A stretch of 64,000 nt of DNA from Candidatus Woesebacteria bacterium GW2011_GWF1_31_35 (GTDB taxonomy: Bacteria > Patescibacteriota > Microgenomatia > UBA8517), in assembly GCA_001029755.1 (NCBI GenBank), contig CP011214.1, forward strand, positions 711,258 to 775,257. Reading direction: 5' to 3'. The notes beneath the pieces were generated by a model. It ran no database searches and was not told where the DNA came from. It saw only the letters and a list, made by a program, of their open reading frames with translations. This document shows, one piece after another, positions 1 to 64,000 of the stretch (position 1 is the stretch's first letter; every line of letters starts with the position of its first letter). The translations under genes were made by a program, and so were the position numbers.

Positions 1-294
1 CCGGCCGTATCTATGTTCATACTAATTATTTGACTTACTTCTCCTGGAATTGTTGCAATAAGACCACTTGACGTCCTTACAACAGTTGCCCTTGATGTTA
101 TCTCTCTTTCACCCTCCTCTATATTTACTTTACTTTTTCTCCCAATAATTTCTGCAATTGTTACAATTTGATTATCAATATTATCTTCTTCACTAAAACC
201 AATCACACCTTTCCTATTGGAAGCTTTTTTGTAAGCTTCAACCTGTCGATTTTGTTTCATTAATTTATCACTAATATTTTCTGGAGTCATACAA
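1..294 (-). CDS. hypothetical protein, 5'-complete and 3'-truncated at the window edge; the C-terminal part resembles an AbrB/MazE-type swapped-hairpin domain
   Basis: Reverse-strand ATG at about 292-294 opens a reading frame that runs off the window start. Translation begins MTPENISDKLMKQNRQVEAYKK and includes VVRTSSGLIATIPGEVSQII, which is reminiscent of AbrB/MazE looped-hinge motifs. It is not in the ORF track because it is partial. Confidence 0.3.
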
Positions 295-413
295 GTATTA
301 TACAGGCGTAGGTCAACAAATGTATTTAATAATTGAAGTTTCTGTTATGAATCAAATTTTTTTTATTACAGCACATTCAAAAGTACTGGCTACTTCTTCT
401 TTTCTTGTCACAA

Positions 414-599
414 TTATTTATTATTTATTGAAATAAAAACTGGTTTATGATAGTCGTTTAATTCTCTTGCAATTCTTGCTTTAATCTTTGCTTCTTGAGA
501 ACTTGAAATTTTGGGTTCAAGTGGATTATCTAACCCACGAAGTTCTGCTAATAATTCATTGTTACTTTTTTTACCAGTTTTTAAATTTTCTACTCTCAT
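414..599 (-). CDS. hypothetical small protein (61 aa)
   Basis: ORF track entry with no recognisable motif. It lies directly upstream of the partial AbrB-like ORF on the same strand. Confidence 0.3.
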   Translation of the reverse strand: MRVENLKTGKKSNNELLAELRGLDNPLEPKISSSQEAKIKARIARELNDYHKPVFISINNK

Positions 600-646
600 A
601 ATCTAAAATAGCAAATCAAATTTAATATGTAAATACATAAAAATTG

Positions 647-1390
647 ATGTTTTATAGTATACTAATAGCTATAAAAATGAATAAGTATTCAAGGCGTGCA
701 AGTGTAGAAGAAAAAAAGAATATTAAAAATGCATATCTTTACGTAGTGTTATCAATTGCTGCAATAGGTTTTTTAATTTTTTTAGGACTTCCCACATTAA
801 TTAAATTTGCAGGCTTTTTAGGAGACTTGGGAAAATCTAATAAACCTGTTGATATAACTGATATAACACCTCCTGCACCACCACAGTTTGATTCAATTCC
901 AGAATATACTAATAATGAAAAATTAGAAATTGCCGGAACGTCTGAAAATGGGGCTGTTGTTACTATAACTGCAAATGGTGATTCAAGTGAAGTTGTTGCA
1001 AATAGTGATGGAAGATTTAGTTTTTTGTTTAATTTAAACAAAGGTGATAACACAATTGAAGCCAAAGCAAAAGATACTGCGGGAAATGAAAGTACTAAAA
1101 CTAAAATTATCAAAATAATATTTGATAATACTGAACCTAGTTTAGAGAACTTAAGTCCATCTGATGGATTATCTTTTTATGGTTCCGGGCAAAGGCAATT
1201 AGTAATTAAAGGAAACACAAATGAAAAAGTAAATTTATTAATTAATGAAAGAGTAGTATCTGTTAAAGACGACAAAACATTTTCCTACGCAACCACCCTT
1301 TCTGAAGGTGTAAATTCATTTGAAATAAAAGCAACTGATATGGCAGGTAACGAAACCAAATCATCCTTTTCTGTTAACTTTACTCCCTAA
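647..1390 (+). CDS. membrane-anchored or secreted protein with two bacterial Ig-like repeats
   Basis: The N-terminus has a basic stretch followed by a hydrophobic helix (VVLSIAAIGFLIFLGL). Two similar repeats of about 90 aa each end in AKDTAGNES and ATDMAGNET, which are typical of Big/Ig-like surface domains. The track start at 644 is TTG, so I used the ATG at 647. Confidence 0.5.
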   Translation: MFYSILIAIKMNKYSRRASVEEKKNIKNAYLYVVLSIAAIGFLIFLGLPTLIKFAGFLGDLGKSNKPVDITDITPPAPPQFDSIPEYTNNEKLEIAGTSENGAVVTITANGDSSEVVANSDGRFSFLFNLNKGDNTIEAKAKDTAGNESTKTKIIKIIFDNTEPSLENLSPSDGLSFYGSGQRQLVIKGNTNEKVNLLINERVVSVKDDKTFSYATTLSEGVNSFEIKATDMAGNETKSSFSVNFTP

Positions 1391-2434
1391 TCCTAAAAGG
1401 ATAAAAATCCAATACATTACCCAAGGATAAAATAGACTATTCGCAAATGTAGAGTGAATTAAAACTATCAAGAAACTAATAGTTAATAAAGGATAACTTG
1501 GAATTGAAAAGATAAAACTTATAAATAAAAATAAACCTACAATTCCAGTTGTAGCTAAAATAAATAATATTGAGGAATCTGATCCAAAACATGAATGAGA
1601 AGTAATATTAGTATCATTTAAATAAATTTGTCTTGCAGGACACAAATTATTAAAACCAATCCCGATAACAGGAGATTTAGTTATAATTTTTAAAGTTTCT
1701 TTGTAATTTATAATTTTTAAATTAGTAGATGAAGTTCTTACTAAATTAACTCCTTCTCCACCCATGTTTTTGGGAAGAAAAAATATTGAAATTAAAAATA
1801 AAAATACGATTAAATATTTTTTAAAATAAATTAGTAATAGTATAAATATTAGATATGAAACCCTTGAATACGTAAATAAAATACTTATTCCTAAAAATAT
1901 TAAGCTTAATTTTCTATTTTCTTTTAAAGCAATAATCGATCCTAGAACTAAGATAATAGATGTAAAAGTAGGATCCAAAAAAGTTCCCACTAATCTATAC
2001 AAATGATCATCCCAACCTAAATATTTTAAAGCAACAAGGTTGGGCCAATTTATATATTGGATCCATCCAAAGACTGCAGTCACAATTGAAATTGATAAAA
2101 GTGAATTTATTATAAATTTTCTGTCCTTTTGTGATTTGAAAAAATTGTATATAAAAATTGGAATCATTGAATAAAACAAAAGTCTTACTCCATACATCAA
2201 ACCCTTTACCAAAAGATCACTTTTGAGAATAAATACATTTATACCCCAAGAGAAAAATCCAAAAAGAATAAAGGAAAGTAGGTAGATATACCATGAAGGT
2301 ATTTTGGGCTTTCTAAGCAGTGTATAAACCACAATTAAAAAAACAGTCACGTCAAGAAAACTAATTGGTCCTAATTTTGCAATTTGTCCAAATGGAAAAA
2401 TTACTAGGCTTGTAAAAAGTAAAGCTTTGTCCAT
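1361..2434 (-). CDS. O-antigen ligase/polymerase family (Wzy_C-like) integral membrane protein
   Basis: About 10 predicted TM helices. The TYSRVSYL motif within a periplasmic loop matches the Wzy_C/WaaL arginine region. It neighbours a flippase and glycosyltransferases. Confidence 0.55.
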   Translation of the reverse strand: MDKALLFTSLVIFPFGQIAKLGPISFLDVTVFLIVVYTLLRKPKIPSWYIYLLSFILFGFFSWGINVFILKSDLLVKGLMYGVRLLFYSMIPIFIYNFFKSQKDRKFIINSLLSISIVTAVFGWIQYINWPNLVALKYLGWDDHLYRLVGTFLDPTFTSIILVLGSIIALKENRKLSLIFLGISILFTYSRVSYLIFILLLIYFKKYLIVFLFLISIFFLPKNMGGEGVNLVRTSSTNLKIINYKETLKIITKSPVIGIGFNNLCPARQIYLNDTNITSHSCFGSDSSILFILATTGIVGLFLFISFIFSIPSYPLLTISFLIVLIHSTFANSLFYPWVMYWIFILLGLGSKVNRKG

Positions 2435-2991
2435 GATAAAAATGAATGTAGAGATTGCATCAAACTAAACTCAAAACCTCTACCTAATAATAGATTATAG
2501 ATTAATTTTAAAATTGGGTAAAAAATAATTTTACCTAAGTTTGCTTTTTTACCTTCCTTATTATTTTCTAAAGCATGTAAATCGGACTGAAAATTTATTT
2601 TTTCTATGTAATCATGTAGATTTTGAGCTGTTGTGTGAATAATATAATTTTTTAATTGTTTTATAGGTCCTTTAACCTGCCATACTTCATGAACTCTCCG
2701 AACCCATTTACCAGAATTTTTCTTTGCAAGCCTCAAAACTCTATCATGACCAATAATTTTACTTAAAAATTTAATTCTTCTCTTTATATAATAACCTTCA
2801 TATTTATTTGGTAAATTATTTATTTCATTTACAATTTCATTTTTTAATTCATTGGTTACTATTTCATCTTTATCTAAAAACAATATCCAATCAGATTTTG
2901 ATTTTTCTAAAAGATTATTTCTTTCTAATGAAAAATTGCTAATATTCTTTTTATCAAGAGTAATTATTTCTAAATTATTTTTTTGAATCAT
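2404..2991 (-). CDS. GT2-like protein lacking the N-terminal half of the GT-A fold (195 aa)
   Basis: DWILFLDKDE resembles the DWVLxLDADE motif of KdtX/WaaE-type family 2 glycosyltransferases, but only about 38 aa precede it and there is no N-terminal IIPTYN-type segment. It has an ATG start and a 4-nt ATGA overlap with the upstream flippase gene. Confidence 0.4.
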   Translation of the reverse strand: MIQKNNLEIITLDKKNISNFSLERNNLLEKSKSDWILFLDKDEIVTNELKNEIVNEINNLPNKYEGYYIKRRIKFLSKIIGHDRVLRLAKKNSGKWVRRVHEVWQVKGPIKQLKNYIIHTTAQNLHDYIEKINFQSDLHALENNKEGKKANLGKIIFYPILKLIYNLLLGRGFEFSLMQSLHSFLSWTKLYFLQA

Positions 2992-4211
2992 GTTTGTTTA
3001 AGTATTTTAATAGTCCAATACATAGACATCGGAATTGTGACAATAGTTCCAATTATTGTTGAAACTGCAGTTCCTCTAATACCAAACTTATTGGTTAAGG
3101 GAAAAATTGTTAAACCTAAACCTAAAATTCCAACAAGTGTAATCCAAGTAATCCAATTTTGTTTCCCAATTCCTAAAAATAATGGGAAAACCGAATTAGT
3201 CAAAGCTTTTAAAATTCCAAAAATAGCCAAGATTTGCAAAACCCCTACAGTATCAAGCCAATTTTTACCGAGTAAAATATTTACTGTTTGATATGGAAAA
3301 AGGAAAATTAGAATACCAAAAGGAATAACTAACGCAAAAGTTCCTAAAAATGTTTTCAAAAATACCGATCTCAAGTTTTTTAAATCTTTTTTATATTTCG
3401 AATAGTAAGGAAAAGTAACTTTTGAAAATATTTCACCCATTTCAGAGACAGGCAAAGAAGAAATTCTATATGCTTGTTGATATAACCCAAGTGGATATAC
3501 TCCCAATACTTTCCCAACTACCAAGTCATCTCCATGCTGAAATATATAATTAAAAACCCCTGCAAATGTAATCCAGATACCTTTTTTAATTACAAATTTA
3601 AAACTTTCCAAATGAAAAATAAGTTTGGGTTTGGGTGAGATAAAGAAAAGAGAAATAAAAACTTCAACTAAAGCTCCTGCGATAAGACCACATATAAGTG
3701 AAAGTTCACTTTTTGTTAAGAAACCTAATAAAATTGCTGTTATAGCTTCTACAGAAATAAGAATTCCTTTAAATATAAATTCTTTTTTAAAATTTAAATT
3801 TTTTTGAAATTTAACCTCAGCTGGGTTTATAAAACCACGAATTAAAGGTACAAATGCTGTTAAATAAAGAATTTTAATTGCTGAAGGATTATTAAAAAAC
3901 TTAGAGATTAATGGTGTTAAAAGAAAAATAATTAAACTTAAAAATATGCCTCTTATTATAGACACAATCCAAGAAGAACTAATATGTTTTTCTAGACCGT
4001 CTTTTTCTTGTATCAAAACTACGTTAATCCCAGTCTCTGTGATTATTTCTAAAAATCCCAAAACTAAAGATGCTATTCCAAATATCCCAAATTGTAATGG
4101 ACTTAAAATTCTTGCAAGTATCAATGTCTTTATAAAAGCAAATGCTTTAGCACCAATTCTTAAGGCTCCCATCCAACTTAATCCATAAATTATATTGGTT
4201 TTATTAATCAT
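2988..4211 (-). CDS. polysaccharide flippase (Wzx/MOP superfamily)
   Basis: The 407-aa polytopic protein has the N-terminus MINKTNIIYGLSWMGALRIGAKAFAFIKTLILARILSPLQFGIFGIASL, which is typical of oligosaccharide flippase/PST family proteins. Confidence 0.75.
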   Translation of the reverse strand: MINKTNIIYGLSWMGALRIGAKAFAFIKTLILARILSPLQFGIFGIASLVLGFLEIITETGINVVLIQEKDGLEKHISSSWIVSIIRGIFLSLIIFLLTPLISKFFNNPSAIKILYLTAFVPLIRGFINPAEVKFQKNLNFKKEFIFKGILISVEAITAILLGFLTKSELSLICGLIAGALVEVFISLFFISPKPKLIFHLESFKFVIKKGIWITFAGVFNYIFQHGDDLVVGKVLGVYPLGLYQQAYRISSLPVSEMGEIFSKVTFPYYSKYKKDLKNLRSVFLKTFLGTFALVIPFGILIFLFPYQTVNILLGKNWLDTVGVLQILAIFGILKALTNSVFPLFLGIGKQNWITWITLVGILGLGLTIFPLTNKFGIRGTAVSTIIGTIVTIPMSMYWTIKILKQT

Positions 4212-4216
4212 TGGAA

Positions 4217-5182
4217 TTATTTTATTTTACTTCTTACGCCTATTGTACCAGCTAAAAATCCATACATAGTAACAAAATCTGTTAAAACTTGAATTATAGG
4301 TAAATATAGCCTAGCTAAATTTCCCTTAATTAAACTTTTCCATTTTATTATTGGATAAAATAAGTATAAAGTCACCAAAATTATAAAATATGGAAGTGAG
4401 GAAGGATTGAAAAAAGAATAAACTAGTAGTAGTGTTCCTATTAAATAGCGGGTAAATATTGCTGATATTCTAATATTGTGCGACGAAAGTTGTTTTGTTG
4501 GATGCCACCAGATTTTAGCTTGTCCATCCCCTTTTGAATAAACAAAAACTTTTTGAAGAAAAGTTTTTAAATAAAGTGTCTTAACTTCACCCCACTCTAC
4601 CCTAGCAGATTTTTCGCGTATAATTTTCACGCCATTTTTCACGCATTTATAGAAAAATTCTGTATCTTCACCACCTCTTTCTAAATTTTCATTAAACCCT
4701 CCAACTTCTTCCCAAACTGATTTTCTAAAAGCAACTGACCTTGCAGAAGGCAAAAAGGCTTGATCAAATTTTTGAGGTAATATTCCAAGATATACTCTTA
4801 TAGCTTTCTGAAATGAATTTATGTAAGGCATATTATAAAAGCCAGCAATTAATCCTACTTTTTCATGCTTAAAATGGTATGTTATTTTTTCTAGCCAGTC
4901 TTTATTTGCGATACAACCTGAATCAGTTGTTGCAATAATATCACTATTTGCTAGTTCTATTGAAATGTTTCTACAATGCGCAATAGTTCCTTTCTCGATA
5001 AAAAATTTTATTCTATTATCTTTTTTTAAAAAATGACGAATTATTTCTACAGTTTTATCTTTTGATCCTCCATCTACAATGATAATCTCATCTGGTCTTT
5101 TAGTTTGGTGAGTAAGAGAAATTAACAAACTACCAATAGATTTCTCTTCATTTAGGGTAGTAATGCAGATGGATATTTTCAT
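4217..5182 (-). CDS. glycosyltransferase family 2
   Basis: The N-terminus is KISICITTLNEEKSIGSLLISL, there is a DGGSKD (DxD-like) motif, and the C-terminal 80 aa are hydrophobic, as in membrane-anchored GT2 enzymes. Confidence 0.8.
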   Translation of the reverse strand: MKISICITTLNEEKSIGSLLISLTHQTKRPDEIIIVDGGSKDKTVEIIRHFLKKDNRIKFFIEKGTIAHCRNISIELANSDIIATTDSGCIANKDWLEKITYHFKHEKVGLIAGFYNMPYINSFQKAIRVYLGILPQKFDQAFLPSARSVAFRKSVWEEVGGFNENLERGGEDTEFFYKCVKNGVKIIREKSARVEWGEVKTLYLKTFLQKVFVYSKGDGQAKIWWHPTKQLSSHNIRISAIFTRYLIGTLLLVYSFFNPSSLPYFIILVTLYLFYPIIKWKSLIKGNLARLYLPIIQVLTDFVTMYGFLAGTIGVRSKIK

Positions 5183-6321
5183 TTTTTGTGATTAGTGTAA
5201 ATCAATATAAATATTGTAAGCCAAAATAGTATTAATTTAGGATAATAATTAAATTGAGAAAGAATTGAGATAGAGCTTAATAAAGATAATATATAAAGAA
5301 GTTTTTCAAATTTAGTATTTTTTACAGAAATAAAGCACAAAAGTATTAAGGGCATAATTGAAACATAAAGAAATCTCATATTAGATGTTATTATTTGCCT
5401 AGAAAAATCAGAAGGGAAAAACAAAAAGGGTATAAAATTTAAAACTGATATCACAATTAAACTTTTATTAATTTTTGACTTTGAAATAAATAAAAATATA
5501 GGAATCAAAACCCAAATTAGATACTCAGAAATTAGTGCCTCCACGAAGAGATATAAACCATTTGATGTAAGTAAAGGTTTATATGTTTCTACTAATTGAA
5601 AATCACTACTTCCTGTAAATCCCAAGATGTTTATTGGATAGAAAGGGTTATTAATTAATAAATAATTTCTAAAATACCAAAAACCACCAATCGTCAAAAT
5701 TGGAAGGAAAAGATAGATTAAATTCTTTATATTAATTTTTTTAAATATTACTTTGAAATAAACAAGAAATAAAATTAATAGATAAACTAAACCTGAATAT
5801 TTAACTCCAATTATTAATCCCAAAGATAAGCCTAACGGCAGTAAACTTTTTAATTTTTCATTTTCAAATTTTTTAATAAAAAGTAATGCTAAAGAGAAAA
5901 ATATCAAAAGCCAAATATCTATCGTCTGATTAGGAATTAACCTAATAATCGAATTAAGTGTAATTACTGATACAGAAAATATATTTGAAACATATTTATT
6001 AATTCCATATTCATCGGAAAGGATTTTTAAAACAAAAAACAAAATAATAATTGCAACAATGTTAAAAAAACCTAATGGGATCCCTAATAAAATAAATATT
6101 GAAAGTATTACTTCTCCTACTGCAGGATAAAATCCCAAACCATGACTTAAATTTGGAGGATTTAAAATATTGCCTTTTAAAATACTTTCTGCAATTGGAA
6201 TATGATAAGTAAGACTATCAGATTCATTTAATAGATTAGGGTTTGTTGTTAATGCATTGAATGAAAAATAAATAATAATAAATATAAATATCCCTATAAA
6301 AATTTTTGTTAATATCTTCAT
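5179..6321 (-). CDS. polytopic integral membrane protein (glycan polymerase or GT-C-like), hypothetical
   Basis: The 380-aa protein is hydrophobic almost throughout (about 10 TM helices) with no soluble domain. Its glycan-assembly role is inferred from the surrounding GT/flippase genes. Confidence 0.4.
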   Translation of the reverse strand: MKILTKIFIGIFIFIIIYFSFNALTTNPNLLNESDSLTYHIPIAESILKGNILNPPNLSHGLGFYPAVGEVILSIFILLGIPLGFFNIVAIIILFFVLKILSDEYGINKYVSNIFSVSVITLNSIIRLIPNQTIDIWLLIFFSLALLFIKKFENEKLKSLLPLGLSLGLIIGVKYSGLVYLLILFLVYFKVIFKKINIKNLIYLFLPILTIGGFWYFRNYLLINNPFYPINILGFTGSSDFQLVETYKPLLTSNGLYLFVEALISEYLIWVLIPIFLFISKSKINKSLIVISVLNFIPFLFFPSDFSRQIITSNMRFLYVSIMPLILLCFISVKNTKFEKLLYILSLLSSISILSQFNYYPKLILFWLTIFILIYTNHKK

Positions 6322-6322
6322 A

Positions 6323-7174
6323 TCATTTCCATAATTTTAAATAACTATTTGTAACATCATTCCAAGTTACATTTTTAATTTTTGAATAGTTTTTTTCAAT
6401 TTCATCCCAATAGTCTGCCTTTAAAGGATTATTAGGAAACGTCATTATTTTACATTTTAAATTTCTAGCTTCTAAATAAGATAAATATCCTGAAGGCACA
6501 CAATATTCTGCTTCTTGTAAATATTTTTCTGGATCTTTGCTTCCTAATACTTTCCCGAATTTTCTACATTTATCTTTGAGGTCTCCTACACCTATAAATG
6601 TTATTTTATAGACAGGATGTAACTTTAACCACTTTAAAAATTCAAGAAGTCCAGTATCTTTTTCAAGTCTTCCTAAATAAATAATTGTGTTTGAAATTTT
6701 ATGAATAGCAGACTCAATATTAATTTTATCTACTGCTCCATAAATAATAATATCACTTTTAATTCCATACCACTTATTTATATAATCGCCTACTGAAATA
6801 GTTTTGAGGGATAATTTATTTGCAATTCTTTTTTGAAGTATATTTATAAACGGTATTGGATATTTTCCTTCCCAACCATGAAATGTAGTAAATACACGTT
6901 TATTAGGATATAAAAACTTAAATGGCAAATACCAAATAAATACATCATGAACATGAACTATTTCGCTTTCCAAAATTTTCTTTCTATTTTTGAATAACCA
7001 AAACCATATATATAAAAGTCCTAATATCTTTATGTGTGGGTAATTAATATCTTTTTCAGAAATAGTTTCAATTGTATTTCCCAATCTTATTAGATTGAGG
7101 GTTATTTTATAGCAATGTTTTTCAACTCCACCTACGTGAGGCCAGACAAATTTAGATATAAAAAGTATTTTCAT
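6323..7174 (-). CDS. compact GT-B glycosyltransferase (GT4-like)
   Basis: MKILFISKFVWPHVGGVEKH has a Glyco_trans_4-like N-terminus and IIYLGRLEKDTG resembles the C-domain start of GT4 enzymes. At 283 aa it is short for a GT-B protein. Confidence 0.5.
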   Translation of the reverse strand: MKILFISKFVWPHVGGVEKHCYKITLNLIRLGNTIETISEKDINYPHIKILGLLYIWFWLFKNRKKILESEIVHVHDVFIWYLPFKFLYPNKRVFTTFHGWEGKYPIPFINILQKRIANKLSLKTISVGDYINKWYGIKSDIIIYGAVDKINIESAIHKISNTIIYLGRLEKDTGLLEFLKWLKLHPVYKITFIGVGDLKDKCRKFGKVLGSKDPEKYLQEAEYCVPSGYLSYLEARNLKCKIMTFPNNPLKADYWDEIEKNYSKIKNVTWNDVTNSYLKLWK

Positions 7175-7851
7175 TTCTTTTTTGCAACTAAAACAACCAA
7201 ATTTGGCTTGCGTACTTTTAAAAATTTGTTTATTAAGTTTTTTATAAAATATCTGTCTTTAAATGCAAATAAATATATTTCCTTTTTAATCTCAAAAGAC
7301 GATTTTTTTAACTCATTTTTTATAATATTATGATTGTAAATTCTAAGATGCCCATTTAATAATTTATCTTTTTTTGATTCATTTAAGGGGACAGAAACTA
7401 TTAACAAGCCGTTATTTTTTAATACTTTTTTAATTTGTAATAACGAGATATCTATTTTATTTTTAGGTATGTGTTCTAATATATCAATCGCTAAAACACA
7501 ATTAAAAAAATTATTTTTATAAGGAATTTTAAATATGCTAGCCTTTTTAAAATCCCCTTTATAAAATTTTTGAGCAAAATTTATAGCATAATTTGAAATA
7601 TCAATTCCATATACTGATAAATTTAAATTAAGCTTCTCAATTAAATACTCAATATAACCATAACCGAAACCGATATCTAATATGTTTCCAGATATTTTTT
7701 TTAATTGACTAATTATCAATTTATTTTTATGAATAAAAACTGGAGATTTCAAAATTATCTTTCTGTTATTCTTTAGTTTTTCATCCCAAAACTTATCTGT
7801 ATTTGGATTTGGTAAATTATCTTCTTGACAACAATATCTTTTAAGTTTCAT
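7171..7851 (-). CDS. class I SAM-dependent methyltransferase
   Basis: ILDIGFGYGYIEYLI is motif I (GxGxG) and LAIDILEHIP is motif II/post-II. The track start at 7878 is TTG and would overlap the divergent gene at 7863. I used the in-frame ATG at 7851 (MKLKRYCC). Confidence 0.7.
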   Translation of the reverse strand: MKLKRYCCQEDNLPNPNTDKFWDEKLKNNRKIILKSPVFIHKNKLIISQLKKISGNILDIGFGYGYIEYLIEKLNLNLSVYGIDISNYAINFAQKFYKGDFKKASIFKIPYKNNFFNCVLAIDILEHIPKNKIDISLLQIKKVLKNNGLLIVSVPLNESKKDKLLNGHLRIYNHNIIKNELKKSSFEIKKEIYLFAFKDRYFIKNLINKFLKVRKPNLVVLVAKKK

Positions 7852-7862
7852 ATTTATATTGG

Positions 7863-10016
7863 ATGAATAAACATACAAAATTATTTCTATCTAGTCTAAT
7901 ATTTCTAATTGCTTCTATAGTATATATATTTCTTCCTAGAAATTCTCTATCTGCCGAAACTTTAAGTAGTTGGACAAATTCTGCTTCAATGCCAGATATC
8001 AATGGTGTTGCTAGTCACTATTCATTTATATCTAATAATAAACTTTATATATTAGGTGGAGCTAATTCTGAAGTGATATCTAGTGGTTTATACTCAACAA
8101 TATCTCCGAACGGATTGTTATCTTCTTGGACTAACACCACCTCGCCACTTAATCAGCTTTGGCACTCTGGAACAACTTATGATAGATATGTTTATATACT
8201 TGGAGGAGCAAATTCTTCAATCCAAAACATTAAAGATGTTGTTGTTGGAATTATAGGATCAGATGGAAATATATCGTCTTGGAAAACTACAACACAGTTA
8301 CCACAAACTTTAGCACTTGGAAGTGCTATCACTTTAAACAATAGAATTTATTTTGCGGGAGGATCAACTAATCGTTTTGAATATCAAGCCTCAAGAGATG
8401 AAATATATTTTGCAACAATAAACCCCACAGATGGAACTTTAGACTCATGGACTCTCGCAGGAAATTTACCAGAACCAATGGTGGGTTTTGGAATGGTTGA
8501 AATAAATGGCTATGTTTATATTATTGGAGGCAAAAACTTATCAAATCAAATATTGGATTCCGTTCAAAGAGCCTTTGTCAATCCTGATGGTACATTGGGT
8601 AATTGGAATTCTATGTTTTCACTTCCAAAAGCAGTGACAAGATCAGGAGTAGCCAAGACAAGTAATTTACTGGTTTCTGTAGGAGGAATCACTGTCTCAG
8701 GGATTACTGACTCAGGGATTATTGATGATGTTTTTTTTGCCAAAATAAAGCCTAATGGAGAAATTGATGAATGGACAACAAGCCCTTACAAACTACCAAA
8801 AATAAATTGTTGTTCCCCACTTGTTTCTTGGAATAATCATTTATATTTAACAGGGGGACATTACGGAACTCCGTATGGTTATTATAATGATGTCTTTACA
8901 GCTAAAGTCATTTTTGACACTCCAGAATACATATCTTTAGACGTGCCAAATTTAAAACAATATGAAGGTGGTTGGCAAAATGATTTTTATGGACATACAA
9001 ATAAAACAATTAAAGATTATGGTTGTGCATTAACTTCAGCTTCAATGGTTTTGAAATTTTTTGGACACAATATTGATCCTAGAGAGTTAAACACCTGGCT
9101 AAAAGATCAAAATGATGGTTACATTAGGAATAATTTAGTTAACTGGCTTGCAATTTCAAGATACACAAAACTTCATGAATCAATATCTTCTCCAACACTT
9201 GAATATTTAAGATCATCATTTGAAGCTAATAAAATTCTTAATAATCTTCAAAACAACCTACCCACAATCGTTAAAGTTCCTGGTCATTTTGTTGTCACCA
9301 AAAGCCAAACTGAAACTTCTTTTGGAATAAACGATCCTGGATATAATGACAGAGATGAGTTATCACCTGAATATCCTGATAATCATATCCAATCCTTAAA
9401 CACCTACACACAAAGTCAAACAGATTTATCATATATGATGTTTATAGCCGATAAAGATATTACATTTAAACTTTTTGATTCTTCCAATAATCTTGTTAAT
9501 AATACCCAGACTTATATAGAAGAACCAATAAATGAATTAGACGGATCAAATAAAAGTGGGGAGCCCCTTTCAATCTTAATTTTTTCAAAACCTCCATCTG
9601 GTGAATATAGTTTAGAAATAACAGGTCCAACTGGACCATATCAATTTGATAGTTATTTATATGATGTTAACGGTAACGTAACACAAAATACATTTAATGG
9701 ATACATTTTTGATAACGAAAAAGGTACTTATTTAATTTATTTTAATGGTAATAAAAACGTAGGAGTTTCATATTCTGAAATATACAAATCCTTACAAAAA
9801 GCATTTGAAAATAAATTTATTTTAAATAAAGGAATACTAACTGCAATAAAAGCTCAAATTCAAGCCTCAGAAAAACTTATTAGTAATAGTATGATTTTTC
9901 CTTCCAAAATTATCATTCAAACCTTGATAAAACAAATCCAAAATCTTACGCCAAAATTTATTGACCCAGAATTTTCTTTATCTCTCCTGTCAGATTTGAA
10001 GTCCTTAATTTATTGA
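7863..10016 (+). CDS. secreted or anchored protein with a Kelch-type beta-propeller (about 6 blades) and a C39-like (papain-fold) peptidase domain, plus an about 250-aa C-terminal region of unknown function
   Basis: An N-terminal hydrophobic anchor is present. Six repeats carry (S/D)W(T/K)...LP and Y(I/F)xGG motifs, which are Kelch-like. DYGCALTSASMVLKFFGHNI then supplies a Cys and GHFVVTKSQTETSFGINDPGY a His and Asp/Asn, which matches the Peptidase_C39_2/YvpB-like signature. Confidence 0.6.
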   Translation: MNKHTKLFLSSLIFLIASIVYIFLPRNSLSAETLSSWTNSASMPDINGVASHYSFISNNKLYILGGANSEVISSGLYSTISPNGLLSSWTNTTSPLNQLWHSGTTYDRYVYILGGANSSIQNIKDVVVGIIGSDGNISSWKTTTQLPQTLALGSAITLNNRIYFAGGSTNRFEYQASRDEIYFATINPTDGTLDSWTLAGNLPEPMVGFGMVEINGYVYIIGGKNLSNQILDSVQRAFVNPDGTLGNWNSMFSLPKAVTRSGVAKTSNLLVSVGGITVSGITDSGIIDDVFFAKIKPNGEIDEWTTSPYKLPKINCCSPLVSWNNHLYLTGGHYGTPYGYYNDVFTAKVIFDTPEYISLDVPNLKQYEGGWQNDFYGHTNKTIKDYGCALTSASMVLKFFGHNIDPRELNTWLKDQNDGYIRNNLVNWLAISRYTKLHESISSPTLEYLRSSFEANKILNNLQNNLPTIVKVPGHFVVTKSQTETSFGINDPGYNDRDELSPEYPDNHIQSLNTYTQSQTDLSYMMFIADKDITFKLFDSSNNLVNNTQTYIEEPINELDGSNKSGEPLSILIFSKPPSGEYSLEITGPTGPYQFDSYLYDVNGNVTQNTFNGYIFDNEKGTYLIYFNGNKNVGVSYSEIYKSLQKAFENKFILNKGILTAIKAQIQASEKLISNSMIFPSKIIIQTLIKQIQNLTPKFIDPEFSLSLLSDLKSLIY

Positions 10017-10506
10017 CAATAGATCCTAAAACTACAATTTGTAACAAAATAAAATAAATTAAAAATAATGGTTTTCTAGAATCAGTCCCAATAAAAATTG
10101 AGTGAAATGAAACAAAATAGAAAGCTAAATAATTTAATATATGCAGTTTTCTCCAATTTGTTTTTAACCAACCTGAAATATTTCTAAATTTCACTGCAAT
10201 AACTGCAATAGTTACTAAATAAAAACCAATTCTACCTAAATTTATATAATGTTCATATGTTCCTTGGCATAATACACAAACATCAACAAAAACATATAAA
10301 GGGTCTAATTTCCCTATTGTGAAATATCTAAATAATAAAAACAAAACAGGATGAAGAAAAACAAAGATATAAGCTAAAATTCCATTCAACATATGAAATT
10401 TAATTGCTTTCCTGTTTGCACCAAGATAAATTTGTAATGCTAATAAGCCTAAAGCAATAATCCCTGTTATTCTTTGAAGTAAATTAATAATCTCTGAATT
10501 TGTCAT
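9958..10506 (-). CDS. ferric-reductase-like / cytochrome b561-like di-heme transmembrane protein
   Basis: Of 5-6 TM helices, two each carry a His-x13-His pair (FHMLNGILAYIFVFLHP and LHILNYLAFYFVSFH). This matches the bis-His heme ligation pattern of ferric reductase/MsrQ-type domains. Confidence 0.45.
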   Translation of the reverse strand: MTNSEIINLLQRITGIIALGLLALQIYLGANRKAIKFHMLNGILAYIFVFLHPVLFLLFRYFTIGKLDPLYVFVDVCVLCQGTYEHYINLGRIGFYLVTIAVIAVKFRNISGWLKTNWRKLHILNYLAFYFVSFHSIFIGTDSRKPLFLIYFILLQIVVLGSIVNKLRTSNLTGEIKKILGQ

Positions 10507-10593
10507 TTATTAATCTTATCACGAAACTTTATTTTGACAATTTATGCTTGCTTTTTCTTGTTTTGCACATATAATCGGACTATCTAGATTGCT

Positions 10594-11619
10594 ATGACAA
10601 AGGAAATTACTGAACACATTGAAGTTGTTGAGAAACTTTCATATATTAAGGTTTTAACTGAAAAGTTTAACCAAACAACACAAATCGCGGCAATTGCAGC
10701 ATATGAAAAATCAGGTTTAGGAAACAAGGAAGATGCCGACCAAGCAGCTGTTGATGTCATGCGTAGATTATTAAATGGAATGGATATATGTGGGATAATT
10801 GAAGTAGGTGAAGGTGTAAAAGATAAAGCTCCAATGCTATATATAGGTGAATTGGTTGGTTCGGGTAAAGGACCGGGTCTATCTATAGCTGTTGATCCAG
10901 TTGAAGGAACTACTGCAACAGCAAAATTGATGTCTGACGCAGTTTCTGTATTAGCTGTGTCTGAAAGAGGAGGTATTTTAAGACTTCCTCCTGAACTTAT
11001 TTATATGGACAAAATTATAACTGGTCCACAAGCTAAAAATTCTGTTGATATAAATGCTCCTGCAGCAAAAAATTTAAAAAATATTGCAGAAGCATTAGGA
11101 AAGAAAATTTCCGATTTAAGAATTAAGGTACTAGATAGGCCTCGTAATGAAAAATTAATTAGAGATATAAGAGAAACAGGTGCGAAAGTTGCATCAATAG
11201 ATTATGGAGATCTAATGCCAGGAATTGGAACTTGTATACAAGGTTCTGATATCCACGCAGTAATGGGAATTGGTGGTGCTCCTGAGGCAGTATTGATTGC
11301 AGCTGGAGTTCGTTGTCTTAATGGAGGTATTCAAGCTAAACCTTGGACAGATAATAAAGATACTAAAAAAATCCTTGAAGAAAAGGGATTTTTTTTAGAC
11401 AATGTTTATACGGAAAAAGGTCTAGTATTTGGTAATTTAATTATTTTTTGTTCAACCGGTATAACAAAAGGAGAAATACTTGATGGAGTAAGAACTTTTA
11501 AGGGTGGTATTAGAACACACAGTTTAGTTCTTGCAGCTCATAATGGTTATTCATCTGCTAAATTTATCGACGATACTGTTATTACTAACGTAAATGAAAT
11601 TGAATTTAGAAAACAATAA
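10594..11619 (+). CDS. glpX: fructose-1,6-bisphosphatase class II (GlpX)
   Basis: IAAIAAYEKSGLGNKEDADQAAVDVMR, IAVDPVEGTTATA and MGIGGAPEAVLIAAG are GlpX family signatures, and the 341-aa length fits. Confidence 0.85.
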   Translation: MTKEITEHIEVVEKLSYIKVLTEKFNQTTQIAAIAAYEKSGLGNKEDADQAAVDVMRRLLNGMDICGIIEVGEGVKDKAPMLYIGELVGSGKGPGLSIAVDPVEGTTATAKLMSDAVSVLAVSERGGILRLPPELIYMDKIITGPQAKNSVDINAPAAKNLKNIAEALGKKISDLRIKVLDRPRNEKLIRDIRETGAKVASIDYGDLMPGIGTCIQGSDIHAVMGIGGAPEAVLIAAGVRCLNGGIQAKPWTDNKDTKKILEEKGFFLDNVYTEKGLVFGNLIIFCSTGITKGEILDGVRTFKGGIRTHSLVLAAHNGYSSAKFIDDTVITNVNEIEFRKQ

Positions 11620-11661
11620 TTATTTATTTAATAAAACTAAAAAAAAGAATACATCTGAAAC

Positions 11662-12264
11662 ATGGATAAAGACAAACAAAAAGAAAGAAATTTTTTCTAC
11701 AATACCCCATATATTTCTTTTCCTAAATATCCTAATAAATTAAAATTAGATGATCATGAAGTCTATGATTATATTTGTCCAGAGATAATGAGTGGATTAA
11801 TTGATAACCTATCTAGAAAAATTGATTATTCAAAATTTGATACAGTGCTTGTTAATATGAAGGGTGGAAAATTTTTATATGATGAAATTGTAAAGAGAAA
11901 AAGTGAACCAATAAATCATGATGTGATTGAATATCACCAAGTAAAAGGAGGTTTTGGTGCAATTGTTATTATCCCTGTACCTAGAAACCTGGACGACAAA
12001 AAATGTTTAATAATAGATGATATTTTAGATACAGGGGGAGTTTTTAAAGAAATAATTAAAAATCTCTCTGAGGATTCTCTCTGTGTTGCCCTAGTACAAA
12101 AAATAAATATAAATAATCAAATAGAGATTAAAAATAAAATTGTTGGAACAAGAATTGATAATGTTTGGGTAGGAGGTTGTGGAATGAATCTTGAAACCGA
12201 AGGAGATGGTTTACCTAAAGACTATTTAAGAGAATATTCAGGATTAGTTGCAAAAATACTCTAG
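11662..12264 (+). CDS. phosphoribosyltransferase (purine PRT-like)
   Basis: The PRPP-binding motif CLIIDDILDTGGV is present, the protein is 200 aa, and a nucleotide-metabolism gene (guaB-like) lies nearby. Confidence 0.65.
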   Translation: MDKDKQKERNFFYNTPYISFPKYPNKLKLDDHEVYDYICPEIMSGLIDNLSRKIDYSKFDTVLVNMKGGKFLYDEIVKRKSEPINHDVIEYHQVKGGFGAIVIIPVPRNLDDKKCLIIDDILDTGGVFKEIIKNLSEDSLCVALVQKININNQIEIKNKIVGTRIDNVWVGGCGMNLETEGDGLPKDYLREYSGLVAKIL

Positions 12265-12336
12265 TGGGCGCTGTAGGAATCGGACCTACGACCTCTTCGA
12301 TGTGAACGAAGCGCCCTACCACTGGACCAAGCGCCC
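12265..12336 (-). tRNA. tRNA-Val (anticodon CAC)
   Basis: The reverse complement folds into a canonical 72-nt cloverleaf, GGGCGCT-TG-GTCC-AGTGGTA-GGGC-G-CTTCG-TTCACAT-CGAAG-AGGTC-GTAGG-TTCGATT-CCTAC-AGCGCCC-A. It has a perfect 7-bp acceptor stem, a GTTCGATT T-loop, U33 and A37, and the anticodon is CAC. No CCA is encoded. It abuts the stop codon of the PRT gene. Confidence 0.85.
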
Positions 12337-12386
12337 TCTAATTATTAACTTAATAGTTTAACACTTTAATAATTATTTTTATAGAA

Positions 12387-12415
12387 TTGACATCATCTGT
12401 GAAAACTACTAATCT
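12387..12415 (+). promoter_or_regulatory. candidate sigma70-type promoter upstream of the guaB-like gene
   Basis: TTGACA, then 17 nt, then TAATCT lies about 40 nt upstream of the start at 12452. This is a sequence pattern only. Confidence 0.25.
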
Positions 12416-12451
12416 TAAACATGTTGTGTATAAAAGTTATTTTATTAAGGT

Positions 12452-13531
12452 ATGAAAAACATTTTTCCTCTGGCATTATCTTACGACGACGTATTACTTA
12501 TTCCTAAATATTCAAAAATCAGTAGTAGAAACGATATTAATCTTGAAACTAAAATTTCTAAAAGAATTACTTTACAAATTCCTTTAATTTCAGCAAATAT
12601 GAGCGATGTTACTGGTGTTGAAATGGCAATAACTTTAGGAAAATTAGGAGGTCTTGGAGTAATCCCTAGATTTTTGCCTCCTGATGAACAAGCTGAAAAA
12701 ATAAGCTTAATTAAAAAAGGAAAAGTATTAGTTGGAGCCGCAGTTGGAGCCGCAGTTGGAGCTAGAAACGGCATAATTGATAGAGCTGAAAAATTAGTTA
12801 AGGCTGGAGCTGATATTTTATTTATAGATGTAGCTCATGGCCATATGCAAAAAAATTTAGATGCTACAACTAAATTAAAGCAAATATTTGGTAATTTTGT
12901 TGATATTGTTTCTGGTAATGCTGCTACTTATGAAGCGGCAAATGACCTTTTTAAAGCAGGAGCCGATTCAGTTAAAGTGGGTATTGGTCCTGGTTCAATC
13001 TGTACAACAAGAATTGAGACTGGTTCTGGAGTTCCCCAAATAACTGCAATATTAAATTGTGCAAGAGCTGCAAGAAAGTATAAAAAATATATCATTGCAG
13101 ATGGTGGTGTAAAAACTTCAGGTGATATTGTAAAAGGTTTGGCAGCTGGGGCATCAGCCATAATGGCAGGTAGTATTTTTGCAGGAAGTGATGAAGCTCC
13201 AGGAAAACTAGTTATTAAGGATGGAAAAAAGTTTAAAGTTTATAATGCTTCAACTTCTTTAACTGAAAAAGTAAATCATTCCAAATTAAATAAAGATGAA
13301 GTTGAAATTCACTATATAAAACAAATTGAAGGTGTTGAGTCAATTGTTCCTTATAAAGGATCTCTAAAAAATATTATTGAAAGAATAACTGCTAATTTAA
13401 GATCTGGTTTTAGCTATTCAGGAGCAAAAGACATTAATTATCTTTGGAAAAATAGTTCATTTGTACAGATAACACCACAGGGTCTAAGAGAAAGTGGTGC
13501 ACACGATGTGCTACTGTACAACACCAATTAA
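12452..13531 (+). CDS. guaB: IMP dehydrogenase / GMP reductase family enzyme lacking a CBS (Bateman) subdomain
   Basis: LSYDDVLLIP is the IMPDH N-terminal motif, VLVGAAVGA...AGADILFIDVAHGH is the barrel core, and GIGPGSICTTR carries the catalytic Cys loop. At 359 aa, with only a short linker where the CBS pair would be, it cannot be distinguished from GuaC by eye. Confidence 0.7.
   Translation: MKNIFPLALSYDDVLLIPKYSKISSRNDINLETKISKRITLQIPLISANMSDVTGVEMAITLGKLGGLGVIPRFLPPDEQAEKISLIKKGKVLVGAAVGAAVGARNGIIDRAEKLVKAGADILFIDVAHGHMQKNLDATTKLKQIFGNFVDIVSGNAATYEAANDLFKAGADSVKVGIGPGSICTTRIETGSGVPQITAILNCARAARKYKKYIIADGGVKTSGDIVKGLAAGASAIMAGSIFAGSDEAPGKLVIKDGKKFKVYNASTSLTEKVNHSKLNKDEVEIHYIKQIEGVESIVPYKGSLKNIIERITANLRSGFSYSGAKDINYLWKNSSFVQITPQGLRESGAHDVLLYNTN
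12731..12762 (+). repeat. perfect 12-bp tandem repeat (gttggagccgca, about 2.6 copies) inside the guaB-like CDS, encoding VGAAVGAAVGA
   Basis: Read directly from the sequence: gttggagccgcagttggagccgcagttggagc. Confidence 0.6.
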
Positions 13532-13542
13532 CTTCTCTTATA

Positions 13543-14094
13543 ATGATTAGTATGCTAAAACGTTTAGGAGCATTTTTTTTAGACATTTTAGAAGTTGTTG
13601 TTTTGGCTGTAGGAATTTTTTTAATAGTTTATTTATTAATCTTAAGACCTCATAAAATTAAGGGTGCTTCAATGGAACCTAATTTTCCTGACGGAGAGTA
13701 TTTACTAACCGAGAAAGTAAGTTATTATACAAAAGAACCACAAAGAGGAGATGTAATTGTTTTTAAACCCCCTATTTCAGAGGATGAATTTATAAAAAGA
13801 ATAATTGGTCTTCCTGGGGAAACGGTTTCCATTCAAAATGGTAAATTTTTGATTAACGACAAAGAGTTAGATGAACCTTACATTAAGGTAGATACGAATT
13901 CTGGAGGATTTTTAAAAGAAGGTGAAAAATATTTAGTGCCAAGTGGAGAATATTTTGTTGCTGGAGATAATAGACCTCATTCATCTGATTCCAGAATTTG
14001 GGGACCCATTAATAAAAAGGTAATAACCGGTAAGGCTTGGGTTGTTTATTGGCCACCAAAATCTACAGGTCTAGTTCAAATGCCTAATTATTAA
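13543..14094 (+). CDS. lepB: signal peptidase I
   Basis: An N-terminal TM helix is followed by GASMEPNF (catalytic Ser box), GDVIVFKPP, RIIGLPGETV and GDNRPHSSDSRIWGP (boxes D/E). Confidence 0.85.
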   Translation: MISMLKRLGAFFLDILEVVVLAVGIFLIVYLLILRPHKIKGASMEPNFPDGEYLLTEKVSYYTKEPQRGDVIVFKPPISEDEFIKRIIGLPGETVSIQNGKFLINDKELDEPYIKVDTNSGGFLKEGEKYLVPSGEYFVAGDNRPHSSDSRIWGPINKKVITGKAWVVYWPPKSTGLVQMPNY

Positions 14095-14101
14095 GCTTTT
14101 T

Positions 14102-14914
14102 TTAAGAAGTAATTGCTTTGTAGATTAATTGAAGAGTATTTTCTGTCTCATCTAAAGATCCTTTTAATATAAATGTAATTCTTGTTTCTCTTCTACTTCT
14201 AGCAAGTCTTACTTGTTGACCACCTAAGGCTTTCTCAAAACCTTCTTTCATATTATCAATCTCATCAGAAACTACATGCATTTTAGGTAAATTCATTTTT
14301 GGTTTTTGATCAGCTTGTGATTTCATACGTCTTGCAAGTTCTTCAGCACGTCTTACTGAGCCTGATTCACGAAGAATTATTTTATAAGCTTCAACCATTA
14401 AATTGGTATCGTCAATTGCTGCTAATGCCCTTGCATGACCTTCAGAGATAAGCCCAGAAAGAAGTCCATCTTTTAATGCATCTGGTAAGGTTAGGAGCCT
14501 TAAAGAATTAGACACATAAGCTACGGATTTTCCAATTCTAACTGCTACTTCTGAAGTAGTTAAACCAAACTCATCCATTAATCTTTCAAATCCCTTGGCC
14601 CTGTCAAGTGCATTAAGATCGACTCTTTGCACATTTTCAACAATTGCCATTTCAAGCATTCCTTTAGGTGTAGTTTCTCTAATAATTACTGGAACATGGG
14701 TTAAACCAGCTAATTTTGAAGCTCTCCAACGTCTTTCACCCGCAATTATTTGGAACCCTGCTGGAGTTTTGGCAATTACTAAAGGCTCCAAAATTCCATG
14801 TTCTCTTATAGAATCTACTAAATCTACTAGACTTTCAGGAGTGATTGCGCCACGAGGTTGAAGAGGATTTGGTTGGAGTTGATTAATATCTAATTGAATT
14901 ATTTCTTCAGCCAT
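14102..14914 (-). CDS. parB: ParB/Spo0J-family partition protein
   Basis: LVIAKTPAGFQIIAGERRWRAS is the ParB box II/GERRxRA motif. An N-terminal ParB N-domain and an HTH region are present. No parA is adjacent. Confidence 0.8.
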   Translation of the reverse strand: MAEEIIQLDINQLQPNPLQPRGAITPESLVDLVDSIREHGILEPLVIAKTPAGFQIIAGERRWRASKLAGLTHVPVIIRETTPKGMLEMAIVENVQRVDLNALDRAKGFERLMDEFGLTTSEVAVRIGKSVAYVSNSLRLLTLPDALKDGLLSGLISEGHARALAAIDDTNLMVEAYKIILRESGSVRRAEELARRMKSQADQKPKMNLPKMHVVSDEIDNMKEGFEKALGGQQVRLARSRRETRITFILKGSLDETENTLQLIYKAITS

Positions 14915-14915
14915 T

Positions 14916-15167
14916 TTATTTTATAATTATATTTACAATTTTCTTACCTAATTTTGTAGAAAACTTAACCACACCACCAACAACTGCGTAAAGTGTGTGA
15001 TCCCTACTCACTTTTACATTCTTACCAGCTCCAATTTTAGTTCCGTTCTGTCTTATTAAGACTTCTCCAGCAGTAACTTTTTGCATGCCTGATACTTTTG
15101 TACCAAGTCTTTTACCTTTTGGACTAACATGTTGTTTAGCTTTTCCAGCTGCTTTATGAGTTGACAT
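14916..15167 (-). CDS. rpmA: 50S ribosomal protein L27
   Basis: MSTHKAAGKAKQHVSPKGKRLGTK...GTKIGAGKNVKVSRDHTLYAVVGGVVKF matches the L27 consensus (KRLG, GTK, HTLFA, VKF). Confidence 0.85.
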   Translation of the reverse strand: MSTHKAAGKAKQHVSPKGKRLGTKVSGMQKVTAGEVLIRQNGTKIGAGKNVKVSRDHTLYAVVGGVVKFSTKLGKKIVNIIIK

Positions 15168-15235
15168 ATCTAGATGACAATATAATGTATGTTTTCACAG
15201 TTGTCAAGTGACCAGAAAGATACTGATTGTATTAT

Positions 15236-15466
15236 TTAGTTATAACAAACTGTTGGTTTAGAATGGTTTGTTCCCCATTTCCGATCAGGTTCATCAAGTA
15301 ATAGATAGGCCATTTCAAAAAGTTCATCACTAATTTTTTTATGTTTAATTTTCTCATCTATACTTAAAATTTTAGAATTCTTAGTATCTTTATATATCAT
15401 CATTAAACCATTAATTGCAGCCAAATTACCAAGTTTAATATCTAATCTGTCTGCTTCTTTTTCCAT
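15236..15466 (-). CDS. hypothetical protein between rplU and rpmA (76 aa)
   Basis: ORF track entry. It occupies the slot where many bacteria encode the Prp protease but shows no Prp Cys/His signature. Confidence 0.3.
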   Translation of the reverse strand: MEKEADRLDIKLGNLAAINGLMMIYKDTKNSKILSIDEKIKHKKISDELFEMAYLLLDEPDRKWGTNHSKPTVCYN

Positions 15467-15480
15467 ATAAATATTATTAA

Positions 15481-15789
15481 TTAGGAGATTTTTTCGATCA
15501 GAAGTCTTGTATATTGAGGTCTAAAACCAATGTGTTTTCTCTCACGTGACTTGGCTTTATATTTAAACACTCTAATTTTCTCTCCTTTTTCAAGTTCAAT
15601 TAAAACTTTTACCTTTACTTTAATTTTAGTTAAAACTGGAGTTCCAATCTCAACCTTTTCTCCATCTACAAAAAGCAAAACTTCAGGATCTATTTTTGTT
15701 AAATCAGAAAGTTTATCCACTAAAATTTCTTCTCCTTCAGAGACTCTATATTGTTTTCCACCGATTCGAATAACTACAAATTTATCCAT
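15481..15789 (-). CDS. rplU: 50S ribosomal protein L21
   Basis: MDKFVVIRIGGKQYRVSEGEEILVDKL matches the L21 N-terminal consensus (AVIxTGGKQYKVxEG). Confidence 0.85.
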   Translation of the reverse strand: MDKFVVIRIGGKQYRVSEGEEILVDKLSDLTKIDPEVLLFVDGEKVEIGTPVLTKIKVKVKVLIELEKGEKIRVFKYKAKSRERKHIGFRPQYTRLLIEKIS

Positions 15790-15838
15790 ACGTGTTGTAT
15801 TTTATGTTTTTATACAATAAAATACAAGCAATAAATTT

Positions 15839-16063
15839 ATGCATAAAGAAAAAAATGAATCTCAATTAAGAATACCAACAACTTTTACTGTTTCAATGAC
15901 CCGAACAGAAGCATTTAATCGAATTCAAGCAGTAATGTCAGTTGATGGAATAGAATTTAAAATGTTGGGTCTAACCGATAATAATAGAGTAATAGAAGCA
16001 ACTTTAGTAAAAACTGAGCAAGGTTTAAAGGCCTTCAATAAACTGCTCCAAGAACTTAAGTAA
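15839..16063 (+). CDS. hypothetical small protein (74 aa)
   Basis: ORF track entry. It is the only plus-strand ORF in a minus-strand block and has no motif. Confidence 0.3.
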   Translation: MHKEKNESQLRIPTTFTVSMTRTEAFNRIQAVMSVDGIEFKMLGLTDNNRVIEATLVKTEQGLKAFNKLLQELK

Positions 16064-16081
16064 ATATATTTAAAAAAAATA

Positions 16082-17110
16082 TCATCTTTTAGTTCCCACA
16101 ACTATTCCAAGAGCAGTCATTGTAGCAAGGAGAGATGAACCTCCCGCCGAAACTAATGGATAGGGAACACCTGTAATTGGAAGTAGCCCCATGTTCATAC
16201 CTACATGAATCACAACTTGTGCAAAAAGAGTTAAGAAAAGTCCTGCAAGAAAAGCTCTAGCTGGAATATTTATTGCTTTTTCTGTATATGAAATTATCCT
16301 AATAAAAATAAAAACTGTTAAAATTAACAATATTATTGCTCCAATAAAGCCCATCTCTTCTGAAACAGATGCAAAGATAAAATCTGTTTGTCTTTCAGGA
16401 AGAAATAAAAGCTGGGTACCAACTCCCCTACCAAGTCCCCTTCCAAATAATTTTCCGGAACCTACTGAAATTGTTGATTGAATGGCATTGTATCCTTCAC
16501 CCAATGGATCTTTGGAAGGATCTAAAAATGAAGTGATTCTTTGTTTTTGATAAGGAGCAAGAAACATAAAAATTATTGGGATCAATGCAAATACGGAAAT
16601 AATTAATAATAAAATGCTTTTTTTATTTATATCAGCTGACAAAAATATTCCAAAAAATCCAATTGCTGTTAATGCTGTCACACCAAGCGATGGTTGGACC
16701 AAAATTAAAAATAAAGGTAAAATCATTAGAAGAATTGCTTTAACAATTCTTTTTATATCCAATTTTTTTTCTGTTAAGTAATTGGCAAAGAAAACTAAAA
16801 GAAATGGTCTTACAATTTCTGATGGTTGAATTGAAAGAGATCCTATTGGAATCCATCTAACCGTTCCTCTTGTCACTTGACCTATTATTAAAGTTATTAA
16901 AAGTAAAACTATACTTCCAATATAAAAAAATTTACTAAAAGCAGAAACTACTTCAAAATCGAAAAGTGAGAAAAACAAAAAAGCTACAATTCCAAAAATA
17001 AAATACCAGTAATATGAAGGAAAGATTGCGGGACTTATCGAATTTAAAACGAAAATGCTAAACAATAAGGTTAAAAATATTGGAAAGACTAAAAGTCCAT
17101 CAAATTTCAT
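16082..17110 (-). CDS. SEDS-family peptidoglycan glycosyltransferase (RodA/FtsW-like), outside the dcw cluster
   Basis: VRWIPIGSLSIQPSEIVRPFLLVFFANYL and QTDFIFASVSEEMGFIG are FtsW/RodA/SpoVE family motifs. It overlaps the ileS start by 11 nt. Confidence 0.75.
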   Translation of the reverse strand: MKFDGLLVFPIFLTLLFSIFVLNSISPAIFPSYYWYFIFGIVAFLFFSLFDFEVVSAFSKFFYIGSIVLLLITLIIGQVTRGTVRWIPIGSLSIQPSEIVRPFLLVFFANYLTEKKLDIKRIVKAILLMILPLFLILVQPSLGVTALTAIGFFGIFLSADINKKSILLLIISVFALIPIIFMFLAPYQKQRITSFLDPSKDPLGEGYNAIQSTISVGSGKLFGRGLGRGVGTQLLFLPERQTDFIFASVSEEMGFIGAIILLILTVFIFIRIISYTEKAINIPARAFLAGLFLTLFAQVVIHVGMNMGLLPITGVPYPLVSAGGSSLLATMTALGIVVGTKR

Positions 17111-19961
17111 CTTCTAATGATATACCAAATTCTCCTTTAACAATCTTATTAATAAGTGTCTTTTCAATAACCCATTTTTTAAGATTATCTGTTTTTGGCA
17201 TCCATGGTGAAGATAAATTGACTTTATTATCTATTTGAACTCCTAGTTCTTTTCTAGCAGCTTGAATTTTTCTTATTAAATCTCTTGTATCAGCTTCCTC
17301 TTTTAGTTCTGGTGTAATTAAAAGATCTAATTTGTTTATTTTTTCACCCCAAGAAATTGACTTAATATTTAGTTCATCCAAAATTAATTTTTCAAGCCCG
17401 TTAATTTCCAATTTATTATTTTTAATTTTTAAATTATTTAAAGGTTGTCTTACAGGAATATTATTTTCTTTTCTTAAATAATGTCCTAATTCAACTATTT
17501 CTCGTACAATTTGCATTTCTCGTATTAATTTCTTATCACTTGGTTTTTCTTTTTTATTTAACTTAGGCCATACTGCTAGATGCACTGATTCTTCTTTTAT
17601 TAAATTTACATATATTACTTCTGCTAAAAATGGTGTAAATGGGGCAAGAAGCTTACATAAAGTTATCAAAACATGATGAGTAGTACTAAAAAAATCTGAA
17701 TTTTTACGATCTCTTGACCTTCTTATATACCACAAGGATAAATCATCAACAAACTTTTCAATCTCAGAGCTTGCGTTATAGGCACTAAATAATTCCAAAC
17801 TATTGGTTACTTCCTGAATTGTTTCATCTAATCTAATTAAAATCCATTTGTCTAATACATTTTCAGAAGATATATTTTTAATTGGTTTCCACTTATCTGT
17901 ATTTGCATAAGTTACAAAAAAATTATAAATATTCCAAAGTTTTAAGTGAAACTGTCGCCTTGTTTCATCAGCTAATTTATAACCAAATAATAAATTTTGA
18001 GAAGGATCTTGTCTAACAAACATCCATCTCATAACATCAGCTCCAATTTTATCAGCAGCTTCATTAAATTCAATTGCATTACCCCATGATTTATGCATAG
18101 CTCTTCCATCTTCACCCAAAGCCGTTGCATAACCTAAAACCTTTTTAAATGGATTTGTGTCTTCTAAAACTGTACTCATGGCAATCATTGAATAAAACCA
18201 GTTTTTAAACTGACCTGGAAAACTTTCAGTTATAAAATCAATTGGATACCATCTTTCCCATTCTTTTCTATCTATAAGATATAAAGGTTTAGATTTATTG
18301 TCTTTAGAAATTGTAGAGAATGGCACAATTCCAGCGTCAAGCCAAGGATTTCCTACAGGCTCAATTCTTGAAACAATCTCCCCACATTTTGAACATTTAA
18401 TTTTTACCTCATCTATTTGTGGTTTATGGGGTGATTTACCATCAAACTTATCCCACCCTAAAACAGCTTTTTCTTTTAGTTCTTCTTTACTACCTAAAAC
18501 ATCAAAATTACCACATTTGGTGCATTCCCAAATAGGAAGAGCTAATCCCCAATATCTATTTTTCTTACTTATAAGCCAATCATGCATGTTGTCAAGCCAG
18601 TCGATTTCTCTCTTTAATCCAAACTCTGGAATCCAACTAATTTTGTTTGTTACCTTCTTCATTCTTTCACGAAGTGTTGGCTTACCTTGATCCATAGATA
18701 TATACCATTCATCTGTAACCTTCCAAACAAGCTCTGTCTTGCATCTCCAACAAGCTGGATATCTATGTGTATATTTTTCAATCTTAAATACAAACTTTTT
18801 TTCTTCCATATAATCTAAGATAAGTCTTGGATTCTTTTTTGCATTTTGTCCACTTAAAAAATCAAAACCCTGAATATATGAAGCGTCATCATTTATTACA
18901 GGGATCATTGGAAGACCTAATTCTTTACCTAGTTTAAAATCTTCAGTTCCAGCAGAAACAGCGGTGTGCACCATACCCGTACCCTCTGTTGTGGTAATTG
19001 GCATTATTAAATCATTTGTTGCAATAACTATGTGAAATTTATCTGAAGATTTAGAAACTTCTGCTACTGCAGGTAGATTGTCAAAAGCACCTGAATATTT
19101 TAATCCTACCAGTTCTTTACCTTTGACTTTTTTAATTTCTTTGTATTCATGTCCTACTAATATCCTTTCTTTTGCTTCGTCTGCTAACCAATACCTAAGA
19201 CCATCAACTTCTACTAAAACATAATCGATTTTTTTATCTACAGCAACCGCAATATTTGCAGGTATTGTCCAAGGAGTTGTTGTCCAAACTAATAAATTCT
19301 CATCTGTTCCATCGATTGGAAACCTCATATAAATAGATTCATGAGTTGATTCTTTATAGTCTTCAGTTAACATCTCATGCTGGCTAATTGCAGTCTCACA
19401 TCTAGGACACCATGGTACAGAATCCTTACCTTTATAAAGCCAACCATTTTTATGGCAAACTGAAAGAAAATGCCAAATCATATAATTATTATCATCAGAC
19501 ATTGTGTAATATGAATTATCCCAATCAGCAAAATAACCTAGACGCTTACTTTGCTCAGTTTGAATAGCAGAATACTTTTTAACTCTTTCTTTACAAAGTT
19601 CTACAAATTTATCCACTCCAAATTTTTCAATATCCTTTTTATTCTTAAATCCAAGTTCCTTTTCTACTTCTACTTCAACCCAAAGACCTTGACAATCAAA
19701 CCCATTTTGATGTCTTTGTTTAAATCCTTGCATATTTTTAAAGCGAGGCCATAAATCTTTATAAGTCCTTCCCCATGCATGATGTACCCCCATTGGATTA
19801 TTTGCAGTTATTGGACCATCTTGGAAAGAAAAATATTCTTTTGAATCTTTATTTATATCTAAATATTTGTCAACAATACCATTTTTATACCAACGACTAA
19901 GCAGTTCTTTTTCAAGAACTATGAAATCAACTTTAGGATCTACTGGGTCGAAATAGGCCAT
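17100..19961 (-). CDS. ileS: isoleucyl-tRNA synthetase (class I, type 2)
   Basis: PITANNPMGVHHAWG is HIGH-like, KMHKSWGN is KMSKS, CPRCETAIS and CTKCGNF...CSKCGEIV are Zn knuckles, and DWLISKKNRYWGLALPIW matches the IleS DW(A/C)ISRQRYWG motif. The protein is 953 aa. Confidence 0.75.
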   Translation of the reverse strand: MAYFDPVDPKVDFIVLEKELLSRWYKNGIVDKYLDINKDSKEYFSFQDGPITANNPMGVHHAWGRTYKDLWPRFKNMQGFKQRHQNGFDCQGLWVEVEVEKELGFKNKKDIEKFGVDKFVELCKERVKKYSAIQTEQSKRLGYFADWDNSYYTMSDDNNYMIWHFLSVCHKNGWLYKGKDSVPWCPRCETAISQHEMLTEDYKESTHESIYMRFPIDGTDENLLVWTTTPWTIPANIAVAVDKKIDYVLVEVDGLRYWLADEAKERILVGHEYKEIKKVKGKELVGLKYSGAFDNLPAVAEVSKSSDKFHIVIATNDLIMPITTTEGTGMVHTAVSAGTEDFKLGKELGLPMIPVINDDASYIQGFDFLSGQNAKKNPRLILDYMEEKKFVFKIEKYTHRYPACWRCKTELVWKVTDEWYISMDQGKPTLRERMKKVTNKISWIPEFGLKREIDWLDNMHDWLISKKNRYWGLALPIWECTKCGNFDVLGSKEELKEKAVLGWDKFDGKSPHKPQIDEVKIKCSKCGEIVSRIEPVGNPWLDAGIVPFSTISKDNKSKPLYLIDRKEWERWYPIDFITESFPGQFKNWFYSMIAMSTVLEDTNPFKKVLGYATALGEDGRAMHKSWGNAIEFNEAADKIGADVMRWMFVRQDPSQNLLFGYKLADETRRQFHLKLWNIYNFFVTYANTDKWKPIKNISSENVLDKWILIRLDETIQEVTNSLELFSAYNASSEIEKFVDDLSLWYIRRSRDRKNSDFFSTTHHVLITLCKLLAPFTPFLAEVIYVNLIKEESVHLAVWPKLNKKEKPSDKKLIREMQIVREIVELGHYLRKENNIPVRQPLNNLKIKNNKLEINGLEKLILDELNIKSISWGEKINKLDLLITPELKEEADTRDLIRKIQAARKELGVQIDNKVNLSSPWMPKTDNLKKWVIEKTLINKIVKGEFGISLEDEI

Positions 19962-20027
19962 GAAGCTATTTTACAACAGAAATCTAAAGTTTGCTCTAGA
20001 TATCTTTGAATTAGAATTTATTTGAGG

Positions 20028-20252
20028 TTAATTTATCAATTTTTCTACTTCTCTACGATAAATTGCAGGACATCCATTCTCTCCCAAAGGACAATCTTTA
20101 TTTAATTTGCTTAAATCAAATCTTTTCATTGCAATACTAAAGGCTACATAAACAAAATCATTTCTACCCCCATCTTCTTTTTCAAAGGATATTTTTCCCT
20201 CATCAAACTTCTTCTTTAAAAGACTATATGGACATTTTTCACAAGAAATCAT
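20028..20252 (-). CDS. hypothetical small Cys-rich protein (74 aa)
   Basis: ORF track entry. It has CxxC at the N-terminus and a CPLGENGCP motif, and its start overlaps the stop of the upstream small ORF by 4 nt. Confidence 0.3.
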   Translation of the reverse strand: MISCEKCPYSLLKKKFDEGKISFEKEDGGRNDFVYVAFSIAMKRFDLSKLNKDCPLGENGCPAIYRREVEKLIN

Positions 20253-20452
20253 TTTTCTTTAAATCGGGAACAATTTTTCCTTGTATTACAGTCTTTAGTA
20301 CATTCTCTCGATTTTGTAAATTGCCTAATTCTTACACCACTTGGATAATTTTTGCCTACACCAGTATCATTACAGTCTGTTCCCATACCTTGATATTTAC
20401 ATATTTGAAAATCAATATCATTTGCATTAGTATCTCTATGTATTTCTGGCAT
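20249..20452 (-). CDS. hypothetical small Cys-rich protein (67 aa)
   Basis: ORF track entry with 6 Cys (CKYQG...DCNDTG...ECTKDCNTRKNC). Confidence 0.3.
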   Translation of the reverse strand: MPEIHRDTNANDIDFQICKYQGMGTDCNDTGVGKNYPSGVRIRQFTKSRECTKDCNTRKNCSRFKEK

Positions 20453-20695
20453 ATATAATTTATTTGAATTTTACTAAAATAATTAACTTCTCTCAATTCC
20501 CCAAATATTATTTTTTAAACTCTCAGGTCTATTTCTTAGAGGATTTTACTGAATTAAACCCTCAGTAATTCTTCTTAAACCCATCTTTTTTGTATCAGAT
20601 TTTCCATTTTCTATACCTTCATTGATTAACATTCTTCCAATACGACATGCTATTTTTGAATGTTCACTTATTTCTAACTCAGATCTCTTCATAAT

Positions 20696-21868
20696 TTAAT
20701 GAATCTTTCTTAAGAAAGCCGGAATTTCAAACTTTTCTCCAAAACTATCGTCATCTTTAGAATCATTGTCATCATTATCTTCATAATCTCCATTTTTATC
20801 ACTCATATTTCTTTCATCTTCACTTGTTTCTTCATTGTTTTTATTAACTTCTGAAATAACTCCTTGAACAATTGGTTTAATATTAGGCCTCATTTGAGCA
20901 ATTCTACTTCTTGTTTCATCAAACCCTGTTGCAATGACAGTAATCCTTACCTGATCTACTAAATCATCTTTTATAACTGCTCCAAAAATTATATTTGCAT
21001 CTTGATCTGCAGCTGATGAAATTATTTTTGCAGCCTCATCAACTTCAAACATAGTTAAGTCACGTCCTCCAGCAATATTAAATAAAACCCCTCTTGCTCC
21101 TTCAATAGAAAGATCTAAAAGTGGAGAACTAACTGCGGCACGTGCTGCCATTTGAGCCCTATTTTCACCAACTCCAGTTCCAATACCTAAAAGTGCTGTA
21201 CCCGCTGAATTCATGATAGTTTTAACGTCAGCAAAATCAACATTAACAAGTCCTGGAGTAGTAATTATTTCAGCAATTCCACCAACACCTTGTTCCAATA
21301 CTGAATCAACAACCTTAAAAGCATCAACTAAAGACATCTTTCTATCAATAACATCCATTAACCTTTGATTTGGAATAACAATTAATGTATCAACTGCTTC
21401 TCTTAACTTTTCAATACCATCTTCAGCAGTTACTGTTCTTCTTGTTCCTTCAAAAGCAAAAGGCTTGGTAACAATTCCAACTGTTAAGGCTCCGGATTCT
21501 CTAGCAAGTTTTGCAATAACAGGAGCAGCTCCAGTTCCGGTTCCTCCACCCATTCCAGCTGTAACAAAAACCATATCAGTATCAATCATTAATTCTTTTA
21601 GTTTTTCCAATGATTCTTCAGCAGCTTGAGCTCCAATTTCAGGATTTCCACCAACACCCAATCCTTTAGTTATTTTTTCACCAATTTGAATTTTAGTTGG
21701 AGCCTTGTTGGCAAGAAGAACTTGCGCATCAGTATTTACTGCAATAAATTCAACTCCGGAAATTGCACCATTTTCAACCATTGAAGAGACTGCGTTTCCA
21801 CCACCGCCACCAACTCCAATTACTTTTATTTTTGCAAGTCTTGCAGAATCAGGTTTTACTAAAGCCAT
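20696..21868 (-). CDS. ftsZ: cell division protein FtsZ
   Basis: [10 protein letters not shown] and [13 protein letters not shown] are the tubulin signature, with NTDAQ and an acidic C-terminal tail. Confidence 0.95.
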
Positions 21869-21951
21869 ATTAAATTTAAAAATTACTGAGGCAGGTTAAC
21901 TATTGGCATTATATCGACTTTCAACATAATGTCAAAGCCTATAAAAATTTG

Positions 21952-23214
21952 TTAAGGCAGAAGATCTTTTATAGATTCAACTATCTTATTAAAAAGTCCC
22001 TTTCCAGGTAAACTAATCTTCATTGGAAACTTTTTTCCTGACTCACCAATTTCTTGTTTTGAACCATAGATTAAAAGTCCAATTGGAACAGAAAAAGATG
22101 GATCTAAACAATCATCAATTAAACCTGAAATCCCAGATGGAGCACCTAATCTTGTAGGAAGAGTAAGCATTCTTTTGGCACAATCAATAATCCCAATAGT
22201 TTTTGCTCCACCACCGGTAATAATTGCCCCTGATGGAATTCTGTTTATTATTTTTTCTCTTTCAAGTTCAAGTCTTACCATTGTAAAGATTTCGTTTAAC
22301 CTAGGTCTTATTATTCCTTCAACCAATGTTTTTTTAGAGACTTTACTTACTTCAGAAATTCCCAAATTTTGAAGATCTAGTTCATCTTTATTTTCTTTAT
22401 CATTTTTATTTATTTCGGATAATGAAAGTTTTATCTTTTCAGCACTTTCTAACGAAACCCTTAAGCCAATTGCAATATCGTTAGTTACATTTTTTGCTCC
22501 AACCGGAATAACTCCAGAATAGGATAATGCTCCATCAACGAAGGCTACAACTGAAGTAGTACCAGCTCCAATATCAATTAAAACACAACCTAATTCTTTC
22601 TCTGTTTCAGTAAGACTTGAATATGAAGCAGCCAGCCCTGAAAAAACTAAATCAGATATTTTGATACCAGCCTCTTGAAGCGCTTTTGAAAGATTTTTAA
22701 CTGCAGCGTTTGACGCTGTCACAACATGTGTTTCAACCTCAAGCCTAACTCCACTCATACCAATTGGGTCTTTAACACCCGATTCTCCATCAACAATAAA
22801 TTCGCGGGGTAGAACATGCACAACTTCTCTTGATGCAGGAAGTGATATCGCCGACGCTGCTTCAATTACACGATCGACATCAGAAATCGAAATTTCTCCT
22901 GTTGGACCTGAAACTGCTACAACACCATGTGAATTTTGAGAATGGATATGTGCACCACCTAAAGCTATAAATGCTTCCGATAAATTGTGTCCTGCCATTC
23001 TTTCTGCAGCTTCTATAGAGGAAATTGCCGATTCAACAGATTCTTCGATATTAACAATTTGACCTTTTTTGACACCCTTTGATTCAACTGAAGCAACTCC
23101 AATAATATTTATGGTTTCTTCAAAAGTAGCCTCATCTATTGAAACCTGAGCAACAACTGTTGAAGTCTTTGAGCTTCCAATTTCAATTCCAGCTATAATT
23201 TTACTTTTATTCAT
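21952..23214 (-). CDS. ftsA: cell division protein FtsA
   Basis: IAGIEIGSSKTSTVVAQV is the actin-fold phosphate-1 motif and VLIDIGAGTTSVVAF is phosphate-2. The 420-aa protein sits directly upstream of ftsZ. Confidence 0.9.
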   Translation of the reverse strand: MNKSKIIAGIEIGSSKTSTVVAQVSIDEATFEETINIIGVASVESKGVKKGQIVNIEESVESAISSIEAAERMAGHNLSEAFIALGGAHIHSQNSHGVVAVSGPTGEISISDVDRVIEAASAISLPASREVVHVLPREFIVDGESGVKDPIGMSGVRLEVETHVVTASNAAVKNLSKALQEAGIKISDLVFSGLAASYSSLTETEKELGCVLIDIGAGTTSVVAFVDGALSYSGVIPVGAKNVTNDIAIGLRVSLESAEKIKLSLSEINKNDKENKDELDLQNLGISEVSKVSKKTLVEGIIRPRLNEIFTMVRLELEREKIINRIPSGAIITGGGAKTIGIIDCAKRMLTLPTRLGAPSGISGLIDDCLDPSFSVPIGLLIYGSKQEIGESGKKFPMKISLPGKGLFNKIVESIKDLLP

Positions 23215-23221
23215 AATTAGT

Positions 23222-23956
23222 CTATCTTAATACGGGATTTTTAAAACGCAAATCTATTTCTTTGATATCTTCCATTCTAATTCCTTGTGAACCATCATTC
23301 AAGCGTGAAAATATAAGTCTTAATCCGCCAACTAAACTATCCACATCACCCTCTAACGGAAAACGAACTAAAACACCCTCTTTTAATGTTAGTTTTAATT
23401 CTTCTTTTTCAATAATTCCTTCCTTAACAGAATAAAGCCATGCTACTTTTTCAACAATCTCTAAAGAAAATTTATCTTTTTTATTAATATTTTCCCCAAG
23501 CTTTATATCTACTCTACTTTTAACTATTGTTGGTAAATTAGACTCTTCAGTAATTTCTAAAACAGTTTCATCTTCATCGATTAGATAAAATTTACTACTT
23601 AAACTATCTTTAATTGTATATTTTGGTTTTTTTAAATTTAACTCAATTATTAATTTACTAGGGAATCGATACTGCATTGAAAAATCTCGAATTAAATAAC
23701 TTTCTACCAAAACTTTTGTAACTTCTTTTTTTACTTTTTTATAATCCTTTTGTTCAAAAGTTTTTAATTTAGTTTCAATATCAAAAGGACAAGCATCATA
23801 TTGACTTGAGCATTCTATTTTATTAATTTTAATTAATTTTTGAATCAAAATTGGAATAAATATAATAAATAATAAAATTAATACGATTGAAAGAATTTTA
23901 AAAATATTTAAACTACGTTTATTAGCTTTTCTTTTTACCACAAATTTATTATACAT
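23222..23956 (-). CDS. ftsQ: FtsQ/DivIB-like cell division protein
   Basis: A single N-terminal TM helix (ILSIVLILLFIIFIPILI) is followed by a POTRA-like periplasmic region, and the gene lies immediately upstream of ftsA. The track start at 24007 is TTG, so I used the in-frame ATG at 23956 (MYNKFVVKRK). Confidence 0.5.
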   Translation of the reverse strand: MYNKFVVKRKANKRSLNIFKILSIVLILLFIIFIPILIQKLIKINKIECSSQYDACPFDIETKLKTFEQKDYKKVKKEVTKVLVESYLIRDFSMQYRFPSKLIIELNLKKPKYTIKDSLSSKFYLIDEDETVLEITEESNLPTIVKSRVDIKLGENINKKDKFSLEIVEKVAWLYSVKEGIIEKEELKLTLKEGVLVRFPLEGDVDSLVGGLRLIFSRLNDGSQGIRMEDIKEIDLRFKNPVLR

Positions 23957-24008
23957 TAGATACAAATAGTAAATAATTTTAATTTGTATTTGAGGTATAA
24001 TTATCAAA

Positions 24009-24449
24009 ATGTCAAACGAAAGATTTACTTTACGAGCAGCAGTTTATTTGATACTTCTAAAGGAAGATAAAATATTGCTTTCACGAAGATACAACACAGG
24101 TTGGATGGATGGAAAATATAGTTTGATAGCAGGACACATTGATGGAAATGAATCTGTTGACAAGGCCATGATAAGAGAGTCATGGGAAGAGGCTGGTATT
24201 AAAATTGTCAAAAAAGATTTAAAACCAGCAACAGTACTTCATAGAAAATCATCGGATCAAGAATACATGGATTTCTTTTTTGTTACAAAACAATGGACTG
24301 GTAGACCTACAATTAAAGAGCCTAATAAATGTGATGATATGGATTGGTTTCCACTAAATAATCTCCCTAATAATCTACTCCCCCATATTTTGGAAGCTAT
24401 TAAAAATTATCAAAACAAAACCCCTTTTTCAGAGAGTGGATGGGATTAA
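24009..24449 (+). CDS. NUDIX hydrolase
   Basis: The Nudix box GHIDGNESVDKAMIRESWEEAGI (Gx5Ex7REUxEExGU) is present. This is the only plus-strand gene inside the dcw block. Confidence 0.8.
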   Translation: MSNERFTLRAAVYLILLKEDKILLSRRYNTGWMDGKYSLIAGHIDGNESVDKAMIRESWEEAGIKIVKKDLKPATVLHRKSSDQEYMDFFFVTKQWTGRPTIKEPNKCDDMDWFPLNNLPNNLLPHILEAIKNYQNKTPFSESGWD

Positions 24450-25525
24450 ATATAATCTTCGATTAAATCCACGAGATTTTTAGAAGCAAAAACATCTGGG
24501 CTTACTAAATTAATAGTATTTTTAATAATCTCGGGATAATCACTAATTAACTTACTTATTTCTTCTTCCAATTTTTCTGGTGTCAATTTATCTTGTTGTA
24601 ATATTCTGGCTAAACCCAAACTCTCCATATATTTTGCATTTTCTGTCTGTTCATTATGATAGCTCCAGGGAATTGGAACTAAGATAGAAGGCCTTTTTAA
24701 GGCAATTAATTCTGAAACTGTGTTTGCTCCTGCTCTTGAGATAACTATGTCCGATTTTTCTAATATTGAAAACCATTCAGACGGTTCGGCTTGTCCAATA
24801 TGTAAATATTTTTCATTTACAATTTCTTTAAATTTATTAAAATCTTCATTTCCTGTCTGGTGAATTACAAAATACTTATTCAAAAGACTTTCTAAAATTG
24901 GTTTGACTGCGTTATTAAGCCAAGAAGAACCACGAGAACCACCGGTTATTAAAATTGTTTTAACTTCGAGACTATTAGTTTTTTTTGAAATTTCCAAGAT
25001 ATTTTTATTTATTGGATTCCCAGTTAAAATTAATTTCTCTTTAGGAAAATACTCTTCGCTTGTTTTTCTTGAGATAGCAACTTTTTTAGCAAATTTTGAT
25101 GAAAATATATTAGCCCTACCAGCTGAAGATGTCTGTTCGTGAACAATGACAGGAATTTTTAAAACCCAAGACCAAAATGAGACCAATGATCCAGAAGATC
25201 CCCCTAAAGAAAGCGTTAGATCTGGTTTTATTTTGATAATCAAAAATAAGCTTTGGACAAAACCAAAAGGAATTTTTAATAAAGCTAAAATAGTGTATCT
25301 AGTAAACCTATTTTCTATTTTTCCAGATATTAAATTATAAAATTTGACACCCAGTTTAGGTAAAACTTTATACTCTAAAGATTCAAGTTTATTTCGTTCT
25401 CCTGCATGTTTTCTGCCTACCCAATAAATATCCCAATCTAAATTTCTAGTTTTAATTTCTTCTACAATTGAAAGTCCCGTGGTAGCACCATGACTACCTG
25501 CGAGAAGTAATTTTTTTAGTTTCAT
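24446..25525 (-). CDS. murG: undecaprenyldiphospho-muramoylpentapeptide beta-N-acetylglucosaminyltransferase (MurG, GT28)
   Basis: The N-terminal G-loop LLAGSHGATTG is present along with the C-domain ILITGGSRGS. It sits in the dcw cluster after ftsW. Confidence 0.8.
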   Translation of the reverse strand: MKLKKLLLAGSHGATTGLSIVEEIKTRNLDWDIYWVGRKHAGERNKLESLEYKVLPKLGVKFYNLISGKIENRFTRYTILALLKIPFGFVQSLFLIIKIKPDLTLSLGGSSGSLVSFWSWVLKIPVIVHEQTSSAGRANIFSSKFAKKVAISRKTSEEYFPKEKLILTGNPINKNILEISKKTNSLEVKTILITGGSRGSSWLNNAVKPILESLLNKYFVIHQTGNEDFNKFKEIVNEKYLHIGQAEPSEWFSILEKSDIVISRAGANTVSELIALKRPSILVPIPWSYHNEQTENAKYMESLGLARILQQDKLTPEKLEEEISKLISDYPEIIKNTINLVSPDVFASKNLVDLIEDYI

Positions 25526-26606
25526 ACTTACTTATATTTAATAGTATACCGCAAGACGCTAAAATCATTAAAAGAGAAGTACCACCATATGAGAAAAATG
25601 GTAAAGGAATTCCAGTTAGAGGGGTTAGTGCTGTCATTGAAGAAACGTTTAATAGAATTTGTCCACCAATCCAAGCTGTGATACCAATTGCAAGTATTTT
25701 TGAAAATTGATCAGGTGCACGAGATGCGATTCTAAATGCCTTAAAAACAAAAAAAACAAAAATCGCAATTAAAAGTATTGAACCTATAAAGCCGATTTCT
25801 TCGGAAATTGCTGCAAAAATGGAATCTGTTGCAGCTTCGGGTAAAAACAAATATTTTTGACGTGATTGACCAATTCCAAGACCGAAAAGACCCCCTGATC
25901 CCAATGCAAGTAAAATCTGTCTAATATGATAATCTTTTCCCAAAGGATCTGATGTAACTTTTAAAAAAGTTAATAATCTATCTCTCCTATATGGAGAGGA
26001 AAGAATTAAAGCTCCTACTGAAATTAATCCAATAACTAAAGATCCAAAAAAATATAGAACTGGAACGCCTGCAACAAAAATTTGAGTGATTCCAATAATT
26101 CCAACAACTAAAGTAGTACCTAAATCAGGTTGTAACATAATTAATCCACAGGAAATCGCTAAAGGTATAAAGTAAGAAATTGGTTTTTTAGAAGATTCTG
26201 AGACTCTAGCTAAATATAGCGCTAAGGTGAGTTTTACAATTTCGGAAGGTTGAAAATTAATAAATCCTATTGATATCCAACGTCTGGCTCCAAGTGCTTT
26301 TAAACTTAAGCCGGGGATTAAAACAATCATTAATAAAAATATAGAAATAAAAAATAAAGGGATTGCCAATTTTCTCCAAAAACTATAGTGAATTTTTGAA
26401 GTAATAAGTAATGCAATGATTCCAATTCCTGCCCAAACTATTTGTTGTTTAAAAAAATAGAACTTATCATTAAAAAAATTTAAGGCTTGCGGAGCTGAAA
26501 TATCAGCCACAAAAACAAGACCTAAAATAACTAATGTAATAATTGTATAAAATAACGTTTTATCAAAAGGAAGCTTTGGTTTTTGAAGTGTAAATTTTCT
26601 TCGCAT
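25494..26606 (-). CDS. ftsW: SEDS-family peptidoglycan glycosyltransferase FtsW
   Basis: RRWISIGFINFQPSEIVKL and ATDSIFAAISEEIGFIG are SEDS motifs. It lies between mraY and murG. Confidence 0.8.
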   Translation of the reverse strand: MRRKFTLQKPKLPFDKTLFYTIITLVILGLVFVADISAPQALNFFNDKFYFFKQQIVWAGIGIIALLITSKIHYSFWRKLAIPLFFISIFLLMIVLIPGLSLKALGARRWISIGFINFQPSEIVKLTLALYLARVSESSKKPISYFIPLAISCGLIMLQPDLGTTLVVGIIGITQIFVAGVPVLYFFGSLVIGLISVGALILSSPYRRDRLLTFLKVTSDPLGKDYHIRQILLALGSGGLFGLGIGQSRQKYLFLPEAATDSIFAAISEEIGFIGSILLIAIFVFFVFKAFRIASRAPDQFSKILAIGITAWIGGQILLNVSSMTALTPLTGIPLPFFSYGGTSLLMILASCGILLNISKYETKKITSRR

Positions 26607-26619
26607 TTTTATTAATACG

Positions 26620-27675
26620 TTAAATTGTAGCTAACCAGAGTCCAAAAATAGCTAAAACAATACCTGCAAGCCAGGCTCTCATTACAATTTTAGGTTCTTC
26701 CCAACCAATTGCTAAAAATGTGTGATGAATAGGAGCTAACTTAAAAATTGGTTTCTTTAAAATTTTCCAACCTAATATTTGAATTGCTGATGAAGTTATT
26801 TCTAATACAAATATTCCTCCAATCACAACTAAAGCTATAATACTACCTGTTAATAAGCCTACAACAGCAAGGGTGGCCCCAAATGAAAGTGCACCACTAT
26901 CCCCTAGCCAAATTCTTGCAGGATAAGTATTAAAGTATAAAAATGCAATTAAAGCGCCAATCCAAAGGGCAATAAAAAGAGAAAGTGGAGTATCTAAACT
27001 CCCTGCAGCTATTACTCCAAAAGCAATTAAACAAATCATCAAAAGACCAGGCGCTAACCCATCCAATCCATCTGTAATATTAAATGCATTTGTGAAAGAA
27101 ACTATTACAAACGCAGCAAACGGAACATACCAAATCCCTAGATCAAGTGTTCTTCCTATTATTGGAATATGTAATATATTAACTCCAAGAGACTTATACA
27201 TAACAAAAGAAATTATTCCAGCTAAAACCCATTGGGCAATAAATTTTTGTCTTCTGGTTAAACCAAAAGCTAAGCCTAAAACTCCCTTTGTGGGCTTTCC
27301 TAACATTTTTATATAATCATCAAGAAGCCCTAATAGTCCAAATGAAATAAAAGTAAAGAAAATAATAAAAAGTTCGATTCTTAAATTATATGCAGTCTGA
27401 ACAATAACTCCTAGATATGAACTAATTGGAAATAAAATTGCAAAAAGGAGAGTAACAACTAGAATAATTAAGACTCCTCCACCTACAGGAGTTCCTGCTT
27501 TAATGTCATGCAATTTATCAAAAAGTGGAATTTTCCCATCTCTAGGAGCCTCTTTTTTTCTAGTAAATTTAATTTTATAAAGAAAGTCAATAAAAGGAAC
27601 AACTAATGTAGAAGTTATCAAAAATGAAAAAAGAATAAGTCCCAAGGCAAGTGGTAAAAAGTTATTTGTACCCAT
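26620..27675 (-). CDS. mraY: phospho-N-acetylmuramoyl-pentapeptide transferase
   Basis: NAFNITDGLDGLA is the MraY/WecA signature, with about 10 TM helices and a conserved His-rich loop (PIHHTF). Confidence 0.9.
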   Translation of the reverse strand: MGTNNFLPLALGLILFSFLITSTLVVPFIDFLYKIKFTRKKEAPRDGKIPLFDKLHDIKAGTPVGGGVLIILVVTLLFAILFPISSYLGVIVQTAYNLRIELFIIFFTFISFGLLGLLDDYIKMLGKPTKGVLGLAFGLTRRQKFIAQWVLAGIISFVMYKSLGVNILHIPIIGRTLDLGIWYVPFAAFVIVSFTNAFNITDGLDGLAPGLLMICLIAFGVIAAGSLDTPLSLFIALWIGALIAFLYFNTYPARIWLGDSGALSFGATLAVVGLLTGSIIALVVIGGIFVLEITSSAIQILGWKILKKPIFKLAPIHHTFLAIGWEEPKIVMRAWLAGIVLAIFGLWLATI

Positions 27676-27687
27676 ACTGTATGAAAA

Positions 27688-28794
27688 TTATACCAGCTTA
27701 TCTATAAGCTTGTCTAAACCAATTGATCTTGAACCTTTAATTAATACATAAGTATCTTTTGAAAGAAGAGGTAAAAGGATTGATAGTACTTCCTTCTGGT
27801 CGTTAACTAAAAAGGTTTTACTTTTTGATTTTTTTACCTCATCTATTAAATACCTTGAAAGAATACCAACTCCTATCACTACATCAAATTTTGACTTTGA
27901 AACTTCTTTACCCACTCTTCTATGTTCCCCTTCTTCTAACTTTCCAAGTTCCAACATATCTCCCAAAACTGCAATCTTTTTATTATTTCCTGCTAATTTA
28001 TTAAAAACCCTTAAGGTAGAAAGAGTAGCTTCTGGATTACTATTATATGAATCGTCTAAAATGATAGCACCAGATTGATGTTGAAATTGAAATAATCTAT
28101 GTTTTGGATTTTGATAAGTTTTCAATCCTTTATCTATTAAATCATTTGATACTTTTAATATCTCTGCAACCTTTTTTGCCGTATTTGAATTTTGTATAGT
28201 TGGATCTACATTAGTATCAAAATAATAAACCTTTGATTTAGCTAATTTAGCCATATCTTTAGTTAATATATTTGAAGAATTTAACACTGCAAAACCATTT
28301 TCAGGTAAACTTGAAATTAATTTTCCTTTTTCTCCAGCCACTCCTTTTTCGTCACCAAAAAACTCTGTGTGGGTTGGAAAAACATTAGTAACAACTCCAA
28401 TTATTGGTCTAACCAACCAAAGATAAAAATCCATTTCATGAGGATATTCAACTCCCATTTCTAAAATTAGATATTTTGTATCTATGAAACATTTTAGAAT
28501 TGTAGATGGAATATTAAATACTGAATCAATATTTTCTTTTGACCAAACAGTATTTCCTTTAAGTTTTAAAATCCCTGCAAGCATTTCTTTGGTGGTGGTT
28601 TTTCCTGCGCTACCTGTAATACCAATAACTGTTAGACCAAAATAATTTTGCAAAATATATACATATAACTTGGCAATTCTTCTTTTGATTGGATGAAAAA
28701 ACAAATCTAGAATTACATTTTTTAGTCCAGATTTTAACCTTAGATGAACGAATGGGAGGTGTGGTCCAACCAATGATTGAAAATATTTTTTCAT
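27688..28794 (-). CDS. murF: Mur ligase, probably UDP-MurNAc-tripeptide--D-Ala-D-Ala ligase (MurF), with a short N-terminal domain
   Basis: The P-loop GITGSAGKTTTKEMLAGIL, a Mur ligase middle domain and a C-terminal domain are present. It is assigned as murF by elimination, since murC, murD and murE are identified elsewhere, and from its position before mraY. Confidence 0.65.
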   Translation of the reverse strand: MKKYFQSLVGPHLPFVHLRLKSGLKNVILDLFFHPIKRRIAKLYVYILQNYFGLTVIGITGSAGKTTTKEMLAGILKLKGNTVWSKENIDSVFNIPSTILKCFIDTKYLILEMGVEYPHEMDFYLWLVRPIIGVVTNVFPTHTEFFGDEKGVAGEKGKLISSLPENGFAVLNSSNILTKDMAKLAKSKVYYFDTNVDPTIQNSNTAKKVAEILKVSNDLIDKGLKTYQNPKHRLFQFQHQSGAIILDDSYNSNPEATLSTLRVFNKLAGNNKKIAVLGDMLELGKLEEGEHRRVGKEVSKSKFDVVIGVGILSRYLIDEVKKSKSKTFLVNDQKEVLSILLPLLSKDTYVLIKGSRSIGLDKLIDKLV

Positions 28795-28806
28795 TTTGTT
28801 TATATA

Positions 28807-29574
28807 TTATAGCTCTACTCTTTCAATTTTTTTTGATATATCTTGTCCTAAAAATAGGGCTGCTGTTTTGACAAATCTTTCATTTACATCAGTTAAAAAA
28901 TATATATCACTACCTACTTTATCATTAATATTTCTATCTGATTTTATTACATATTCATAAATAACTTTTGAAATCTCTTCAGCTGGATCAACCAATTTAA
29001 TTTTTTCTCCTAAATATCTTTTTATCTGATTTTTAATAAGTGGATAGTGGGTACAACCTAAAATTAATGTATCTATTTTTCCTTTAAAAACTAAAAAGTA
29101 CCTATCAATAAATAAATTAATTTCAGGTCCTTCTATAAATCCTTCTTCAATAAGTGGAACCAACATTGATGCATGAGCTCGAAGAGAAACTTCTTTATAT
29201 GAGCTACTATTAATAGTAGCTCTTGTGCCAACAACACCAATTTTTCCGGATTTTGTAACCTCTAAAGCTTTTTTAATTGCTGGGTCAATAACACCAAAAA
29301 CCGGTACGTTAGAATTCTTCTTTACAATATCTAATGCAAGTGAAGAAACAGTGTTACAAGCAACAACAATACAAGAAACATTTTTTGATAGTAAAAATAA
29401 AGTGTCTTCCTTTGCAAACTTTTCAATTGTTTCTTTACTTCTGGTTCCATATGGAACCCTCGCGGTATCTCCTAAATAAATTAAACTTACATTTGGTAGA
29501 AGTTTTTTGATTTCTTTTACAACTGTTAGACCACCAAGACCTGAATCAAATACTCCAATTATGAAAGGTTCCAC
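28807..29574 (-). CDS. murI: glutamate racemase
   Basis: IGVFDSGLGGLTV...YLGDTARVPYG is the MurI N-terminal signature and a second Cys region CNTVSS is present. Confidence 0.85.
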   Translation of the reverse strand: MEPFIIGVFDSGLGGLTVVKEIKKLLPNVSLIYLGDTARVPYGTRSKETIEKFAKEDTLFLLSKNVSCIVVACNTVSSLALDIVKKNSNVPVFGVIDPAIKKALEVTKSGKIGVVGTRATINSSSYKEVSLRAHASMLVPLIEEGFIEGPEINLFIDRYFLVFKGKIDTLILGCTHYPLIKNQIKRYLGEKIKLVDPAEEISKVIYEYVIKSDRNINDKVGSDIYFLTDVNERFVKTAALFLGQDISKKIERVEL

Positions 29575-30803
29575 ACTGCCTCCTTAAATTTATTTCCTCT
29601 ATCTTTATAATTTAAAAACATATCGAAAGAAGCTGCAGCAGGAGACAAAATTACTACACCATCTTTTTGTGTTATTCCAAATGCTTTTTCAACAATTTTA
29701 TCAATACTAGAAGTTCCCAAATCTATAATCTTTCCTTTAAATTTAGCATCAACAAGAGCTTTTTTAATTTGATTTCGAATTAGACCAATAAGGATAATAT
29801 TTTTGCAATTTTTTCTTTTTGAAATAATCTTGCCTAATTCTAGGTAATCTAAACCTTTATCAGACCCTCCTAATATTAATGTTTCATCCTCAGTAAATGA
29901 ATTAATAGCTGCAATAGTTGATTGTGGTCCTGTTGCGAAAGAATCATTATAAAATTTAATATCTTTAAACTTTCTAACAAATTCCAATCTATGTTCTAAA
30001 CCTTTAAAATTTTTAACTACTTCAAGGATTATTTTTTCATTAATATTTAAAACTTTAGAAACTGAAACTGCTGCTGCTATATTTTCTAAATTATGTTCTC
30101 CTCTTAAGATTAAATCTTTTTTAAATTCATTTTTTAATGTCTTTTTGGAAAAATACATAATATTTGCCTTTGTTTTTCTTGCAAAACTAGAAGAGACTTT
30201 ATATTCCTTATTTATAATTGCCCAATCTGAAGTATTTTGATATTTAACAATATTTTTCTTAGCTTCTATATATTCTTCTTTACTTTCATGCCAATCTAAA
30301 TGATCTAAAGTAATATTTAAAATAACTGCGATATCAGGACTAACCGGAAGATCAATTAATTGAAATGAGGATATTTCCATAACAACATAAGAACTACTTT
30401 TCAATTTAGGAAGTAATTCTAAAAGAGGTTTACCAATGTTTCCTCCCAAAAATACATCAAACTTTGCTTTTTTAAGTATTTCATAAATTAAGGTAGAAGT
30501 TGTTCCTTTGCCTTTTGTACCGGTAACTGCAATAACTTTTCCATTAAATTCATCAAAGAAAATATGTGTTGGAGTAGTTATTCTAATTCCATTTTCATGA
30601 ACTTTAATTAATTCCTTTTTATAAGGATAAATACCAGGCGAGCGAACTATTAAATCAAACTTTTCTAAGTTTGATAAATAATTTTTATCAAATTTTTGAT
30701 CTAATATAGTAACATAGCTTCCTTTATCTTTTAAGAATTTTTCACAATCTTGTCCTTCAAGACCATATCCAATTATTGCAACTTTTTTATCTTTATAATT
30801 CAT
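29559..30803 (-). CDS. murD: UDP-N-acetylmuramoylalanine--D-glutamate ligase
   Basis: The N-terminal Rossmann segment KVAIIGYGLEGQDCEKFL and the P-loop VIAVTGTKGKGTTSTLI are present in a 414-aa protein. Confidence 0.8.
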   Translation of the reverse strand: MNYKDKKVAIIGYGLEGQDCEKFLKDKGSYVTILDQKFDKNYLSNLEKFDLIVRSPGIYPYKKELIKVHENGIRITTPTHIFFDEFNGKVIAVTGTKGKGTTSTLIYEILKKAKFDVFLGGNIGKPLLELLPKLKSSSYVVMEISSFQLIDLPVSPDIAVILNITLDHLDWHESKEEYIEAKKNIVKYQNTSDWAIINKEYKVSSSFARKTKANIMYFSKKTLKNEFKKDLILRGEHNLENIAAAVSVSKVLNINEKIILEVVKNFKGLEHRLEFVRKFKDIKFYNDSFATGPQSTIAAINSFTEDETLILGGSDKGLDYLELGKIISKRKNCKNIILIGLIRNQIKKALVDAKFKGKIIDLGTSSIDKIVEKAFGITQKDGVVILSPAAASFDMFLNYKDRGNKFKEAVWNLS

Positions 30804-31642
30804 TTTTGTAATTTTTTAATTGATAAATTATCTGACAAATAATTATTTTTAGTAATTACACTTCTACCAAGTTCCTTCTCCGTCTTTTTTCTTGCATATC
30901 CAGCAACAGATCCACCACGATTTGCGACTTTTTTGTTTTGAATAAACCCCTTTGGTTTTTCAGTTGTTGAAATTTCAGTAGTTACTCGTTCCCCAAGCAT
31001 GGTAAAAATTAATTCTAGATCTGTCATATTATCTCTTAAGTTAATTTTTGTTTTATTTGGTATATTTTTAAGTTTTCTATATTCACTAGGGGTAATACCA
31101 AATGTAGCTTTTGATATTTCCGCTGTCAGAATTGCATAATCTAACTTATTTTTAATACCTCTCTCTTTCCATTCATCAGTTAAATTTTGACGAATTGCCA
31201 TTCCCCTTAAACGTTTATCTATCCAATCTTTGGGATACCCTTTTTGTTCATAAATACTTTTCATTCTTTCCTGTGCAAGCTCAGGATCTTCAATTTCCTG
31301 AATACGATCATTACCCACACTTGCTAACCACCGTTTGAAAGGCTCTGCATTTGGAGACGGAATTGATTGAATTATTCGAAATAAACCTTCAGTATCTGAA
31401 CAATCAGTCATCCTCATTTTATTATCATCGGCTTTTAACTTGAACTGTCGACAAATTGTCGATAGTTGTGCACCATCATTACTATTCATCCTAATTTTCA
31501 TCTTAAACCAATAATCACTTGAATCTGTACTTTTTGTTAAAATCGAAACCACATCAATAACAGAAAAATACCACTCATTTTTGTACCATTTTCGTCTTAT
31601 TTGTTTATTTTGAAAAATTACTAGACTACTATTTCTCTTCAT
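30800..31642 (-). CDS. Bro-N domain / DinD-like (DNA-damage-inducible protein D family) protein
   Basis: The N-terminus SLVIFQNKQIRRKWYKNEWYFSVIDVVSIL fits the Bro-N pattern (F..IR....E.WF.A.DVA.LL), and the C-terminal half aligns by eye to E. coli DinD (KRLRGMAIRQNL...DYAIL...LRDNMTDLELIFTMLGE). It has 4-nt overlaps with both the murC/B stop and the murD start. Confidence 0.55.
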   Translation of the reverse strand: MKRNSSLVIFQNKQIRRKWYKNEWYFSVIDVVSILTKSTDSSDYWFKMKIRMNSNDGAQLSTICRQFKLKADDNKMRMTDCSDTEGLFRIIQSIPSPNAEPFKRWLASVGNDRIQEIEDPELAQERMKSIYEQKGYPKDWIDKRLRGMAIRQNLTDEWKERGIKNKLDYAILTAEISKATFGITPSEYRKLKNIPNKTKINLRDNMTDLELIFTMLGERVTTEISTTEKPKGFIQNKKVANRGGSVAGYARKKTEKELGRSVITKNNYLSDNLSIKKLQK

Positions 31643-33774
31643 ATATTAATGTATTGTACTTCAGGTTCTAACTTTATTTTAAATTTATTATAAACATCAT
31701 TAGTAATTTCATCTGCTAATTTTTTAATATCATTAAAATTACCTTTACCTTCTGGATTTGTTAAAATCAAGGCGTGTTTATCTGAAACTTTTACGTTTCC
31801 CAATCTTTTTCCTTTCCAACCCGCTTTTTCTATTAAGTAACCTGCAGGAATTTTAAAGCTATTTTCAAATGAGTAAAATTTTATATCTTTATACATTTTC
31901 ACAAGTTCATTTTTTTTACTCAAATTAACTATTGGATTTTTAAAAAATGATCCTGCATTAGGAATTATGTCTGGATTTTCTAATTTTTCAGATCTTACTC
32001 TCAATATCTCATTTCTAATATTTTGTAATTTTAAATCAGTATCTACGTATTTTTGAAGTTTAAGTGTTACATTAGTAATAATAAACTTTTGAGAATTGTC
32101 TTTTTTCTTAAAAATACTTTCTCTATAGCCAAATCTACAATCATCTTTTTTAAATACTATAAATTTATCATTTTTAATATCATATGCAGTTAACTTAAAG
32201 AGAATATCTTTTAATTCTTGTCCATATGCTCCTATGTTTTGAATAGGAGAAGCTCCGACTGTACCAGGAATACCTGAAAGGCATTCTAATCCTTGTAAGT
32301 TTTTACTAACGGAAGTTTCAACTAATTTATCCCAAATTACGCCCGCCTCTGCTATTATTTTTGATCCGTCAACTTTTATACTATCTCCTACATATTTAAT
32401 AACTAAGCCATTAAAATCATTGTCCGATACCAAAATATCACTTCCTCCCCCTATTATAAAAATTGGTAAACTATTTTTCTTTGCAAACTTAATTTGTTTG
32501 ACCAATTCTTCTTTATTATTAACCTCTTTATAATATTTAATCTTTCCACCTACTTTCATTGTGGTTAAATCCTTAAATGAAATATTACCTTTCAAACTTT
32601 CTAGTATTTCTTTAGCCCAAAGATTACTATTTCCAGCTCCCATTACTAAAATAATATCTCCAGGTTTAATATCTTTTTTAATTATTCCTATAATTTCATC
32701 TATTGAATTAACTCCTATCGCATCTTTATGATTAGTTTCTTTTGCTACAATCTTGGGTGTTATCCCAAATGTTTTATTATCTCGTGCTTTAAAAATAGGA
32801 CCAATAATTACTTTGTCAGCTTTTTCAAAACAACTATTATATAGTTTGAATAAAGCATTGGTTCTATTAAAACCATGTGGCTCAACAATTGCCCATATTT
32901 TAGTTTTTGAATTAGCATTTTTTAAAGCTTCTAAAGTTGCTGTAATTGCGGTTGGATGATGTGCATAATCGTCATACACTTTAATTCTATTTTCCTCTCC
33001 AATTAATTCCAATCTTCTTTTAATACCTTTAAAATTTTCAAGAGAATTAATGATATTTTCTTCAGAAATATTTAATTTTTTACCTAAACAAAAAACCATA
33101 TTAGCATTTTTTTGATTATGTTCACCTAAGACTTTTAAATTAAATTTTTTATTAAAACTATCTTTTTGAGTAATTAATACTTTATCTCCTGTTAAATTAT
33201 TAATAAACTTATCAAAACTTTCTCTAAGCTGTTTTACATCTTTAAAATAATCTGGATGATCAAACTCTATATTATTAATAATTGCAATTTTAGGATAATA
33301 ATTTAGAAAATTATCATTAAACTCGTCTGCTTCTACAACAAAATATTTTCCTTTACCAAATCTATAATTTGCCTTCCATTCTGGAATATTTGCTCCTAGT
33401 ATTACTATTGGGTCAAAACCATTATCTTCAAGAAGTTTTCCTACCATTGCAGTTGTTGTTGATTTCCCATGAGTTCCTGCAATTGCAATAACAAACTTAT
33501 CCTTCATTAAATATTTACCCAAAAATTCCTGCCAAGTTATAACTATTCCCCTTTTTCTACCTTCTATTAATTCTGGATTATTTAAACTTTGGTAAAAAAC
33601 AGCAGGGGTAACAATAAGTAAATCAATATCCTTCAAATGATCTTTACTATGACCTTCTTTTTGTAAATCACAGCCTGTAACTTTATAGCCCATTTTAGAA
33701 GCTAAGGAAGCAACACCTGAAACACCACTTCCCGAAATTCCCATGAAATGAATCTTTTTAATTATTTTTTTCAT
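31639..33774 (-). CDS. murC/murB: fused UDP-MurNAc--L-Ala ligase (MurC) / UDP-N-acetylenolpyruvoylglucosamine reductase (MurB)
   Basis: Residues 1 to about 400 are MurC, with IHFMGISGSGVSGVA and AIAGTHGKSTTTAMV. Residues from about 400 to 711 are MurB, with KDLTTMKVGGKIKYY, IIGGGSDILVSD, LSGIPGTVGASPIQNIGAYGQE and RFGYRESIFK (FAD-binding fold). Confidence 0.85.
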   Translation of the reverse strand: MKKIIKKIHFMGISGSGVSGVASLASKMGYKVTGCDLQKEGHSKDHLKDIDLLIVTPAVFYQSLNNPELIEGRKRGIVITWQEFLGKYLMKDKFVIAIAGTHGKSTTTAMVGKLLEDNGFDPIVILGANIPEWKANYRFGKGKYFVVEADEFNDNFLNYYPKIAIINNIEFDHPDYFKDVKQLRESFDKFINNLTGDKVLITQKDSFNKKFNLKVLGEHNQKNANMVFCLGKKLNISEENIINSLENFKGIKRRLELIGEENRIKVYDDYAHHPTAITATLEALKNANSKTKIWAIVEPHGFNRTNALFKLYNSCFEKADKVIIGPIFKARDNKTFGITPKIVAKETNHKDAIGVNSIDEIIGIIKKDIKPGDIILVMGAGNSNLWAKEILESLKGNISFKDLTTMKVGGKIKYYKEVNNKEELVKQIKFAKKNSLPIFIIGGGSDILVSDNDFNGLVIKYVGDSIKVDGSKIIAEAGVIWDKLVETSVSKNLQGLECLSGIPGTVGASPIQNIGAYGQELKDILFKLTAYDIKNDKFIVFKKDDCRFGYRESIFKKKDNSQKFIITNVTLKLQKYVDTDLKLQNIRNEILRVRSEKLENPDIIPNAGSFFKNPIVNLSKKNELVKMYKDIKFYSFENSFKIPAGYLIEKAGWKGKRLGNVKVSDKHALILTNPEGKGNFNDIKKLADEITNDVYNKFKIKLEPEVQYINI

Positions 33775-34775
33775 TTAAGTTTTAGAATTGTATTTGCTAA
33801 TTTAAATGGATCATGTCTAAATAAATGTTCGTTTTTTAGATATCTTGATACGTTTTCATTTATTATTTTCATATTGGGAGCTATTTTTTTGCATTTTTCC
33901 TTATCTACTATTACCAAGTTTTGACCTTCTTCTTTATAAACCTTAAGGATCTCTTTGTCTAAATGATTTTTATTAACTATTAAATAATCGATAGCTTTAT
34001 TATTACCTAAATAAAAAAGAAATGATTTCAAAAAATCTGAAGCTTTGAAATTATCTGTTTCTCCTTCTTTTGTGGCTAAATTTAACACAATGATCAACTT
34101 AGCTTTTGATTTAATTATTGCTTCAGTTACACCTTCAACTAATAAATGAGGCAGGATACTTGTATAAAGATCTCCTGGAGAAAATACAATTTTATCTGCA
34201 TCTTTAATTGCATTTAAAACATCTTCATTGCTATCCACTCTTGAATCAAAATAAATTCTTATAATTCTGTCATTTGGATCAAAATTTTTATCTTTAACTC
34301 TTGTGTCAATGTTTTTTTCTCCAATTACAATATTACCTTTTTTGGTTTCTGCAACAAGTTGAACATTCGTTATAGTTGCGGGTACAATTTTAGCCATAAT
34401 TCTAAAAAGTTCTCTTTCCGCTACTATTCCCCTGTCTTGACCTGAATAAATATGATCTAATCTTGCTGTTATTAAATTACCAATTGAATGACCTTTTAAA
34501 GGTCCAGATGATTCTTCTAACCTATCATCAAAAAGTCTTTGAGCTACTTTTCTTTGATTTTCATCTTCCATTAAGGCAAGCATACAACGCCTTAAATCTC
34601 CAGGAGGCAAAACTCCCAATTCTGTTCTTAATCTTCCAGAGCTACCACCACTATCCCAAGTACTAGCAACAGCTGTTATTAATTTTGTTTCGTTTAAATC
34701 TCTAAGTCCATCAAGAAGATGAAATTGACCAGTACCACCTCCAAAAGTAACTATTTTCTGTTTATATTTAGCCAT
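33771..34775 (-). CDS. yvcK: YvcK/CofD-like gluconeogenesis-factor family protein (UPF0052)
   Basis: FGGGTG, DSGGSSGRLR, PPGDLR, GHSIGNL, SPGDLYTS and GETDNFKASD match the B. subtilis YvcK signature blocks in the same order. Confidence 0.85.
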   Translation of the reverse strand: MAKYKQKIVTFGGGTGQFHLLDGLRDLNETKLITAVASTWDSGGSSGRLRTELGVLPPGDLRRCMLALMEDENQRKVAQRLFDDRLEESSGPLKGHSIGNLITARLDHIYSGQDRGIVAERELFRIMAKIVPATITNVQLVAETKKGNIVIGEKNIDTRVKDKNFDPNDRIIRIYFDSRVDSNEDVLNAIKDADKIVFSPGDLYTSILPHLLVEGVTEAIIKSKAKLIIVLNLATKEGETDNFKASDFLKSFLFYLGNNKAIDYLIVNKNHLDKEILKVYKEEGQNLVIVDKEKCKKIAPNMKIINENVSRYLKNEHLFRHDPFKLANTILKLK

Positions 34776-36723
34776 TTATTCTTTTACTCATTTTTCTTTC
34801 TGCATTTTGTAATTGCTCTGGCGTATTAATTCCCTGCCATTCATTTGCATCAGGTAATTTATAAACCGAAACTTTTTGATTTTGGCTTAAAGCAAACTTA
34901 ATCAAATCAGTTAAATAATATTCTCCTGTCACAGGACTTTTGTTAATCTTATTAATATTTTTTCTTAACCAGTTAGATTTAAAAACATAAAGACCATCAT
35001 TTACTTCTTTTACCTTTTTTTGAGATTCATTTGCATCTTTTTCTTCAATAATTCCAATTAAATTATCATTTTTATCCCTAATAACTCTTCCTAATCCAAA
35101 TGGATTTTCTTGAATTAAACTCACGAATGTTAAAGAAGCATTTGAGTTTTTATGTGTTTCAATAACATTTTTGATTGTGGCTGGCTTATAAAAAGCACTA
35201 TCATCACCATATATTACTAAAATATCAATATATTTTAAATCTATTTTCTTTAAAGCTTTTAAAACAGAATTACCCGTGCCTAGAGTAGTTTCTTGAATAG
35301 CGTAATTGCATTCTTTCGATATTTCTCTTAATACTAAATTCCTTTTATATCCAACAACGGGAACTAAATTAATAACCCCTGCATTTCTTAAGTTTTCCAT
35401 CGAATATGAAATCATTGGTCTATCACAAATATTATGTAGAACTTTCGGCAAATCTGACTTCATCCTTGTTCCTCGACCTGCTGCAAGGATAACTCCAGCC
35501 AAATCTTTATAACCATTCAAAATATTTTTGACAAACTTTTGATCACTCCAAGGATGTTCAAAACCCCCATAAGCCATAGTTATTTCATGACCTTTTCCAC
35601 AAAAAACTAATGCATCTCCTTTTTTGGCAATCCTAATAGCATATGAAATTGCTTCACCACGTTCAGGAATACAGATATAATTTTTTGCATACTTTTTCAT
35701 TTGTTTTAAAATATCAAAGATATTTTCACTTCGAGGATCTTCTGCGGTTAAAATTGAAATGTCAGCAATTTCACCTGAAATCTTACCCATTTTAGATCTC
35801 TTTTTAATATCTCTTTCTCCAGCGCATCCAAATACTGAAATTAACCTCCCTTTGGTAATAGTTTTTAAATAACCTAAAACTGCTTCTAAAGAATCAGGTG
35901 TGTGAGCAAAATCAACAAAAATTTTAATACCAAGAGAATTTTCTATTTCTTCAAGTCTTCCGATTGGAAGTTTAAATGAATTAAGTGCGTTTTTAGATTC
36001 TTTTTCAGAAATCCCAAGTTTTTCACATACTTCAATTGCTGTCTGGGCATTTATATTATTAAAATCACCTTCCAATATTTTTAACTTTGTAGACTTTGGA
36101 CTAATAATTTGAATTTTGCAGGATTTTAAAAATGACATCTTAGTATTTTTATAATTTTTAAAAGTTTTATGATAATCAAGGTGTTCCGGAGCAATGTTAG
36201 TTAATACCCCAATGTCAAACTTGATTCCTGCAATCCTGCCTTGTTCAATTCCATGTGATGAAACTTCTAAAATTACATAATTAAATCCTTTATCAACAAA
36301 ACCCTTTAACATTTTATTTAAGGTAATTACGTCAGGAGTAGTGACATGATATCCAGGAACTGAAATAGAACTTATAAGCCCTGCCTTTTTACCTAATTTA
36401 GTTAAAATATGGTAGATTAAATGACAGGTTGTTGTCTTTCCTTTGGTTCCAGTTACTCCAATTATGGTTAATTTACTTGAAGGATTTTTGTAATATTCTG
36501 AGGCTAATTCTCCTAATTTTTCTCTCGAATTTGAAACTTTTATATAATTTACACCAGAAGCTATTTTGATATTCTCTCCGCTATGATATTCAGTTTCGCC
36601 ATAAATAATTTTTGCCCCGTTTTTAATAGCCTCATCTATATGATCATGTCCATCAGAAATTTGGCCTTTAATTGCTACAAATGTATCCCCAGATTTTATC
36701 AACCTTGAATCAAATGAAATCAT
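34768..36723 (-). CDS. murE: fused MurE (UDP-MurNAc-L-Ala-D-Glu--diamino-acid ligase) plus a GlmU-type N-terminal sugar-1-phosphate uridylyltransferase domain (no LbH acetyltransferase domain)
   Basis: Residues 1 to about 405 are MurE, with DSRLIKSGDTFVAIKG, IIGVTGTKGKTTTCHLI and an EDPR variant of the DNPR motif. Residues 406 to 651 begin LAGVILAAGRGTRMKSDLPKVLH, which is almost identical to the GlmU pyrophosphorylase signature, and end GINTPEQL. No hexapeptide repeats follow. Confidence 0.8.
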   Translation of the reverse strand: MISFDSRLIKSGDTFVAIKGQISDGHDHIDEAIKNGAKIIYGETEYHSGENIKIASGVNYIKVSNSREKLGELASEYYKNPSSKLTIIGVTGTKGKTTTCHLIYHILTKLGKKAGLISSISVPGYHVTTPDVITLNKMLKGFVDKGFNYVILEVSSHGIEQGRIAGIKFDIGVLTNIAPEHLDYHKTFKNYKNTKMSFLKSCKIQIISPKSTKLKILEGDFNNINAQTAIEVCEKLGISEKESKNALNSFKLPIGRLEEIENSLGIKIFVDFAHTPDSLEAVLGYLKTITKGRLISVFGCAGERDIKKRSKMGKISGEIADISILTAEDPRSENIFDILKQMKKYAKNYICIPERGEAISYAIRIAKKGDALVFCGKGHEITMAYGGFEHPWSDQKFVKNILNGYKDLAGVILAAGRGTRMKSDLPKVLHNICDRPMISYSMENLRNAGVINLVPVVGYKRNLVLREISKECNYAIQETTLGTGNSVLKALKKIDLKYIDILVIYGDDSAFYKPATIKNVIETHKNSNASLTFVSLIQENPFGLGRVIRDKNDNLIGIIEEKDANESQKKVKEVNDGLYVFKSNWLRKNINKINKSPVTGEYYLTDLIKFALSQNQKVSVYKLPDANEWQGINTPEQLQNAERKMSKRING

Positions 36724-36726
36724 ATT

Positions 36727-37980
36727 TTAATCTTCTCTTTTAATGGAAGCTCCAAGAGAAGTCAAGCGGTTTTGGATATCTTCGTAACCTCTATTTACTA
36801 CTTCTACATTTTCAATTGTACTAGTTCCTTCAGCTACCATGGCTGCTAGTATTACTGAAATTCCAGCTCTTATATCTTTACAAAAGAGTCTGTCTGAAAT
36901 TAATTTTGTAGGACCTGACACAATTACCCTATGAGGATCAGCAATTAAAATATTAGCTCCCATTCCTATTAAATCATCTACAAAAAACATTCTCCATTCA
37001 TACATCCAATCGTGACATAGAATTGTACCTTCAGTTTGTGTGGCAAGAACTATAAACGGACTCATTAAATCTGTTGGAAACCCTGGCCATGGACGGGTTT
37101 GAAACTTTCTTCTTTGGGCTTTTAATTTTGAAGGTAGAATAACTAAACTTTCTTTTTCAATCTCATATTTAATACCCATATTACCTAGATAATTTAGAAT
37201 CATATGATAATTATTTATATTAAAATCATTAATTTTTACTTTCCCTCCAGTTATTGCTGAAGCTATTGCAAATGTACCACCTTCAATGTGATCAGGCATT
37301 ACTTTATGTTCAGCTCCATGTAAGTTTCCTCCAGAGCAAACTAAAGTATTAGTTCCAATTCCTGAAATTTTAGCTCCCATCTTACACAAAAACTTGGCCA
37401 AATCTTCTACATGAGGTTCTGCTGCTGCATCCTCAATTATTACCTCTTCATTCATTGAAGATGCCATAATAAGTCCCATTTCAGTCGCTGTAACCGAAGC
37501 TTCTTCTAAAAATACTCTACCAGATAATCTTTTATCCCAAGAAAGATAAAACTTTCCATCTTTTCTTTCAAAATTTACCCCCAGTTTTTGCATTAAATTA
37601 AAATGGGTATCAAGAAGTCTATCTCCTATTTGATCCCCCCCAGGAGGAGTTATTACTGCCCTTCCGAAACGAACTAAAAGCGGAGCTGCTAAAACCACAG
37701 ACGCGCGAAGTTTGGCACATAAATCAGAATCTGGTTCAAATGAATTTAATCCCGATGGATCAATTTCAACCACATTTTTCTCAAAAGTAACTTTTGCTCC
37801 CAATTTTTCAATAATTTGCAAAATTACTCTAACATCTGAAATATCAGGAACATTAGTTAAAACAGATTTTTCTGTTGAGGCTAAACAGGCAGGGATAAGT
37901 TTAAGTGCAGAATTTTTGTTTCCAGAAAGTTTTATTTCACCTTCTAGTTTATTTCCTCCTTTAATTAAAAACTTTGCCAT
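36727..37980 (-). CDS. murA: UDP-N-acetylglucosamine 1-carboxyvinyltransferase, with Asp in place of the fosfomycin-target Cys
   Basis: MAKFLIKGGNKLEGEIKLSGNKNSALKLI is the MurA N-terminus. The loop PPGGDQIGDRLLDTH aligns to E. coli PGGCTIGARPVDLH, so Cys115 is replaced by Asp. The track start at 38043 is TTG and would overlap ftsI by 47 nt, so I used the ATG at 37980. Confidence 0.85.
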   Translation of the reverse strand: MAKFLIKGGNKLEGEIKLSGNKNSALKLIPACLASTEKSVLTNVPDISDVRVILQIIEKLGAKVTFEKNVVEIDPSGLNSFEPDSDLCAKLRASVVLAAPLLVRFGRAVITPPGGDQIGDRLLDTHFNLMQKLGVNFERKDGKFYLSWDKRLSGRVFLEEASVTATEMGLIMASSMNEEVIIEDAAAEPHVEDLAKFLCKMGAKISGIGTNTLVCSGGNLHGAEHKVMPDHIEGGTFAIASAITGGKVKINDFNINNYHMILNYLGNMGIKYEIEKESLVILPSKLKAQRRKFQTRPWPGFPTDLMSPFIVLATQTEGTILCHDWMYEWRMFFVDDLIGMGANILIADPHRVIVSGPTKLISDRLFCKDIRAGISVILAAMVAEGTSTIENVEVVNRGYEDIQNRLTSLGASIKRED

Positions 37981-37996
37981 GTAAGTAATATTATAC

Positions 37997-39664
37997 CTAA
38001 TTTTCAGGCTGAATGCCAAAATAGTTAAAAAGATCCTTTGCAATCGAATACCAAAGAGGAGCCGCGGTTTCTGAAGCCCACTGAGAACTTTGTGGCTCTT
38101 TTAAAGTCACCAGCATAATAAATTTAGGATTATTAGCTGGAGCAAAACCTACAAAGCTAGCAATTGTTTTTTCAGCATCATAATGACCAGAAATTGGAAT
38201 TTGAGCAGTTCCAGTTTTACCAGCAACACTAAACCCTTTTAAATTTGTCCATTTAGATTCTCCATAGGAAGCAGCATCAACCATTATTGCAGTCATTTTT
38301 TGAGAAGCATCTTCTGAAATAATTTTTTCTTTTGTAAATGAATTATTGTTTTCAACTACCTTAGGAGTTATTAGATATCCTCCATTGGCAATAACCGAGG
38401 CTGCTCGAATAATTTGAATCGGGGTTGTGGCAATTCCTTGTCCGAATGATGCTGTGACTAAATCTACAATATTCCACGTCCATTTTTTACGTAAAGAAAT
38501 ATTAGATTCTCCTTGTAAATCAATGTTTGTTGCTTTTCCAATTCCAAATTTATCCAAATAATCATAAAGTAAGTTATTTCCTAATTTTTGTGCAACAAAA
38601 CTCATTCCAACATTGTCTGAATGAACAATTACATCTCTCATTGTAGAATCTGGATAATATTTTTTATCCCACGTTTCAATAAAATATTTATCTACTTTTA
38701 AAGGACCTGTACATATATCACAAATTGTGTCGGGTTTTACTACCTTAGCATCAAGTGCAGCTGCCATAACTACAATTTTAAATACAGAACCAGGTTCAAA
38801 TGTATCAGAAATTACTGGATTCCTATAAAGAGAACCATCAAATTCATTATATTTCGCTGGATCATATGATGGATATGAACTCATTCCTAATATTTTTCCT
38901 GTAAAAGGATCCATCACTACAACAGATCCCTCTTTTGCCCCATACTTTTCAATCCCTTCTTTTAGTTTTTCCTCAATTGAATTTTGGATTCTTTTATCAA
39001 TAAAGGTAATAAGATCAGTTCCTGCCAAAGAAGTCATTTCAGAAACTCCACCAGAAAGAAGAGGAACGCCTCTTAAATCTTTTTCTCTTTGAATATAACC
39101 ACTTTTTCCAGAAAGCAGAATATCATAAAATCCCTCTAATCCAAAATAACCGGTATCGTTTCCCTCGTCATTTTTGCCTACAAAACCTAAAAGTTGTGCG
39201 GAAGAAGATCCTTCTGGATAATATCTATTTTCTTCAGTTTCAAAACCAAGCCCAGTAATTCTTAAGTTTTCAATTTTTTCTTTTATATCAGCAGTAATTT
39301 TATGTCTTATTGGAACCCAAACTACACCGTCCCTATTTAGTATTTTTTCTATCCTATCAATTTCAATAAGAATATCTTCTTGTGGAACTAAAAAAGGTGC
39401 AATTAAATTAGCAATTTCGTTTGTGGGTTTGGATAATTTAGGTAATTCCGCAAAAAGTAACCAGTTAGTGCGTGTTACAGCCAACCAAGTACCATCATTT
39501 GCATAAATGTTTCCTCTTGAAGCCTCAATTTTCTTTGAACCGGAGTATTGTAAACTTGCTTCCTGACTTAATTCTTTACCTTTAACTATTTGCCAATAAA
39601 ATAATCTAACTGAGACCGAAGCAAAAAATAGAAAAAATACAAAAGCAGCAATTTTAAGTCGCAT
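37997..39664 (-). CDS. ftsI: penicillin-binding protein, class B transpeptidase (FtsI/PBP2-type)
   Basis: An N-terminal TM helix, a dimerisation domain and the transpeptidase motifs SVFK (SxxK), HSDN (SxN) and KTGT are present. Confidence 0.85.
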   Translation of the reverse strand: MRLKIAAFVFFLFFASVSVRLFYWQIVKGKELSQEASLQYSGSKKIEASRGNIYANDGTWLAVTRTNWLLFAELPKLSKPTNEIANLIAPFLVPQEDILIEIDRIEKILNRDGVVWVPIRHKITADIKEKIENLRITGLGFETEENRYYPEGSSSAQLLGFVGKNDEGNDTGYFGLEGFYDILLSGKSGYIQREKDLRGVPLLSGGVSEMTSLAGTDLITFIDKRIQNSIEEKLKEGIEKYGAKEGSVVVMDPFTGKILGMSSYPSYDPAKYNEFDGSLYRNPVISDTFEPGSVFKIVVMAAALDAKVVKPDTICDICTGPLKVDKYFIETWDKKYYPDSTMRDVIVHSDNVGMSFVAQKLGNNLLYDYLDKFGIGKATNIDLQGESNISLRKKWTWNIVDLVTASFGQGIATTPIQIIRAASVIANGGYLITPKVVENNNSFTKEKIISEDASQKMTAIMVDAASYGESKWTNLKGFSVAGKTGTAQIPISGHYDAEKTIASFVGFAPANNPKFIMLVTLKEPQSSQWASETAAPLWYSIAKDLFNYFGIQPEN

Positions 39665-39696
39665 TTTAAATAATATAATCTTAGAAAATTTAAAAA

Positions 39697-39975
39697 TTAA
39701 CGAACAGGAAGTTTGGCAAAACCACTATCAACCGAAAAATAATAAACTCTAGTAGGTTTAGCAAAACCCAATTCTTGTGCAATTTTTTGATTACTCTTTT
39801 CAGAATTTTGACTAAATATCCCTTCCGAAAGATTCATCTTTTGTGTAGAAGCCGTCTCTAATTCATCTTCTAATTTCGCAATTTCAGCACCTCTTCCTGC
39901 CTGTTCTATTCCTAAGAATACTAAAGATGCAAAAAGTACTAAATTAATTCCTAATATTATTTTTAATTTTTTCAT
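39697..39975 (-). CDS. ftsL: FtsL/DivIC-like cell division protein
   Basis: The 92-aa protein has a single TM helix followed by a short coiled coil (EIAKLEDELE). It sits between rsmH and ftsI as in canonical dcw clusters. Confidence 0.5.
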   Translation of the reverse strand: MKKLKIILGINLVLFASLVFLGIEQAGRGAEIAKLEDELETASTQKMNLSEGIFSQNSEKSNQKIAQELGFAKPTRVYYFSVDSGFAKLPVR

Positions 39976-40021
39976 AATTTTTTATTTCAAGCCCTGCTTT
40001 TAATGTAATCACAAGCTCCGC

Positions 40022-40855
40022 TTATAATTTCTTTTCTAAAATATATAACTTTGCACTCCTTGATTTTTGATTATTAAAAATTTCTTCCTGACTTGGTAAA
40101 ACTACTTCACCTTTACCTTTAAAAAAATCTTTAACAATTCTTTCTTCACCCGAATGAAAAGTTATTACTAAAAGTCTCCCACCATTTTCTAAAAGGTTAA
40201 AAGCTTTTGGTAATACCTCTTCTAAATTTTCAAGTTCACTATTAACTGCAATTCTTAAGGCTAACATGGGTAGTGTTGCTGGATTTAAACTTCGTTTATG
40301 TGGCAAATCTTCTAAACATAAATTTAATTCTCCAACTGTTGTAATAGGCCTAACATTAACTATTCTTTCAGCAATTTTTTTTGCGTTAGCAAAATTAACA
40401 ATCTTTGCAAAAAGATTTGTCAATTGAGTTTTATCTAAAACATTTAATAAATCTGATGCCTTCACCCCTTGTGAGTTAGGATTAAGTCTCATATCAAGAG
40501 CTTGACTAGAATCACTAAATGAAAACCCTCTATTGTCTTCTTTTAGATGAATGTTTGAAACTCCTAAGTCAAGTAAAATTCCGGTAACTTTACTAAAATT
40601 ATTTTCTTTAGCAATTTTATCTATATTGGTAAAATTTTCTAATACAAATTTGCCCGTTTCTTTTAATCTATCTTTAGCAATTGCTAAAATTTTAGGATCT
40701 CTTTCAATCCCCAGGACTTTACCACCTAAATTAATAATTGCTTGACTATGACCACCTGTTCCTAAAGTTGCGTCTATTATTTGTGAACTTTTATTAATGT
40801 GCAAACTCTTTATAACTTCTTTAACCATTACCGACTCGTGGTAATTATTTTTCAT
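40022..40855 (-). CDS. rsmH: 16S rRNA (cytosine1402-N4)-methyltransferase
   Basis: YHESVMVKEVIKSL...IIDATLGTGGHSQAI is the RsmH/MraW signature. The gene is second in the dcw cluster. Confidence 0.9.
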   Translation of the reverse strand: MKNNYHESVMVKEVIKSLHINKSSQIIDATLGTGGHSQAIINLGGKVLGIERDPKILAIAKDRLKETGKFVLENFTNIDKIAKENNFSKVTGILLDLGVSNIHLKEDNRGFSFSDSSQALDMRLNPNSQGVKASDLLNVLDKTQLTNLFAKIVNFANAKKIAERIVNVRPITTVGELNLCLEDLPHKRSLNPATLPMLALRIAVNSELENLEEVLPKAFNLLENGGRLLVITFHSGEERIVKDFFKGKGEVVLPSQEEIFNNQKSRSAKLYILEKKL

Positions 40856-41279
40856 TTTTACTTAAATTTTCAATATACTCTTTAGTTGTTTGTGCCAATT
40901 TAGTTGATTTCTCGTCCCAAACTGTCTTTGGCCAAACCTCAACTCTGTCTATTAATCCTACAAAACAAATTTCTTTTTCAAATTTTGCATACTCAGCTAA
41001 TATTTCAGGGATTATGATTCTACCTTGCTCATCCGGCTTTTGCTCAAAGGCAGATCCTAAAATAAACCTTTCGATATCTCTAACCCCCAAATCTCTTGCT
41101 CTTTTACCTCCTGTTAGTCTAGTTGATAGATTTTCCCAAAAATCTGAGCTTACTAAAATTAGACAATCCTCATACCATTTGGCTAAGATAGGGTTATCTC
41201 CTAATTCATTTATAAATTTTTTAGGTACCGCGACTCTACGTCTGTCGCTTAATATTCCCAAATAGGTTCCTATTAACAT
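40845..41279 (-). CDS. mraZ: transcriptional regulator MraZ
   Basis: MLIGTYLGILSDRRRVAVPKKFINEL aligns with the MraZ N-terminus (MFMGEYxHxIDxKGRxxVPAKFRExL) and the protein carries two DXXXR-type repeats. The track start at 41306 is GTG and the internal ATG at 41279 fits the family N-terminus. Confidence 0.8.
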   Translation of the reverse strand: MLIGTYLGILSDRRRVAVPKKFINELGDNPILAKWYEDCLILVSSDFWENLSTRLTGGKRARDLGVRDIERFILGSAFEQKPDEQGRIIIPEILAEYAKFEKEICFVGLIDRVEVWPKTVWDEKSTKLAQTTKEYIENLSKNEK

Positions 41280-41387
41280 AAATTTACTTTCTTGGGCAGG
41301 AACCACTTTTCACCACTACAAACCATTTTGATATCTTTTCACAACGATGTCAAGAGGTATTTCACGAAGAATTATGTAACTTAAGTA
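41280..41387 (-). promoter_or_regulatory. dcw-cluster leader holding a TTGACA -35-like hexamer and three direct GTGAAA(A) repeats, a candidate MraZ operator/promoter
   Basis: The minus-strand sequence reads CTTCGTGAAATACCTCTTGACATCGTTGTGAAAAGATATCAAAATGGTTTGTAGTGGTGAAAAGTGG. The GTGAAA copies are spaced 23 and 29 bp apart and the last copy contains AAAGTGG. Confidence 0.3.
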
Positions 41388-42059
41388 TTATTTATAGAAG
41401 ATATTTGCACCAACTTTTTGCCAGCCTTCAGCCGTGCCTGAAGGAAGTGTATCTGAAGCAAAAATTCCGTAAGGACCAGAGGTAACTGTTGATGGTCCGC
41501 CACTTATGAATCCAAAAGTTTCCATTGTTACAAAAAACATACCTTTTGGTTTTTTATCCAATGTATACTTAAAAGTATCATCAATTGAGGTTAATTCTAA
41601 ATCTATTGACTGTAGATGAAACTTAGTAGAAAATTTTGCTAATAATTTTCCTTTAGAATCTCTTAATCTTATAGTTAAACTACCATCATTTACACCCTCA
41701 TCATATCTAAACTTACCAGAAGACTCGGAGCCTAACAAAAGCTTCCTCTCAATCTCTGTAGCCCCTTTTAAATCGATGTTACCAGGTACACCTTGTGTTC
41801 TACCATCTGGAAGCGAATATAAAAGCTCATAATCGAGAGATGTAACTTTGGCAAGTTTAATTTTTTCAATTTTTAGAGTTAAATAATGACCATCAGAAGT
41901 TGGAGTTAGCGAAGCTACTGGTCTATCAGAAAGACCTACTTCAATAACAGCATTAGAATCATCTACAGGAGTTGCTCTACCCTTTTTAATAAATACAAAA
42001 ACTAAAACTAAGATAAGAAGACCTGCTACAAAAAGAATTATCGGCAAGATTTTTTTCAT
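41388..42059 (-). CDS. hypothetical signal-anchored exported protein
   Basis: The N-terminus MKKILPIILFVAGLLILVLVFVFI is a signal anchor and the rest is a soluble beta-rich sequence with no motif. Confidence 0.35.
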   Translation of the reverse strand: MKKILPIILFVAGLLILVLVFVFIKKGRATPVDDSNAVIEVGLSDRPVASLTPTSDGHYLTLKIEKIKLAKVTSLDYELLYSLPDGRTQGVPGNIDLKGATEIERKLLLGSESSGKFRYDEGVNDGSLTIRLRDSKGKLLAKFSTKFHLQSIDLELTSIDDTFKYTLDKKPKGMFFVTMETFGFISGGPSTVTSGPYGIFASDTLPSGTAEGWQKVGANIFYK

Positions 42060-42126
42060 CTATATATATTTATCCATTTTTTTATAAGAAGTGTCAAGAT
42101 GTAAGTTTTTGTGCTAGTATGTTTTT

Positions 42127-42498
42127 GTGGCTATAAAAAAGATTTATTACAATAAATTAGTTAGAGATAAAATTCCTGAAATTATAAAATTAAAAGACGC
42201 AAAGGCAAAATTTAGAAAACTTACTCCAAAACAATTTAAAAAATACTTACTGCTTAAGGTTGAAGAAGAAGCAAGCGCATTAAAAACAATAAAATCAAAA
42301 GAAGAAATTACAAATGAACTGGCAGACGTTATTGAAGTTATAGAAGAAATAAAAAAATTCATGAAAATATCTGAAAATGAAATAGAAATTGAAAGAAAAA
42401 AGAATATGGATAAAAAAGGAGGTTTTAATAAAAAATTATTTTTAATTTGGTCAGAAGATACCGGATATAAAACAAATGAAAAAAGAAATGCTAAATAA
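42127..42498 (+). CDS. MazG-like / HisE-like all-alpha NTP pyrophosphohydrolase family protein
   Basis: YNKLVRDKIPEII, ELADVIEVIEEI and KKGGFNKKLFL match the small (about 100-120 aa) family often annotated as phosphoribosyl-ATP pyrophosphohydrolase-like. Confidence 0.6.
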   Translation: MAIKKIYYNKLVRDKIPEIIKLKDAKAKFRKLTPKQFKKYLLLKVEEEASALKTIKSKEEITNELADVIEVIEEIKKFMKISENEIEIERKKNMDKKGGFNKKLFLIWSEDTGYKTNEKRNAK

Positions 42499-43779
42499 TT
42501 ACTTTAATTTCTCTGAAAAATAAGAATCAAGTTTTGAAATTTCAAACCTATCCTGTTTTCCAGTATCCCTATCTCTAACTGTTACCTTCTCATCTTCCAG
42601 TGTTTGGAAATCAACAGTAACACACCACGGAGTTCCTATCTCATCCTGTGCAAAATAACGTTTACCAATATTTCCTCTATCATCCCAAATAACTACAAGA
42701 TTTTCCTTTAACTTCTCATATATTCCTTTTGCTTTTTTGACCAATTCTTCTTTGTTTGCAAGAAGTGGAAAAACAGCAACTTTATATGGAGCAAGTTTAG
42801 GACTTAATTTTAAGTAAACCCTTCCCTCGTCCTCTCTGTATGAATCAATCAGGAAAAAAAGTGTTGCTCTATCTACTCCCCCTGAAGTCTCAATTACCCA
42901 AGGAGTATAAACTTCACCAGAAATATTATCCCTATAACTTAAATTATGATTTTTTAAATCAAAATCACCTCTATGATGAATTCCTTCCATTTCGCTCCAA
43001 CCAAAAGGTGATTCATATTCTATATCTGTTGCATATTTTGCATAATGAGCCCTTTTTTCAGGTGCATGGTCTGCAAAATGCAATTTTTTCTCATCCATTC
43101 CTAAATTTATATACCAATCCATTCTTATCTTTTTTAATTCTTCATAAGTTTTCTCACTTATTTTTTCGTCTGGTTTAACAAAATACTCAAGTTCCATTTG
43201 CTCAAATTCACAAGACCTGAATGTAAAATTTCCTGGGGTTACTTCATTTCTAAATGCTTTACCAATCTGGGCAATACCAAATGGAATTTTTACTCTTGTT
43301 GAATTAACTATGTTTTCAAAATTAACAAAAGCTCCTTGGGTTATTTCACCTCTTAAATATGCTTTATTTTTTGGTTCAGTTGTTCCTAATAAAACTTCTG
43401 TCATTAAATTGAAAGTTTTTTCTTCGGCCCAATCTGATTTACCATCATGTTCTTTTTCGTGATTTTTCAAAATATTTTCTTGATCTCCTCTAAATCTTTT
43501 ATGACAAATCTTACATTCAACTAAAGGATCAGAAAAAGCTTTTAAGTGTCCTGATTTTTCCCAAACGATTGGATTCATTACAATTGAAGCATCAATTCCC
43601 ACAACATCATCTCTTTTATAGACCATTGTCTTCCACCACTCATTTTTAATATTTTTCTTTAATTCAACCCCCATTGGGCCATAATCCCAAAAACCTTGAT
43701 AGCCGCCATAAATTTCACTACTTTGGAAGATAATTCCACGTCTTTTAGCTAAGCTAGTAATTTTTTCCATTAAATCCAT
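42499..43779 (-). CDS. glyQS: glycyl-tRNA synthetase, alpha2 dimeric type
   Basis: MEKITSLAKRRGIIFQSSEIYGGYQGFWDYGPMGVELKKNIKNEWW is the diagnostic N-terminus of class II GlyRS (alpha2), with class II motifs 2 and 3 and a C-terminal anticodon-binding domain. Confidence 0.9.
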   Translation of the reverse strand: MDLMEKITSLAKRRGIIFQSSEIYGGYQGFWDYGPMGVELKKNIKNEWWKTMVYKRDDVVGIDASIVMNPIVWEKSGHLKAFSDPLVECKICHKRFRGDQENILKNHEKEHDGKSDWAEEKTFNLMTEVLLGTTEPKNKAYLRGEITQGAFVNFENIVNSTRVKIPFGIAQIGKAFRNEVTPGNFTFRSCEFEQMELEYFVKPDEKISEKTYEELKKIRMDWYINLGMDEKKLHFADHAPEKRAHYAKYATDIEYESPFGWSEMEGIHHRGDFDLKNHNLSYRDNISGEVYTPWVIETSGGVDRATLFFLIDSYREDEGRVYLKLSPKLAPYKVAVFPLLANKEELVKKAKGIYEKLKENLVVIWDDRGNIGKRYFAQDEIGTPWCVTVDFQTLEDEKVTVRDRDTGKQDRFEISKLDSYFSEKLK

Positions 43780-43793
43780 TTTCTTATTATATG

Positions 43794-44462
43794 TTATTTT
43801 TGAATTACTTTGAAATATTCTTCTTTTAATAATCTTTTAAAGAACAAAAACATAATCTCTTTGTTCTTTGTTTGTGAAACGTGAGCTTTTATTGCTTTAA
43901 TCTTAGTATCTAAATAAGAACTTACATCTACGGCTAAATCCATATCATTTTTGTCTAAACCTTCAGGAAAATAGACAAAGTATTTATTTCCCATTAATTT
44001 TTTAATACTTTTAAGATGTGTAAAATATAATATTTGTTTAACAAATTTAAGTCTTTCAAAAAGGTATGATGTTTGCATAGAAACAGCAATATGATCTAAA
44101 TGTCCTGAAACACCATTCATATTATAAGTAAGAAGTGTGTCAGGTTTTATATCAAAAAGTATTTTTTCAATTTTCTCAACAACCAAATGATAATTATTAT
44201 TATTTAAAGTCCCATCATCAAAACCCAATAGGTAGAGATTATTGTTGTTTATTCCAAGAATTTTAGTTGATTTTTGAAGTTCTTTTTTTCTTATTTCACC
44301 CAATTCACTACTACCATTAGCGTTTCCTGAAGTAACACAAATTAGATAAACCTTACACCCTTCTTTCAAAAAATGGACAATTGTCCCTCCCGGTCCCATT
44401 GCTTCATCGTCAGGATGAGCAAAAATACAAACAATTTTTTTAGGTGGTATCATTTTGTTCAT
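43794..44462 (-). CDS. PIG-L/LmbE-family N-acetylglucosaminyl deacetylase
   Basis: IVCIFAHPDDEAMGPGGTI is the AHPDDE Zn-binding signature, and a downstream HxxH is present. Confidence 0.8.
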   Translation of the reverse strand: MNKMIPPKKIVCIFAHPDDEAMGPGGTIVHFLKEGCKVYLICVTSGNANGSSELGEIRKKELQKSTKILGINNNNLYLLGFDDGTLNNNNYHLVVEKIEKILFDIKPDTLLTYNMNGVSGHLDHIAVSMQTSYLFERLKFVKQILYFTHLKSIKKLMGNKYFVYFPEGLDKNDMDLAVDVSSYLDTKIKAIKAHVSQTKNKEIMFLFFKRLLKEEYFKVIQK

Positions 44463-45004
44463 TGTAAAATCTTTTTACCGACTCGGAAAGAGTTAATTTG
44501 CCTTTCAACAACTTCTTCCAAAACCATGTCTGCATCTATTAATTTTTTATTTTCTGGCCAGTATCCTAATTCCTTTAATAATTCATATAAAAACTCATGT
44601 CTTAATTTTTTTAGTTTAGTTTCATTTTCTAATCTGCAAAGAAATACTGTTAATAAATTAAAAACATTATTATGGATTTCGTCTTCTCTTGTTATCTTTG
44701 TTATTACTTCGCAAAAATAATATGCAAGTGATATTTTATTCAAATTGGTTCTTATTTTTGAAAAAGTATTTATTGTTTCGACCTCAGTGATAATATCCAT
44801 TCCATGTCCTCTTGAGGCTGAAAATTTAATATGACTAAATACTTCTAAATGTCCTCTTTTTTTGGATTTTAATTTCCTTATTCCTTTGGCGAGCAAACTT
44901 ATCTTTCCGTATGATTTACTAAAACAGGTAAGTATTCTGTCTGCCTCTGAATAGTTTTTTCGAGCTAGTATTATTCCTTCTGAAGAATAAGTCCTAATTT
45001 TCAT
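44459..45004 (-). CDS. recO: DNA repair protein RecO (short form)
   Basis: SEGIILARKNYSEADRILTCFSKSYGKISLLAKGIRKLKSK matches the RecO N-terminal OB-fold consensus (EGIVL...GExDxIV...G...AKGARR.KS). At 181 aa it has a shortened C-terminal domain. Confidence 0.6.
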   Translation of the reverse strand: MKIRTYSSEGIILARKNYSEADRILTCFSKSYGKISLLAKGIRKLKSKKRGHLEVFSHIKFSASRGHGMDIITEVETINTFSKIRTNLNKISLAYYFCEVITKITREDEIHNNVFNLLTVFLCRLENETKLKKLRHEFLYELLKELGYWPENKKLIDADMVLEEVVERQINSFRVGKKILQ

Positions 45005-45244
45005 TTAGGCAAATTTCATGCTTTCCAAGTTACTAACTCTTTCTTCTAGTTTATCAACTCTTCTTACTGATGATTCATTTATAGCAACTTCTGCAATTCT
45101 TTGGGATAGATCATTTTTTGCTTTTGTAATTCTTATTGCAGTTCTTTTTTCAGAGCGAGATATTTCTATCTTTAAACCATCTTGAGTCACAACACCATAT
45201 TCCTTAAATGCCTTAATAAGATCAATTTTTGTAAGAGATTGCAT
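45005..45244 (-). CDS. hypothetical small protein (79 aa)
   Basis: ORF track entry between recO and the DUF4012-like gene, with no motif. Confidence 0.3.
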   Translation of the reverse strand: MQSLTKIDLIKAFKEYGVVTQDGLKIEISRSEKRTAIRITKAKNDLSQRIAEVAINESSVRRVDKLEERVSNLESMKFA

Positions 45245-45256
45245 ATTTTTAATATA

Positions 45257-47197
45257 TCACAACTTTATTCTTATTTCTTTATCTACATTAAGTAAAAATT
45301 CTTCTTCTAACTTCCCAGATCTTAATATATAAAGTGGAGCATCTGTTCCAGGTTGTTTTTGGATAAACATTTTTAAATCTGTTGATTTCTTGAATGGAAG
45401 TGAGTATTTAAAAGTTACTTTGGATACCCCTTCTGGTCTTAATTTAAAATATCCTGAAAATACTGTTTTTCCTAATTCCTCATATGAATCGTATTTTTTT
45501 TCTAAACCTTCAACAGCAATTAAAGTACTTCCTTTTGGAACATATACTCTTACCCAATTAGGAAGAACTGAATTTAGCCAACCATCATATTTTTCTGGAT
45601 TTTTGTAAGTTATGGTAACTGTCTTTTCAATTGACCCATCTTTTGTAACAATTATTTCTTGATCAACTTCTTGTTTAACATAAAGATTGGATTTTCTTCC
45701 ACCTAAATTAGAATCATTTATATGAAGATAATCTCCTTCATAATTTTCAATTCTTCCTGCGATTCCAAATCCTTCAACTGCGCTTTGAGCTTTTTCATCG
45801 TAAAGATAAAAAAGCACGTGTTTTTCCATAACTGATTTAAAAATAGAATCCATAAGTTTTGGAATTTTATCTTTAGGCTGTCCAAAAGCATTAGCTAAAA
45901 TTGAATTCATCAAAGGACCAATTATCTTTTTCCTGTTATCAGAATTTGCAGGTCTTAAAATAATTTTCCCTGTAATAGGATCCCAAATAATTGGACCTTC
46001 AACATCTGCAAAACTTTCAAGTTCATAAATAACTTGTGGACAATTACATTTAGGTTCTATTTTTGTAGAAAAATTTCCAAATCCTGGTACACCAATTTCA
46101 CCCAATGCATCCAATAAATTAACCAAAAGGCCCGTATCAACTGCAATTATTCCATCAATATTTTTTAAACCTACTTTTTTTGACTCTTGGGTAAAAAGAT
46201 CCATTGAGACTTTAAAATCCGGGTTATAGTTTAAATCACGTAAGCGAATATTTTGAGATAATACATAAGGACCCTTTATTAAGTCTACAATTGCAATAGG
46301 TGCTGGAAGAACTGGTTTATATCTTGCATCTAAATTATAAATATCATCAGAGGAAACTGGCTCAAATTTGGCTTTTGATACTTTCATAACTGAATATGCA
46401 GTTAAAAAACCTCCAGTTGCACGAAGCTCTTTGTCATTTTGAAAAAGTACTAAATAATTTCTATCTGAATCAATTCCTAAAAGGTAGGGCATACTTTCCA
46501 ATAAAGGCTTACTATCTGAAATATATGAAGAAACTTTTTTGAAAAGATCAAGAATTGATCTTAATTTTTCTCTAACTGGAATATTTTTAATTTTTTCTGG
46601 ATATCTATCAGGATTAATGTTTGAAAGTTCTTTTTCAGCCTCTGCAAATTTTTTACTAATTTCATCTGTTTTAGGAATTATTCCGGGAATGGAAGATATT
46701 ACAAAATCAATTCTTTCCTGTGCGGTTTTTTCTCCGTCTTTTTGACCATTATCTTTAAAACCTAATTCTGCCAAATAGGGATCGATTGTATCAAGAGTTA
46801 TTTCTCCTGCATCAAAAACTAATCCTCCAGCATTTAAACCATGGCCTAAATCGGAAACGTATGAACCAAAATATGGAACGATTTTCATCCAACCAATTAA
46901 TTTATATGAATTTCTGACTTCAGAAACAGAAGTTTTAATAGTTAATATATTTGTTTTAATTTTATTTACATCACTAAAACTTGAGGCTACAAGTATTGGT
47001 TGAATTTTTGCATATTCTGCTTTAACTTTTGTAAAAAAAATTAGAAGTGGAACTATAAAAATTGCCAATAAAGCTAAAATTACTGAAGGAATAACAATAA
47101 CAATTGGTTTTATTTTTAACTTTTTTTTAGATTCTAGAACCTCTCCATTTTTTTCTGGATCAATTTTAGGAATTAGTATGGTGGGCTGGGGTTCCAT
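45257..47197 (-). CDS. DUF4012-like membrane-anchored protein
   Basis: A single N-terminal TM helix is followed by a large extracytoplasmic domain. DKELRATGGFLTAYSV resembles the ELRPTGG(F/M) motif that defines DUF4012. It is adjacent to the sugar-phosphotransferase gene. Confidence 0.45.
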   Translation of the reverse strand: MEPQPTILIPKIDPEKNGEVLESKKKLKIKPIVIVIPSVILALLAIFIVPLLIFFTKVKAEYAKIQPILVASSFSDVNKIKTNILTIKTSVSEVRNSYKLIGWMKIVPYFGSYVSDLGHGLNAGGLVFDAGEITLDTIDPYLAELGFKDNGQKDGEKTAQERIDFVISSIPGIIPKTDEISKKFAEAEKELSNINPDRYPEKIKNIPVREKLRSILDLFKKVSSYISDSKPLLESMPYLLGIDSDRNYLVLFQNDKELRATGGFLTAYSVMKVSKAKFEPVSSDDIYNLDARYKPVLPAPIAIVDLIKGPYVLSQNIRLRDLNYNPDFKVSMDLFTQESKKVGLKNIDGIIAVDTGLLVNLLDALGEIGVPGFGNFSTKIEPKCNCPQVIYELESFADVEGPIIWDPITGKIILRPANSDNRKKIIGPLMNSILANAFGQPKDKIPKLMDSIFKSVMEKHVLFYLYDEKAQSAVEGFGIAGRIENYEGDYLHINDSNLGGRKSNLYVKQEVDQEIIVTKDGSIEKTVTITYKNPEKYDGWLNSVLPNWVRVYVPKGSTLIAVEGLEKKYDSYEELGKTVFSGYFKLRPEGVSKVTFKYSLPFKKSTDLKMFIQKQPGTDAPLYILRSGKLEEEFLLNVDKEIRIKL

Positions 47198-47230
47198 ATT
47201 ATTAATTCATTGTATATCAATGGAGAAAAA

Positions 47231-47884
47231 TTATCGAGCACCCCTTCCAGAAATCATAACCCACGGAGTTTTAATAATAATTAAAAAATCAAAAAATAAA
47301 GATTTTTTTCTAGCATAAAACGCATCCATTTCAATTCTTTTATCAAAATTAACATCACTTCTTCCTTCAACCTGCCAATAACCAGTAATTCCAGGTTTTA
47401 CTTTTTGCATCTCTTTTACATATTTCTCAGTGCCAGGATATTTTTCCATCTGCTCATCTAATTCTTCTTTTAGATAGGGTCTAGGGCCAACTATACTCAT
47501 GTCTCCCATTAAAACATTAATGAGTTGTGGCATTTCGTCTATTGAATGTTTTCTAATAAATTTACCTACCTTTGTAACTCTCGGATCCTTTTTTGGTTTG
47601 TAACTACCTCCAGAATGTTTTTGAATATAGGCAATTTTATATTTAGGATGAGTTTTTTCTAAAATGTCTCCATACAGAATCATTGATCTAAATTTATAAA
47701 GTCTAAAGGTCTTTCCATTTTTCCCTAATCTTTTCATATGTGAATTGGTTTTTTCGACAAAAATAGATCCCTCAGAAGTAATTTTGATAGCTATGGCTGT
47801 AGCAATTATTATAGGAGAGAAGACAATAAGAAGTATTATTGAGGCGACTATATCTATTGTTCGTTTTATAATATCAAAAAACAT
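47231..47884 (-). CDS. polyprenyl-phosphate sugar phosphotransferase (bacterial sugar transferase, WbaP/WcaJ C-terminal-domain type)
   Basis: KRTIDIVASIILLIVFSPIIIATAIAIKITSEGSIFVEKTNSHMKRLGKNGKTFRLYKFRSM and DEMPQLINVLMGDMSIVGPRP are the family signatures. Confidence 0.85.
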   Translation of the reverse strand: MFFDIIKRTIDIVASIILLIVFSPIIIATAIAIKITSEGSIFVEKTNSHMKRLGKNGKTFRLYKFRSMILYGDILEKTHPKYKIAYIQKHSGGSYKPKKDPRVTKVGKFIRKHSIDEMPQLINVLMGDMSIVGPRPYLKEELDEQMEKYPGTEKYVKEMQKVKPGITGYWQVEGRSDVNFDKRIEMDAFYARKKSLFFDFLIIIKTPWVMISGRGAR

Positions 47885-47892
47885 AAGGCAAT

Positions 47893-49035
47893 TTAAAGAA
47901 GTTCTTTCCTTCCCTGATCCTTCAAGAGTTCGACAATTTTTTTGACGGATTGTGCATGGCTCTTAGAACATACAAGTAACGCTTCCTTAGTATCAACAAT
48001 TATTAAGTTATCAACATCAATTGCAGCTATTAATCTACCATTTGAGTGAATCAAAGCATCGGTTGTATCAATATTTATTACTTCTCCACCTTTCTCATCA
48101 CCCTTAATTACTACGTTTCCATCAACATCTTTTGGTAAATTCTTCCAAACCTCATTCCAATCTCCAATATCTGTCCAACCATAATCTGCAATTATCATAA
48201 AGAAATTTTTGGACTTTTCAGATATAGCATAATCGATCGAAATCTTTTCAAATTTCTTGTATTCCCTTTCAATAATCCCCTTTTCATCACTTTTACCCAA
48301 GTTTTCTTTTATAACCTCAATTCCTTGATAAAGTGTTTTTGCATAATTTTTAACTTCATCTAAAAATTTGTCTGCTCTCCAGACATAATGATTTGCGTTC
48401 CAAAAATAATCACCAGACTCTGTATATTTTTTAGCTATCTCAAGGGGTGGTTTTTCAACAAACTTATCCAATTTATATACATACCTTCCTTCAGATACTG
48501 CAACTTTTTCTCCTTTTTTTAGATGGCCCATTCCTGTATGCGGATACGTTGGCCTAATACCAATTGAAATTAAACAATTATTCTCAAAAGCATATTTACT
48601 AGCAGCAAACATTGTTTTTTCATAATTTAATTGAGGGCTCACTATATGATCAGAAGCAGCATTAATAATAACAGCCTCGGGATCTTTATTCAGTATATAA
48701 ATAGCTCCTAAAGCATGTGCCGCCGCACTATCTTTTCTTTCTGGCTCAACTAACACATTTTCTGTTGGAACTTTAGGTAGAAGCTTTTTAATCTCGTCAC
48801 CATATGGCTTGGAGGTAGTGACTACAAATATTTTATCCCAAGGTAAAAATTTACTTAATCTTTCACCTGTAATTTCAACTAAAGTTTTATTATCAAATAT
48901 CTTTAAAAATTGTTTTGGAGTCCTTTCAAGAGATTTTGGCCAGAGACGAGTTCCCCCACCCCCTGCTAGTATAAGCGCGTACAAGTGATCTTTGTAGGTT
49001 TTCTTTAAATCTTTCTTTTGAAAAATTTTTAGCAT
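47893..49035 (-). CDS. manC: mannose-1-phosphate guanylyltransferase-like NDP-sugar pyrophosphorylase
   Basis: LILAGGGGTRLWPKSLERTPKQFL is the nucleotidyltransferase G-loop typical of ManC/GMP. The ATG is at 49035, as the track start at 49041 is TTG. The first about 37 codons overlap the end of the upstream GT4 gene. Confidence 0.7.
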   Translation of the reverse strand: MLKIFQKKDLKKTYKDHLYALILAGGGGTRLWPKSLERTPKQFLKIFDNKTLVEITGERLSKFLPWDKIFVVTTSKPYGDEIKKLLPKVPTENVLVEPERKDSAAAHALGAIYILNKDPEAVIINAASDHIVSPQLNYEKTMFAASKYAFENNCLISIGIRPTYPHTGMGHLKKGEKVAVSEGRYVYKLDKFVEKPPLEIAKKYTESGDYFWNANHYVWRADKFLDEVKNYAKTLYQGIEVIKENLGKSDEKGIIEREYKKFEKISIDYAISEKSKNFFMIIADYGWTDIGDWNEVWKNLPKDVDGNVVIKGDEKGGEVINIDTTDALIHSNGRLIAAIDVDNLIIVDTKEALLVCSKSHAQSVKKIVELLKDQGRKELL

Positions 49036-50065
49036 TTTCAACTAGGTACTTATGATTAAAGCTTATTTTACTACATTTTGCAATTGCAGATGTCAAACTT
49101 TTAATATTTTGGTCCTCAAATAAAACCCCAGTCATGCCATCCACTACTGTATCTTTTGCTCCACCCCTATTGTATGCAATAACTGGGACACCAAAACTTT
49201 GAGCCTCAATTGAAGTCATACCAAAATCCTCTTCTTGAGACATAATTAATGCTTTAGCATTTTTATAGTACTCACACAATTCTTTGTCAGAAATATTTCT
49301 AACAAATTTAATATTATTTTTTGCTCTAAGCTTTAAATTATTAAATTCCAAACCATTTCCAACTATAACGAGAGGAAGTTTTAACTTATTAAATGTATCG
49401 ACAACTAAATCGACTTTTTTGTAAGTAACTAATCTACTTACAACAAGGTGATATTTTCCTTCTTTAAAATCTATCTTTTCTTCAAGATTTTTAGATAAAT
49501 TGACAGGTGGAAAAATTATTTGACTTATCTTTCCATAATAATTTTTTATTCTCCTTTGAACTTCAGTAGAAATTGCAATTATTTCATCTGGTTTATTACT
49601 TGCAATTTTGTCCCAATCTTTTAAATAATTAACAACTGGTTTAGAAAAAAATTTCAAGATTGGATTTTTAAAATACAAATTGTAATGACTCCAGAGATAT
49701 CGAGTGGGAGTCAAAAGATAACAAACATGAAGAGTGGCAGGTTTTGTAATAATTCCCTTAGCTGCTTCAGATGTAACTGATATGACTAAATCATATTTAC
49801 TAAAATCAAATGTCTCAAAGGCTAGAGGCATCAAGTAACCTATATATTCATGGTTACTTTTTGCAAAAGGAATATTTTGTAAAAAAGTAGTATAAATTTT
49901 TGGGAAGACTTTTGCCCAAGAAGCACGACTAGGATCATAAACAGCTGTATAAAGTGGAGCTCTTGGAAACATCTCATGAAGTGTTAAAAGTGCTCTTTCT
50001 GCTCCCCCCCATTTATTTACCCTATCATAAACAATTGCAACATTTTTGTTATCTAATAGATTCAT
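48926..50065 (-). CDS. glycosyltransferase family 4 (GT-B)
   Basis: The N-terminus is VAIVYDRVNKWGGAERAL and EDFGMTSIEAQSFGVPVIAYNRGGAKDTV is the E-x7-E-like C-domain motif. Confidence 0.8.
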   Translation of the reverse strand: MNLLDNKNVAIVYDRVNKWGGAERALLTLHEMFPRAPLYTAVYDPSRASWAKVFPKIYTTFLQNIPFAKSNHEYIGYLMPLAFETFDFSKYDLVISVTSEAAKGIITKPATLHVCYLLTPTRYLWSHYNLYFKNPILKFFSKPVVNYLKDWDKIASNKPDEIIAISTEVQRRIKNYYGKISQIIFPPVNLSKNLEEKIDFKEGKYHLVVSRLVTYKKVDLVVDTFNKLKLPLVIVGNGLEFNNLKLRAKNNIKFVRNISDKELCEYYKNAKALIMSQEEDFGMTSIEAQSFGVPVIAYNRGGAKDTVVDGMTGVLFEDQNIKSLTSAIAKCSKISFNHKYLVENAKNFSKERFKENLQRSLVRAYTSRGWGNSSLAKIS

Positions 50066-51134
50066 AAATTTTTATAGTTTCTAAAGTCGTTTTTTCCCAT
50101 GAATATTTTAAAATAAATTTCTGACCATCTTGAATCATTTGTAATCTTTTAAGAGAATTAATTTTTAAAGCTTCATTGATAGCATTAGCTATTGAATCTG
50201 AACTATTAGGGTCAAAATAAATTGCATTATTTTTATAAACTTCTTTGAATACAGGAATATTTGATGCTAAAAGTAATGTTCCTGAAGATAATGCTTCTAA
50301 ACCTTGAAACCCAAATCCTTCAATTAATGATGGATAAATAAATCCAACTGAATCTTGGTATAATTTTACAATTTCTAAGTCATCTAAAAACCCTAAAACT
50401 TTAACATATTTTTCTAATTTCTTTTCTTTAATAATATTAATAAGATTTTTACTAAAACTATTTTTAGAAGTACTTATTTTTAAGGTAACTTTAGAAAGTC
50501 CAATCGCATCAATTAATTTTGTTAAATTTTTATGTGGATAAGCATTTCCCACATAAACAAAATATTTTTTAGTTATACTTTGTAAATTAGGCTTCAAAAT
50601 TTTATAATCTAAACCTAGATAACTAACTTTAATTTTTTCCAAATCTAATTTAAAAAAATCATTAAGTTCATCTTTAACAGTCTCTGATGGAACAATAATC
50701 TTATTAGAATTAATTAAAGCATTTTTAAAAACAAATTTATAAACAAATCTTTTAATTAAATAGTAGATCGGATTAAGAGTAGTTGTTTCCAGGCCTTTAG
50801 ATTTATGCATTATCATGTCATGAATTGTTACTACGTAAGGCTTTGGAGTTAAAAGTGGGGCGTTAAAATGAAGGAAATGAGAAAGGTCTGGTTTTTCTTT
50901 AAATATTATAAATGGAATAGTAATCTGTTCTAAAAAACTATATGGTTTTAAGTCAACCAAAATCTTTTTAAAATTTTTGGGGAAACTTAACTCCTCAAAA
51001 TATTTTTTACGCAGTAAAACTGTATACTCATTGTTTTTATCAATTGAGGATAAATTATTTAACAAATTTATGGTATATCTACCTAAGCCACCATTTTCTA
51101 ATCCATAAAATCGACAGTCTAGGAGTATCTTCAT
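50049..51134 (-). CDS. glycosyltransferase family 4 (GT-B)
   Basis: MKILLDCRFYGLENGGLGRY and PSLIEGFGFQGLEALSSGT are the GT4 motifs. Confidence 0.8.
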   Translation of the reverse strand: MKILLDCRFYGLENGGLGRYTINLLNNLSSIDKNNEYTVLLRKKYFEELSFPKNFKKILVDLKPYSFLEQITIPFIIFKEKPDLSHFLHFNAPLLTPKPYVVTIHDMIMHKSKGLETTTLNPIYYLIKRFVYKFVFKNALINSNKIIVPSETVKDELNDFFKLDLEKIKVSYLGLDYKILKPNLQSITKKYFVYVGNAYPHKNLTKLIDAIGLSKVTLKISTSKNSFSKNLINIIKEKKLEKYVKVLGFLDDLEIVKLYQDSVGFIYPSLIEGFGFQGLEALSSGTLLLASNIPVFKEVYKNNAIYFDPNSSDSIANAINEALKINSLKRLQMIQDGQKFILKYSWEKTTLETIKIYESIR

Positions 51135-51146
51135 CTTTTTTTTAAT

Positions 51147-52022
51147 TTAAGAGGTTAGTCTTACTTTGATAAACCTTACAACTTTAAATAACTTAATTCC
51201 TAAAATAACAAAATAAGAAAATAAAAGTGGATAATTATTCCAGAGATTTTTTCTATAAAACCTTTCCATTGAAGCAACTCCTGCTAGACGAAGTTTCATT
51301 TTTTGTTTTGGATCAACTTTATGATTCCATTTTTTAACCTTACCTTTGGTTACACCTTTTAAATGTGTTATGTAAGTATCTGGATAATAAACAAGTTTAT
51401 ATCCAGCTTTATGTATTTGATAACAAAGATCGATATCTTCTCCATCAAAAAAATACTCTTCATCAAACCATCCAACCTTATCTAAAATTTTCTTCCATGT
51501 CAAAAAGAAAGCTCCTTGAATAGCATCAACTTCATGAGTTGCATTCTCTGGAATAGACTCATAATAATACTCTTTATTCATTTTTAAAATTAAATGACTA
51601 AATGAAATCCACGGAGTAGGAAATCTTCTTCTTATGTCTTTATCAATTTTTCCATTTTGTAAGACTAATTTACAAGTTACTGCACCAACATCAGTGTGTT
51701 CTTCTAAATATCTAACAGTTTTTAAAAATACATCTTTATGAACTACAGTATCAGGGTTTAAGAAAAGTACCATTTCACCATTGACTAAATTTTTAGCTCT
51801 ATTGTTTCCTTTGGAAAAACCACTATTAGGCCCTTCGGTTAATTTTACCCAAGGAAAATTTTTTCTAATCATATCTGGACCACCATCAGTTGAAGCGTTA
51901 TCAGAAACAATAACTTCCATAGATACTTCGTCCATATAAGTTTTTACAGATCTTAAACAATCTGCTAAAAGTTCTTTTGTATTGTAATTAAGAATTATTA
52001 CTGATAGCTTTGGTTTGTTCAT
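51147..52022 (-). CDS. glycosyltransferase family 2
   Basis: LSVIILNYNTKELLADCL is followed by VSDNASTDG, an LNPD DxD-like motif and QGAFFL. Confidence 0.8.
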   Translation of the reverse strand: MNKPKLSVIILNYNTKELLADCLRSVKTYMDEVSMEVIVSDNASTDGGPDMIRKNFPWVKLTEGPNSGFSKGNNRAKNLVNGEMVLFLNPDTVVHKDVFLKTVRYLEEHTDVGAVTCKLVLQNGKIDKDIRRRFPTPWISFSHLILKMNKEYYYESIPENATHEVDAIQGAFFLTWKKILDKVGWFDEEYFFDGEDIDLCYQIHKAGYKLVYYPDTYITHLKGVTKGKVKKWNHKVDPKQKMKLRLAGVASMERFYRKNLWNNYPLLFSYFVILGIKLFKVVRFIKVRLTS

Positions 52023-53199
52023 ATATTTTATCTAAGTATTCCCCCATTTTATACCAACTATATTTTTCTTCAACTAGTCTTCTTGCATTATTGGCAATTA
52101 TTTCTGCTAATTTTATATTTGATAGTATTTCAAGGGTAGCTTTAGCTATGTCCTCGGGCGTATCTCTTACAATAATATTAACGCCATCCCTAGCACCTAA
52201 CCCTTCTGCTCCAACTGAAGTAGTAATAAGTGGAAGTTTAGCCGCCATTGCACCAAAATGTTTAAGTCTAGTTCCGCCTGGACCCCTTAGAGGAGAAACA
52301 AATACTGAAGATTCATAATAAGCTTGTCTTATTCCGTCTTGATCATCTTCTTTTAAATTTCTAACAATAATATTTTTTGAAGCTTTAGAAATTATGTTTT
52401 CAGGAACATATTGGCCAACTATTAAAATCTTAGCTTTTGAATTTTTCTTTAACACAACTGGAAATACTTTCTCTAAAAGAAGTTCCGCAGCCTCAGCATT
52501 TTGTAACCATTTAAAATTCGCAACAAATAATATTTTTTGGTCTTTTTCATCCCAATTAGTTTTTATTTTAAAAAATGAAAGATTTACTCCATTAGGGACT
52601 AAATCAACAGAAAGATTTGAAACTAATTTAAGCATTTCCCCTTTATCAGCTTCTGATACTGCCACCACTCCATCAGCTTTTTTCCAAAAATTTGTTTCCC
52701 AAAACTTTAGTTTGGTTACATCAATTGAAAGAAGCCATTTTAAAAGTGGATTTTTTATACTTTCAACATAATGTTTATAAACTAAGTATTCAATTGTTTG
52801 TTCAACTAATAAAATTGGGATCTTCGTGTTTGGGATATGAGGCATTACATAAAAAGTTTCCGCATGAATTAAGTCATAATGATTTTTCTCTATTTCTTCT
52901 TTTACTGCATATTTTTCTTTTGGTGAAAGATTTCTTATAACCAAAAATGGATAGGGACCAAATCCTGTTAATAAAATGTTTCTTAAAGTCCAGGGAGACT
53001 TGGACCTTTTGAAGACTTTAATTTCTTTACAATATTTTTCTAATTCTTTGGTAAAACGTTTTTCTGAATCATCTTTAATTAAAGAAAAAAGAGTAATCTC
53101 ATGTTTTTTACTTAAATCTTTAATTAAATTGTAAGAACGAATTTGTCCTCCTGAAGAATCAGGAAAAGGTAGGTAGGGAGTAAGCATTAAAATTTTCAT
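51988..53199 (-). CDS. glycosyltransferase family 4 (GT-B)
   Basis: MKILMLTPYLPFPDSSGGQIRSYNL and a PLRGPGGTRLKHFGAMAAKLPLITT C-domain are present. Confidence 0.8.
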   Translation of the reverse strand: MKILMLTPYLPFPDSSGGQIRSYNLIKDLSKKHEITLFSLIKDDSEKRFTKELEKYCKEIKVFKRSKSPWTLRNILLTGFGPYPFLVIRNLSPKEKYAVKEEIEKNHYDLIHAETFYVMPHIPNTKIPILLVEQTIEYLVYKHYVESIKNPLLKWLLSIDVTKLKFWETNFWKKADGVVAVSEADKGEMLKLVSNLSVDLVPNGVNLSFFKIKTNWDEKDQKILFVANFKWLQNAEAAELLLEKVFPVVLKKNSKAKILIVGQYVPENIISKASKNIIVRNLKEDDQDGIRQAYYESSVFVSPLRGPGGTRLKHFGAMAAKLPLITTSVGAEGLGARDGVNIIVRDTPEDIAKATLEILSNIKLAEIIANNARRLVEEKYSWYKMGEYLDKIYEQTKAISNNS

Positions 53200-53206
53200 A
53201 TTTTAA

Positions 53207-54631
53207 TTATTTATTTACTAATTCTTTATGTAAATCAAGAATTATGTATTTACTAGTTTTTTGTAATGTCACAAATCTTTTTTCAAAATCAGTTGTATCT
53301 TTTGAACCCAAATCGATCGAAACATAATAATCTGCTCCTCTTTCTATAATATTATCAATTGAAGCGTCAATTGCTGGCCAGCCTTTTCTGTTCATTTGAT
53401 ATAAAAATGCCGTATCTCCTGTATAGGGAGCAATTATTAAAGCGTCTTCAGGAAGTTTAGTATCAACAATTTTTCCCACCTCAATTAATTCAGGGTGATT
53501 TATTTGATAAAAGGGCTTGATTTTATCCCAACCAATTATCATCATAATAAGTATTGATAAAAATAGAATTATTTTAGACTTTTTCCAAAGCCAAATTGAT
53601 CCCAAAGACAGCATAAGTGAAATTGCAGGTATAGTCATAATCTGATAATAATCATGTCTAACATTAGCTGTAGCTACTACTGTTACATAAAGAAACATTC
53701 CTAAAATAAAATGTAGAGAAAATTTGTTTTTAAATTTAGCAATTATTCCTCCAAAAAATGGAACTAATCCCCAAGTACCTAATATCAATATCCCCAGTCT
53801 CTCTCCAAATATCCATCTAAAAAATGCTGGGTGAAACCTTATTCTATCTCCATTAAAAGCCCACTTAAAAAATGGGATTCCTTCTGGAAAATTTGATATC
53901 CAAAAACGCCATAATAAAAGAGGTAAAAATGTAATTAAAGAAAATATTACTAACTTTTTAAATAATTTTACTTTCCACCAAAAAATTGGGATAAATGGAA
54001 TGAAATAAAAAATAAAGAATGGTTTAATAAGTAAACTTAATGAAAAAAGAATACCAGATAGAATTAAATTTAAATAATCTTCTTTTTTAGAAAAACAAAT
54101 TAAAAAATACATTCCAGAAAGAGCAAATGAAACACCTAATGATTCAGGAAGTACTGTCCGCGTAAAAAATATGTTATAGGGAATGATTAAATAAAAAAAC
54201 GATGCAATCAAACCAATTCTTGATGAATAAATTTTTTTGCCTATTAAAAAGAGGAAGCAAGCTGAGATTAGGGCGAATAATACTGATAATAATCTTCCCC
54301 AGGTTTCTAAATTAAAAAAACCTACAAAAGAGAATGCAGTTGCATGAACTGCATTATAAATCGGGAACTCAACCATTCTCAAGCCTTTTGGATTATCGAT
54401 TCCACTTTGTATACTACTTATGTCGTCATAAGTAGGGTAAAGCATGTTTATACCATTTTTAATAAAATTACGAGATACCGCAGAAGTATCCGATTGTCGC
54501 CAAGAATGCCAGTCAGCAATTGGATTATTGATTTTATAAAGCCTTATAATTAAGCCTAAAAGAACTATTAATGAAAGAATAAAATACTCATTTTTCACGA
54601 GAGTCTTTAAACGTATAAATATATTGTTCAT
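53207..54631 (-). CDS. GT-C fold membrane glycosyltransferase (GT39/GT83 ArnT/PMT-like)
   Basis: About 11 TM helices are present and the first extracytoplasmic loop carries ADWHSWRQSDTSAVSRNF, resembling the loop-1 motif of ArnT/PMT_2 proteins. A soluble C-terminal domain is also present. Confidence 0.5.
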   Translation of the reverse strand: MNNIFIRLKTLVKNEYFILSLIVLLGLIIRLYKINNPIADWHSWRQSDTSAVSRNFIKNGINMLYPTYDDISSIQSGIDNPKGLRMVEFPIYNAVHATAFSFVGFFNLETWGRLLSVLFALISACFLFLIGKKIYSSRIGLIASFFYLIIPYNIFFTRTVLPESLGVSFALSGMYFLICFSKKEDYLNLILSGILFSLSLLIKPFFIFYFIPFIPIFWWKVKLFKKLVIFSLITFLPLLLWRFWISNFPEGIPFFKWAFNGDRIRFHPAFFRWIFGERLGILILGTWGLVPFFGGIIAKFKNKFSLHFILGMFLYVTVVATANVRHDYYQIMTIPAISLMLSLGSIWLWKKSKIILFLSILIMMIIGWDKIKPFYQINHPELIEVGKIVDTKLPEDALIIAPYTGDTAFLYQMNRKGWPAIDASIDNIIERGADYYVSIDLGSKDTTDFEKRFVTLQKTSKYIILDLHKELVNK

Positions 54632-55974
54632 ATTAATTTAATTTTGTTTTTAGTATTACTAAGTCGACCAATCATTAATCCCATCATTAACCAAAAAATT
54701 ATAGCAAATTTAGAAGCTTCAAATATATCAATAAAAAAAGCTGTTAATAAAATACCTATTGTTGAACCTATTAAACTTGTAATTAATATTAAATCAAAAC
54801 CTTCAAAATATCTTTCGAGTGGCCACATATTTTTAATAGATTTAAATATATGAATAAATATTAACCCAAAAGCAAAAAAACCTAATAATCCTACTTCTCC
54901 CAATAATCTTAAATAATCATTATCGGTTGCAAGATTAATTGATGAATATCCAGTTCCAAGAAGTGGGTTTTTTGTAAATGCTCTAACAGCTCTGGGCCAT
55001 TCTACATTAAATCTTATTGAAGTTGATCTATCCTCAAAAACTTGAACTTCCTCTGTGTCCGCGGCTATTACAATTGATTGAACAGTTGATATTTTATTTA
55101 AAGTCACGTCAATAAGTCTTTTAAATCTCACACGAAGGTCAGCAGAAAATCCAAAAATTAATGCACTTATTAGAAAGATAACCAATATTTCCTTATATTT
55201 TTTAAGTAAATAAAGAGTAATTACACTAGCTAAAACAAATGAAACAATTGAAATCCGCGAAACTGCCGATGAAAAAAGCCAAAAACCAAAACCAATTGAT
55301 ATAGCCAATATTATTTTTGTAAATTTATTTTTTAACGTAAAAAAACAGGCTATAAAAATTGGGATCGTTAATACTAGATATGAAGCAAGATCATAATGAC
55401 CAGCAAATGTTGAATTAATATGTGACCCTGGTGTCCAAAGAAGTGCAATTCCTTTTGAGTATTCTTCATTCTGAGTAATAATTACCGGCAGGCTGAAATA
55501 TTTTTGTCCAAAACCATACAAAAATACCAATAAATTAACTAAAAGAAGAATTTTAATTAAATATTCTGAGAAATTTTTGTCCTCATTAGACTTTAAATAT
55601 AAAAATCCAACAAAGAACATTGATAAATACTCAATTCTTCGTAATAAATGTAAGAAACCTATACTAGATACAACAGTTTTAGTTAAATAAAGTCCCGATA
55701 TTAGTGAAATTAAACCTATACCTAAAAATATTAAAATAGATCTTAAAATTTTATTTGAAAGTATATTTTTAAAAAACTCTTTTCTAAAATTTTTAATTAG
55801 TGGAATAGAAAATAAAACCAATGTAATTGCAATTAAAAAATCTTCCAATCGAATTGAAACATATGTTCCAGGAATTCTAAAAAGTGGAAACTTAGGATAC
55901 AGTGGAACTGAAATTAATATTGCAGTTATTAAATATTTATATAAAGAATTAGATATTTTTAAGAATTTTTGCAT
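54628..55974 (-). CDS. O-antigen polymerase/ligase-like (Wzy_C) membrane protein
   Basis: The 448-aa polytopic protein has an SAVSRISIVSF Wzy_C-like segment, and its location within the GT cluster supports a glycan-assembly role. Confidence 0.45.
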   Translation of the reverse strand: MQKFLKISNSLYKYLITAILISVPLYPKFPLFRIPGTYVSIRLEDFLIAITLVLFSIPLIKNFRKEFFKNILSNKILRSILIFLGIGLISLISGLYLTKTVVSSIGFLHLLRRIEYLSMFFVGFLYLKSNEDKNFSEYLIKILLLVNLLVFLYGFGQKYFSLPVIITQNEEYSKGIALLWTPGSHINSTFAGHYDLASYLVLTIPIFIACFFTLKNKFTKIILAISIGFGFWLFSSAVSRISIVSFVLASVITLYLLKKYKEILVIFLISALIFGFSADLRVRFKRLIDVTLNKISTVQSIVIAADTEEVQVFEDRSTSIRFNVEWPRAVRAFTKNPLLGTGYSSINLATDNDYLRLLGEVGLLGFFAFGLIFIHIFKSIKNMWPLERYFEGFDLILITSLIGSTIGILLTAFFIDIFEASKFAIIFWLMMGLMIGRLSNTKNKIKLI

Positions 55975-56875
55975 AAATCTTGGCTATATCTGGCTTTGAT
56001 AAACCATAGAATAAAATTCTAATAAATGCCCCAAATTTTAGGGTAAAAGTTAATATTGGTAATTGCCAATTCGGCATATGTTTTTTGTAAAAAAGTTTTA
56101 AATTTTGCATTTCCATTGTCATTGCTTTTTCACTACCTGTCGTAATCATTCCATAGTGTAAAGTCTTCCATTTTGGTAGATACCAAACTTCCCAACCAAC
56201 CTTAACAAATCTATATGCAAGTTCTACTTCTTCAACATATAAAAAGAAATCTTCATCAAAAAATCCTGCCATATCCATTGCTTCTCTTCGCATAAAGAAA
56301 AATGCTCCTGTAACCCAATCTTGTTTATGAATCTTTTTAAAGTAATCTTCGTTTGTGTGAAAAAATGAGAATCCATGCATCGGGTGATATGGTTTAATTA
56401 TTTTATCTATATATGGAATATCATCCAAAAACGTCATCCAAGCAATAACTCTTGAAAGAGTTGGAAAATATCCACCTGAACCTTGATATGTTTTCTCATC
56501 AGGATTTACCAAAGCGCAAGAAGATAGACCTACTTTAGGATGCAAATCCATCCAAGCAATCATTTCTTTAAATATATTTTTGTTTAATATCTTAGTATCA
56601 TCGTTTAAAAGAAGAATGTATTTTCCCTTGGCAATTTTCATGCCCATATTATTGTTTTCACCAAAACCTCCATTTACTTCTCTTCTTATTATTTTTACCT
56701 CAGGAAATTTTACTTTTATTTGTTCTCCCACTTTATCTTGTGAAGCATTATCAACAATAATAATTTCGTTTTTAATTCCTTTTAAGGCTAAATATGCGGT
56801 TTTTAAACAATCAGTCAAATAATCAATCTTTGAAGATATTATTACAATAGATAACTGTATTTCATTTTTTGACAT
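55949..56875 (-). CDS. glycosyltransferase family 2
   Basis: LSIVIISSKIDYLTDCL is followed by VDNASQD and the DxD motif LLLNDDT. Confidence 0.8.
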   Translation of the reverse strand: MSKNEIQLSIVIISSKIDYLTDCLKTAYLALKGIKNEIIIVDNASQDKVGEQIKVKFPEVKIIRREVNGGFGENNNMGMKIAKGKYILLLNDDTKILNKNIFKEMIAWMDLHPKVGLSSCALVNPDEKTYQGSGGYFPTLSRVIAWMTFLDDIPYIDKIIKPYHPMHGFSFFHTNEDYFKKIHKQDWVTGAFFFMRREAMDMAGFFDEDFFLYVEEVELAYRFVKVGWEVWYLPKWKTLHYGMITTGSEKAMTMEMQNLKLFYKKHMPNWQLPILTFTLKFGAFIRILFYGLSKPDIAKIYAKILKNI

Positions 56876-57374
56876 AGCTGTATTCTCTCACTAAAACAAA
56901 TGTAGTCGCAAGAGTTAAACCTAATACTAAAAATCTAATCCAAATTGAACTTGGAACATACCTTATAATTATTTTTTGTCTCCAGTTTCTACCTTCAATA
57001 ATTATAGTATCTTTTTTAAGTTTTGGTTCAAAACCGTTAATATAAATTGATTCTCTCAAAGGATGGACAATTTCTTCTAAGAAGGTGCTCATTGTTTGAT
57101 CTCTTATAATAGTTTGTGATTCTTCAGGTGGGTAATTTAATCTTGGAGTATAAATATTAAAACCTTTATTGAATTCTTTTTTGTAATGATTAATAACTTC
57201 TTCTCTGGTCAAATTTGTAAAATAAGCTCGTCTTAATGAAGTTTCAGAATCGGCAGGTTCTTTTGATCGTAAAGAATCAGTAGGAGGCTCTGGAAATTCC
57301 GGGTTGGGTAAATTTACATAGACAAAAAGTAAAACACTAGAAATAAAAAATAAAATAACTAATAATTTCTTCAT
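56862..57374 (-). CDS. hypothetical bitopic membrane protein
   Basis: TM helices are present at both the N- and C-terminus and there is no motif. Confidence 0.3.
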   Translation of the reverse strand: MKKLLVILFFISSVLLFVYVNLPNPEFPEPPTDSLRSKEPADSETSLRRAYFTNLTREEVINHYKKEFNKGFNIYTPRLNYPPEESQTIIRDQTMSTFLEEIVHPLRESIYINGFEPKLKKDTIIIEGRNWRQKIIIRYVPSSIWIRFLVLGLTLATTFVLVREYSYVKK

Positions 57375-57977
57375 TTATTGGAATAATCTAGCACGACCAA
57401 GTTTATAATTTAAATCTTTAATTGGTCTTTCACCAATTAATTTTGCAGGAACTCCGCCTACAATTGTAAAATCCTCTACATCTTTAGTAACCACAGCTCC
57501 TCCTGCGATGACTGCCCCTTTACCAATCTTTACTCCAGGCATTATGGTTACTCTTGGACCTATGAATACATAGTCCCCAATTTCAACAGGAGCTAAGATA
57601 GCTGAAAAATCAACTTTTCCTAAATCATGTTCTGAATTATAAATCATTACAGAGGAAGCTATATCAACATGATTTCCTATTGTTAGTTTATCTCTACCAT
57701 CTAAAAATGCATGATCCCCAATAATTGTGTCTTCTCCTATTGTTATATTTTTAGGATCAAAGAAACTTGCCCACATATGAATAGTTGATCCTTTTCCTAT
57801 TTTTATTCCAAAAATTCTATATTTTAAATTTCTAACAGAATGAGAAGGGAAATGACCAATCCAGCGAAGCAACATAAGTGTGAAGTCTAACCAATAATTG
57901 CTAAGTCTATCTACTATTTTAAGTATAGCCTCATTAAATTTTAATTCTTTTCCGTTTTTATCTTTTAAAAATGTCAT
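57375..57977 (-). CDS. hexapeptide-repeat (left-handed beta-helix) acetyltransferase
   Basis: [22 protein letters not shown] and [49 protein letters not shown] are typical [LIV]-G-x4 hexapeptide repeats. Confidence 0.8.
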
Positions 57978-57985
57978 ATTTAAAA

Positions 57986-59104
57986 TTATTTACTTTTTAA
58001 AATTATTTCTAATGTTTTCTTGCTACAGACTTCCCAGGAGAACTTTTTAGCCTGGGCAAGACCTTTTTCAACTAACTCATTATATTCTAATTCACTCATA
58101 TTTAATACTTTTTCAATACCTTCTCTAATACTTTTCACACTATCAGGATCAATTAATATGCCTGCTTCTCCTACAACTTCAGACAATGACCCTACATTAG
58201 AAGCAACAACTGGCACTCCTAAGGCCATGCTAGTGACAATATCTAATCCGAACCCTTCCCAAAAAGAAGGAAGAATAAAGACTTTAGCACCTTTAATAAG
58301 TGCTGGTTTGTCTTCTTCTGGAAAAAAATCAGTAAAAATAACTCTGTCTTCTAATTTTAATTTCTTAACTCTTTCAAAAATCTCTCCATACATCCAACCT
58401 TTCTTGCCAGCGATGACTAACTTGATATTTTTAGCAATTTCAGAAAAAGCATCTATCAATCCAATAATATTTTTTGATGGTTTAAGGGTTCCAAGATAAA
58501 GAATATAGTCATCAACTATGGAGTATCTATTTTTGATTCGTCGTACAAGGTCATCAGAAATTTCGATTTTAGATTTATCTCTCTCGTATCCTAATAGCGT
58601 AACTGTAGTTTTTTTTGATGCAAAAGGATAATGTCGTACAATATCCTTTTTAGTACTTTCTGATATAGTAAGTATCTGTTTGGAGACCAAAATACTAATA
58701 GCACTCCAGCACTTTAACTGCCAAAGTACCTTTTTTTCAAATTGTCCCGAAAACTTGAGGTAACCTAGATCCATTATTGAACATACGCGAGGAATTGTCA
58801 ATAATGGGGGTGTGTAATGACTTGGAGAGAATAAAACTTCAATTTTTTCAGGATTTCTAAAAAGGTAAGGGGTTAGTTTTGTAATTATCCAGAGTCCTCC
58901 TCCCGGAATTACCTTTATTTTAAAATTTTCTCTTTCTTTTGGAAGATCTTCTAAAGGTACATTTTTAAGATAAACTATGAGATTATGTTCATAAGGCTTA
59001 TTTTGAGTTAATTTGTATAATCCCCAAATCATTTCAAATGCATATTTATTAACCCCTACTCTATTTTTTACATTTGCTTCATTTCCATCAATTCCTATTA
59101 TCAT
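57986..59104 (-). CDS. glycosyltransferase family 4 (GT-B)
   Basis: [21 protein letters not shown] is followed by [42 protein letters not shown]. Confidence 0.8.
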
Positions 59105-59113
59105 TATAATAAT

Positions 59114-59395
59114 TTAAACAAATTTTGCTCTATGCGACAAGATATTTCCAAGAGTCATAAGGCTTTCTGCATTATTTTTTAAATCTCTCTTCGCAACAAG
59201 GTAAGATCTTAAGAAAAAATCCCAGGTTTTTTGAAATCTAGAATTTACTCCTCCCACTTTACCTATATAACTATCAGTATTCTGTATAAAAATGTTAATT
59301 TTTCTATTATTCCTGTCAAAATCATCGGCAACCCAATTACCGATACGATTTAGGTTCATAGCTATATCCATTACTAGTTGTTTTTGTTCACTCAT
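59114..59395 (-). CDS. hypothetical protein (93 aa), second gene of a coupled pair
   Basis: ORF track entry with a 4-nt overlap to the upstream 110-aa ORF and no recognisable motif. Confidence 0.3.
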   Translation of the reverse strand: MSEQKQLVMDIAMNLNRIGNWVADDFDRNNRKINIFIQNTDSYIGKVGGVNSRFQKTWDFFLRSYLVAKRDLKNNAESLMTLGNILSHRAKFV

Positions 59396-59724
59396 TTTAA
59401 AATTTTATTAACAATCATATTAAATTTTCCTCTTATTTCTTTCAAAAGTATGTCACGGCTAGGATTTTCTTGATTTGGTCTTAAATTTATCATAGAATTA
59501 TAATCAATTTCACCTGTCTCTAAATCTAAACCACCTCCCCATAAATTAACTTGAATAGATCCATCTTTTAGAAGTTCTTGTTCCTCGTCTACATGTCTAT
59601 CCGCTCCAGCACATAAAATCTCTTTTTCTATATCAACTACCACTTTCACATATCCTTGAAAATGTTCTCTGATCTCCAAAAGTTCATCTTTAGTAGCTTT
59701 CGTAGTCAAAATCAGCACCTTCAT
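59392..59724 (-). CDS. hypothetical protein (110 aa), first gene of a coupled pair
   Basis: ORF track entry with no recognisable motif. Confidence 0.3.
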   Translation of the reverse strand: MKVLILTTKATKDELLEIREHFQGYVKVVVDIEKEILCAGADRHVDEEQELLKDGSIQVNLWGGGLDLETGEIDYNSMINLRPNQENPSRDILLKEIRGKFNMIVNKILK

Positions 59725-59774
59725 ATTTAGATTGTATCATTGACTAAAAATTAAGTCAGTAATAATATGAATTC

Positions 59775-60044
59775 ATGACAAAGAAAGATAAAAATGAAGT
59801 TGTTGAATTATTCAATCAAGGTATGTCTGAAATAATTCTACCTGTTCTAGATGAGATGAACAAAAAGATGGCCACAAAAGAAGATATTAAATCCATTAGA
59901 AGTGAGATGGCCACAAAAGAAGATATTAAGGATGTTGGAGCACAATTAGATTCAATTGAAAGAAAGGTTGAAGCACAACAACTTAGGTCAGATCGTCATG
60001 GAAAAGATATAGAAACCCTCAAAAAGGCCTGTGCATTTGCCTAA
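59775..60044 (+). CDS. hypothetical coiled-coil protein carrying an internal 13-aa duplication (MATKEDIK...)
   Basis: It is a plus-strand ORF inside the minus-strand GT block. The protein is heptad-rich and was produced by a 39-bp tandem duplication. Confidence 0.35.
   Translation: MTKKDKNEVVELFNQGMSEIILPVLDEMNKKMATKEDIKSIRSEMATKEDIKDVGAQLDSIERKVEAQQLRSDRHGKDIETLKKACAFA
59868..59945 (+). repeat. 39-bp tandem duplication (atggccacaaaagaagatattaa...) within the small coiled-coil ORF
   Basis: The first 23 nt of each unit are identical and the units diverge after that. Confidence 0.45.
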
Positions 60045-60046
60045 TT

Positions 60047-61147
60047 TTAAATAATTTCTTTATAAACTTTTAGTGTTTCTTCTGCTGTATGTTGCCAAGA
60101 GAAGTCTTTTATTCTTTTTAGACCTTTATCTATAAGTGTTTTAGGTTTTTCAAGACTTTCTGTAATTCCATCTGCAATTGAATTTACGTCATAAGGATCA
60201 ACCAATATTGCTGCTCCTCCTGAAACTTCAGGCATACTAGAAACATTTGAGGCAACAACAGGAACACAACAATTAAAAGCGTCAAGTATTGGTATGCCAA
60301 ATCCTTCGTAAATAGAGGCAAATACTAAAGCTTTAGAACCTGTTAAAAGAGCTTCTAGATCTGAATCGTCTACATGTCCTAAAAATCTTACCCCTCTTTC
60401 ATCCAATAACTTAGAACCTATCATCTCACCCACTACAATCAATTTTAAGTTCCTTCCAGCTTTAGAAAGGTGATATCCTTCAATAATTCTCTTTACATTC
60501 TTTCTAGAGTTAACTCCAATCGTAATAATATAGTTTTCATGAATATTATATTTCTTTTTCACTGCTTCTACTTCTTTTTCACTAGCCTTAAAAAGATTTG
60601 GAGCTTCTGGAATTACTCTTATCTTTTCTTCATCAAATCCTAAACTAATTAGATCACCTTTAGTACAAAGACTGGGAACAATAATTCTTTTTGATTCCTT
60701 AGCTACCCACTTTAATCTTTCTCTATGTGTTTCAACTATTACCCTTGGTGTTAGTTTTGGAAACTTAATTGGAATTAAATCATGAATTGTTGTTACTTTT
60801 GAAATTTTAGTTGGAGGCTCTGCCCAATCAGAAGTATGGATTAAGTCTACTTCCCCTATTAATTTTTCAATCGGTAAAATATGTAGTTTATTCCAAATCA
60901 AGTTAGCCAACGTTGGAGGAATTGGGAATACTTTAACATTTAAATTACTTCCTAATTTGTTAATCTTTTGTTCTAATTCTTTTTTCCTTCTTAATGATCC
61001 TCCATACAACAAATACTCATTTTCTTTACCAGCACCGCTGGCCAAGCTTTGCTTATTAATTTTTAATAAATTCCTAACCAGGTTTTCTCTATAATGAGAT
61101 ACACCAGTTCCATAAATAATTTGAGATAAATCAATTGCAATTTTCAT
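60047..61147 (-). CDS. glycosyltransferase family 4 (GT-B)
   Basis: MKIAIDLSQIIYGTGVSHY is followed by [42 protein letters not shown]. Confidence 0.8.
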   Translation of the reverse strand: MKIAIDLSQIIYGTGVSHYRENLVRNLLKINKQSLASGAGKENEYLLYGGSLRRKKELEQKINKLGSNLNVKVFPIPPTLANLIWNKLHILPIEKLIGEVDLIHTSDWAEPPTKISKVTTIHDLIPIKFPKLTPRVIVETHRERLKWVAKESKRIIVPSLCTKGDLISLGFDEEKIRVIPEAPNLFKASEKEVEAVKKKYNIHENYIITIGVNSRKNVKRIIEGYHLSKAGRNLKLIVVGEMIGSKLLDERGVRFLGHVDDSDLEALLTGSKALVFASIYEGFGIPILDAFNCCVPVVASNVSSMPEVSGGAAILVDPYDVNSIADGITESLEKPKTLIDKGLKRIKDFSWQHTAEETLKVYKEII

Positions 61148-61176
61148 AAATTATTATTTTTTTATTTAAAGTATTA

Positions 61177-62535
61177 CTACTCTTTAATAAGATATTCTAC
61201 TTCACCCACACTATTAAAGCTAAACGTTTTACTTTTTTTATATCCATAACCACTAAGCTCTTTTCTAACAATTTGGTTTGGATCAGTTAAATCTTCAAGA
61301 TAATTAAAATAATAAAGTCCTTTGTAATTTTGCAAGAGTTTTGAAACTTTAGTTTTTGTTAACTCAGAATTAACTGAAATTGAATCTGCGGCTGAAATAA
61401 CTTTATTTCCCTTAGTTGAATACCACTTATATGGTGCAAAAGGTTCAGGATAATTTAAAACTATTGCTTCATTTGTTTTTAAGTTTGATTCGACAAAATA
61501 AACCGCTTCTTTCCAGTTTTCCCTTTGTTGAGTTTTATCAGTTACATAAATCCCCCATCCTATTAAATTTACTAAAAGCATTAATGTAATTAATAATTTG
61601 CTTTTTGTTTTAGAAACTAAAATATAAAAAGCTGGTACAACAAATAAAAATCTAAAATAGATAAATGCAGGAAATACAAATGAGACTACAAAACCTATTG
61701 CGGGTGGAACTAGAAACCAAAGCCAATAGATTAAATTTTCTTTCTTAAAACTTTTCTTTAAAGAAAGAATAAATGGAATAGAAGAAAGCAAAATAAGTCC
61801 ATAATAAGTTTGTTTTGGATAAAAAGAAATTCTTCCCAAAATTAATTTATTCCAAAAAAGAATCAATTGTTTTAAAGTAGCTCCACCTGCAACATTTTGC
61901 CAAGCTGGTAGTGTTTGTAATAATCTACTTCCACTTTCTGATTGAAACATAAATACAGGTTCCCAAAAAAGCCCTAATAAAATTAGTGGAATATGAGAAA
62001 GTAAAAACATTTTCCACCAAGCTAAATTTTTTTTAGTTAAAATCGCATATATCCAAAAGACAGGAAGTATAAATACTGGTACATAATCTGTAAAAATTAA
62101 GGCACAAATTGTTAAAGAAAGTAGTAAAAATTTATTTTTAATAAAAAGATATACGGCAAGAATAGATAAAAATCCTGCCATTACATACATTCTTGCTTCC
62201 TGAGAATAATAAATATGAAGTGGAGCTGTTGCAATTAATAGTGTAGCCATTTTACTTTTGGTTAATTTATAAACTAAATAAATAGTTCCAAGACCAAAAA
62301 GAACTGATAAACTTCTTAAACCAATTTCAGAATACCCAAAATAGTTTGTCCAAAGTTTTAAAGTTAAATAATAAAGGGGTGGATGATTATCAGCTAAAGA
62401 AAACTTAGTAAAAATATCAAAATAACTCATATTCTTAACTACCAATGCCCCAATTGCTTCATCAAGCCAAAGAGATTGATTAATTGATACAAGTCTTAAA
62501 ACTGTACTTAAAATAAGTATTAAAAATATCGCCAT
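61177..62535 (-). CDS. GT-C fold membrane glycosyltransferase (GT39/ArnT/PMT_2-like)
   Basis: About 11 TM helices are present. Loop 1 carries SLWLDEAIGALV plus ADNHPPLYY, the DE/acidic motif and aromatic-Pro stretch typical of ArnT/PMT-type GT-C enzymes. A C-terminal soluble domain is present. Confidence 0.55.
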   Translation of the reverse strand: MAIFLILILSTVLRLVSINQSLWLDEAIGALVVKNMSYFDIFTKFSLADNHPPLYYLTLKLWTNYFGYSEIGLRSLSVLFGLGTIYLVYKLTKSKMATLLIATAPLHIYYSQEARMYVMAGFLSILAVYLFIKNKFLLLSLTICALIFTDYVPVFILPVFWIYAILTKKNLAWWKMFLLSHIPLILLGLFWEPVFMFQSESGSRLLQTLPAWQNVAGGATLKQLILFWNKLILGRISFYPKQTYYGLILLSSIPFILSLKKSFKKENLIYWLWFLVPPAIGFVVSFVFPAFIYFRFLFVVPAFYILVSKTKSKLLITLMLLVNLIGWGIYVTDKTQQRENWKEAVYFVESNLKTNEAIVLNYPEPFAPYKWYSTKGNKVISAADSISVNSELTKTKVSKLLQNYKGLYYFNYLEDLTDPNQIVRKELSGYGYKKSKTFSFNSVGEVEYLIKE

Positions 62536-62543
62536 ACCAACTT

Positions 62544-63944
62544 ATGATATCATCATTCTATATGAGATTCCTCACCGTAGGACTTTTTATAATTCTTCTT
62601 ATTTTTACAAGATTTTTTAACCTTGAAAAAACTGCTAGATTTATTTGGGACGAATCAAGCGATCTTGTGAATATCAGAAGAATTTATATCCAAAAAGACA
62701 TAACTTTAATAGGTCCAATTTCTGAAGATGGAAACAAAGTTTTTGGATCCTTAACATATTACATGTTAATTCCATTTGCAGTAATTGGAAACTTTGATCC
62801 GGCAAGTACAGCTTACGGTGCAGCCTTTTGGGGAGTTATCACGGGAATACTATTTTTGATAATTAGTTACAAACTAAATAAAAAATCTGAAGTTTTAACT
62901 TTACTTTTAATAATTTTTTGGTCAGCAATTCTAATTCCGTCTCGTTGGGCATGGAATCCTAACTTTATGCCTTTTTGGTCAGCTCTTTCAATTATTATGC
63001 TTCTTTCTAAAAATAAATTTAAATACATTCTATCAGGATTATTTTTAGGACTTACTATTCACCACCATTATCTTGGAGCATTTACTACCTTTGGACTTTG
63101 GTTAGTAATTTTAAAAGATTCTATAAGAAGTAAAAATTACAAAGACATAATAAATTTTTCATTTGGGTCATTTTTTGCAATTTCACCATTCATTCTTTTT
63201 GATCTAACTCATAAACCTGATTTATTTTTATCAAGAATTCTTTATTTTAATAATCTAGATAGTAATTTAGGAATTTTAGGTACCTTCTCAAAAATTGGAA
63301 ACTATGTGATTTCAAATAATTATTTAGTATTATTTTCAATTATTTTTATTGTTCCTTTAGTTTGGATAGATATTAAAAAAAGATCTTCCTCTTTAAATTA
63401 TTTATTTATTTTTATCTTTTCTGGTTTACTTTTAACTTTAACTAAAAATTATTACGATCATTACCTATTAGCTTCTCTACCATTTTTATTTACTTATTTA
63501 ATTTACAAACGAGAAGGAATAGGAAATCTAATTTCAAAAATACTTATATTTATAATCATTATTTCTTCTTTAATTAATTTTCCTAAAATAATAAATAATG
63601 TAACTTGGGAAACAAATATTCCTGCAATTAGAAATATTGCCCAAATTATGGGAGACGAGATAAAACTTAAGGACTTAAAAAATGTAAACACAGTAGTACT
63701 TCAAAGTCCTGATCCAAATACTTATGGCAGAAGATACAGAGATCTTTTATTAATTAAAGGGATTAATTTAAAAAATAAGAATGAATATGAAATTTCAGAT
63801 CACCTTTTTGTAATTACATACAAACCTTATGAGGAAATTTTAAAAGACAGCGCATATGAAATAAAGATATTTAAAAAAGGTAAACTAGAAAATTCTTGGG
63901 ATATACCAAATTCATCATGGAAAGTTTTTCTTTTGGGTAAATAA
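62544..63944 (+). CDS. GT-C-like polytopic membrane protein (possible third ArnT/PMT-like glycosyltransferase)
   Basis: It is divergent from 61177..62535. About 11 TM helices and an early-loop WDESSD acidic motif are present, along with a soluble C-terminal domain. Confidence 0.4.
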   Translation: MISSFYMRFLTVGLFIILLIFTRFFNLEKTARFIWDESSDLVNIRRIYIQKDITLIGPISEDGNKVFGSLTYYMLIPFAVIGNFDPASTAYGAAFWGVITGILFLIISYKLNKKSEVLTLLLIIFWSAILIPSRWAWNPNFMPFWSALSIIMLLSKNKFKYILSGLFLGLTIHHHYLGAFTTFGLWLVILKDSIRSKNYKDIINFSFGSFFAISPFILFDLTHKPDLFLSRILYFNNLDSNLGILGTFSKIGNYVISNNYLVLFSIIFIVPLVWIDIKKRSSSLNYLFIFIFSGLLLTLTKNYYDHYLLASLPFLFTYLIYKREGIGNLISKILIFIIIISSLINFPKIINNVTWETNIPAIRNIAQIMGDEIKLKDLKNVNTVVLQSPDPNTYGRRYRDLLLIKGINLKNKNEYEISDHLFVITYKPYEEILKDSAYEIKIFKKGKLENSWDIPNSSWKVFLLGK

Positions 63945-64000
63945 CTTTATTATTTGGATCCTTTTTTAAAAAAAAGATAGTTTAATATTCCTATAAAGAT

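Follow-up and report, generated by a model that had tools for sequence, protein, structure and literature searches.

The question raised by this locus is whether an open reading frame (ORF) that appears to carry two consecutive enzymes of the peptidoglycan pathway on one chain is a genuine gene fusion and, if so, what the joining of MurC (UDP-MurNAc:L-alanine ligase) to MurB (UDP-N-acetylenolpyruvoylglucosamine reductase) amounts to. In the window, i.e. the whole 64-kb stretch of DNA that was analysed, the ORF occupies positions 31639..33774 on the minus strand and runs from ATG to TGA, encoding 711 amino acids plus the stop. The original prediction read it as a MurC ligase followed by a complete MurB, and this description holds: all of the motifs it quoted were found, and five Pfam domains score above their gathering thresholds. 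That the MurB reaction is followed by that of MurC, as it also stated, is established pathway knowledge. The exact protein is present in NCBI (AKM83646.1 / KKP23576.1) and belongs to a complete 826-kb genome record. The host is a small-genome groundwater bacterium, Candidatus Woesebacteria (Patescibacteria/CPR).

The gene is part of a dcw cluster with the order mraZ, rsmH, ftsI, murA, murE-glmU(N), yvcK, murC-murB, a Bro-N gene, murD, murI, murF, mraY, ftsW, murG. At both ends it overlaps a neighbour by ATGA, the start codon with the stop of yvcK and the stop codon with the start of the Bro-N gene. The Bro-N domain gene (30800..31642, minus strand; 280 aa, of a phage-type family) sits exactly between murC-murB and murD, is not part of the fusion, and has no counterpart at the corresponding position in one relative (L081). 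The murD gene (29559..30803, minus strand) follows directly after murC-murB in relatives and is fused to it in some of them as MurC-MurB-MurD. As for the MurE-GlmU fusion that the original prediction placed in the same pathway, Pfam and NCBIfam agree that MurE is fused (34768..36723, minus strand), but its partner is a GlmU-type nucleotidyltransferase domain, that is, the nucleotidyltransferase half of GlmU only; this architecture, which also occurs in L081, serves here as operon context only. A tblastn search of the 64-kb window for a further murC or murB copy returned none, in agreement with the claim that neither gene stands alone there.

The MurC half (aa 1-396; 32587..33774, minus strand) is a three-domain ligase composed of Mur_ligase (PF01225, aa 7-87), Mur_ligase_M (PF08245, aa 98-205), and Mur_ligase_C (PF02875, aa 253-381). 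The UDP-binding loop GISGSGVSG lies at aa 12-20 and the P-loop AGTHGKSTTT at aa 99-108, and the motifs EADE, EFDHPD, GEHNQKNA, KRRL, and DDYAHHP are present as well; in the alignment with H. influenzae MurC (1gqq) the motifs of this half correspond to identical residues, and among 105 fused relatives the P-loop and catalytic residues are invariant or nearly so. The defining residues of Mur ligases, as Bouhss et al. reportedly listed them in 1997, are the Lys of GKT/S, the Glu of EADE, the His of DH, the two Asn of HNxxN, an Arg, and the Asp of DDY. Foldseek matches the half to 1p3d with a TM-score of 0.79 (normalised by target). The half falls marginally short of the cut-off for the murC equivalog TIGR01082 (331.3 against 335.1 bits), the next-best NCBIfam models being Mpl (201.8 bits, cut-off 388.7), MurC-Ddl (162.8 bits), and MurD (97.6 bits). 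The shortfall arises because a segment of the central domain is missing: at aa 196-211 (33142..33189, minus strand) 16 residues replace ca. 62 of H. influenzae MurC (ca. 222-283), a region that we take to be a small extra beta-sheet of that domain. The net shortening amounts to ca. 45 residues, and the Mur_ligase_M match spans profile positions 1-124 of 200 only. This short form is common to 68 of the 105 fused relatives; most of the others are ca. 24 residues longer there.

The MurB half (aa 397-711 plus stop; 31639..32586, minus strand) carries FAD_binding_4 (PF01565, aa 415-532, 68.6 bits) and MurB_C (PF02873, aa 586-709, 96.9 bits), and exceeds the cut-offs of both NF000755 (295.3 against 277) and TIGR00179 (223.6 against 144.5). 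Along it are found KVGGKIKYY (aa 407-415), GGGSDILV (aa 442-449), GIPGTVGASPIQNIGAYGQE (aa 501-520), and FGYRESIFK (aa 548-556); GGGSDILV and PGTVGASPIQNIGAYG are FAD-binding motifs, and the catalytic motifs CRFGYRESIFK, NAGSFFKNP, and LEPEV align with identical motifs in P. aeruginosa MurB (4jay). R551 and S609 are invariant in the alignment of relatives and E703/E705 are conserved in at least 90%; the catalytic Arg, Ser, and Glu of MurB are presumably R159, S229, and E325 of the E. coli enzyme. The C-terminal half has the fold expected of it, with a TM-score of 0.85 to both 4jay and 1mbb (normalised by target). At aa 574-582 (32029..32055, minus strand), between QKYVD and TDLK, ca. 14 residues with an x-Y-[ED]-S-L motif are absent, a motif that we assume to be the equivalent of the Tyr190 loop of E. 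coli-type MurB; the segment is kept in 78 of the 105 fused relatives and lost in 27, this protein included. Although this segment is deleted, type I MurB structures align over the full length of the half; type II structures (e.g. 1hsk) align to aa 393-616 only. Type I enzymes are marked by the Tyr190 loop, which serves the substrate, and by an additional stretch in domain 3.

The two halves meet in a short stretch (aa 383-404; 32563..32628, minus strand) that reads SNLWAKEILESLKG up to the breakpoint and NISFKDLT after it. The breakpoint lies at aa 396/397 (nt ca. 32587), near where it had originally been placed. At this point the helix with which MurC naturally ends runs straight into the residues with which MurB naturally begins, and no linker separates the two. 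W386 and T404 are invariant among the 105 relatives, both flanks are read in one frame, and the spacing from one residue to the other is 15-16 residues in 76 of the 105. The AlphaFold model of the whole protein (pLDDT 91) shows a helix at residues 383-393 and a pLDDT of ca. 80 at residues 391-400; its pTM is 0.60, and therefore no orientation between the two enzymes is confidently fixed. An internal MurB start at Met406, which has AAGGA 10 nt upstream of it, was considered and found improbable, since relatives have Leu or Phe in place of this Met and such a start would leave out the invariant Thr404.

The 711-aa ORF is confirmed as a genuine MurC-MurB fusion and not a frameshift artefact. More than 100 orthologous clusters with 51-72% identity share the in-frame junction, and the best 120 full-length matches (51-98% identity) all have the five-domain architecture, 104 of them as MurC-MurB and 16 as clusters that also carry MurD. 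It might be supposed that an indel error in sequencing or assembly merged separate, overlapping murC and murB genes, for three close relatives (L001-L003) have just such genes in different frames, and a 1-nt indel in the A/T-rich junction would convert the fused state into the unfused one or back. This is scarcely credible here: an identical ORF with the same neighbours was found on all 23 contigs read and again in the complete record, the 15-residue junction spacing of this protein is matched in 49 of the 105 independent fused relatives, and the MurC helix and MurB N-terminus stand in one frame together with their conserved residues; a frameshift near the junction was looked for and none was found. 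Hardly more probable is that one half is degenerate and non-catalytic, as has been suggested of the diverged Mur-ligase domain that accompanies MurB in Opitutae, with the real enzyme encoded elsewhere in the genome. The slight TIGR01082 deficit, the residues missing from the central domain of MurC and from the Tyr190-loop region of MurB, and the inspection of the genome over 64 kb only would speak for this, but neither half has lost a catalytic or cofactor-binding motif, these motifs do not vary among the 105 relatives, both folds are predicted confidently, and the dcw cluster, the expected site, holds no other murB or murC. Since many relatives carry the same deletions, streamlining tolerated by selection is indicated; judged from sequence, the losses in the two halves may alter kinetics or specificity.

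In the Woesebacteria-like family the comparison of relatives points to a labile fusion that has been undone many times and also extended to MurC-MurB-MurD. With the MurC half alone as query, 119 of the best 120 matches were standalone MurC (54-68% identity), and the tails of those sampled finish at the natural C-terminus; fusion as the universal state of the family was rejected on this result. Because the homology search appears to favour matches of similar length, neither the full-length nor the half-length list gives the true ratio. In a UPGMA tree built from the MurC parts of 238 proteins, fused and unfused forms are interleaved: no fewer than 38 changes of state are needed by the Fitch count, ca. 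21% of the proteins have their nearest neighbour in the other fusion state, and clusters in which a standalone murC overlaps murB are about as many in this family as fused ones, all of these being counts from length-biased searches and a crude tree. Some of the fused and unfused calls in metagenome assemblies may be indel errors. Each of the unfused L001-L003 shares 68-71% identity with fused proteins, but the three share only 58-60% among themselves; in L002 the overlap of murC with murB is a plain ATGA, and in L001 and L003 murB starts within the Leu-Trp-Ala codons of murC. From the Trp codon to the equivalent of the Thr404 codon there are 23 nt in the latter two, against 45 nt in the window. 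That L001 and L003 are really fused genes which a 1-nt sequencing error has split was considered and rejected, the junction being ca. 22 nt shorter and both proteins having natural termini.

Farther afield, contig matches over query residues 1-710 were discarded as evidence of fusion, since a check of their ORFs resolved most into adjacent but separate murC and murB genes. Among the loci checked in this way the genes are fused only in L013 (Solirubrobacterales) and L015 (Patescibacteria); murC followed by an unfused murB was found in Chloroflexota, Bacteroidota, Alphaproteobacteria, cyanobacteria, and others. MurC-MurB proteins account for at least 67 of the best 150 cluster representatives at 50% identity, across several unrelated lineages.

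Very probably, then, the protein is a genuine bifunctional MurC-MurB with independent halves, a benefit from proximity, and a labile fused state. We infer both enzymatic activities, the benefit in stoichiometry or proximity, and an origin by indel. The C-terminal half would convert UDP-GlcNAc-enolpyruvate to UDP-MurNAc with FAD and NADPH, the N-terminal half would add L-alanine with ATP, and each would work as an enzyme in its own right. In many phyla murC and murB are neighbours in this order, and in the compact operon studied here the genes overlap by a few bases; a small indel at the overlap could bring murB into frame with murC and remove the stop codon, so that the last helix of a natural MurC would lead without a break into a natural MurB start. 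Fusion would impose 1:1 expression and hold the enzyme that makes UDP-MurNAc next to the one that uses it; a kinetic gain, if there is any, would come from proximity and not from a dedicated tunnel. Repeated fission speaks against an obligatory fusion, and in view of its lability the fused state seems to be a side effect of gene packing, almost neutral or of slight advantage, rather than a device that the cell depends upon.

The original prediction went further in holding that the fusion implies substrate channelling, and here we do not follow it: because a pTM of 0.60 fixes no geometry and close relatives appear repeatedly unfused, channelling is an inference only. A dedicated machine in which the active site of MurB hands UDP-MurNAc directly to that of MurC, within an assembled Mur complex of very small cells, seems to us unlikely. 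The reactions are consecutive, the junction is linker-less and conserved in length, in relatives the chain continues into MurD, the enzyme of the following step, MurE is likewise fused in the operon, and Mur complexes as well as neighbouring active sites in MurE-MurF have been proposed (PMC10214165), all of which would suit such a machine. Yet the low pTM, despite the high pLDDT, means that no interface is confidently predicted, and the dense interleaving of fused and unfused forms among close relatives makes the fusion dispensable. Moreover, the domain order MurC, MurB, MurD is that of the genes and not of the reactions, the MurC domain of the Verrucomicrobium spinosum fusion functions alone, and other natural Mur chimeras link enzymes that are not consecutive. 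The conserved zero-length junction could be a fixed interface that AlphaFold missed, which would favour true channelling. We are equally doubtful of the broader proposition that the peptidoglycan pathway of Woesebacteria-like CPR is condensing into multi-enzyme polypeptides (MurC-MurB, MurC-MurB-MurD, and MurE with a GlmU-type uridylyltransferase) as a fixed assembly line for UDP-sugar intermediates. Were this true, the linker-less junction of conserved length would be a structural interface, and the trimming of MurC and the loss of the Tyr190-loop segment in MurB would be adaptations to it.

Since Verrucomicrobia offer a known and experimentally tested case of such a fusion, and since the fused state comes and goes among close relatives, the bifunctional protein is best seen as an ordinary variant that calls for no new mechanism and leaves the view of the peptidoglycan pathway unchanged. 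Its annotation matters more: the deposited record labels the fusion MurB only, and a pathway reconstruction would wrongly score murC as missing. The hundreds of close fused, unfused, and triple-fused versions form a natural experiment on the kinetic or stability benefit of Mur fusions, and the compact 711-aa protein may be a convenient target for a first structure of a MurC-MurB chimera; a search of the PDB found none.

Mur chimeras were surveyed by Shirakawa et al. (2023), who described MurE-MurF, MurC-Ddl, MurC-MurB, MurG-MurC, and MurD-FtsW, with MurC-MurB making up 11% of the Mur chimeras in UniProt (PMC10214165). Their survey left out sequences from unidentified species and assigned MurC-MurB to Verrucomicrobia; the MurC-MurB proteins seen here in CPR, Solirubrobacterales (L013), and an Abditibacteriota-like family (P0206) are absent from it (PMC10214165). 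Our literature search for a MurC-MurB fusion in CPR or Woesebacteria, or for a trifunctional MurC-MurB-MurD protein, found nothing relevant. In its head-to-tail, linker-less arrangement the present protein resembles the MurE-MurF of B. pertussis (PMC10214165). Each half has the same fold and the same catalytic and cofactor motifs as the respective standalone enzymes, MurC of H. influenzae (1P3D) and type I MurB of E. coli (1MBB) and P. aeruginosa (4JAY); unlike these, the halves are covalently joined, MurC has 16 residues in place of ca. 62, and the stretch of MurB that would contain the Tyr190-loop motif is missing.

The closest known counterpart, and the reason why the novelty originally claimed was overstated, is the MurB/C fusion of Verrucomicrobium spinosum characterised by Naqvi et al. 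in 2016, which has the same domain order, which was shown by complementation to have both activities, and which is also found in other Verrucomicrobiales and in Methylacidiphilales (PMC4803751). The five Pfam domains and their order are common to both proteins, with MurC N-terminal and MurB C-terminal, and both cover the same two consecutive reactions; in V. spinosum, too, the halves are almost directly joined (the authors' constructs were split at residues 477/479; PMC4803751) and the fusion is the sole murB or murC in the cluster. They differ in that the present protein is ca. 60 residues shorter (711 against 770), its MurC central domain is trimmed, and its MurB best matches structures of the E. 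coli/Pseudomonas type. Its origin was probably independent of the Verrucomicrobial fusion, as judged indirectly from a comparison with standalone enzymes and other fused families: standalone MurC representatives (47-51% identity) and standalone MurB representatives (49-55%) are closer to it than are most other fused families (mostly 31-37%), the P0206 family adjoins unfused Abditibacteriota MurC, and the gene context differs. Finally, Verrucomicrobia are reported to carry the fusion as a fixed signature of their lineage (PMC4803751), whereas in the Woesebacteria-like family it appears to be labile.

The murC-murB gene (31639-33774, minus strand) is a single ATG-to-stop ORF of 711 amino acids in the ORF listing. 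As the original prediction had proposed, a domain profile scan (Pfam, NCBIfam) recovers both enzymes within it: Mur_ligase (aa 7-87), Mur_ligase_M (aa 98-205), Mur_ligase_C (aa 253-381), FAD_binding_4 (aa 415-532), and MurB_C (aa 586-709), all above the Pfam gathering score. The peptide motifs cited in that prediction were all found at the expected positions. For the N-terminal half the best NCBIfam model is the murC equivalog TIGR01082 (331.3 bits, marginally below the cut-off of 335.1), followed by Mpl (201.8 bits), MurC-Ddl (162.8), and MurD (97.6); the C-terminal half exceeds the cut-offs of the MurB equivalogs NF000755 (295.3 vs 277) and TIGR00179 (223.6 vs 144.5). It is part of a minus-strand dcw cluster with the gene order mraZ, rsmH, ftsI, murA, murE-glmU(N), yvcK, murC-murB, a Bro-N gene, murD, murI, murF, mraY, ftsW, and murG. 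A tblastn search gave no additional murC or murB copy in the 64-kb window, in agreement with the claim that no standalone gene is present there.

An artefact merging two genes was rejected on several grounds. The identical protein, assigned to Candidatus Woesebacteria, is already deposited in NCBI (AKM83646.1, KKP23576.1, and others), the largest contig concerned being 826,104 bp and taken as a complete genome. Its NCBI name is only 'UDP-N-acetylenolpyruvoylglucosamine reductase', so that a murC is concealed in a protein named MurB. All 23 contigs read (from 80 index blocks) carry this ORF flanked by identical genes, and a full-length homology search of NCBI, JGI, ENA, and Logan assemblies returned 120 clusters (51-98% identity), every one with the five-domain architecture. 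The junction (...MGAGNSNLWAKEILESLKG|NISFKDLTTMKVGG...) is in frame and of conserved length: in the alignment of fused relatives, which holds 105 of the 120 full-length homologue clusters, the invariant Trp386 and Thr404 lie 15-16 residues apart in 76 of 105 sequences. With one reading frame on all contigs read and this conserved in-frame junction, the frameshift considered in the original prediction is not present. Sampled standalone MurC proteins end 12-15 residues past MGAG; the junction is MurC's natural C-terminal helix joined straight to MurB's natural N-terminus, without a linker.

Both halves are probably active. Aligned by phmmer with H. influenzae MurC, the MurC half has identical residues at the AGTHGKSTTT P-loop, EADE, the DH of EFDHPD, GEHNQKNA, RR, and DDYAHHP; aligned with P. 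aeruginosa MurB, the MurB half has them at CRFGYRESIFK, NAGSFFKNP, and LEPEV, the counterparts of R159, S229, and E325 in E. coli. Across the 105-sequence alignment the catalytic-motif positions of both halves are either invariant or conserved at 90% or more. An AlphaFold2 model built from this alignment has a mean pLDDT of 91.0 and a pTM of 0.60. In Foldseek searches against the PDB the MurC half matched 1p3d (TM-score 0.79, normalised by target) and the MurB half the type I MurB structures 4jay and 1mbb (0.85, likewise normalised), which upholds the FAD-binding fold of the C-terminal half; no PDB chain with MurC and MurB together was found.

Both halves depart from their canonical forms. The MurC central domain is shortened, window aa 196-211 standing in for residues 222-283 or so (about 62) of the H. 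influenzae enzyme, and this accounts for the marginal TIGR01082 score; 68 of the 105 fused relatives have the short form. All four Mur ligases of the operon (27688-36723) are short (MurC part about 396 aa, MurD 414, MurE part about 405, MurF 368), and of the 200 profile positions of Pfam Mur_ligase_M their central domains cover only 1-125 to 1-153, which suggests that the same central sub-region may have been trimmed in Mur ligases lineage-wide. The MurB half is without a 14-residue segment bearing a conserved x-Y-[ED]-S-L motif, kept in 78 of 105 relatives and presumably equivalent to the E. coli MurB Tyr190 loop. That loop is also missing from type II MurB enzymes. Type I structures align across the whole MurB half and type II only to about aa 616; apart from the missing segment the domain appears type I-like.

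The most informative result is the comparison of murC/murB arrangement in relatives, a check put forward with the original prediction, which revealed fused, unfused, and triple-fused forms. One relative (L081/L082, 68% identical) has the same operon, including the MurE/nucleotidyltransferase fusion and yvcK, with murD directly after murC-murB at a 4-nt overlap. MurC-MurB-MurD triple fusions of 1049-1171 aa, spanning three consecutive cytoplasmic steps, occur in 16 of the top 120 clusters (P0008, P0014, P0033, P0035, P0042, P0044, P0046, P0052, P0056, P0067, P0079, P0082, P0087, P0092, P0108, and P0113) and are scattered over several places of the family tree. Another protein, P0140 (791 aa), has about 455 more residues after MurB, possibly MurD. 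In the three closest GTDB species-representative genomes found (L001, a Woesebacteria genome, at 61% identity; L002 and L003 at 58%), murC and murB are separate genes in different frames. They share a plain ATGA overlap in L002 (7180-7215), and an overlap of about 30 nt in L001 (7100-7200) and L003 (1240-1300), where murB begins at an ATG within the murC codons for the conserved Leu-Trp-Ala (TTATGGGC). From the Trp codon to the Thr404-equivalent codon there are 23 nt in L001 and L003 vs 45 nt in the window. Given these overlaps and this spacing, single-nucleotide errors were rejected, and the unfused arrangements are therefore real alternatives.

A MurC-half query returned 120 clusters, of which 119 are standalone MurC proteins (376-427 aa, 54-68% identity), those tails inspected having a natural C-terminus. 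The homology search evidently favours matches of query length: the full-length query gave fused proteins only and the MurC-half query almost only standalone MurC, omitting even the fused P0001 despite 98% identity, so neither list gives the true fused-to-unfused ratio. When 238 MurC parts are placed on a UPGMA tree, fused and unfused sequences are interleaved, with at least 38 Fitch changes and a nearest neighbour in the opposite state for about 21% of sequences; trees of this kind are crude, and errors are possible in some metagenomic calls, but the signal is nonetheless large. The unfused GTDB relatives each share 68-71% identity with fused proteins but only 58-60% with one another. Fusion is readily gained and lost in this clade.

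Further afield, the best 150 representatives of 50%-identity clusters include 64 MurC-MurB proteins and 3 more with extra domains. Most other fused representatives are just 31-37% identical to the window protein, whereas standalone ones are closer (MurC 47-51%, MurB 49-55%); fusions therefore arose several times. The nearest neighbours of one fused family (P0206) are unfused Abditibacteriota/Armatimonadota MurC, and a fused ORF is likewise present in one Solirubrobacterales genome (L013) and in another Patescibacteria genome (L015). A murC followed by a separate, adjacent murB is common across many phyla, and such pairs supply the raw material from which fusions can arise repeatedly.

The reading with the best support is that of a bifunctional enzyme with independently acting halves, which arose when a small insertion or deletion hit the overlap between two translationally coupled genes. 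A fixed 1:1 stoichiometry and co-localisation are the likely benefits. The original prediction went further and took the fusion to imply channelling of UDP-MurNAc between the MurB and MurC halves. This is possible, and it would suit both a junction that has no linker and keeps its length and the addition of MurD to the chain in relatives, but it is unsupported: the low pTM despite high pLDDT means that no fixed inter-enzyme geometry is predicted, the domain order mirrors gene order rather than reaction order, and the frequent return to separate genes shows that the covalent link is dispensable. The fusion itself is real and its earlier interpretation partly supported.

The neighbouring genes have their own peculiarities. 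The Bro-N domain gene (30800-31642, minus strand; 280 aa) separates murC-murB from murD precisely at their ATGA junction, with ATGA overlaps re-created at both sides. It has a full-length match to the phage family phrog_15286 (E 2e-94) and a slightly higher GC content than its neighbours (0.31 vs 0.26-0.27), and is missing at this position in L081 while present on 23 of 23 contigs read for the window's population; an essential operon seems here to have captured a gene of phage origin. L081 carries ddl (D-Ala-D-Ala ligase) between murI and murF. At the corresponding window position (28794-28807) ddl is absent, only 12 nt separating murI (28807-29574) from murF (27688-28794), and tblastn with the L081 Ddl found no match anywhere in the 64-kb window. 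The predicted MurE-GlmU fusion (34768-36723, minus strand) is present, albeit with GlmU reduced to its nucleotidyltransferase half (aa 410-650); a left-handed beta-helix acetyltransferase domain was not detected in the ORF, and L081 shares this architecture. Next after it lies the gene for a yvcK/CofD-like UDP-GlcNAc-binding protein (33771-34775).

We found no paper on a CPR MurC-MurB fusion or on a MurC-MurB-MurD triple fusion. The finding is of practical use for annotation, given the murC that the MurB name conceals, and the fused, unfused, and triple-fused variants form a natural series for testing whether Mur fusions matter. In a survey that left out unidentified species, MurC-MurB made up 11% of UniProt Mur chimeras and was placed in Verrucomicrobia (Shirakawa et al. 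2023, PMC10214165). The window protein, itself already deposited, adds a new lineage to this known chimera type. The 'MurB/C' protein cloned from Verrucomicrobium spinosum (MurC residues 1-477, MurB 479-770) showed MurC activity in vitro, its MurC domain being functional by itself, while MurB activity was not demonstrable in vitro; its domain order is identical to that of the window fusion (Naqvi et al. 2016, PMC4803751).

Follow-up and report, generated by a model that had tools for sequence, protein, structure and literature searches.

In the family as a whole, MurA catalyses the first committed step in the making of peptidoglycan, moving an enolpyruvyl group from PEP onto the 3'-OH of UDP-GlcNAc. 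Fosfomycin inactivates the enzyme by alkylating a cysteine thiolate, that of Cys115 in E. coli. The dcw cluster of Candidatus Woesebacteria bacterium GW2011_GWF1_31_35 contains a murA-like gene whose product has an aspartate in place of this cysteine. This raises the question of whether the gene encodes a genuine and active MurA, whether its residue and its position are peculiar to this genome, and where its translation and transcription begin. The window, i.e. the whole stretch of DNA that was analysed, is 64 kb long. The features discussed below are collected in Table 1.

Table 1. Features of the murA locus, with coordinates in the window
Feature	Coordinates	Strand	Description
ftsI	37997..39664	-	class B penicillin-binding protein; upstream of murA; NCBIfam PBP/FtsI matches
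TTG	38041..38043	-	mechanical ORF start; rejected as translation start
TTGGCA, -35-like hexamer	38014..38019	-	within the final codons of ftsI; 18-nt spacer to the -10 box
TATAAT, putative -10 box	37990..37995	-	within the 16-nt ftsI-murA spacer; ends 9 nt before the ATG
murA CDS	36727..37980	-	UDP-N-acetylglucosamine 1-carboxyvinyltransferase; 417 aa, ATG start, TAA stop
Active-site loop PPGGDQIGDRLLDTH	37603..37647	-	residues 112-126; includes Arg121, which corresponds to Arg120 of E. coli
Asp116 codon GAT	37633..37635	-	column of E. coli Cys115 (HMMER and MAFFT alignments)
murE fused to a GlmU-type nucleotidyltransferase gene	34768..36723	-	downstream of murA

The open reading frame containing murA is a 438-codon frame (36727-38043, minus strand) with TTG as its mechanical start. 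Read from the ATG at 37980, the protein begins MAKFLIKGG, and the TAA stop (36727-36729) is followed 3 nt further on by the murE ATG at 36723. A plus-strand ORF of 90 aa lying antisense inside murA (37712-37984) was treated as spurious. Among the NCBIfam profiles, the murA equivalog TIGR01072 matched the product with 439.2 bits (cut-off 392.7), residues 1-415 covering profile positions 1-416 of 416, and NF006873 matched with 448 bits (cut-off 297). The Pfam family PF00275 spans the whole protein (positions 2-417 of 417). In a search of the PDB, 32 distinct solved MurA sequences aligned end to end with residues 1-415, at E-values from 2e-81 to 8e-67.

The PF00275 fold is common to MurA, AroA and NikO, and the same PDB search returned weak matches to NikO (E 5.5e-22) and to EPSP synthases (AroA, E 1e-8 or weaker). 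A MurA-like paralogue with another substrate, either an enolpyruvyl-UMP transferase of the NikO type or an AroA-like enzyme, in which the aspartate would reflect a different chemistry, was therefore weighed and is extremely improbable. The MurA equivalog cut-off is passed whereas the AroA model remains far under its own (64 bits only, cut-off 287), and the solved MurA structures outscore NikO by about 60 orders of magnitude. The residues contacting UDP-GlcNAc and PEP are all retained, and the gene sits among mur genes in a window without any other MurA candidate. Identity as NikO or AroA was ruled out by the profile and PDB scores. The product of murA is predicted to be a genuine, full-length and canonical MurA.

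Its identity with the solved Cys-type MurA is only about 40%. In the HMMER alignments to three solved MurA chains, the loop "ppggdqigdrlldth" nevertheless matches "lpggcaigsrpvdqh" with no gap; Asp116 aligns as PGG[D/C]xIGxR, and the loop carries Leu-Leu at the positions of E. coli Pro-Val. A MAFFT alignment that included E. coli MurA together with the 150 top-ranking representatives of the family also has Asp in the Cys115 column; the E. coli reference used had been checked against 1uae, which it matches over residues 1-419 (920 bits). The sequence-only reading, which had proposed the replacement of Cys115 by Asp and suggested an alignment to MurA references, is thereby borne out. All eight further positions compared in the MAFFT alignment (K22, N23, R91, R120, D305, D369, R371 and R397 in E. 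coli numbering) are identical in the murA product, and apart from the exchange of Cys115 for Asp the catalytic machinery is intact. Asp116, on the mobile loop, would take over the general acid/base and product-release role of E. coli Cys115.

Since fosfomycin works by alkylating the cysteine thiolate, an Asp enzyme should be intrinsically insensitive to it and still active. The link that had been drawn between the C115D state and fosfomycin resistance with retained catalysis agrees with published work. The C115D variant of E. coli MurA keeps its full activity and is insensitive to fosfomycin, the natural Asp enzymes found in M. tuberculosis, C. trachomatis and B. burgdorferi likewise combine activity with fosfomycin insensitivity, and Asp-to-Cys reversion in natural Asp MurA brings back fosfomycin sensitivity (PMC4790336). 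An Asp-MurA from a soil metagenome gives E. coli fosfomycin resistance (PMC8066302). The present protein shares with the M. tuberculosis, C. trachomatis and B. burgdorferi enzymes the Asp in the Cys115 column and an otherwise canonical active site, but it belongs to a CPR/Woesebacteria lineage. It also resembles the soil clones (AEW1_Fos01, Mucilaginibacter-like; Cheng et al. 2013) in being an environmental, non-pathogen MurA with an active-site Asp (PMC8066302). Those clones were obtained by functional selection and have Bacteroidota-like hosts, whereas the present MurA was found by reading DNA and lies inside the dcw cluster. A published survey of the CPR resistome does not mention murA (PMC8651080), and no description of an Asp-type MurA in CPR was found in the literature searched. 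We infer that the Woesebacteria MurA would be active yet fosfomycin-insensitive, by analogy with the Asp enzymes already characterized. The organism is uncultured, so that its fosfomycin phenotype would depend on uptake too.

The gene evolves under strong constraint. The dN/dS ratio of murA is 0.03 against the related locus L056 (98% protein identity), 0.09 against L057 (94%) and 0.085 against a 78% identical relative. Among relatives, the Asp116 codon is GAT or GAC, a synonymous change only. Because of these low ratios, the absence of any other MurA-like sequence from the window and the need of the pathway encoded in the cluster for the product of MurA, the function of murA is considered to be retained. 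Some bacteria, among the low-GC Gram-positives, have two murA genes (MurA1 and MurA2), and the inspected part of the present genome amounts to 64 kb only. The Asp MurA could thus be pictured as an impaired or regulatory copy, with the work done by another murA, of the Cys type, at a different site in the genome. This arrangement is very unlikely. It is at odds with the purifying selection on murA (dN/dS 0.03-0.09) and with the presence of all catalytic residues in its product, and the Asp enzymes that were tested are fully active (PMC4790336). No second MurA-like sequence was detected in the 64-kb window, where the next best tblastn match had an E-value of 0.08. A scan of a genome collection, based on peptide patterns of close relatives that a divergent murA copy could escape, found one locus per related genome, including the complete chromosomes CP066686.1 and OY970314.1. 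A single, functional Asp-type MurA remains the preferred reading.

The dcw cluster that houses murA extends over about 20 kb from mraZ to ftsZ, in the order mraZ-rsmH-ftsL-ftsI-murA-murE...ftsA-ftsZ, all on the minus strand. It encodes MurB-G, MraY, FtsW and FtsI, and also contains murE::glmU and murC::murB fusions, yvcK and murI. Gene order and family matches place murA between ftsI and murE, as had been claimed, with gaps of 16 nt on the ftsI side and 3 nt on the murE side. The product of murE::glmU scores 405 bits with the murE profile TIGR01085, GlmU models match its residues 407-650 at profile positions of about 2-241, and its Pfam domains are Mur_ligase, Mur_ligase_M, Mur_ligase_C and NTP_transferase. 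It had also been stated that in most bacteria murA has no linkage to dcw, and rightly so: the gene was found within dcw in five of nine Firmicutes genomes and is otherwise usually outside the cluster (PMC8871954). The longest dcw cluster described by Léonard et al. comprises 17 genes, murA included, and an ancestral 17-gene dcw with murA was inferred by these authors from an analysis that left out CPR genomes (PMC8871954). The present cluster is similar to the '17-gene' dcw of Firmicutes, e.g. Acetohalobium arabaticum, in having murA within the mraZ...ftsZ cluster itself (PMC8871954). It differs in the place of murA, which stands directly between ftsI and murE at the head of the mur block, whereas murA follows ftsW in the Firmicutes-labelled locus L049. 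The presence of murA in dcw is a described state, and only its specific ftsI-murA-murE placement in a CPR lineage is new.

The database proteins closest to the murA product are annotated as Candidatus Woesebacteria, Microgenomates or Patescibacteria. Each of the 120 closest homologues (at least 69% identity) has the Asp, within the near-invariant loop PPGGDQIG[DE]R. The genome-collection scan yielded a related set of 46 Microgenomates loci, which are phylogenetically non-independent, and all 46 have Asp (45 by pattern, the 46th, L042, being unmatched by that pattern). The gene is in the dcw cluster in every one of these loci and, in 45, directly after ftsI, preceded by mraZ-rsmH-(ftsL); in the exception, L039, it is located between murF and mraY, still within dcw. 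The gene following murA is murE::glmU or yvcK, in alternation. More distant relatives show other arrangements. Locus L051 has an Asp-type MurA of 48% identity in a murE::NTP-transferase-murC-murB-murA operon divergent from mraZ-rsmH-ftsL-ftsI, and L053 an Asp-type MurA in a murA-murB-ddl group. L054 has a Cys-type MurA of 43% identity whose gene is unlinked to mur genes, and the MurA of Peribacteria, of a Butyrivibrio-labelled MAG and of Wolbachia have Cys. The Asp state and the ftsI-adjacent position are, as judged from these comparisons, inherited traits of the whole Woesebacteria-type lineage and not a local event.

In the wider family, the 150 best 50%-identity cluster representatives drawn from 1.84 billion proteins comprise 61 with Asp and 86 with Cys. 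By this count, Asp-type MurA is common among these nearest members of the family. On a neighbour-joining tree the Asp and Cys states are intermingled, and Fitch parsimony requires at least about 22 changes, a figure that gives an order of magnitude only, the tree being crude, computed at 35-50% identity and without support values. The named distant clusters are "Patescibacteria" (P0123) and "Solirubrobacteraceae" (P0129), both with Asp. The rarity of both traits that the sequence-only reading had implied did not survive these comparisons: they are fixed across the Woesebacteria/Microgenomates group, and Asp occurs in 41% of the nearest 150 representatives. Asp116 and the dcw position are both shared with other genomes, and each has been described before in other bacteria.

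Two translation starts are offered by the frame. The ATG (37978-37980) is separated by 16 nt from the ftsI stop TAG (37997-37999), while a start at TTG 38043 would mean a 47-nt overlap with ftsI and an extension of 21 residues at the N-terminus, bringing the protein to 438 aa. The frame is indeed open back to 38043, and in a genome without Shine-Dalgarno signals the ribosome-binding-site evidence cannot discriminate between the two codons. The longer form is nonetheless highly improbable. MurA homologues are 416-423 aa long and begin with M[AS]KF[LI][IV]xGG, their N-termini aligning at residue 1 of solved MurA. None of them has the extension, and nothing resembling the 21 codons was found in the 46 related loci. 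In these loci the in-frame opening upstream of the murA start ranges from 0 to 276 nt; it is shorter than 125 nt in 45 of the 46, often closed within 0-30 nt, and reaches 276 nt in L031. Moreover, a conserved promoter-like element lies downstream of the TTG. The TTG was rejected because of the homologue lengths and N-termini and because of this element between the two codons, and the preference expressed earlier for the ATG is upheld. The 21-codon extension is most simply read as an accident of stop-codon placement, and homology places the start of murA translation at ATG 37980.

The element in question, TTGGCA-18-TATAAT, is the best sigma70-like match in the region 36500-41600, with 11 of 12 consensus positions. 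Of the 46 related loci, 44 have a TAnA[AC]T box at a distance of 6-15 nt upstream of the murA start; in one more the box is 3 nt before the start, and the last has no such box. The background frequency of this motif in the same loci is 2.6% of positions, and 0.27% for the TGn-extended form. The consensus anchored on the box is TGnTAnAATA, with T at -3 in 38 of 46 loci, G at -2 in 41, and T1, A2, A4 and T6 invariant. A TTTGGg consensus lies 17-18 nt upstream of the box in the related loci, where it is inseparable from the conservation of the FtsI C-terminus. In addition, the 45 nt before the murA ATG are identical in L056 and L057 despite a murA dS of 0.30-0.37. From this conservation, murA appears to have its own sigma70-type promoter. 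No terminator-like site was detected in the ftsI-murA spacer, so that transcripts initiated further upstream probably read through and add to murA expression.

The conserved box could alternatively act in translation, as an A/T-rich initiation enhancer or standby site on a polycistronic mraZ-ftsI-murA transcript. Such a role would fit the short ftsI-murA gap devoid of terminator, the general lack of Shine-Dalgarno motifs in the genome, and a spacing of 9-12 nt that is near the usual place of a ribosome-binding site. It is considered unlikely, though deserving some weight, in view of the specific extended -10 form with its four invariant positions, the -35-like hexamer at 17-18 nt and the occurrence of boxes of the same type before other genes at 6-12 nt. 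In the window, a -10-like box is located 5-15 nt upstream of 14 of the 54 crudely called genes, and a Shine-Dalgarno-like motif is present at one of the 54 crudely called gene starts; none was found before murA.

If the box is a promoter element, its proximity to the ATG bears on the mRNA leader. In bacterial leaderless genes of the Actinobacteria and Deinococcus type, the -10 box is immediately upstream of the start codon, classically at 6-7 nt. The murA gene is like them in having a putative -10 box near its start codon and no Shine-Dalgarno motif, but here box and codon are 9 nt apart (6-15 nt in relatives), a greater distance than the approximately 6-7 nt seen where a gene is strictly leaderless. 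The murA mRNA may accordingly be leaderless or nearly so, with a predicted leader of 0-6 nt in which 2-6 nt would be just as plausible as none. The short-leader transcript would lack a Shine-Dalgarno motif and would probably extend through murE::glmU to the mur genes beyond it. The literature searched gave no description of leaderless translation in Patescibacteria.

Overall, we are highly confident in the combined reading of the locus as encoding a genuine and probably active Woesebacteria MurA, in which Asp116 would fulfil the role of Cys115 as a trait of the lineage, translated from ATG 37980 and apparently expressed from its own promoter with a very short leader or none. A broader proposal would have the lineage-wide Asp MurA head the mur block from its own leaderless-type promoter, and the frequent flipping between Cys and Asp in the family be driven by natural fosfomycin-like phosphonates or thiol-reactive compounds. 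This proposal is speculative and rather doubtful. If flipping were driven by such compounds, insensitivity to fosfomycin at the level of the target would be widespread among uncultured bacteria as an ecological adaptation, and not confined to a few pathogens. The position of murA provides a CPR data point for the debate on the ancestral dcw cluster. The conserved putative promoter without a Shine-Dalgarno motif hints that leaderless or short-leader initiation may be common in this genome, which bears on the calling of gene starts in CPR MAGs. Finally, the Asp-type MurA predicts target-level intrinsic fosfomycin insensitivity of Woesebacteria-type CPR bacteria, a property that may be of use in designing media for the selective enrichment or the co-culture of such uncultured bacteria.

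The dcw cluster of the window, which extends from mraZ to ftsZ, contains fused genes and additional genes (see table). In the MurE fusion protein, the GlmU profile was matched over its positions ~2-241 by residues 407-650, and profile search found the acetyltransferase part of GlmU to be absent from the ORF. This murE::glmU fusion was found again in ~30 related Microgenomates loci and in L051, a more distant relative with an Asp-type MurA at 48% identity. The list of Mur chimeras in PMC10214165 does not include a MurE::GlmU-type fusion. A second fusion joins MurC, whose models match the N-terminal half of the protein, to MurB, whose models match residues 392-710. According to published surveys, chimeras of the MurC::MurB type occur mainly in Verrucomicrobia. 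The position of yvcK varies in related loci, where the gene either directly follows murA or comes after murE::glmU.

Features of the mraZ-ftsZ cluster (window coordinates) and of locus L055
Feature	Position	Strand	Support or placement
NUDIX hydrolase gene	24009-24449	+	between murG and ftsQ-like gene
murI, glutamate racemase-like	28807-29574	-	within dcw cluster
Bro-N domain gene, 280 aa	30800-31642	-	PF02498, E 2.5e-10
MurC::MurB fusion protein, 711 aa	31639-33774	-	MurC and MurB models
yvcK (CofD-related UDP-GlcNAc-binding protein)	33771-34775	-	TIGR01826, 261 bits
murE::GlmU-type N-terminal nucleotidyltransferase fusion	34768-36723	-	single 651-aa ORF, profile matches
Extended Asp-type MurA gene, P0127 cluster	L055 2676-4349		

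The Bro-N gene is placed between murC::murB and murD with a 4-nt overlap at each side, and an NCBIfam search with its product gave no match. Since no counterpart was detected among the 50 related loci, it seems to be a phage- or mobile-element-type gene that has recently inserted into the dcw operon.

Among the MurA family cluster representatives nearest to the window protein, P0127 stands for a cluster of Asp-type proteins of 550-561 aa that carry a ~130-residue extension beyond the MurA domain. The gene of this type in L055 is adjoined by a GmrSD-family gene. Many loci, including L005, L010, L012 and L014, have GenBank records entitled "uncultured Gammaproteobacteria bacterium", "Alphaproteobacteria bacterium" or similar. 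MurA identity and dcw synteny place these loci clearly in Microgenomates, and the titles look like mislabelled MAG taxonomy.

Start signals were counted for 54 crudely called genes over the whole window, whose GC content is 29.7%. A Shine-Dalgarno-like motif precedes a single start, that of the NUDIX hydrolase gene, which is also the sole + strand gene within the mraZ-ftsZ cluster. Of the 54 starts, 14 have a TAnAAT box 5-15 nt upstream, among them those of mraY, murF, murC::murB and the Bro-N gene. Taken together, the near-absence of Shine-Dalgarno motifs and the presence of these boxes suggest that leaderless or short-leader initiation is widespread in the window and that the dcw cluster contains several internal promoters.

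Follow-up and report, generated by a model that had tools for sequence, protein, structure and literature searches.

On balance, the glycan genes at the end of the window analysed here (the whole stretch of DNA, 64,000 nucleotides) appear to belong to a cell-envelope glycan cluster of ~28 kb that combines a Wzx/Wzy-type lipid-linked pathway with extracytoplasmic decoration by GT-C enzymes. The host is a tiny-genome groundwater member of the Woesebacteria (CPR), and its cluster is a genuine, rather ordinary and GT-C-rich set of genes for assembling a cell-surface sugar polymer, another case of the known Wzx/Wzy and GT-C types of glycan assembly. The organism makes peptidoglycan, as indicated by a dcw cluster 4 kb from the glycan cluster.

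Positions 47231-63944 are tiled by 18 ORFs, and the outermost boundaries (the priming transferase gene, PGT, ends at 47231 and that of protein C at 63944) coincide exactly with the limits originally predicted. Over most of the locus neighbouring genes overlap or lie at most 35 bp apart. The expectation that they are mostly co-directional is correct, with 16 of 18 ORFs on the minus strand; the locus is nonetheless not a single transcription unit, because the gene of protein C and one small ORF run in the plus direction. Promoter and terminator scans of the locus performed no better than shuffled sequences. Neither is this a compositional island, as had been proposed, given that the GC content (0.26-0.31) is the same as in the remainder of the window and that gene order is shared with distant relatives. 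The 17 kb first attributed to the cluster fall short of its extent, which reaches from the DUF4012 gene (45257), probably its beginning, to a Wzx flippase of its own past the window. The original gene list leaves out this adjoining upstream gene and the truncation of the cluster by the window end, as well as the small ORFs 56862-57374, 59114-59395, 59392-59724 (DUF5674) and 59775-60044 (plus strand).

Table 1. Coordinates in the window, strand and supporting evidence for the features of the glycan cluster.
Feature	Coordinates	Strand	Evidence
DUF4012 protein, 646 aa, one N-terminal TM	45257..47197	-	PF13196 68 bits; hydrophobic segment residues 26-61
Small monotopic polyprenyl-phosphate sugar-1-phosphate transferase (priming PGT), 217 aa	47231..47884	-	Bac_transf 200.9 bits
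ManC-type mannose-1-phosphate guanylyltransferase	47893..49041	-	NTP_transferase + ManC_GMP_beta-helix
GT4 glycosyltransferase, cytoplasmic, nucleotide-sugar dependent	48926..50065	-	Glycos_transf_1 101.8 bits
GT4 glycosyltransferase	50049..51134	-	Glycos_transf_1 85.6 bits, Glyco_transf_4 45 bits
GT2 glycosyltransferase, 291 aa	51147..52022	-	Glyco_tranf_2_3 75.6 bits; C-terminal hydrophobic segment 264-285
GT4 glycosyltransferase	51988..53199	-	Glyco_trans_1_4 68.3 bits; TIGR03087 147.8 bits, below its cut-off
GT-C enzyme A, 474 aa, PMT_2 family	53207..54631	-	PMT_2 (PF13231) 42 bits vs 26.1 gathering threshold
Wzy_C-family membrane protein, 448 aa, multi-TM	54628..55974	-	Wzy_C 36.5 bits vs 31.7 cut-off
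GT2 glycosyltransferase, 308 aa	55949..56875	-	Glycos_transf_2 57.3 bits; same place in L009
Conserved 170-aa protein (u170)	56862..57374	-	TM segments 1-25 and 142-163, exposed domain ~115 aa
Left-handed beta-helix (LbH) O-acetyltransferase, WcaF-like	57375..57977	-	Hexapep 62.3 bits; WcaF-family NF007797 E=2.5e-29
GT4 glycosyltransferase	57986..59104	-	Glycos_transf_1 119.4 bits
Variable insert, three small ORFs	59114..60044	mixed	93 aa (-), DUF5674 110 aa (-), 89-aa coiled-coil-like (+)
GT4 glycosyltransferase	60047..61147	-	Glycos_transf_1 87 bits, Glyco_transf_4 45.2 bits
GT-C enzyme B, 452 aa, divergent PMT_2 relative	61177..62535	-	PF13231 on nearly all homologues
GT-C enzyme C, 466 aa	62544..63944	+	AF2 model + profile links to PMT_2 neighbourhood
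GT2, 280 aa (GT2-280), cut by window end	63950..64000 = 3' end	-	Glycos_transf_2 104.9 bits

The gene content originally listed was confirmed (Table 1): Pfam and NCBIfam searches identified the PGT, ManC, seven soluble-type transferases (five of GT4, two of GT2), the acetyltransferase and the Wzy_C protein, and the three large membrane proteins are present as well. The priming transferase of a Wzx/Wzy system is present in the PGT, for which the EPS_sugtrans and WbaP models (E=1e-74 and 4e-69) cover the catalytic domain alone and WbaP (1.6e-42) and PglC (6e-31) are the top PDB matches. ManC matches TIGR01479 (E=1.9e-80) over profile positions 2-352 of 467 and is without a PMI domain; its gene starts with TTG and shares ~110 nt with the 3' end of the GT4 gene upstream of it. 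For the GT4 at 48926..50065 all NCBIfam models fell below their cut-offs, and no GT4 or GT2 of the cluster reached an NCBIfam cut-off that names a sugar. Because no gene of the cluster reaches a curated equivalog cut-off, sugar, linkage and acceptor are not established. As to the prediction of a mannose-containing glycan, the presence of ManC agrees with it and nothing else points to mannose.

The three large membrane proteins A, B and C have the GT-C fold, as predicted, and are not Wzy polymerases. Family, profile and structural comparisons agree on this: A by its PMT_2 match, B and C by AF2 models with pLDDT of 95.7 and 92.8, respectively. The acidic residues directly after TM1 are conserved in all three families, and the three motifs first noticed there are all present, each conserved within its family. 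In A the motif ADWHSWRQSDT follows TM1 (WRQSDT being residues 44-49), and D40, W41-Q46, D48 and T49 are invariant among 120 sequences of the family. In B, SLWLDEAIG occupies residues 21-29 after TM1, with W23 and D25 invariant and E26 conserved in at least 90%, while in C the motif WDESSD (residues 35-40, after TM1) has D36 invariant and W35, E37, S38 and D40 conserved in at least 90%. The loop holds an Asp-Glu pair in B (D25-E26) and in C (D36-E37), whereas in A neither D40 nor D48 has a Glu beside it. Judging from the fold and the N-terminal K/R residues, this loop would be extracytoplasmic.

The three enzymes differ in how closely they can be tied to named families. Protein A has 3579 homologues, most of them carrying PF13231 and some named GT39. 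The match of B itself to PMT_2 is below threshold (E=0.062, 13.9 bits vs 26.1); its family aligns to that of A at 94% in hhalign, and the protein ends in a C-terminal alpha/beta domain. Protein C, whose gene is divergently oriented to that of B with start codons 8 bp apart, gave no significant family match in Pfam and NCBIfam searches, and so is outside Pfam PMT and PMT_2 altogether. Most records in which its family occurs carry Patescibacteria names, for the greater part from Microgenomates lineages. Searches with the family profile extend to a sister group that retains both Asp residues of the motif and has PMT_2 matches in 48 of its 51 members. Paralogue E, itself above the PMT_2 threshold (29.6 bits), also matches the profile, at 98.9%. 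By these sequence relationships, the sister group and paralogue E would place C beside PMT_2.

The assignment of these enzymes to GT39 or GT83, made in the original prediction, is not supported. Searches of A, B and C with PF02366 and PF16192 gave no match even at E up to 10, the ArnT NCBIfam model gave none at E up to 1, and no arnA-D genes were found in the window. For ArnT (GT83) identity, fold similarity is the sole link, and identity as a GT39 PMT is not supported, as the three proteins miss the PF02366 threshold and lack PMT_4TMC. PF02366 does occur in some homologues of A and of B. The cluster enzymes share with ArnT and PMT a GT-C_A-type fold, the acidic loop motif that follows TM1 and a soluble domain at the C terminus, and ArnT is the top Foldseek match of C (E=8.9e-5, TM-score 0.59). 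They differ from them in sequence (8-14% identity), in reaching no model threshold, and in the absence of an arn operon and of PMT_4TMC or MIR domains. Since the scores of Pmt4 in the structural comparison are much the same as those of ArnT, ALG12 and AglB, the GT-C fold gives no pointer to a protein acceptor, and nothing specific supports the protein O-mannosylation or ArnT function that had been suggested.

The Wzy_C protein, which gave no match in a PDB sequence search, may act as polymerase, ligase or O-oligosaccharyltransferase, as its family match fits all three; the Wzy_C family includes O-oligosaccharyltransferases. Its conserved neighbour, the 170-aa protein, matched nothing in Pfam and NCBIfam, is 52% identical to the product of the syntenic gene in locus L003 and is also found in L004 and L009. 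This two-TM protein is a candidate chain-length, attachment or export component, and no window ORF scanned matched the Wzz, PCP or LCP families. The lack of an LCP ligase in the window, like the breadth of the Wzy_C family, would suit protein O-glycosylation, in which the GT-Cs would put single sugars from polyprenyl-phosphate sugars straight onto Ser/Thr residues in secreted, S-layer or pilin proteins in a PMT-like or PgfM/PgtC-like manner, or the Wzy_C protein, as a PglL/WsaB-type O-oligosaccharyltransferase, would transfer the completed lipid-linked glycan to surface proteins. In Gram-positive bacteria, GT-A/GT-C pairs indeed glycosylate the Ser/Thr-rich regions of membrane proteins (PMC12041528). 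We consider such a function unlikely here: besides the missing PMT signatures and the acceptor-neutral fold described above, the cluster holds no obvious gene for a Ser/Thr-rich target, and six GT-C paralogues together with at least eight soluble glycosyltransferases suggest a complex glycan instead of a single-sugar modification.

The count of six GT-Cs includes proteins encoded past the window. In scaffold L002, identical to the window over 11457 bp (0 mismatches), the cluster runs at least ~9.5-10 kb past the window end and encodes GT2-280, E, a GT4, F, G, a GT2, AsnB, Wzx and a methyltransferase. Three GT-C enzymes is thus an undercount: E, F and, probably, G are encoded immediately beyond the window end, and a further one, D, is in a second locus at 1361-7878. 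No MOP-family Wzx is encoded inside 47231-63944; that of the cluster is found ~8-9 kb past the window end (L002 19641-20945, Polysacc_synt + Polysacc_synt_3), and no GtrA-type small flippase was found. The second locus, once thought to supply the flippase, is not needed, given that the cluster runs on to its own; it is 40 kb away, with dcw and housekeeping genes between, and its Wzx flippase (2988-4211) scores 229 bits. GT2-280 has C-terminal TM helices (hydrophobic stretch at residues 223-275), and in L003 and L009 the C gene is directly followed by an orthologue with 59-61% identity and the same hydrophobic tail. Its similarity to DPM synthase, ArnC and GtrB is of a generic GT2 kind, no better than that of unrelated GT2s, and it is a candidate polyprenyl-phosphate sugar synthase.

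The gene order of the cluster is conserved in other Microgenomates. The succession GT4-A-Wzy_C-u170-LbH-GT4-GT4-B, followed by the divergent C, GT2-280 and a PMT_2 gene, is kept at 49-51% protein identity, with the Wzy_C gene syntenic in L003, L004 and L009, and C-family genes are within GT/Wzx clusters at 7 of 9 loci examined. The small-ORF insert (59114..60044), of which DUF5674 (93.6 bits) is the one ORF with a family match, is missing from these three syntenic loci and is probably outside the pathway. It is very unlikely that the GT-Cs are independent modules that decorate polymers made elsewhere (teichoic-acid-like, peptidoglycan-linked) and are merely sited in a variable surface-glycan region: C-family genes do occur outside glycan clusters in other genomes (L006 and L010), C is on the opposite strand and gene content past the conserved core varies between genomes, but the interleaving of A between GT4 and Wzy_C and of B after two GT4s persists at ~50% identity, in a locus of tightly packed genes.

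The cluster is most economically read as a lipid-linked pathway to which GT-Cs add extracytoplasmic steps, and we infer its order of steps, donor lipids, sugars and acceptor as follows. At the cytoplasmic face, the small PGT would start the pathway by transferring a sugar-1-phosphate to polyprenyl phosphate, the GT4 and GT2 enzymes would lengthen the glycan from nucleotide sugars, including GDP-mannose from ManC, and the WcaF-like enzyme would O-acetylate it. The Wzx-type MOP flippase would carry the lipid-linked oligosaccharide outward, where the Wzy_C protein may polymerise it or ligate it to an acceptor, perhaps helped by the 170-aa neighbour. At the outer face, A, B and C together with E, F and G would add further residues from putative polyprenyl-phosphate monosaccharides, probably made by the membrane-anchored GT2-280 beside C. 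As the acceptor, a heteropolysaccharide associated with the wall or the membrane seems to us likelier than a protein.

Among established systems, the Gram-positive multi-component systems CsbB/GtcA/YfhO, GtlA/GtlB, GacI/J/K/L (in which GacK is a Wzx-type flippase) and CsdAB/CD/EF (PMC8035078) resemble the cluster in placing a GT-C beside a membrane-anchored GT2/GT-A within a cell-wall polysaccharide cluster, in the availability of a Wzx-type flippase and in the catalytic acidic motif of an extramembrane loop. They differ in that their GT-C is single, against six here, that the cluster's GT-Cs are near PMT_2 and not the YfhO or GtrII families, that no GtrA-type flippase accompanies them, and that the GT2 is a candidate polyprenyl-phosphate sugar synthase. 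The mycobacterial and corynebacterial GT-C set (PimE, MptA/B, Emb, AftA-D, Ppm1) is alike in that many GT-Cs would act serially outside on a single glycan, with GT4 mannosyltransferases in the cytoplasm and GDP-mannose being supplied. Its enzymes show no detectable orthology to those of the cluster, which are much smaller (410-475 aa) and accompany initiation by a PGT, Wzx and Wzy_C. A lipoglycan of the LM/LAM type, in which PimA/PimB-like GT4s would mannosylate a glycolipid from GDP-mannose and PimE/MptA/Emb-like GT-Cs would extend it outside from polyprenyl-phosphate sugars, is given little credence: ManC with many GT4s and GT-Cs is the same enzyme mix, and PimE, AftA, AftB, AftD and EmbA are among the structural matches, but these actinobacterial GT-Cs rank below Pmt4, ALG12 and ArnT, models for PimA and PimB gave no match, and the PGT, Wzx and Wzy_C point to an undecaprenyl-diphosphate-linked repeat unit rather than a phosphatidylinositol anchor. 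From the dolichol-linked ALG pathway of eukaryotes and archaea the locus differs in having no STT3/PglB-type oligosaccharyltransferase, and the likeness is at the level of fold only (10-13% identity).

A bolder version of the Wzx/Wzy and GT-C pathway, which we regard as doubtful, is that the glycan is mostly built outside the membrane of this ultra-small CPR cell by at least six small GT-Cs working in series on polyprenyl-phosphate sugars, that the C family has a novel acceptor specificity and that the product is a surface structure for host attachment. If true, assembly outside would be the bacterial counterpart of what ALG3/9/12 do on the luminal side, or of the way mycobacteria synthesise mannan and arabinan, the Pfam-orphan C family would provide an acceptor specificity unseen in characterised GT-C families, and the cluster would make the structure by which these cells attach to host cells.

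Among Wzx/Wzy-dependent heteropolysaccharide loci, a close parallel is the EPS cluster of Bifidobacterium longum 105-A, where a DUF4012 gene adjoins the priming glycosyltransferase (PMC5412050) and a run of GT4/GT2 genes, an acetyltransferase, Wzx and a Wzy_C protein are likewise found. The present cluster departs from it in the interleaved GT-C genes, in the flippase ~8-9 kb past the reported end and in that no Wzz/PCP or tyrosine kinase was detected. DUF4012 proteins are over-represented in CPR and Gram-positive bacteria (PMC6744442), and the DUF4012 protein here is probably an auxiliary envelope or polysaccharide protein, likely encoded by the first gene of the cluster.

The three membrane proteins A, B, and C of the glycan cluster at 47231-63944 had been called GT-C enzymes, and the call is borne out by the PMT_2 (PF13231) score of A, by the homologues of B and its alignment with A, and by confident models with fold matches for B and C (Table). 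B matches PMT_2 merely at E=0.062, and C has no PMT-type or significant match in Pfam or NCBIfam. B has 2560 homologues, almost all carrying PF13231 and some named GT39, and its family aligns with that of A at a probability of 94% in hhalign. PDB sequence searches with the single sequences of A, B, and C and with profiles of the B and C families gave no match and, for this reason, a comparison of folds was required. AlphaFold models of B and C, built on 115-120 homologues, gave Z-scores from 24.4 down to 10.3 for B, followed by 7.2 for the first unrelated protein, and from 20.3 down to 8.3 for C, followed by 6.5; in Foldseek, the top match of C was ArnT (E=8.9e-5, TM-score 0.59). Both models have TM1, a loop with short helices and the conserved acidic motif, and a polytopic core, and end in an alpha/beta domain of about 100 residues. 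A family HMM scan of all window ORFs revealed no close paralogues of B or C, and a literature search on GT-C, GT39, or ArnT in CPR returned nothing specific.

The NCBIfam scan for sugar specificity placed none of the GT2, GT4, and GT-C proteins at the cut-off of any model, and the sole evidence for mannose is ManC. The proposed assignment to GT39/GT83 and the proposed mannosylation are not demonstrable.

Features of the window and of the scaffold that continues it (window positions unless marked L002)
Feature	Position (strand)	Length	Family and remarks
Ig-like protein	644-1390		Glucodextranase_B/Big_13
Second glycan locus	1361-7878
Second locus: Wzy_C protein		357 aa
Second locus: GT2 ORF		195 aa	Fragment-like
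Second locus: Wzx flippase			Polysacc_synt_3, 229 bits
Second locus: further GT2
Second locus: D		380 aa	Multi-TM, PMT-like; PF02366 (PMT) 21.2 bits, just below cut-off of 22.7
Second locus: GT4		283 aa	N-terminal half only
Second locus: SAM methyltransferase
Kelch-repeat, peptidase C39-like protein	7863-10016	717 aa
dcw cluster, MraZ to MurG	24446-41306
Bro-N domain gene	30800-31642
MurC-MurB fusion	31639-33774	711 aa
CofD-like gene	33771-34775
Mur ligase-nucleotidyl transferase fusion	34768-36723	651 aa
PIG-L/LmbE-family deacetylase	43794-44462		BshB-like E=7e-25, under its cut-off
DUF4012 gene	45257-47197
PGT (priming transferase)	47231-47884	217 aa	Bac_transf 200.9 bits; best solved relatives WbaP and PglC
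ManC-type guanylyltransferase			Pfam/NCBIfam; isomerase domain absent
Five GT4 and two GT2 transferases			Pfam
A	53207-54631 (-)		PMT_2 membrane protein, 42 bits vs cut-off of 26.1; D40, W41-Q46, D48, T49 invariant in family
Wzy_C protein			Pfam, 36.5 bits vs cut-off of 31.7
170-aa protein	56862-57374	170 aa	TM segment at each end; no family assignment
Hexapeptide (LbH) acetyltransferase			WcaF-like per NCBIfam
Insert	59114-60044		93 aa; DUF5674, 110 aa; coiled-coil-like, 89 aa (+)
B	61177-62535 (-)		W23, D25 invariant in family, E26 at least 90%; model pLDDT 95.7, pTM 0.93
C	62544-63944 (+)		D36 invariant in family, W35, E37, S38, D40 at least 90%; model pLDDT 92.8, pTM 0.91
GT2-280, 1st past C	63950-64000 (final 51 bp)	280 aa	GT2; hydrophobic C-terminal tail
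E, 2nd past C		422 aa	PMT_2, 29.6 bits, above threshold
GT4, 3rd		310 aa
F, 4th		419 aa	PMT_2, 38 bits
G, 5th		413 aa	Multi-TM, no Pfam match; BLASTP to F E=4e-6
GT2, 6th		278 aa
AsnB-type glutamine amidotransferase, 7th	L002 17806-21401, with 9th		Opposite strand
Wzx/MOP flippase, 8th		434 aa
SAM methyltransferase, 9th

A word-indexed search found only 198 relatives of C, none annotated as PMT_2, and the named ones are labeled as Patescibacteria, Woesebacteria, or Daviesbacteria. An exhaustive search of 1.84 billion representatives with the C-family profile gave 3456 matches at E<=1e-3 and 259 at E<=1e-30. The core family comprises about 60 clusters; beyond it, at 140-200 bits, comes a sister group that matches over the full length. 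Of 51 members sampled from that group, 48 match PMT_2 and 11 match PMT, and its consensus, GDQGRD, retains the two Asp residues of WDESSD. E, encoded past the window end, matches the C-family profile with 98.9% probability, and a BLASTP match stands at E=7e-12. Given that the sister group is mostly PMT_2 and that E matches both PMT_2 and the C profile, C can be placed as a divergent offshoot of the PMT_2 neighborhood, and its family is a branch that current Pfam/NCBIfam models miss. Among species-representative genomes, many records with C relatives are named Woese-, Davies-, Shapiro-, Levy-, Ames-, Collier-, Pace-, or Roizmanbacteria or Patescibacteria group, and about half of the C-family genome records are titled (uncultured) Gammaproteobacteria or Pseudomonadales (L012, L015-L017, L020-L029, and others). 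The mean GC of these, at 0.36, is as low as that of the remaining records (0.37), which suggests that the titles may be MAG mislabels. The isolate name of one of them contains 'PATE'.

The cluster itself is tiled by 18 ORFs, most of which either overlap a neighbor or are separated from it by no more than 35 bp. Pfam confirmed every item of the gene list in the original prediction, and the three motifs quoted there (SLWLDEAIG, WRQSDT, and WDESSD) are all present; four small ORFs had been missed, namely the 170-aa protein and the three ORFs of the insert. The ManC ORF, which starts with TTG or else with the ATG of codon 3, shares an unusually long stretch of about 110 nt (48926-49041) with the 3' end of the upstream GT4 gene; its true start can lie no later than residue 21, the first residue of the GGxGxR motif. 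The idea of a single transcription unit was not sustained, given that ORFs lie on both strands (16 of 18 on the minus strand); in a promoter and terminator scan, counts equaled those of shuffled controls, which is uninformative.

Proteins encoded in Candidatus Woesebacteria bacterium RIFOXYB1/C1_FULL_31 MAGs match A and B at 100% identity, which puts the genome in the CPR/Patescibacteria, and a 252-kb ENA scaffold (L002) shows 0 mismatches to window 52544-64000 over 11457 bp. With its continuation past C, and with the DUF4012 gene abutting PGT upstream, the unit spans about 28 kb and holds six GT-C-like genes (A, B, C, E, F, and G) and its own flippase, rather than the 17 kb and three GT-C enzymes reported before. 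DUF4012 also adjoins the priming transferase gene in a Bifidobacterium longum EPS cluster (PMC5412050), and the family is enriched in CPR and Gram-positives (PMC6744442). The description as an island did not hold: GC is low, from 0.24 to 0.33, in the window without a compositional break at the locus, and a horizontal island is rejected on this uniformity together with conserved synteny. The AsnB-type and methyltransferase genes within the extended cluster also lie near a C homologue in another locus (L008), a hint of amidated or methylated sugars. Two genes upstream of the cluster, the PIG-L/LmbE-family deacetylase could act on a GlcNAc-containing intermediate.

Around C homologues of 49-51% identity the same gene arrangement is found, in the order GT4, A-like PMT_2, Wzy_C, 170-aa protein, LbH, GT4, GT4, B-like PMT_2, divergent C, convergent GT2-280, and PMT_2 genes. 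The 170-aa protein always adjoins the Wzy_C gene, shares 52% identity with the syntenic protein of L003, and could serve as a small partner in chain-length control or acceptor binding. The counterparts of GT2-280 are 59-61% identical and keep the TM tail. The start codons of the divergent B and C are just 8 bp apart (62535-62544), so the promoter of each must lie inside the other gene, and this tight pairing is kept in L003, L004, and L009 (25-40 bp). The ORFs at 59114-60044, which interrupt the glycan cluster, are missing from the syntenic loci and therefore form a variable insert. More distant C homologues (40-44% identity) occur in other GT2/GT4/Wzx clusters, of which some carry three PMT/PMT_2 genes in tandem, and two sit outside glycan clusters. 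Several GT-C paralogues in a compact genome had been considered notable; they are found again in the related loci that were sampled, and this genome is therefore not special in having them.

The component set fits Wzx/Wzy assembly together with GT-C decoration, two established schemes. A polyprenyl-diphosphate-linked unit would be assembled in the Wzx/Wzy manner, and the GT-C enzymes would add sugars extracytoplasmically from polyprenyl-phosphate sugars. Such addition outside the membrane by GT-C enzymes would resemble the multi-component transmembrane glycosylation of Gram-positive bacteria, where the lipid-sugar can be transported by a flippase of the Wzx type (PMC8035078). What the analysis shows directly is the family or fold of every component and the conservation of gene order; we infer which sugars and which donor synthase are involved, in what order the steps run, and what serves as the acceptor. 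The Wzy_C protein may be a polymerase, a ligase, or an O-oligosaccharyltransferase, functions between which its family does not discriminate. GT2-280, as a candidate Ppm1/GtrB/ArnC enzyme, showed generic N-terminal GT2 similarity only, with chondroitin synthase scoring higher; its resemblance to DPM synthase, ArnC, or GtrB is no greater than to unrelated GT2s. A hydropathy scan found no GtrA-type flippase, and no Wzz/PCP or LCP ligase was found among the window ORFs scanned. Protein O-glycosylation by the cluster enzymes is possible because streptococcal GT-A/GT-C pairs glycosylate Ser/Thr-rich regions (PMC12041528). An LM/LAM-like lipoglycan pathway is also possible, as are independent modules that are merely co-located. 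Lipid A modification of the ArnT type is rejected, given that the window has no arn genes, no ArnT model matches, and the envelope gene set there is peptidoglycan-only.

Assembly of the Wzx/Wzy type with GT-C decoration leaves the current understanding of glycan assembly unchallenged, and the novelty is modest: the kind of system is known, and what is new is a GT-C subfamily unseen by Pfam/NCBIfam and, for the Wzy_C protein, a conserved partner of 170 aa. That subfamily has a bearing on the CAZyme counts of these genomes. A life attached to other cells is assumed for CPR/Patescibacteria and, to our knowledge, next to nothing has been established about their surface chemistry. The cluster provides a concrete set of conserved genes for a surface glycan in Woesebacteria, consisting of PGT, soluble GTs, flippase, Wzy_C, the 170-aa partner, and six GT-C.

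The second glycan locus is real, and the role given to it in completing the pathway is superfluous, given that it lies 40 kb off and the cluster has its own flippase. Gene decay may account for its truncated-looking GT2 and GT4. The Kelch/C39-like and Ig-like proteins beside it are probably located at the surface or secreted. Housekeeping genes (FtsA, FtsZ, IleRS, RodA, ParB, and others) make up the middle of the window, which includes a full dcw cluster, with two fusion genes and with Bro-N and CofD-like genes embedded in it.
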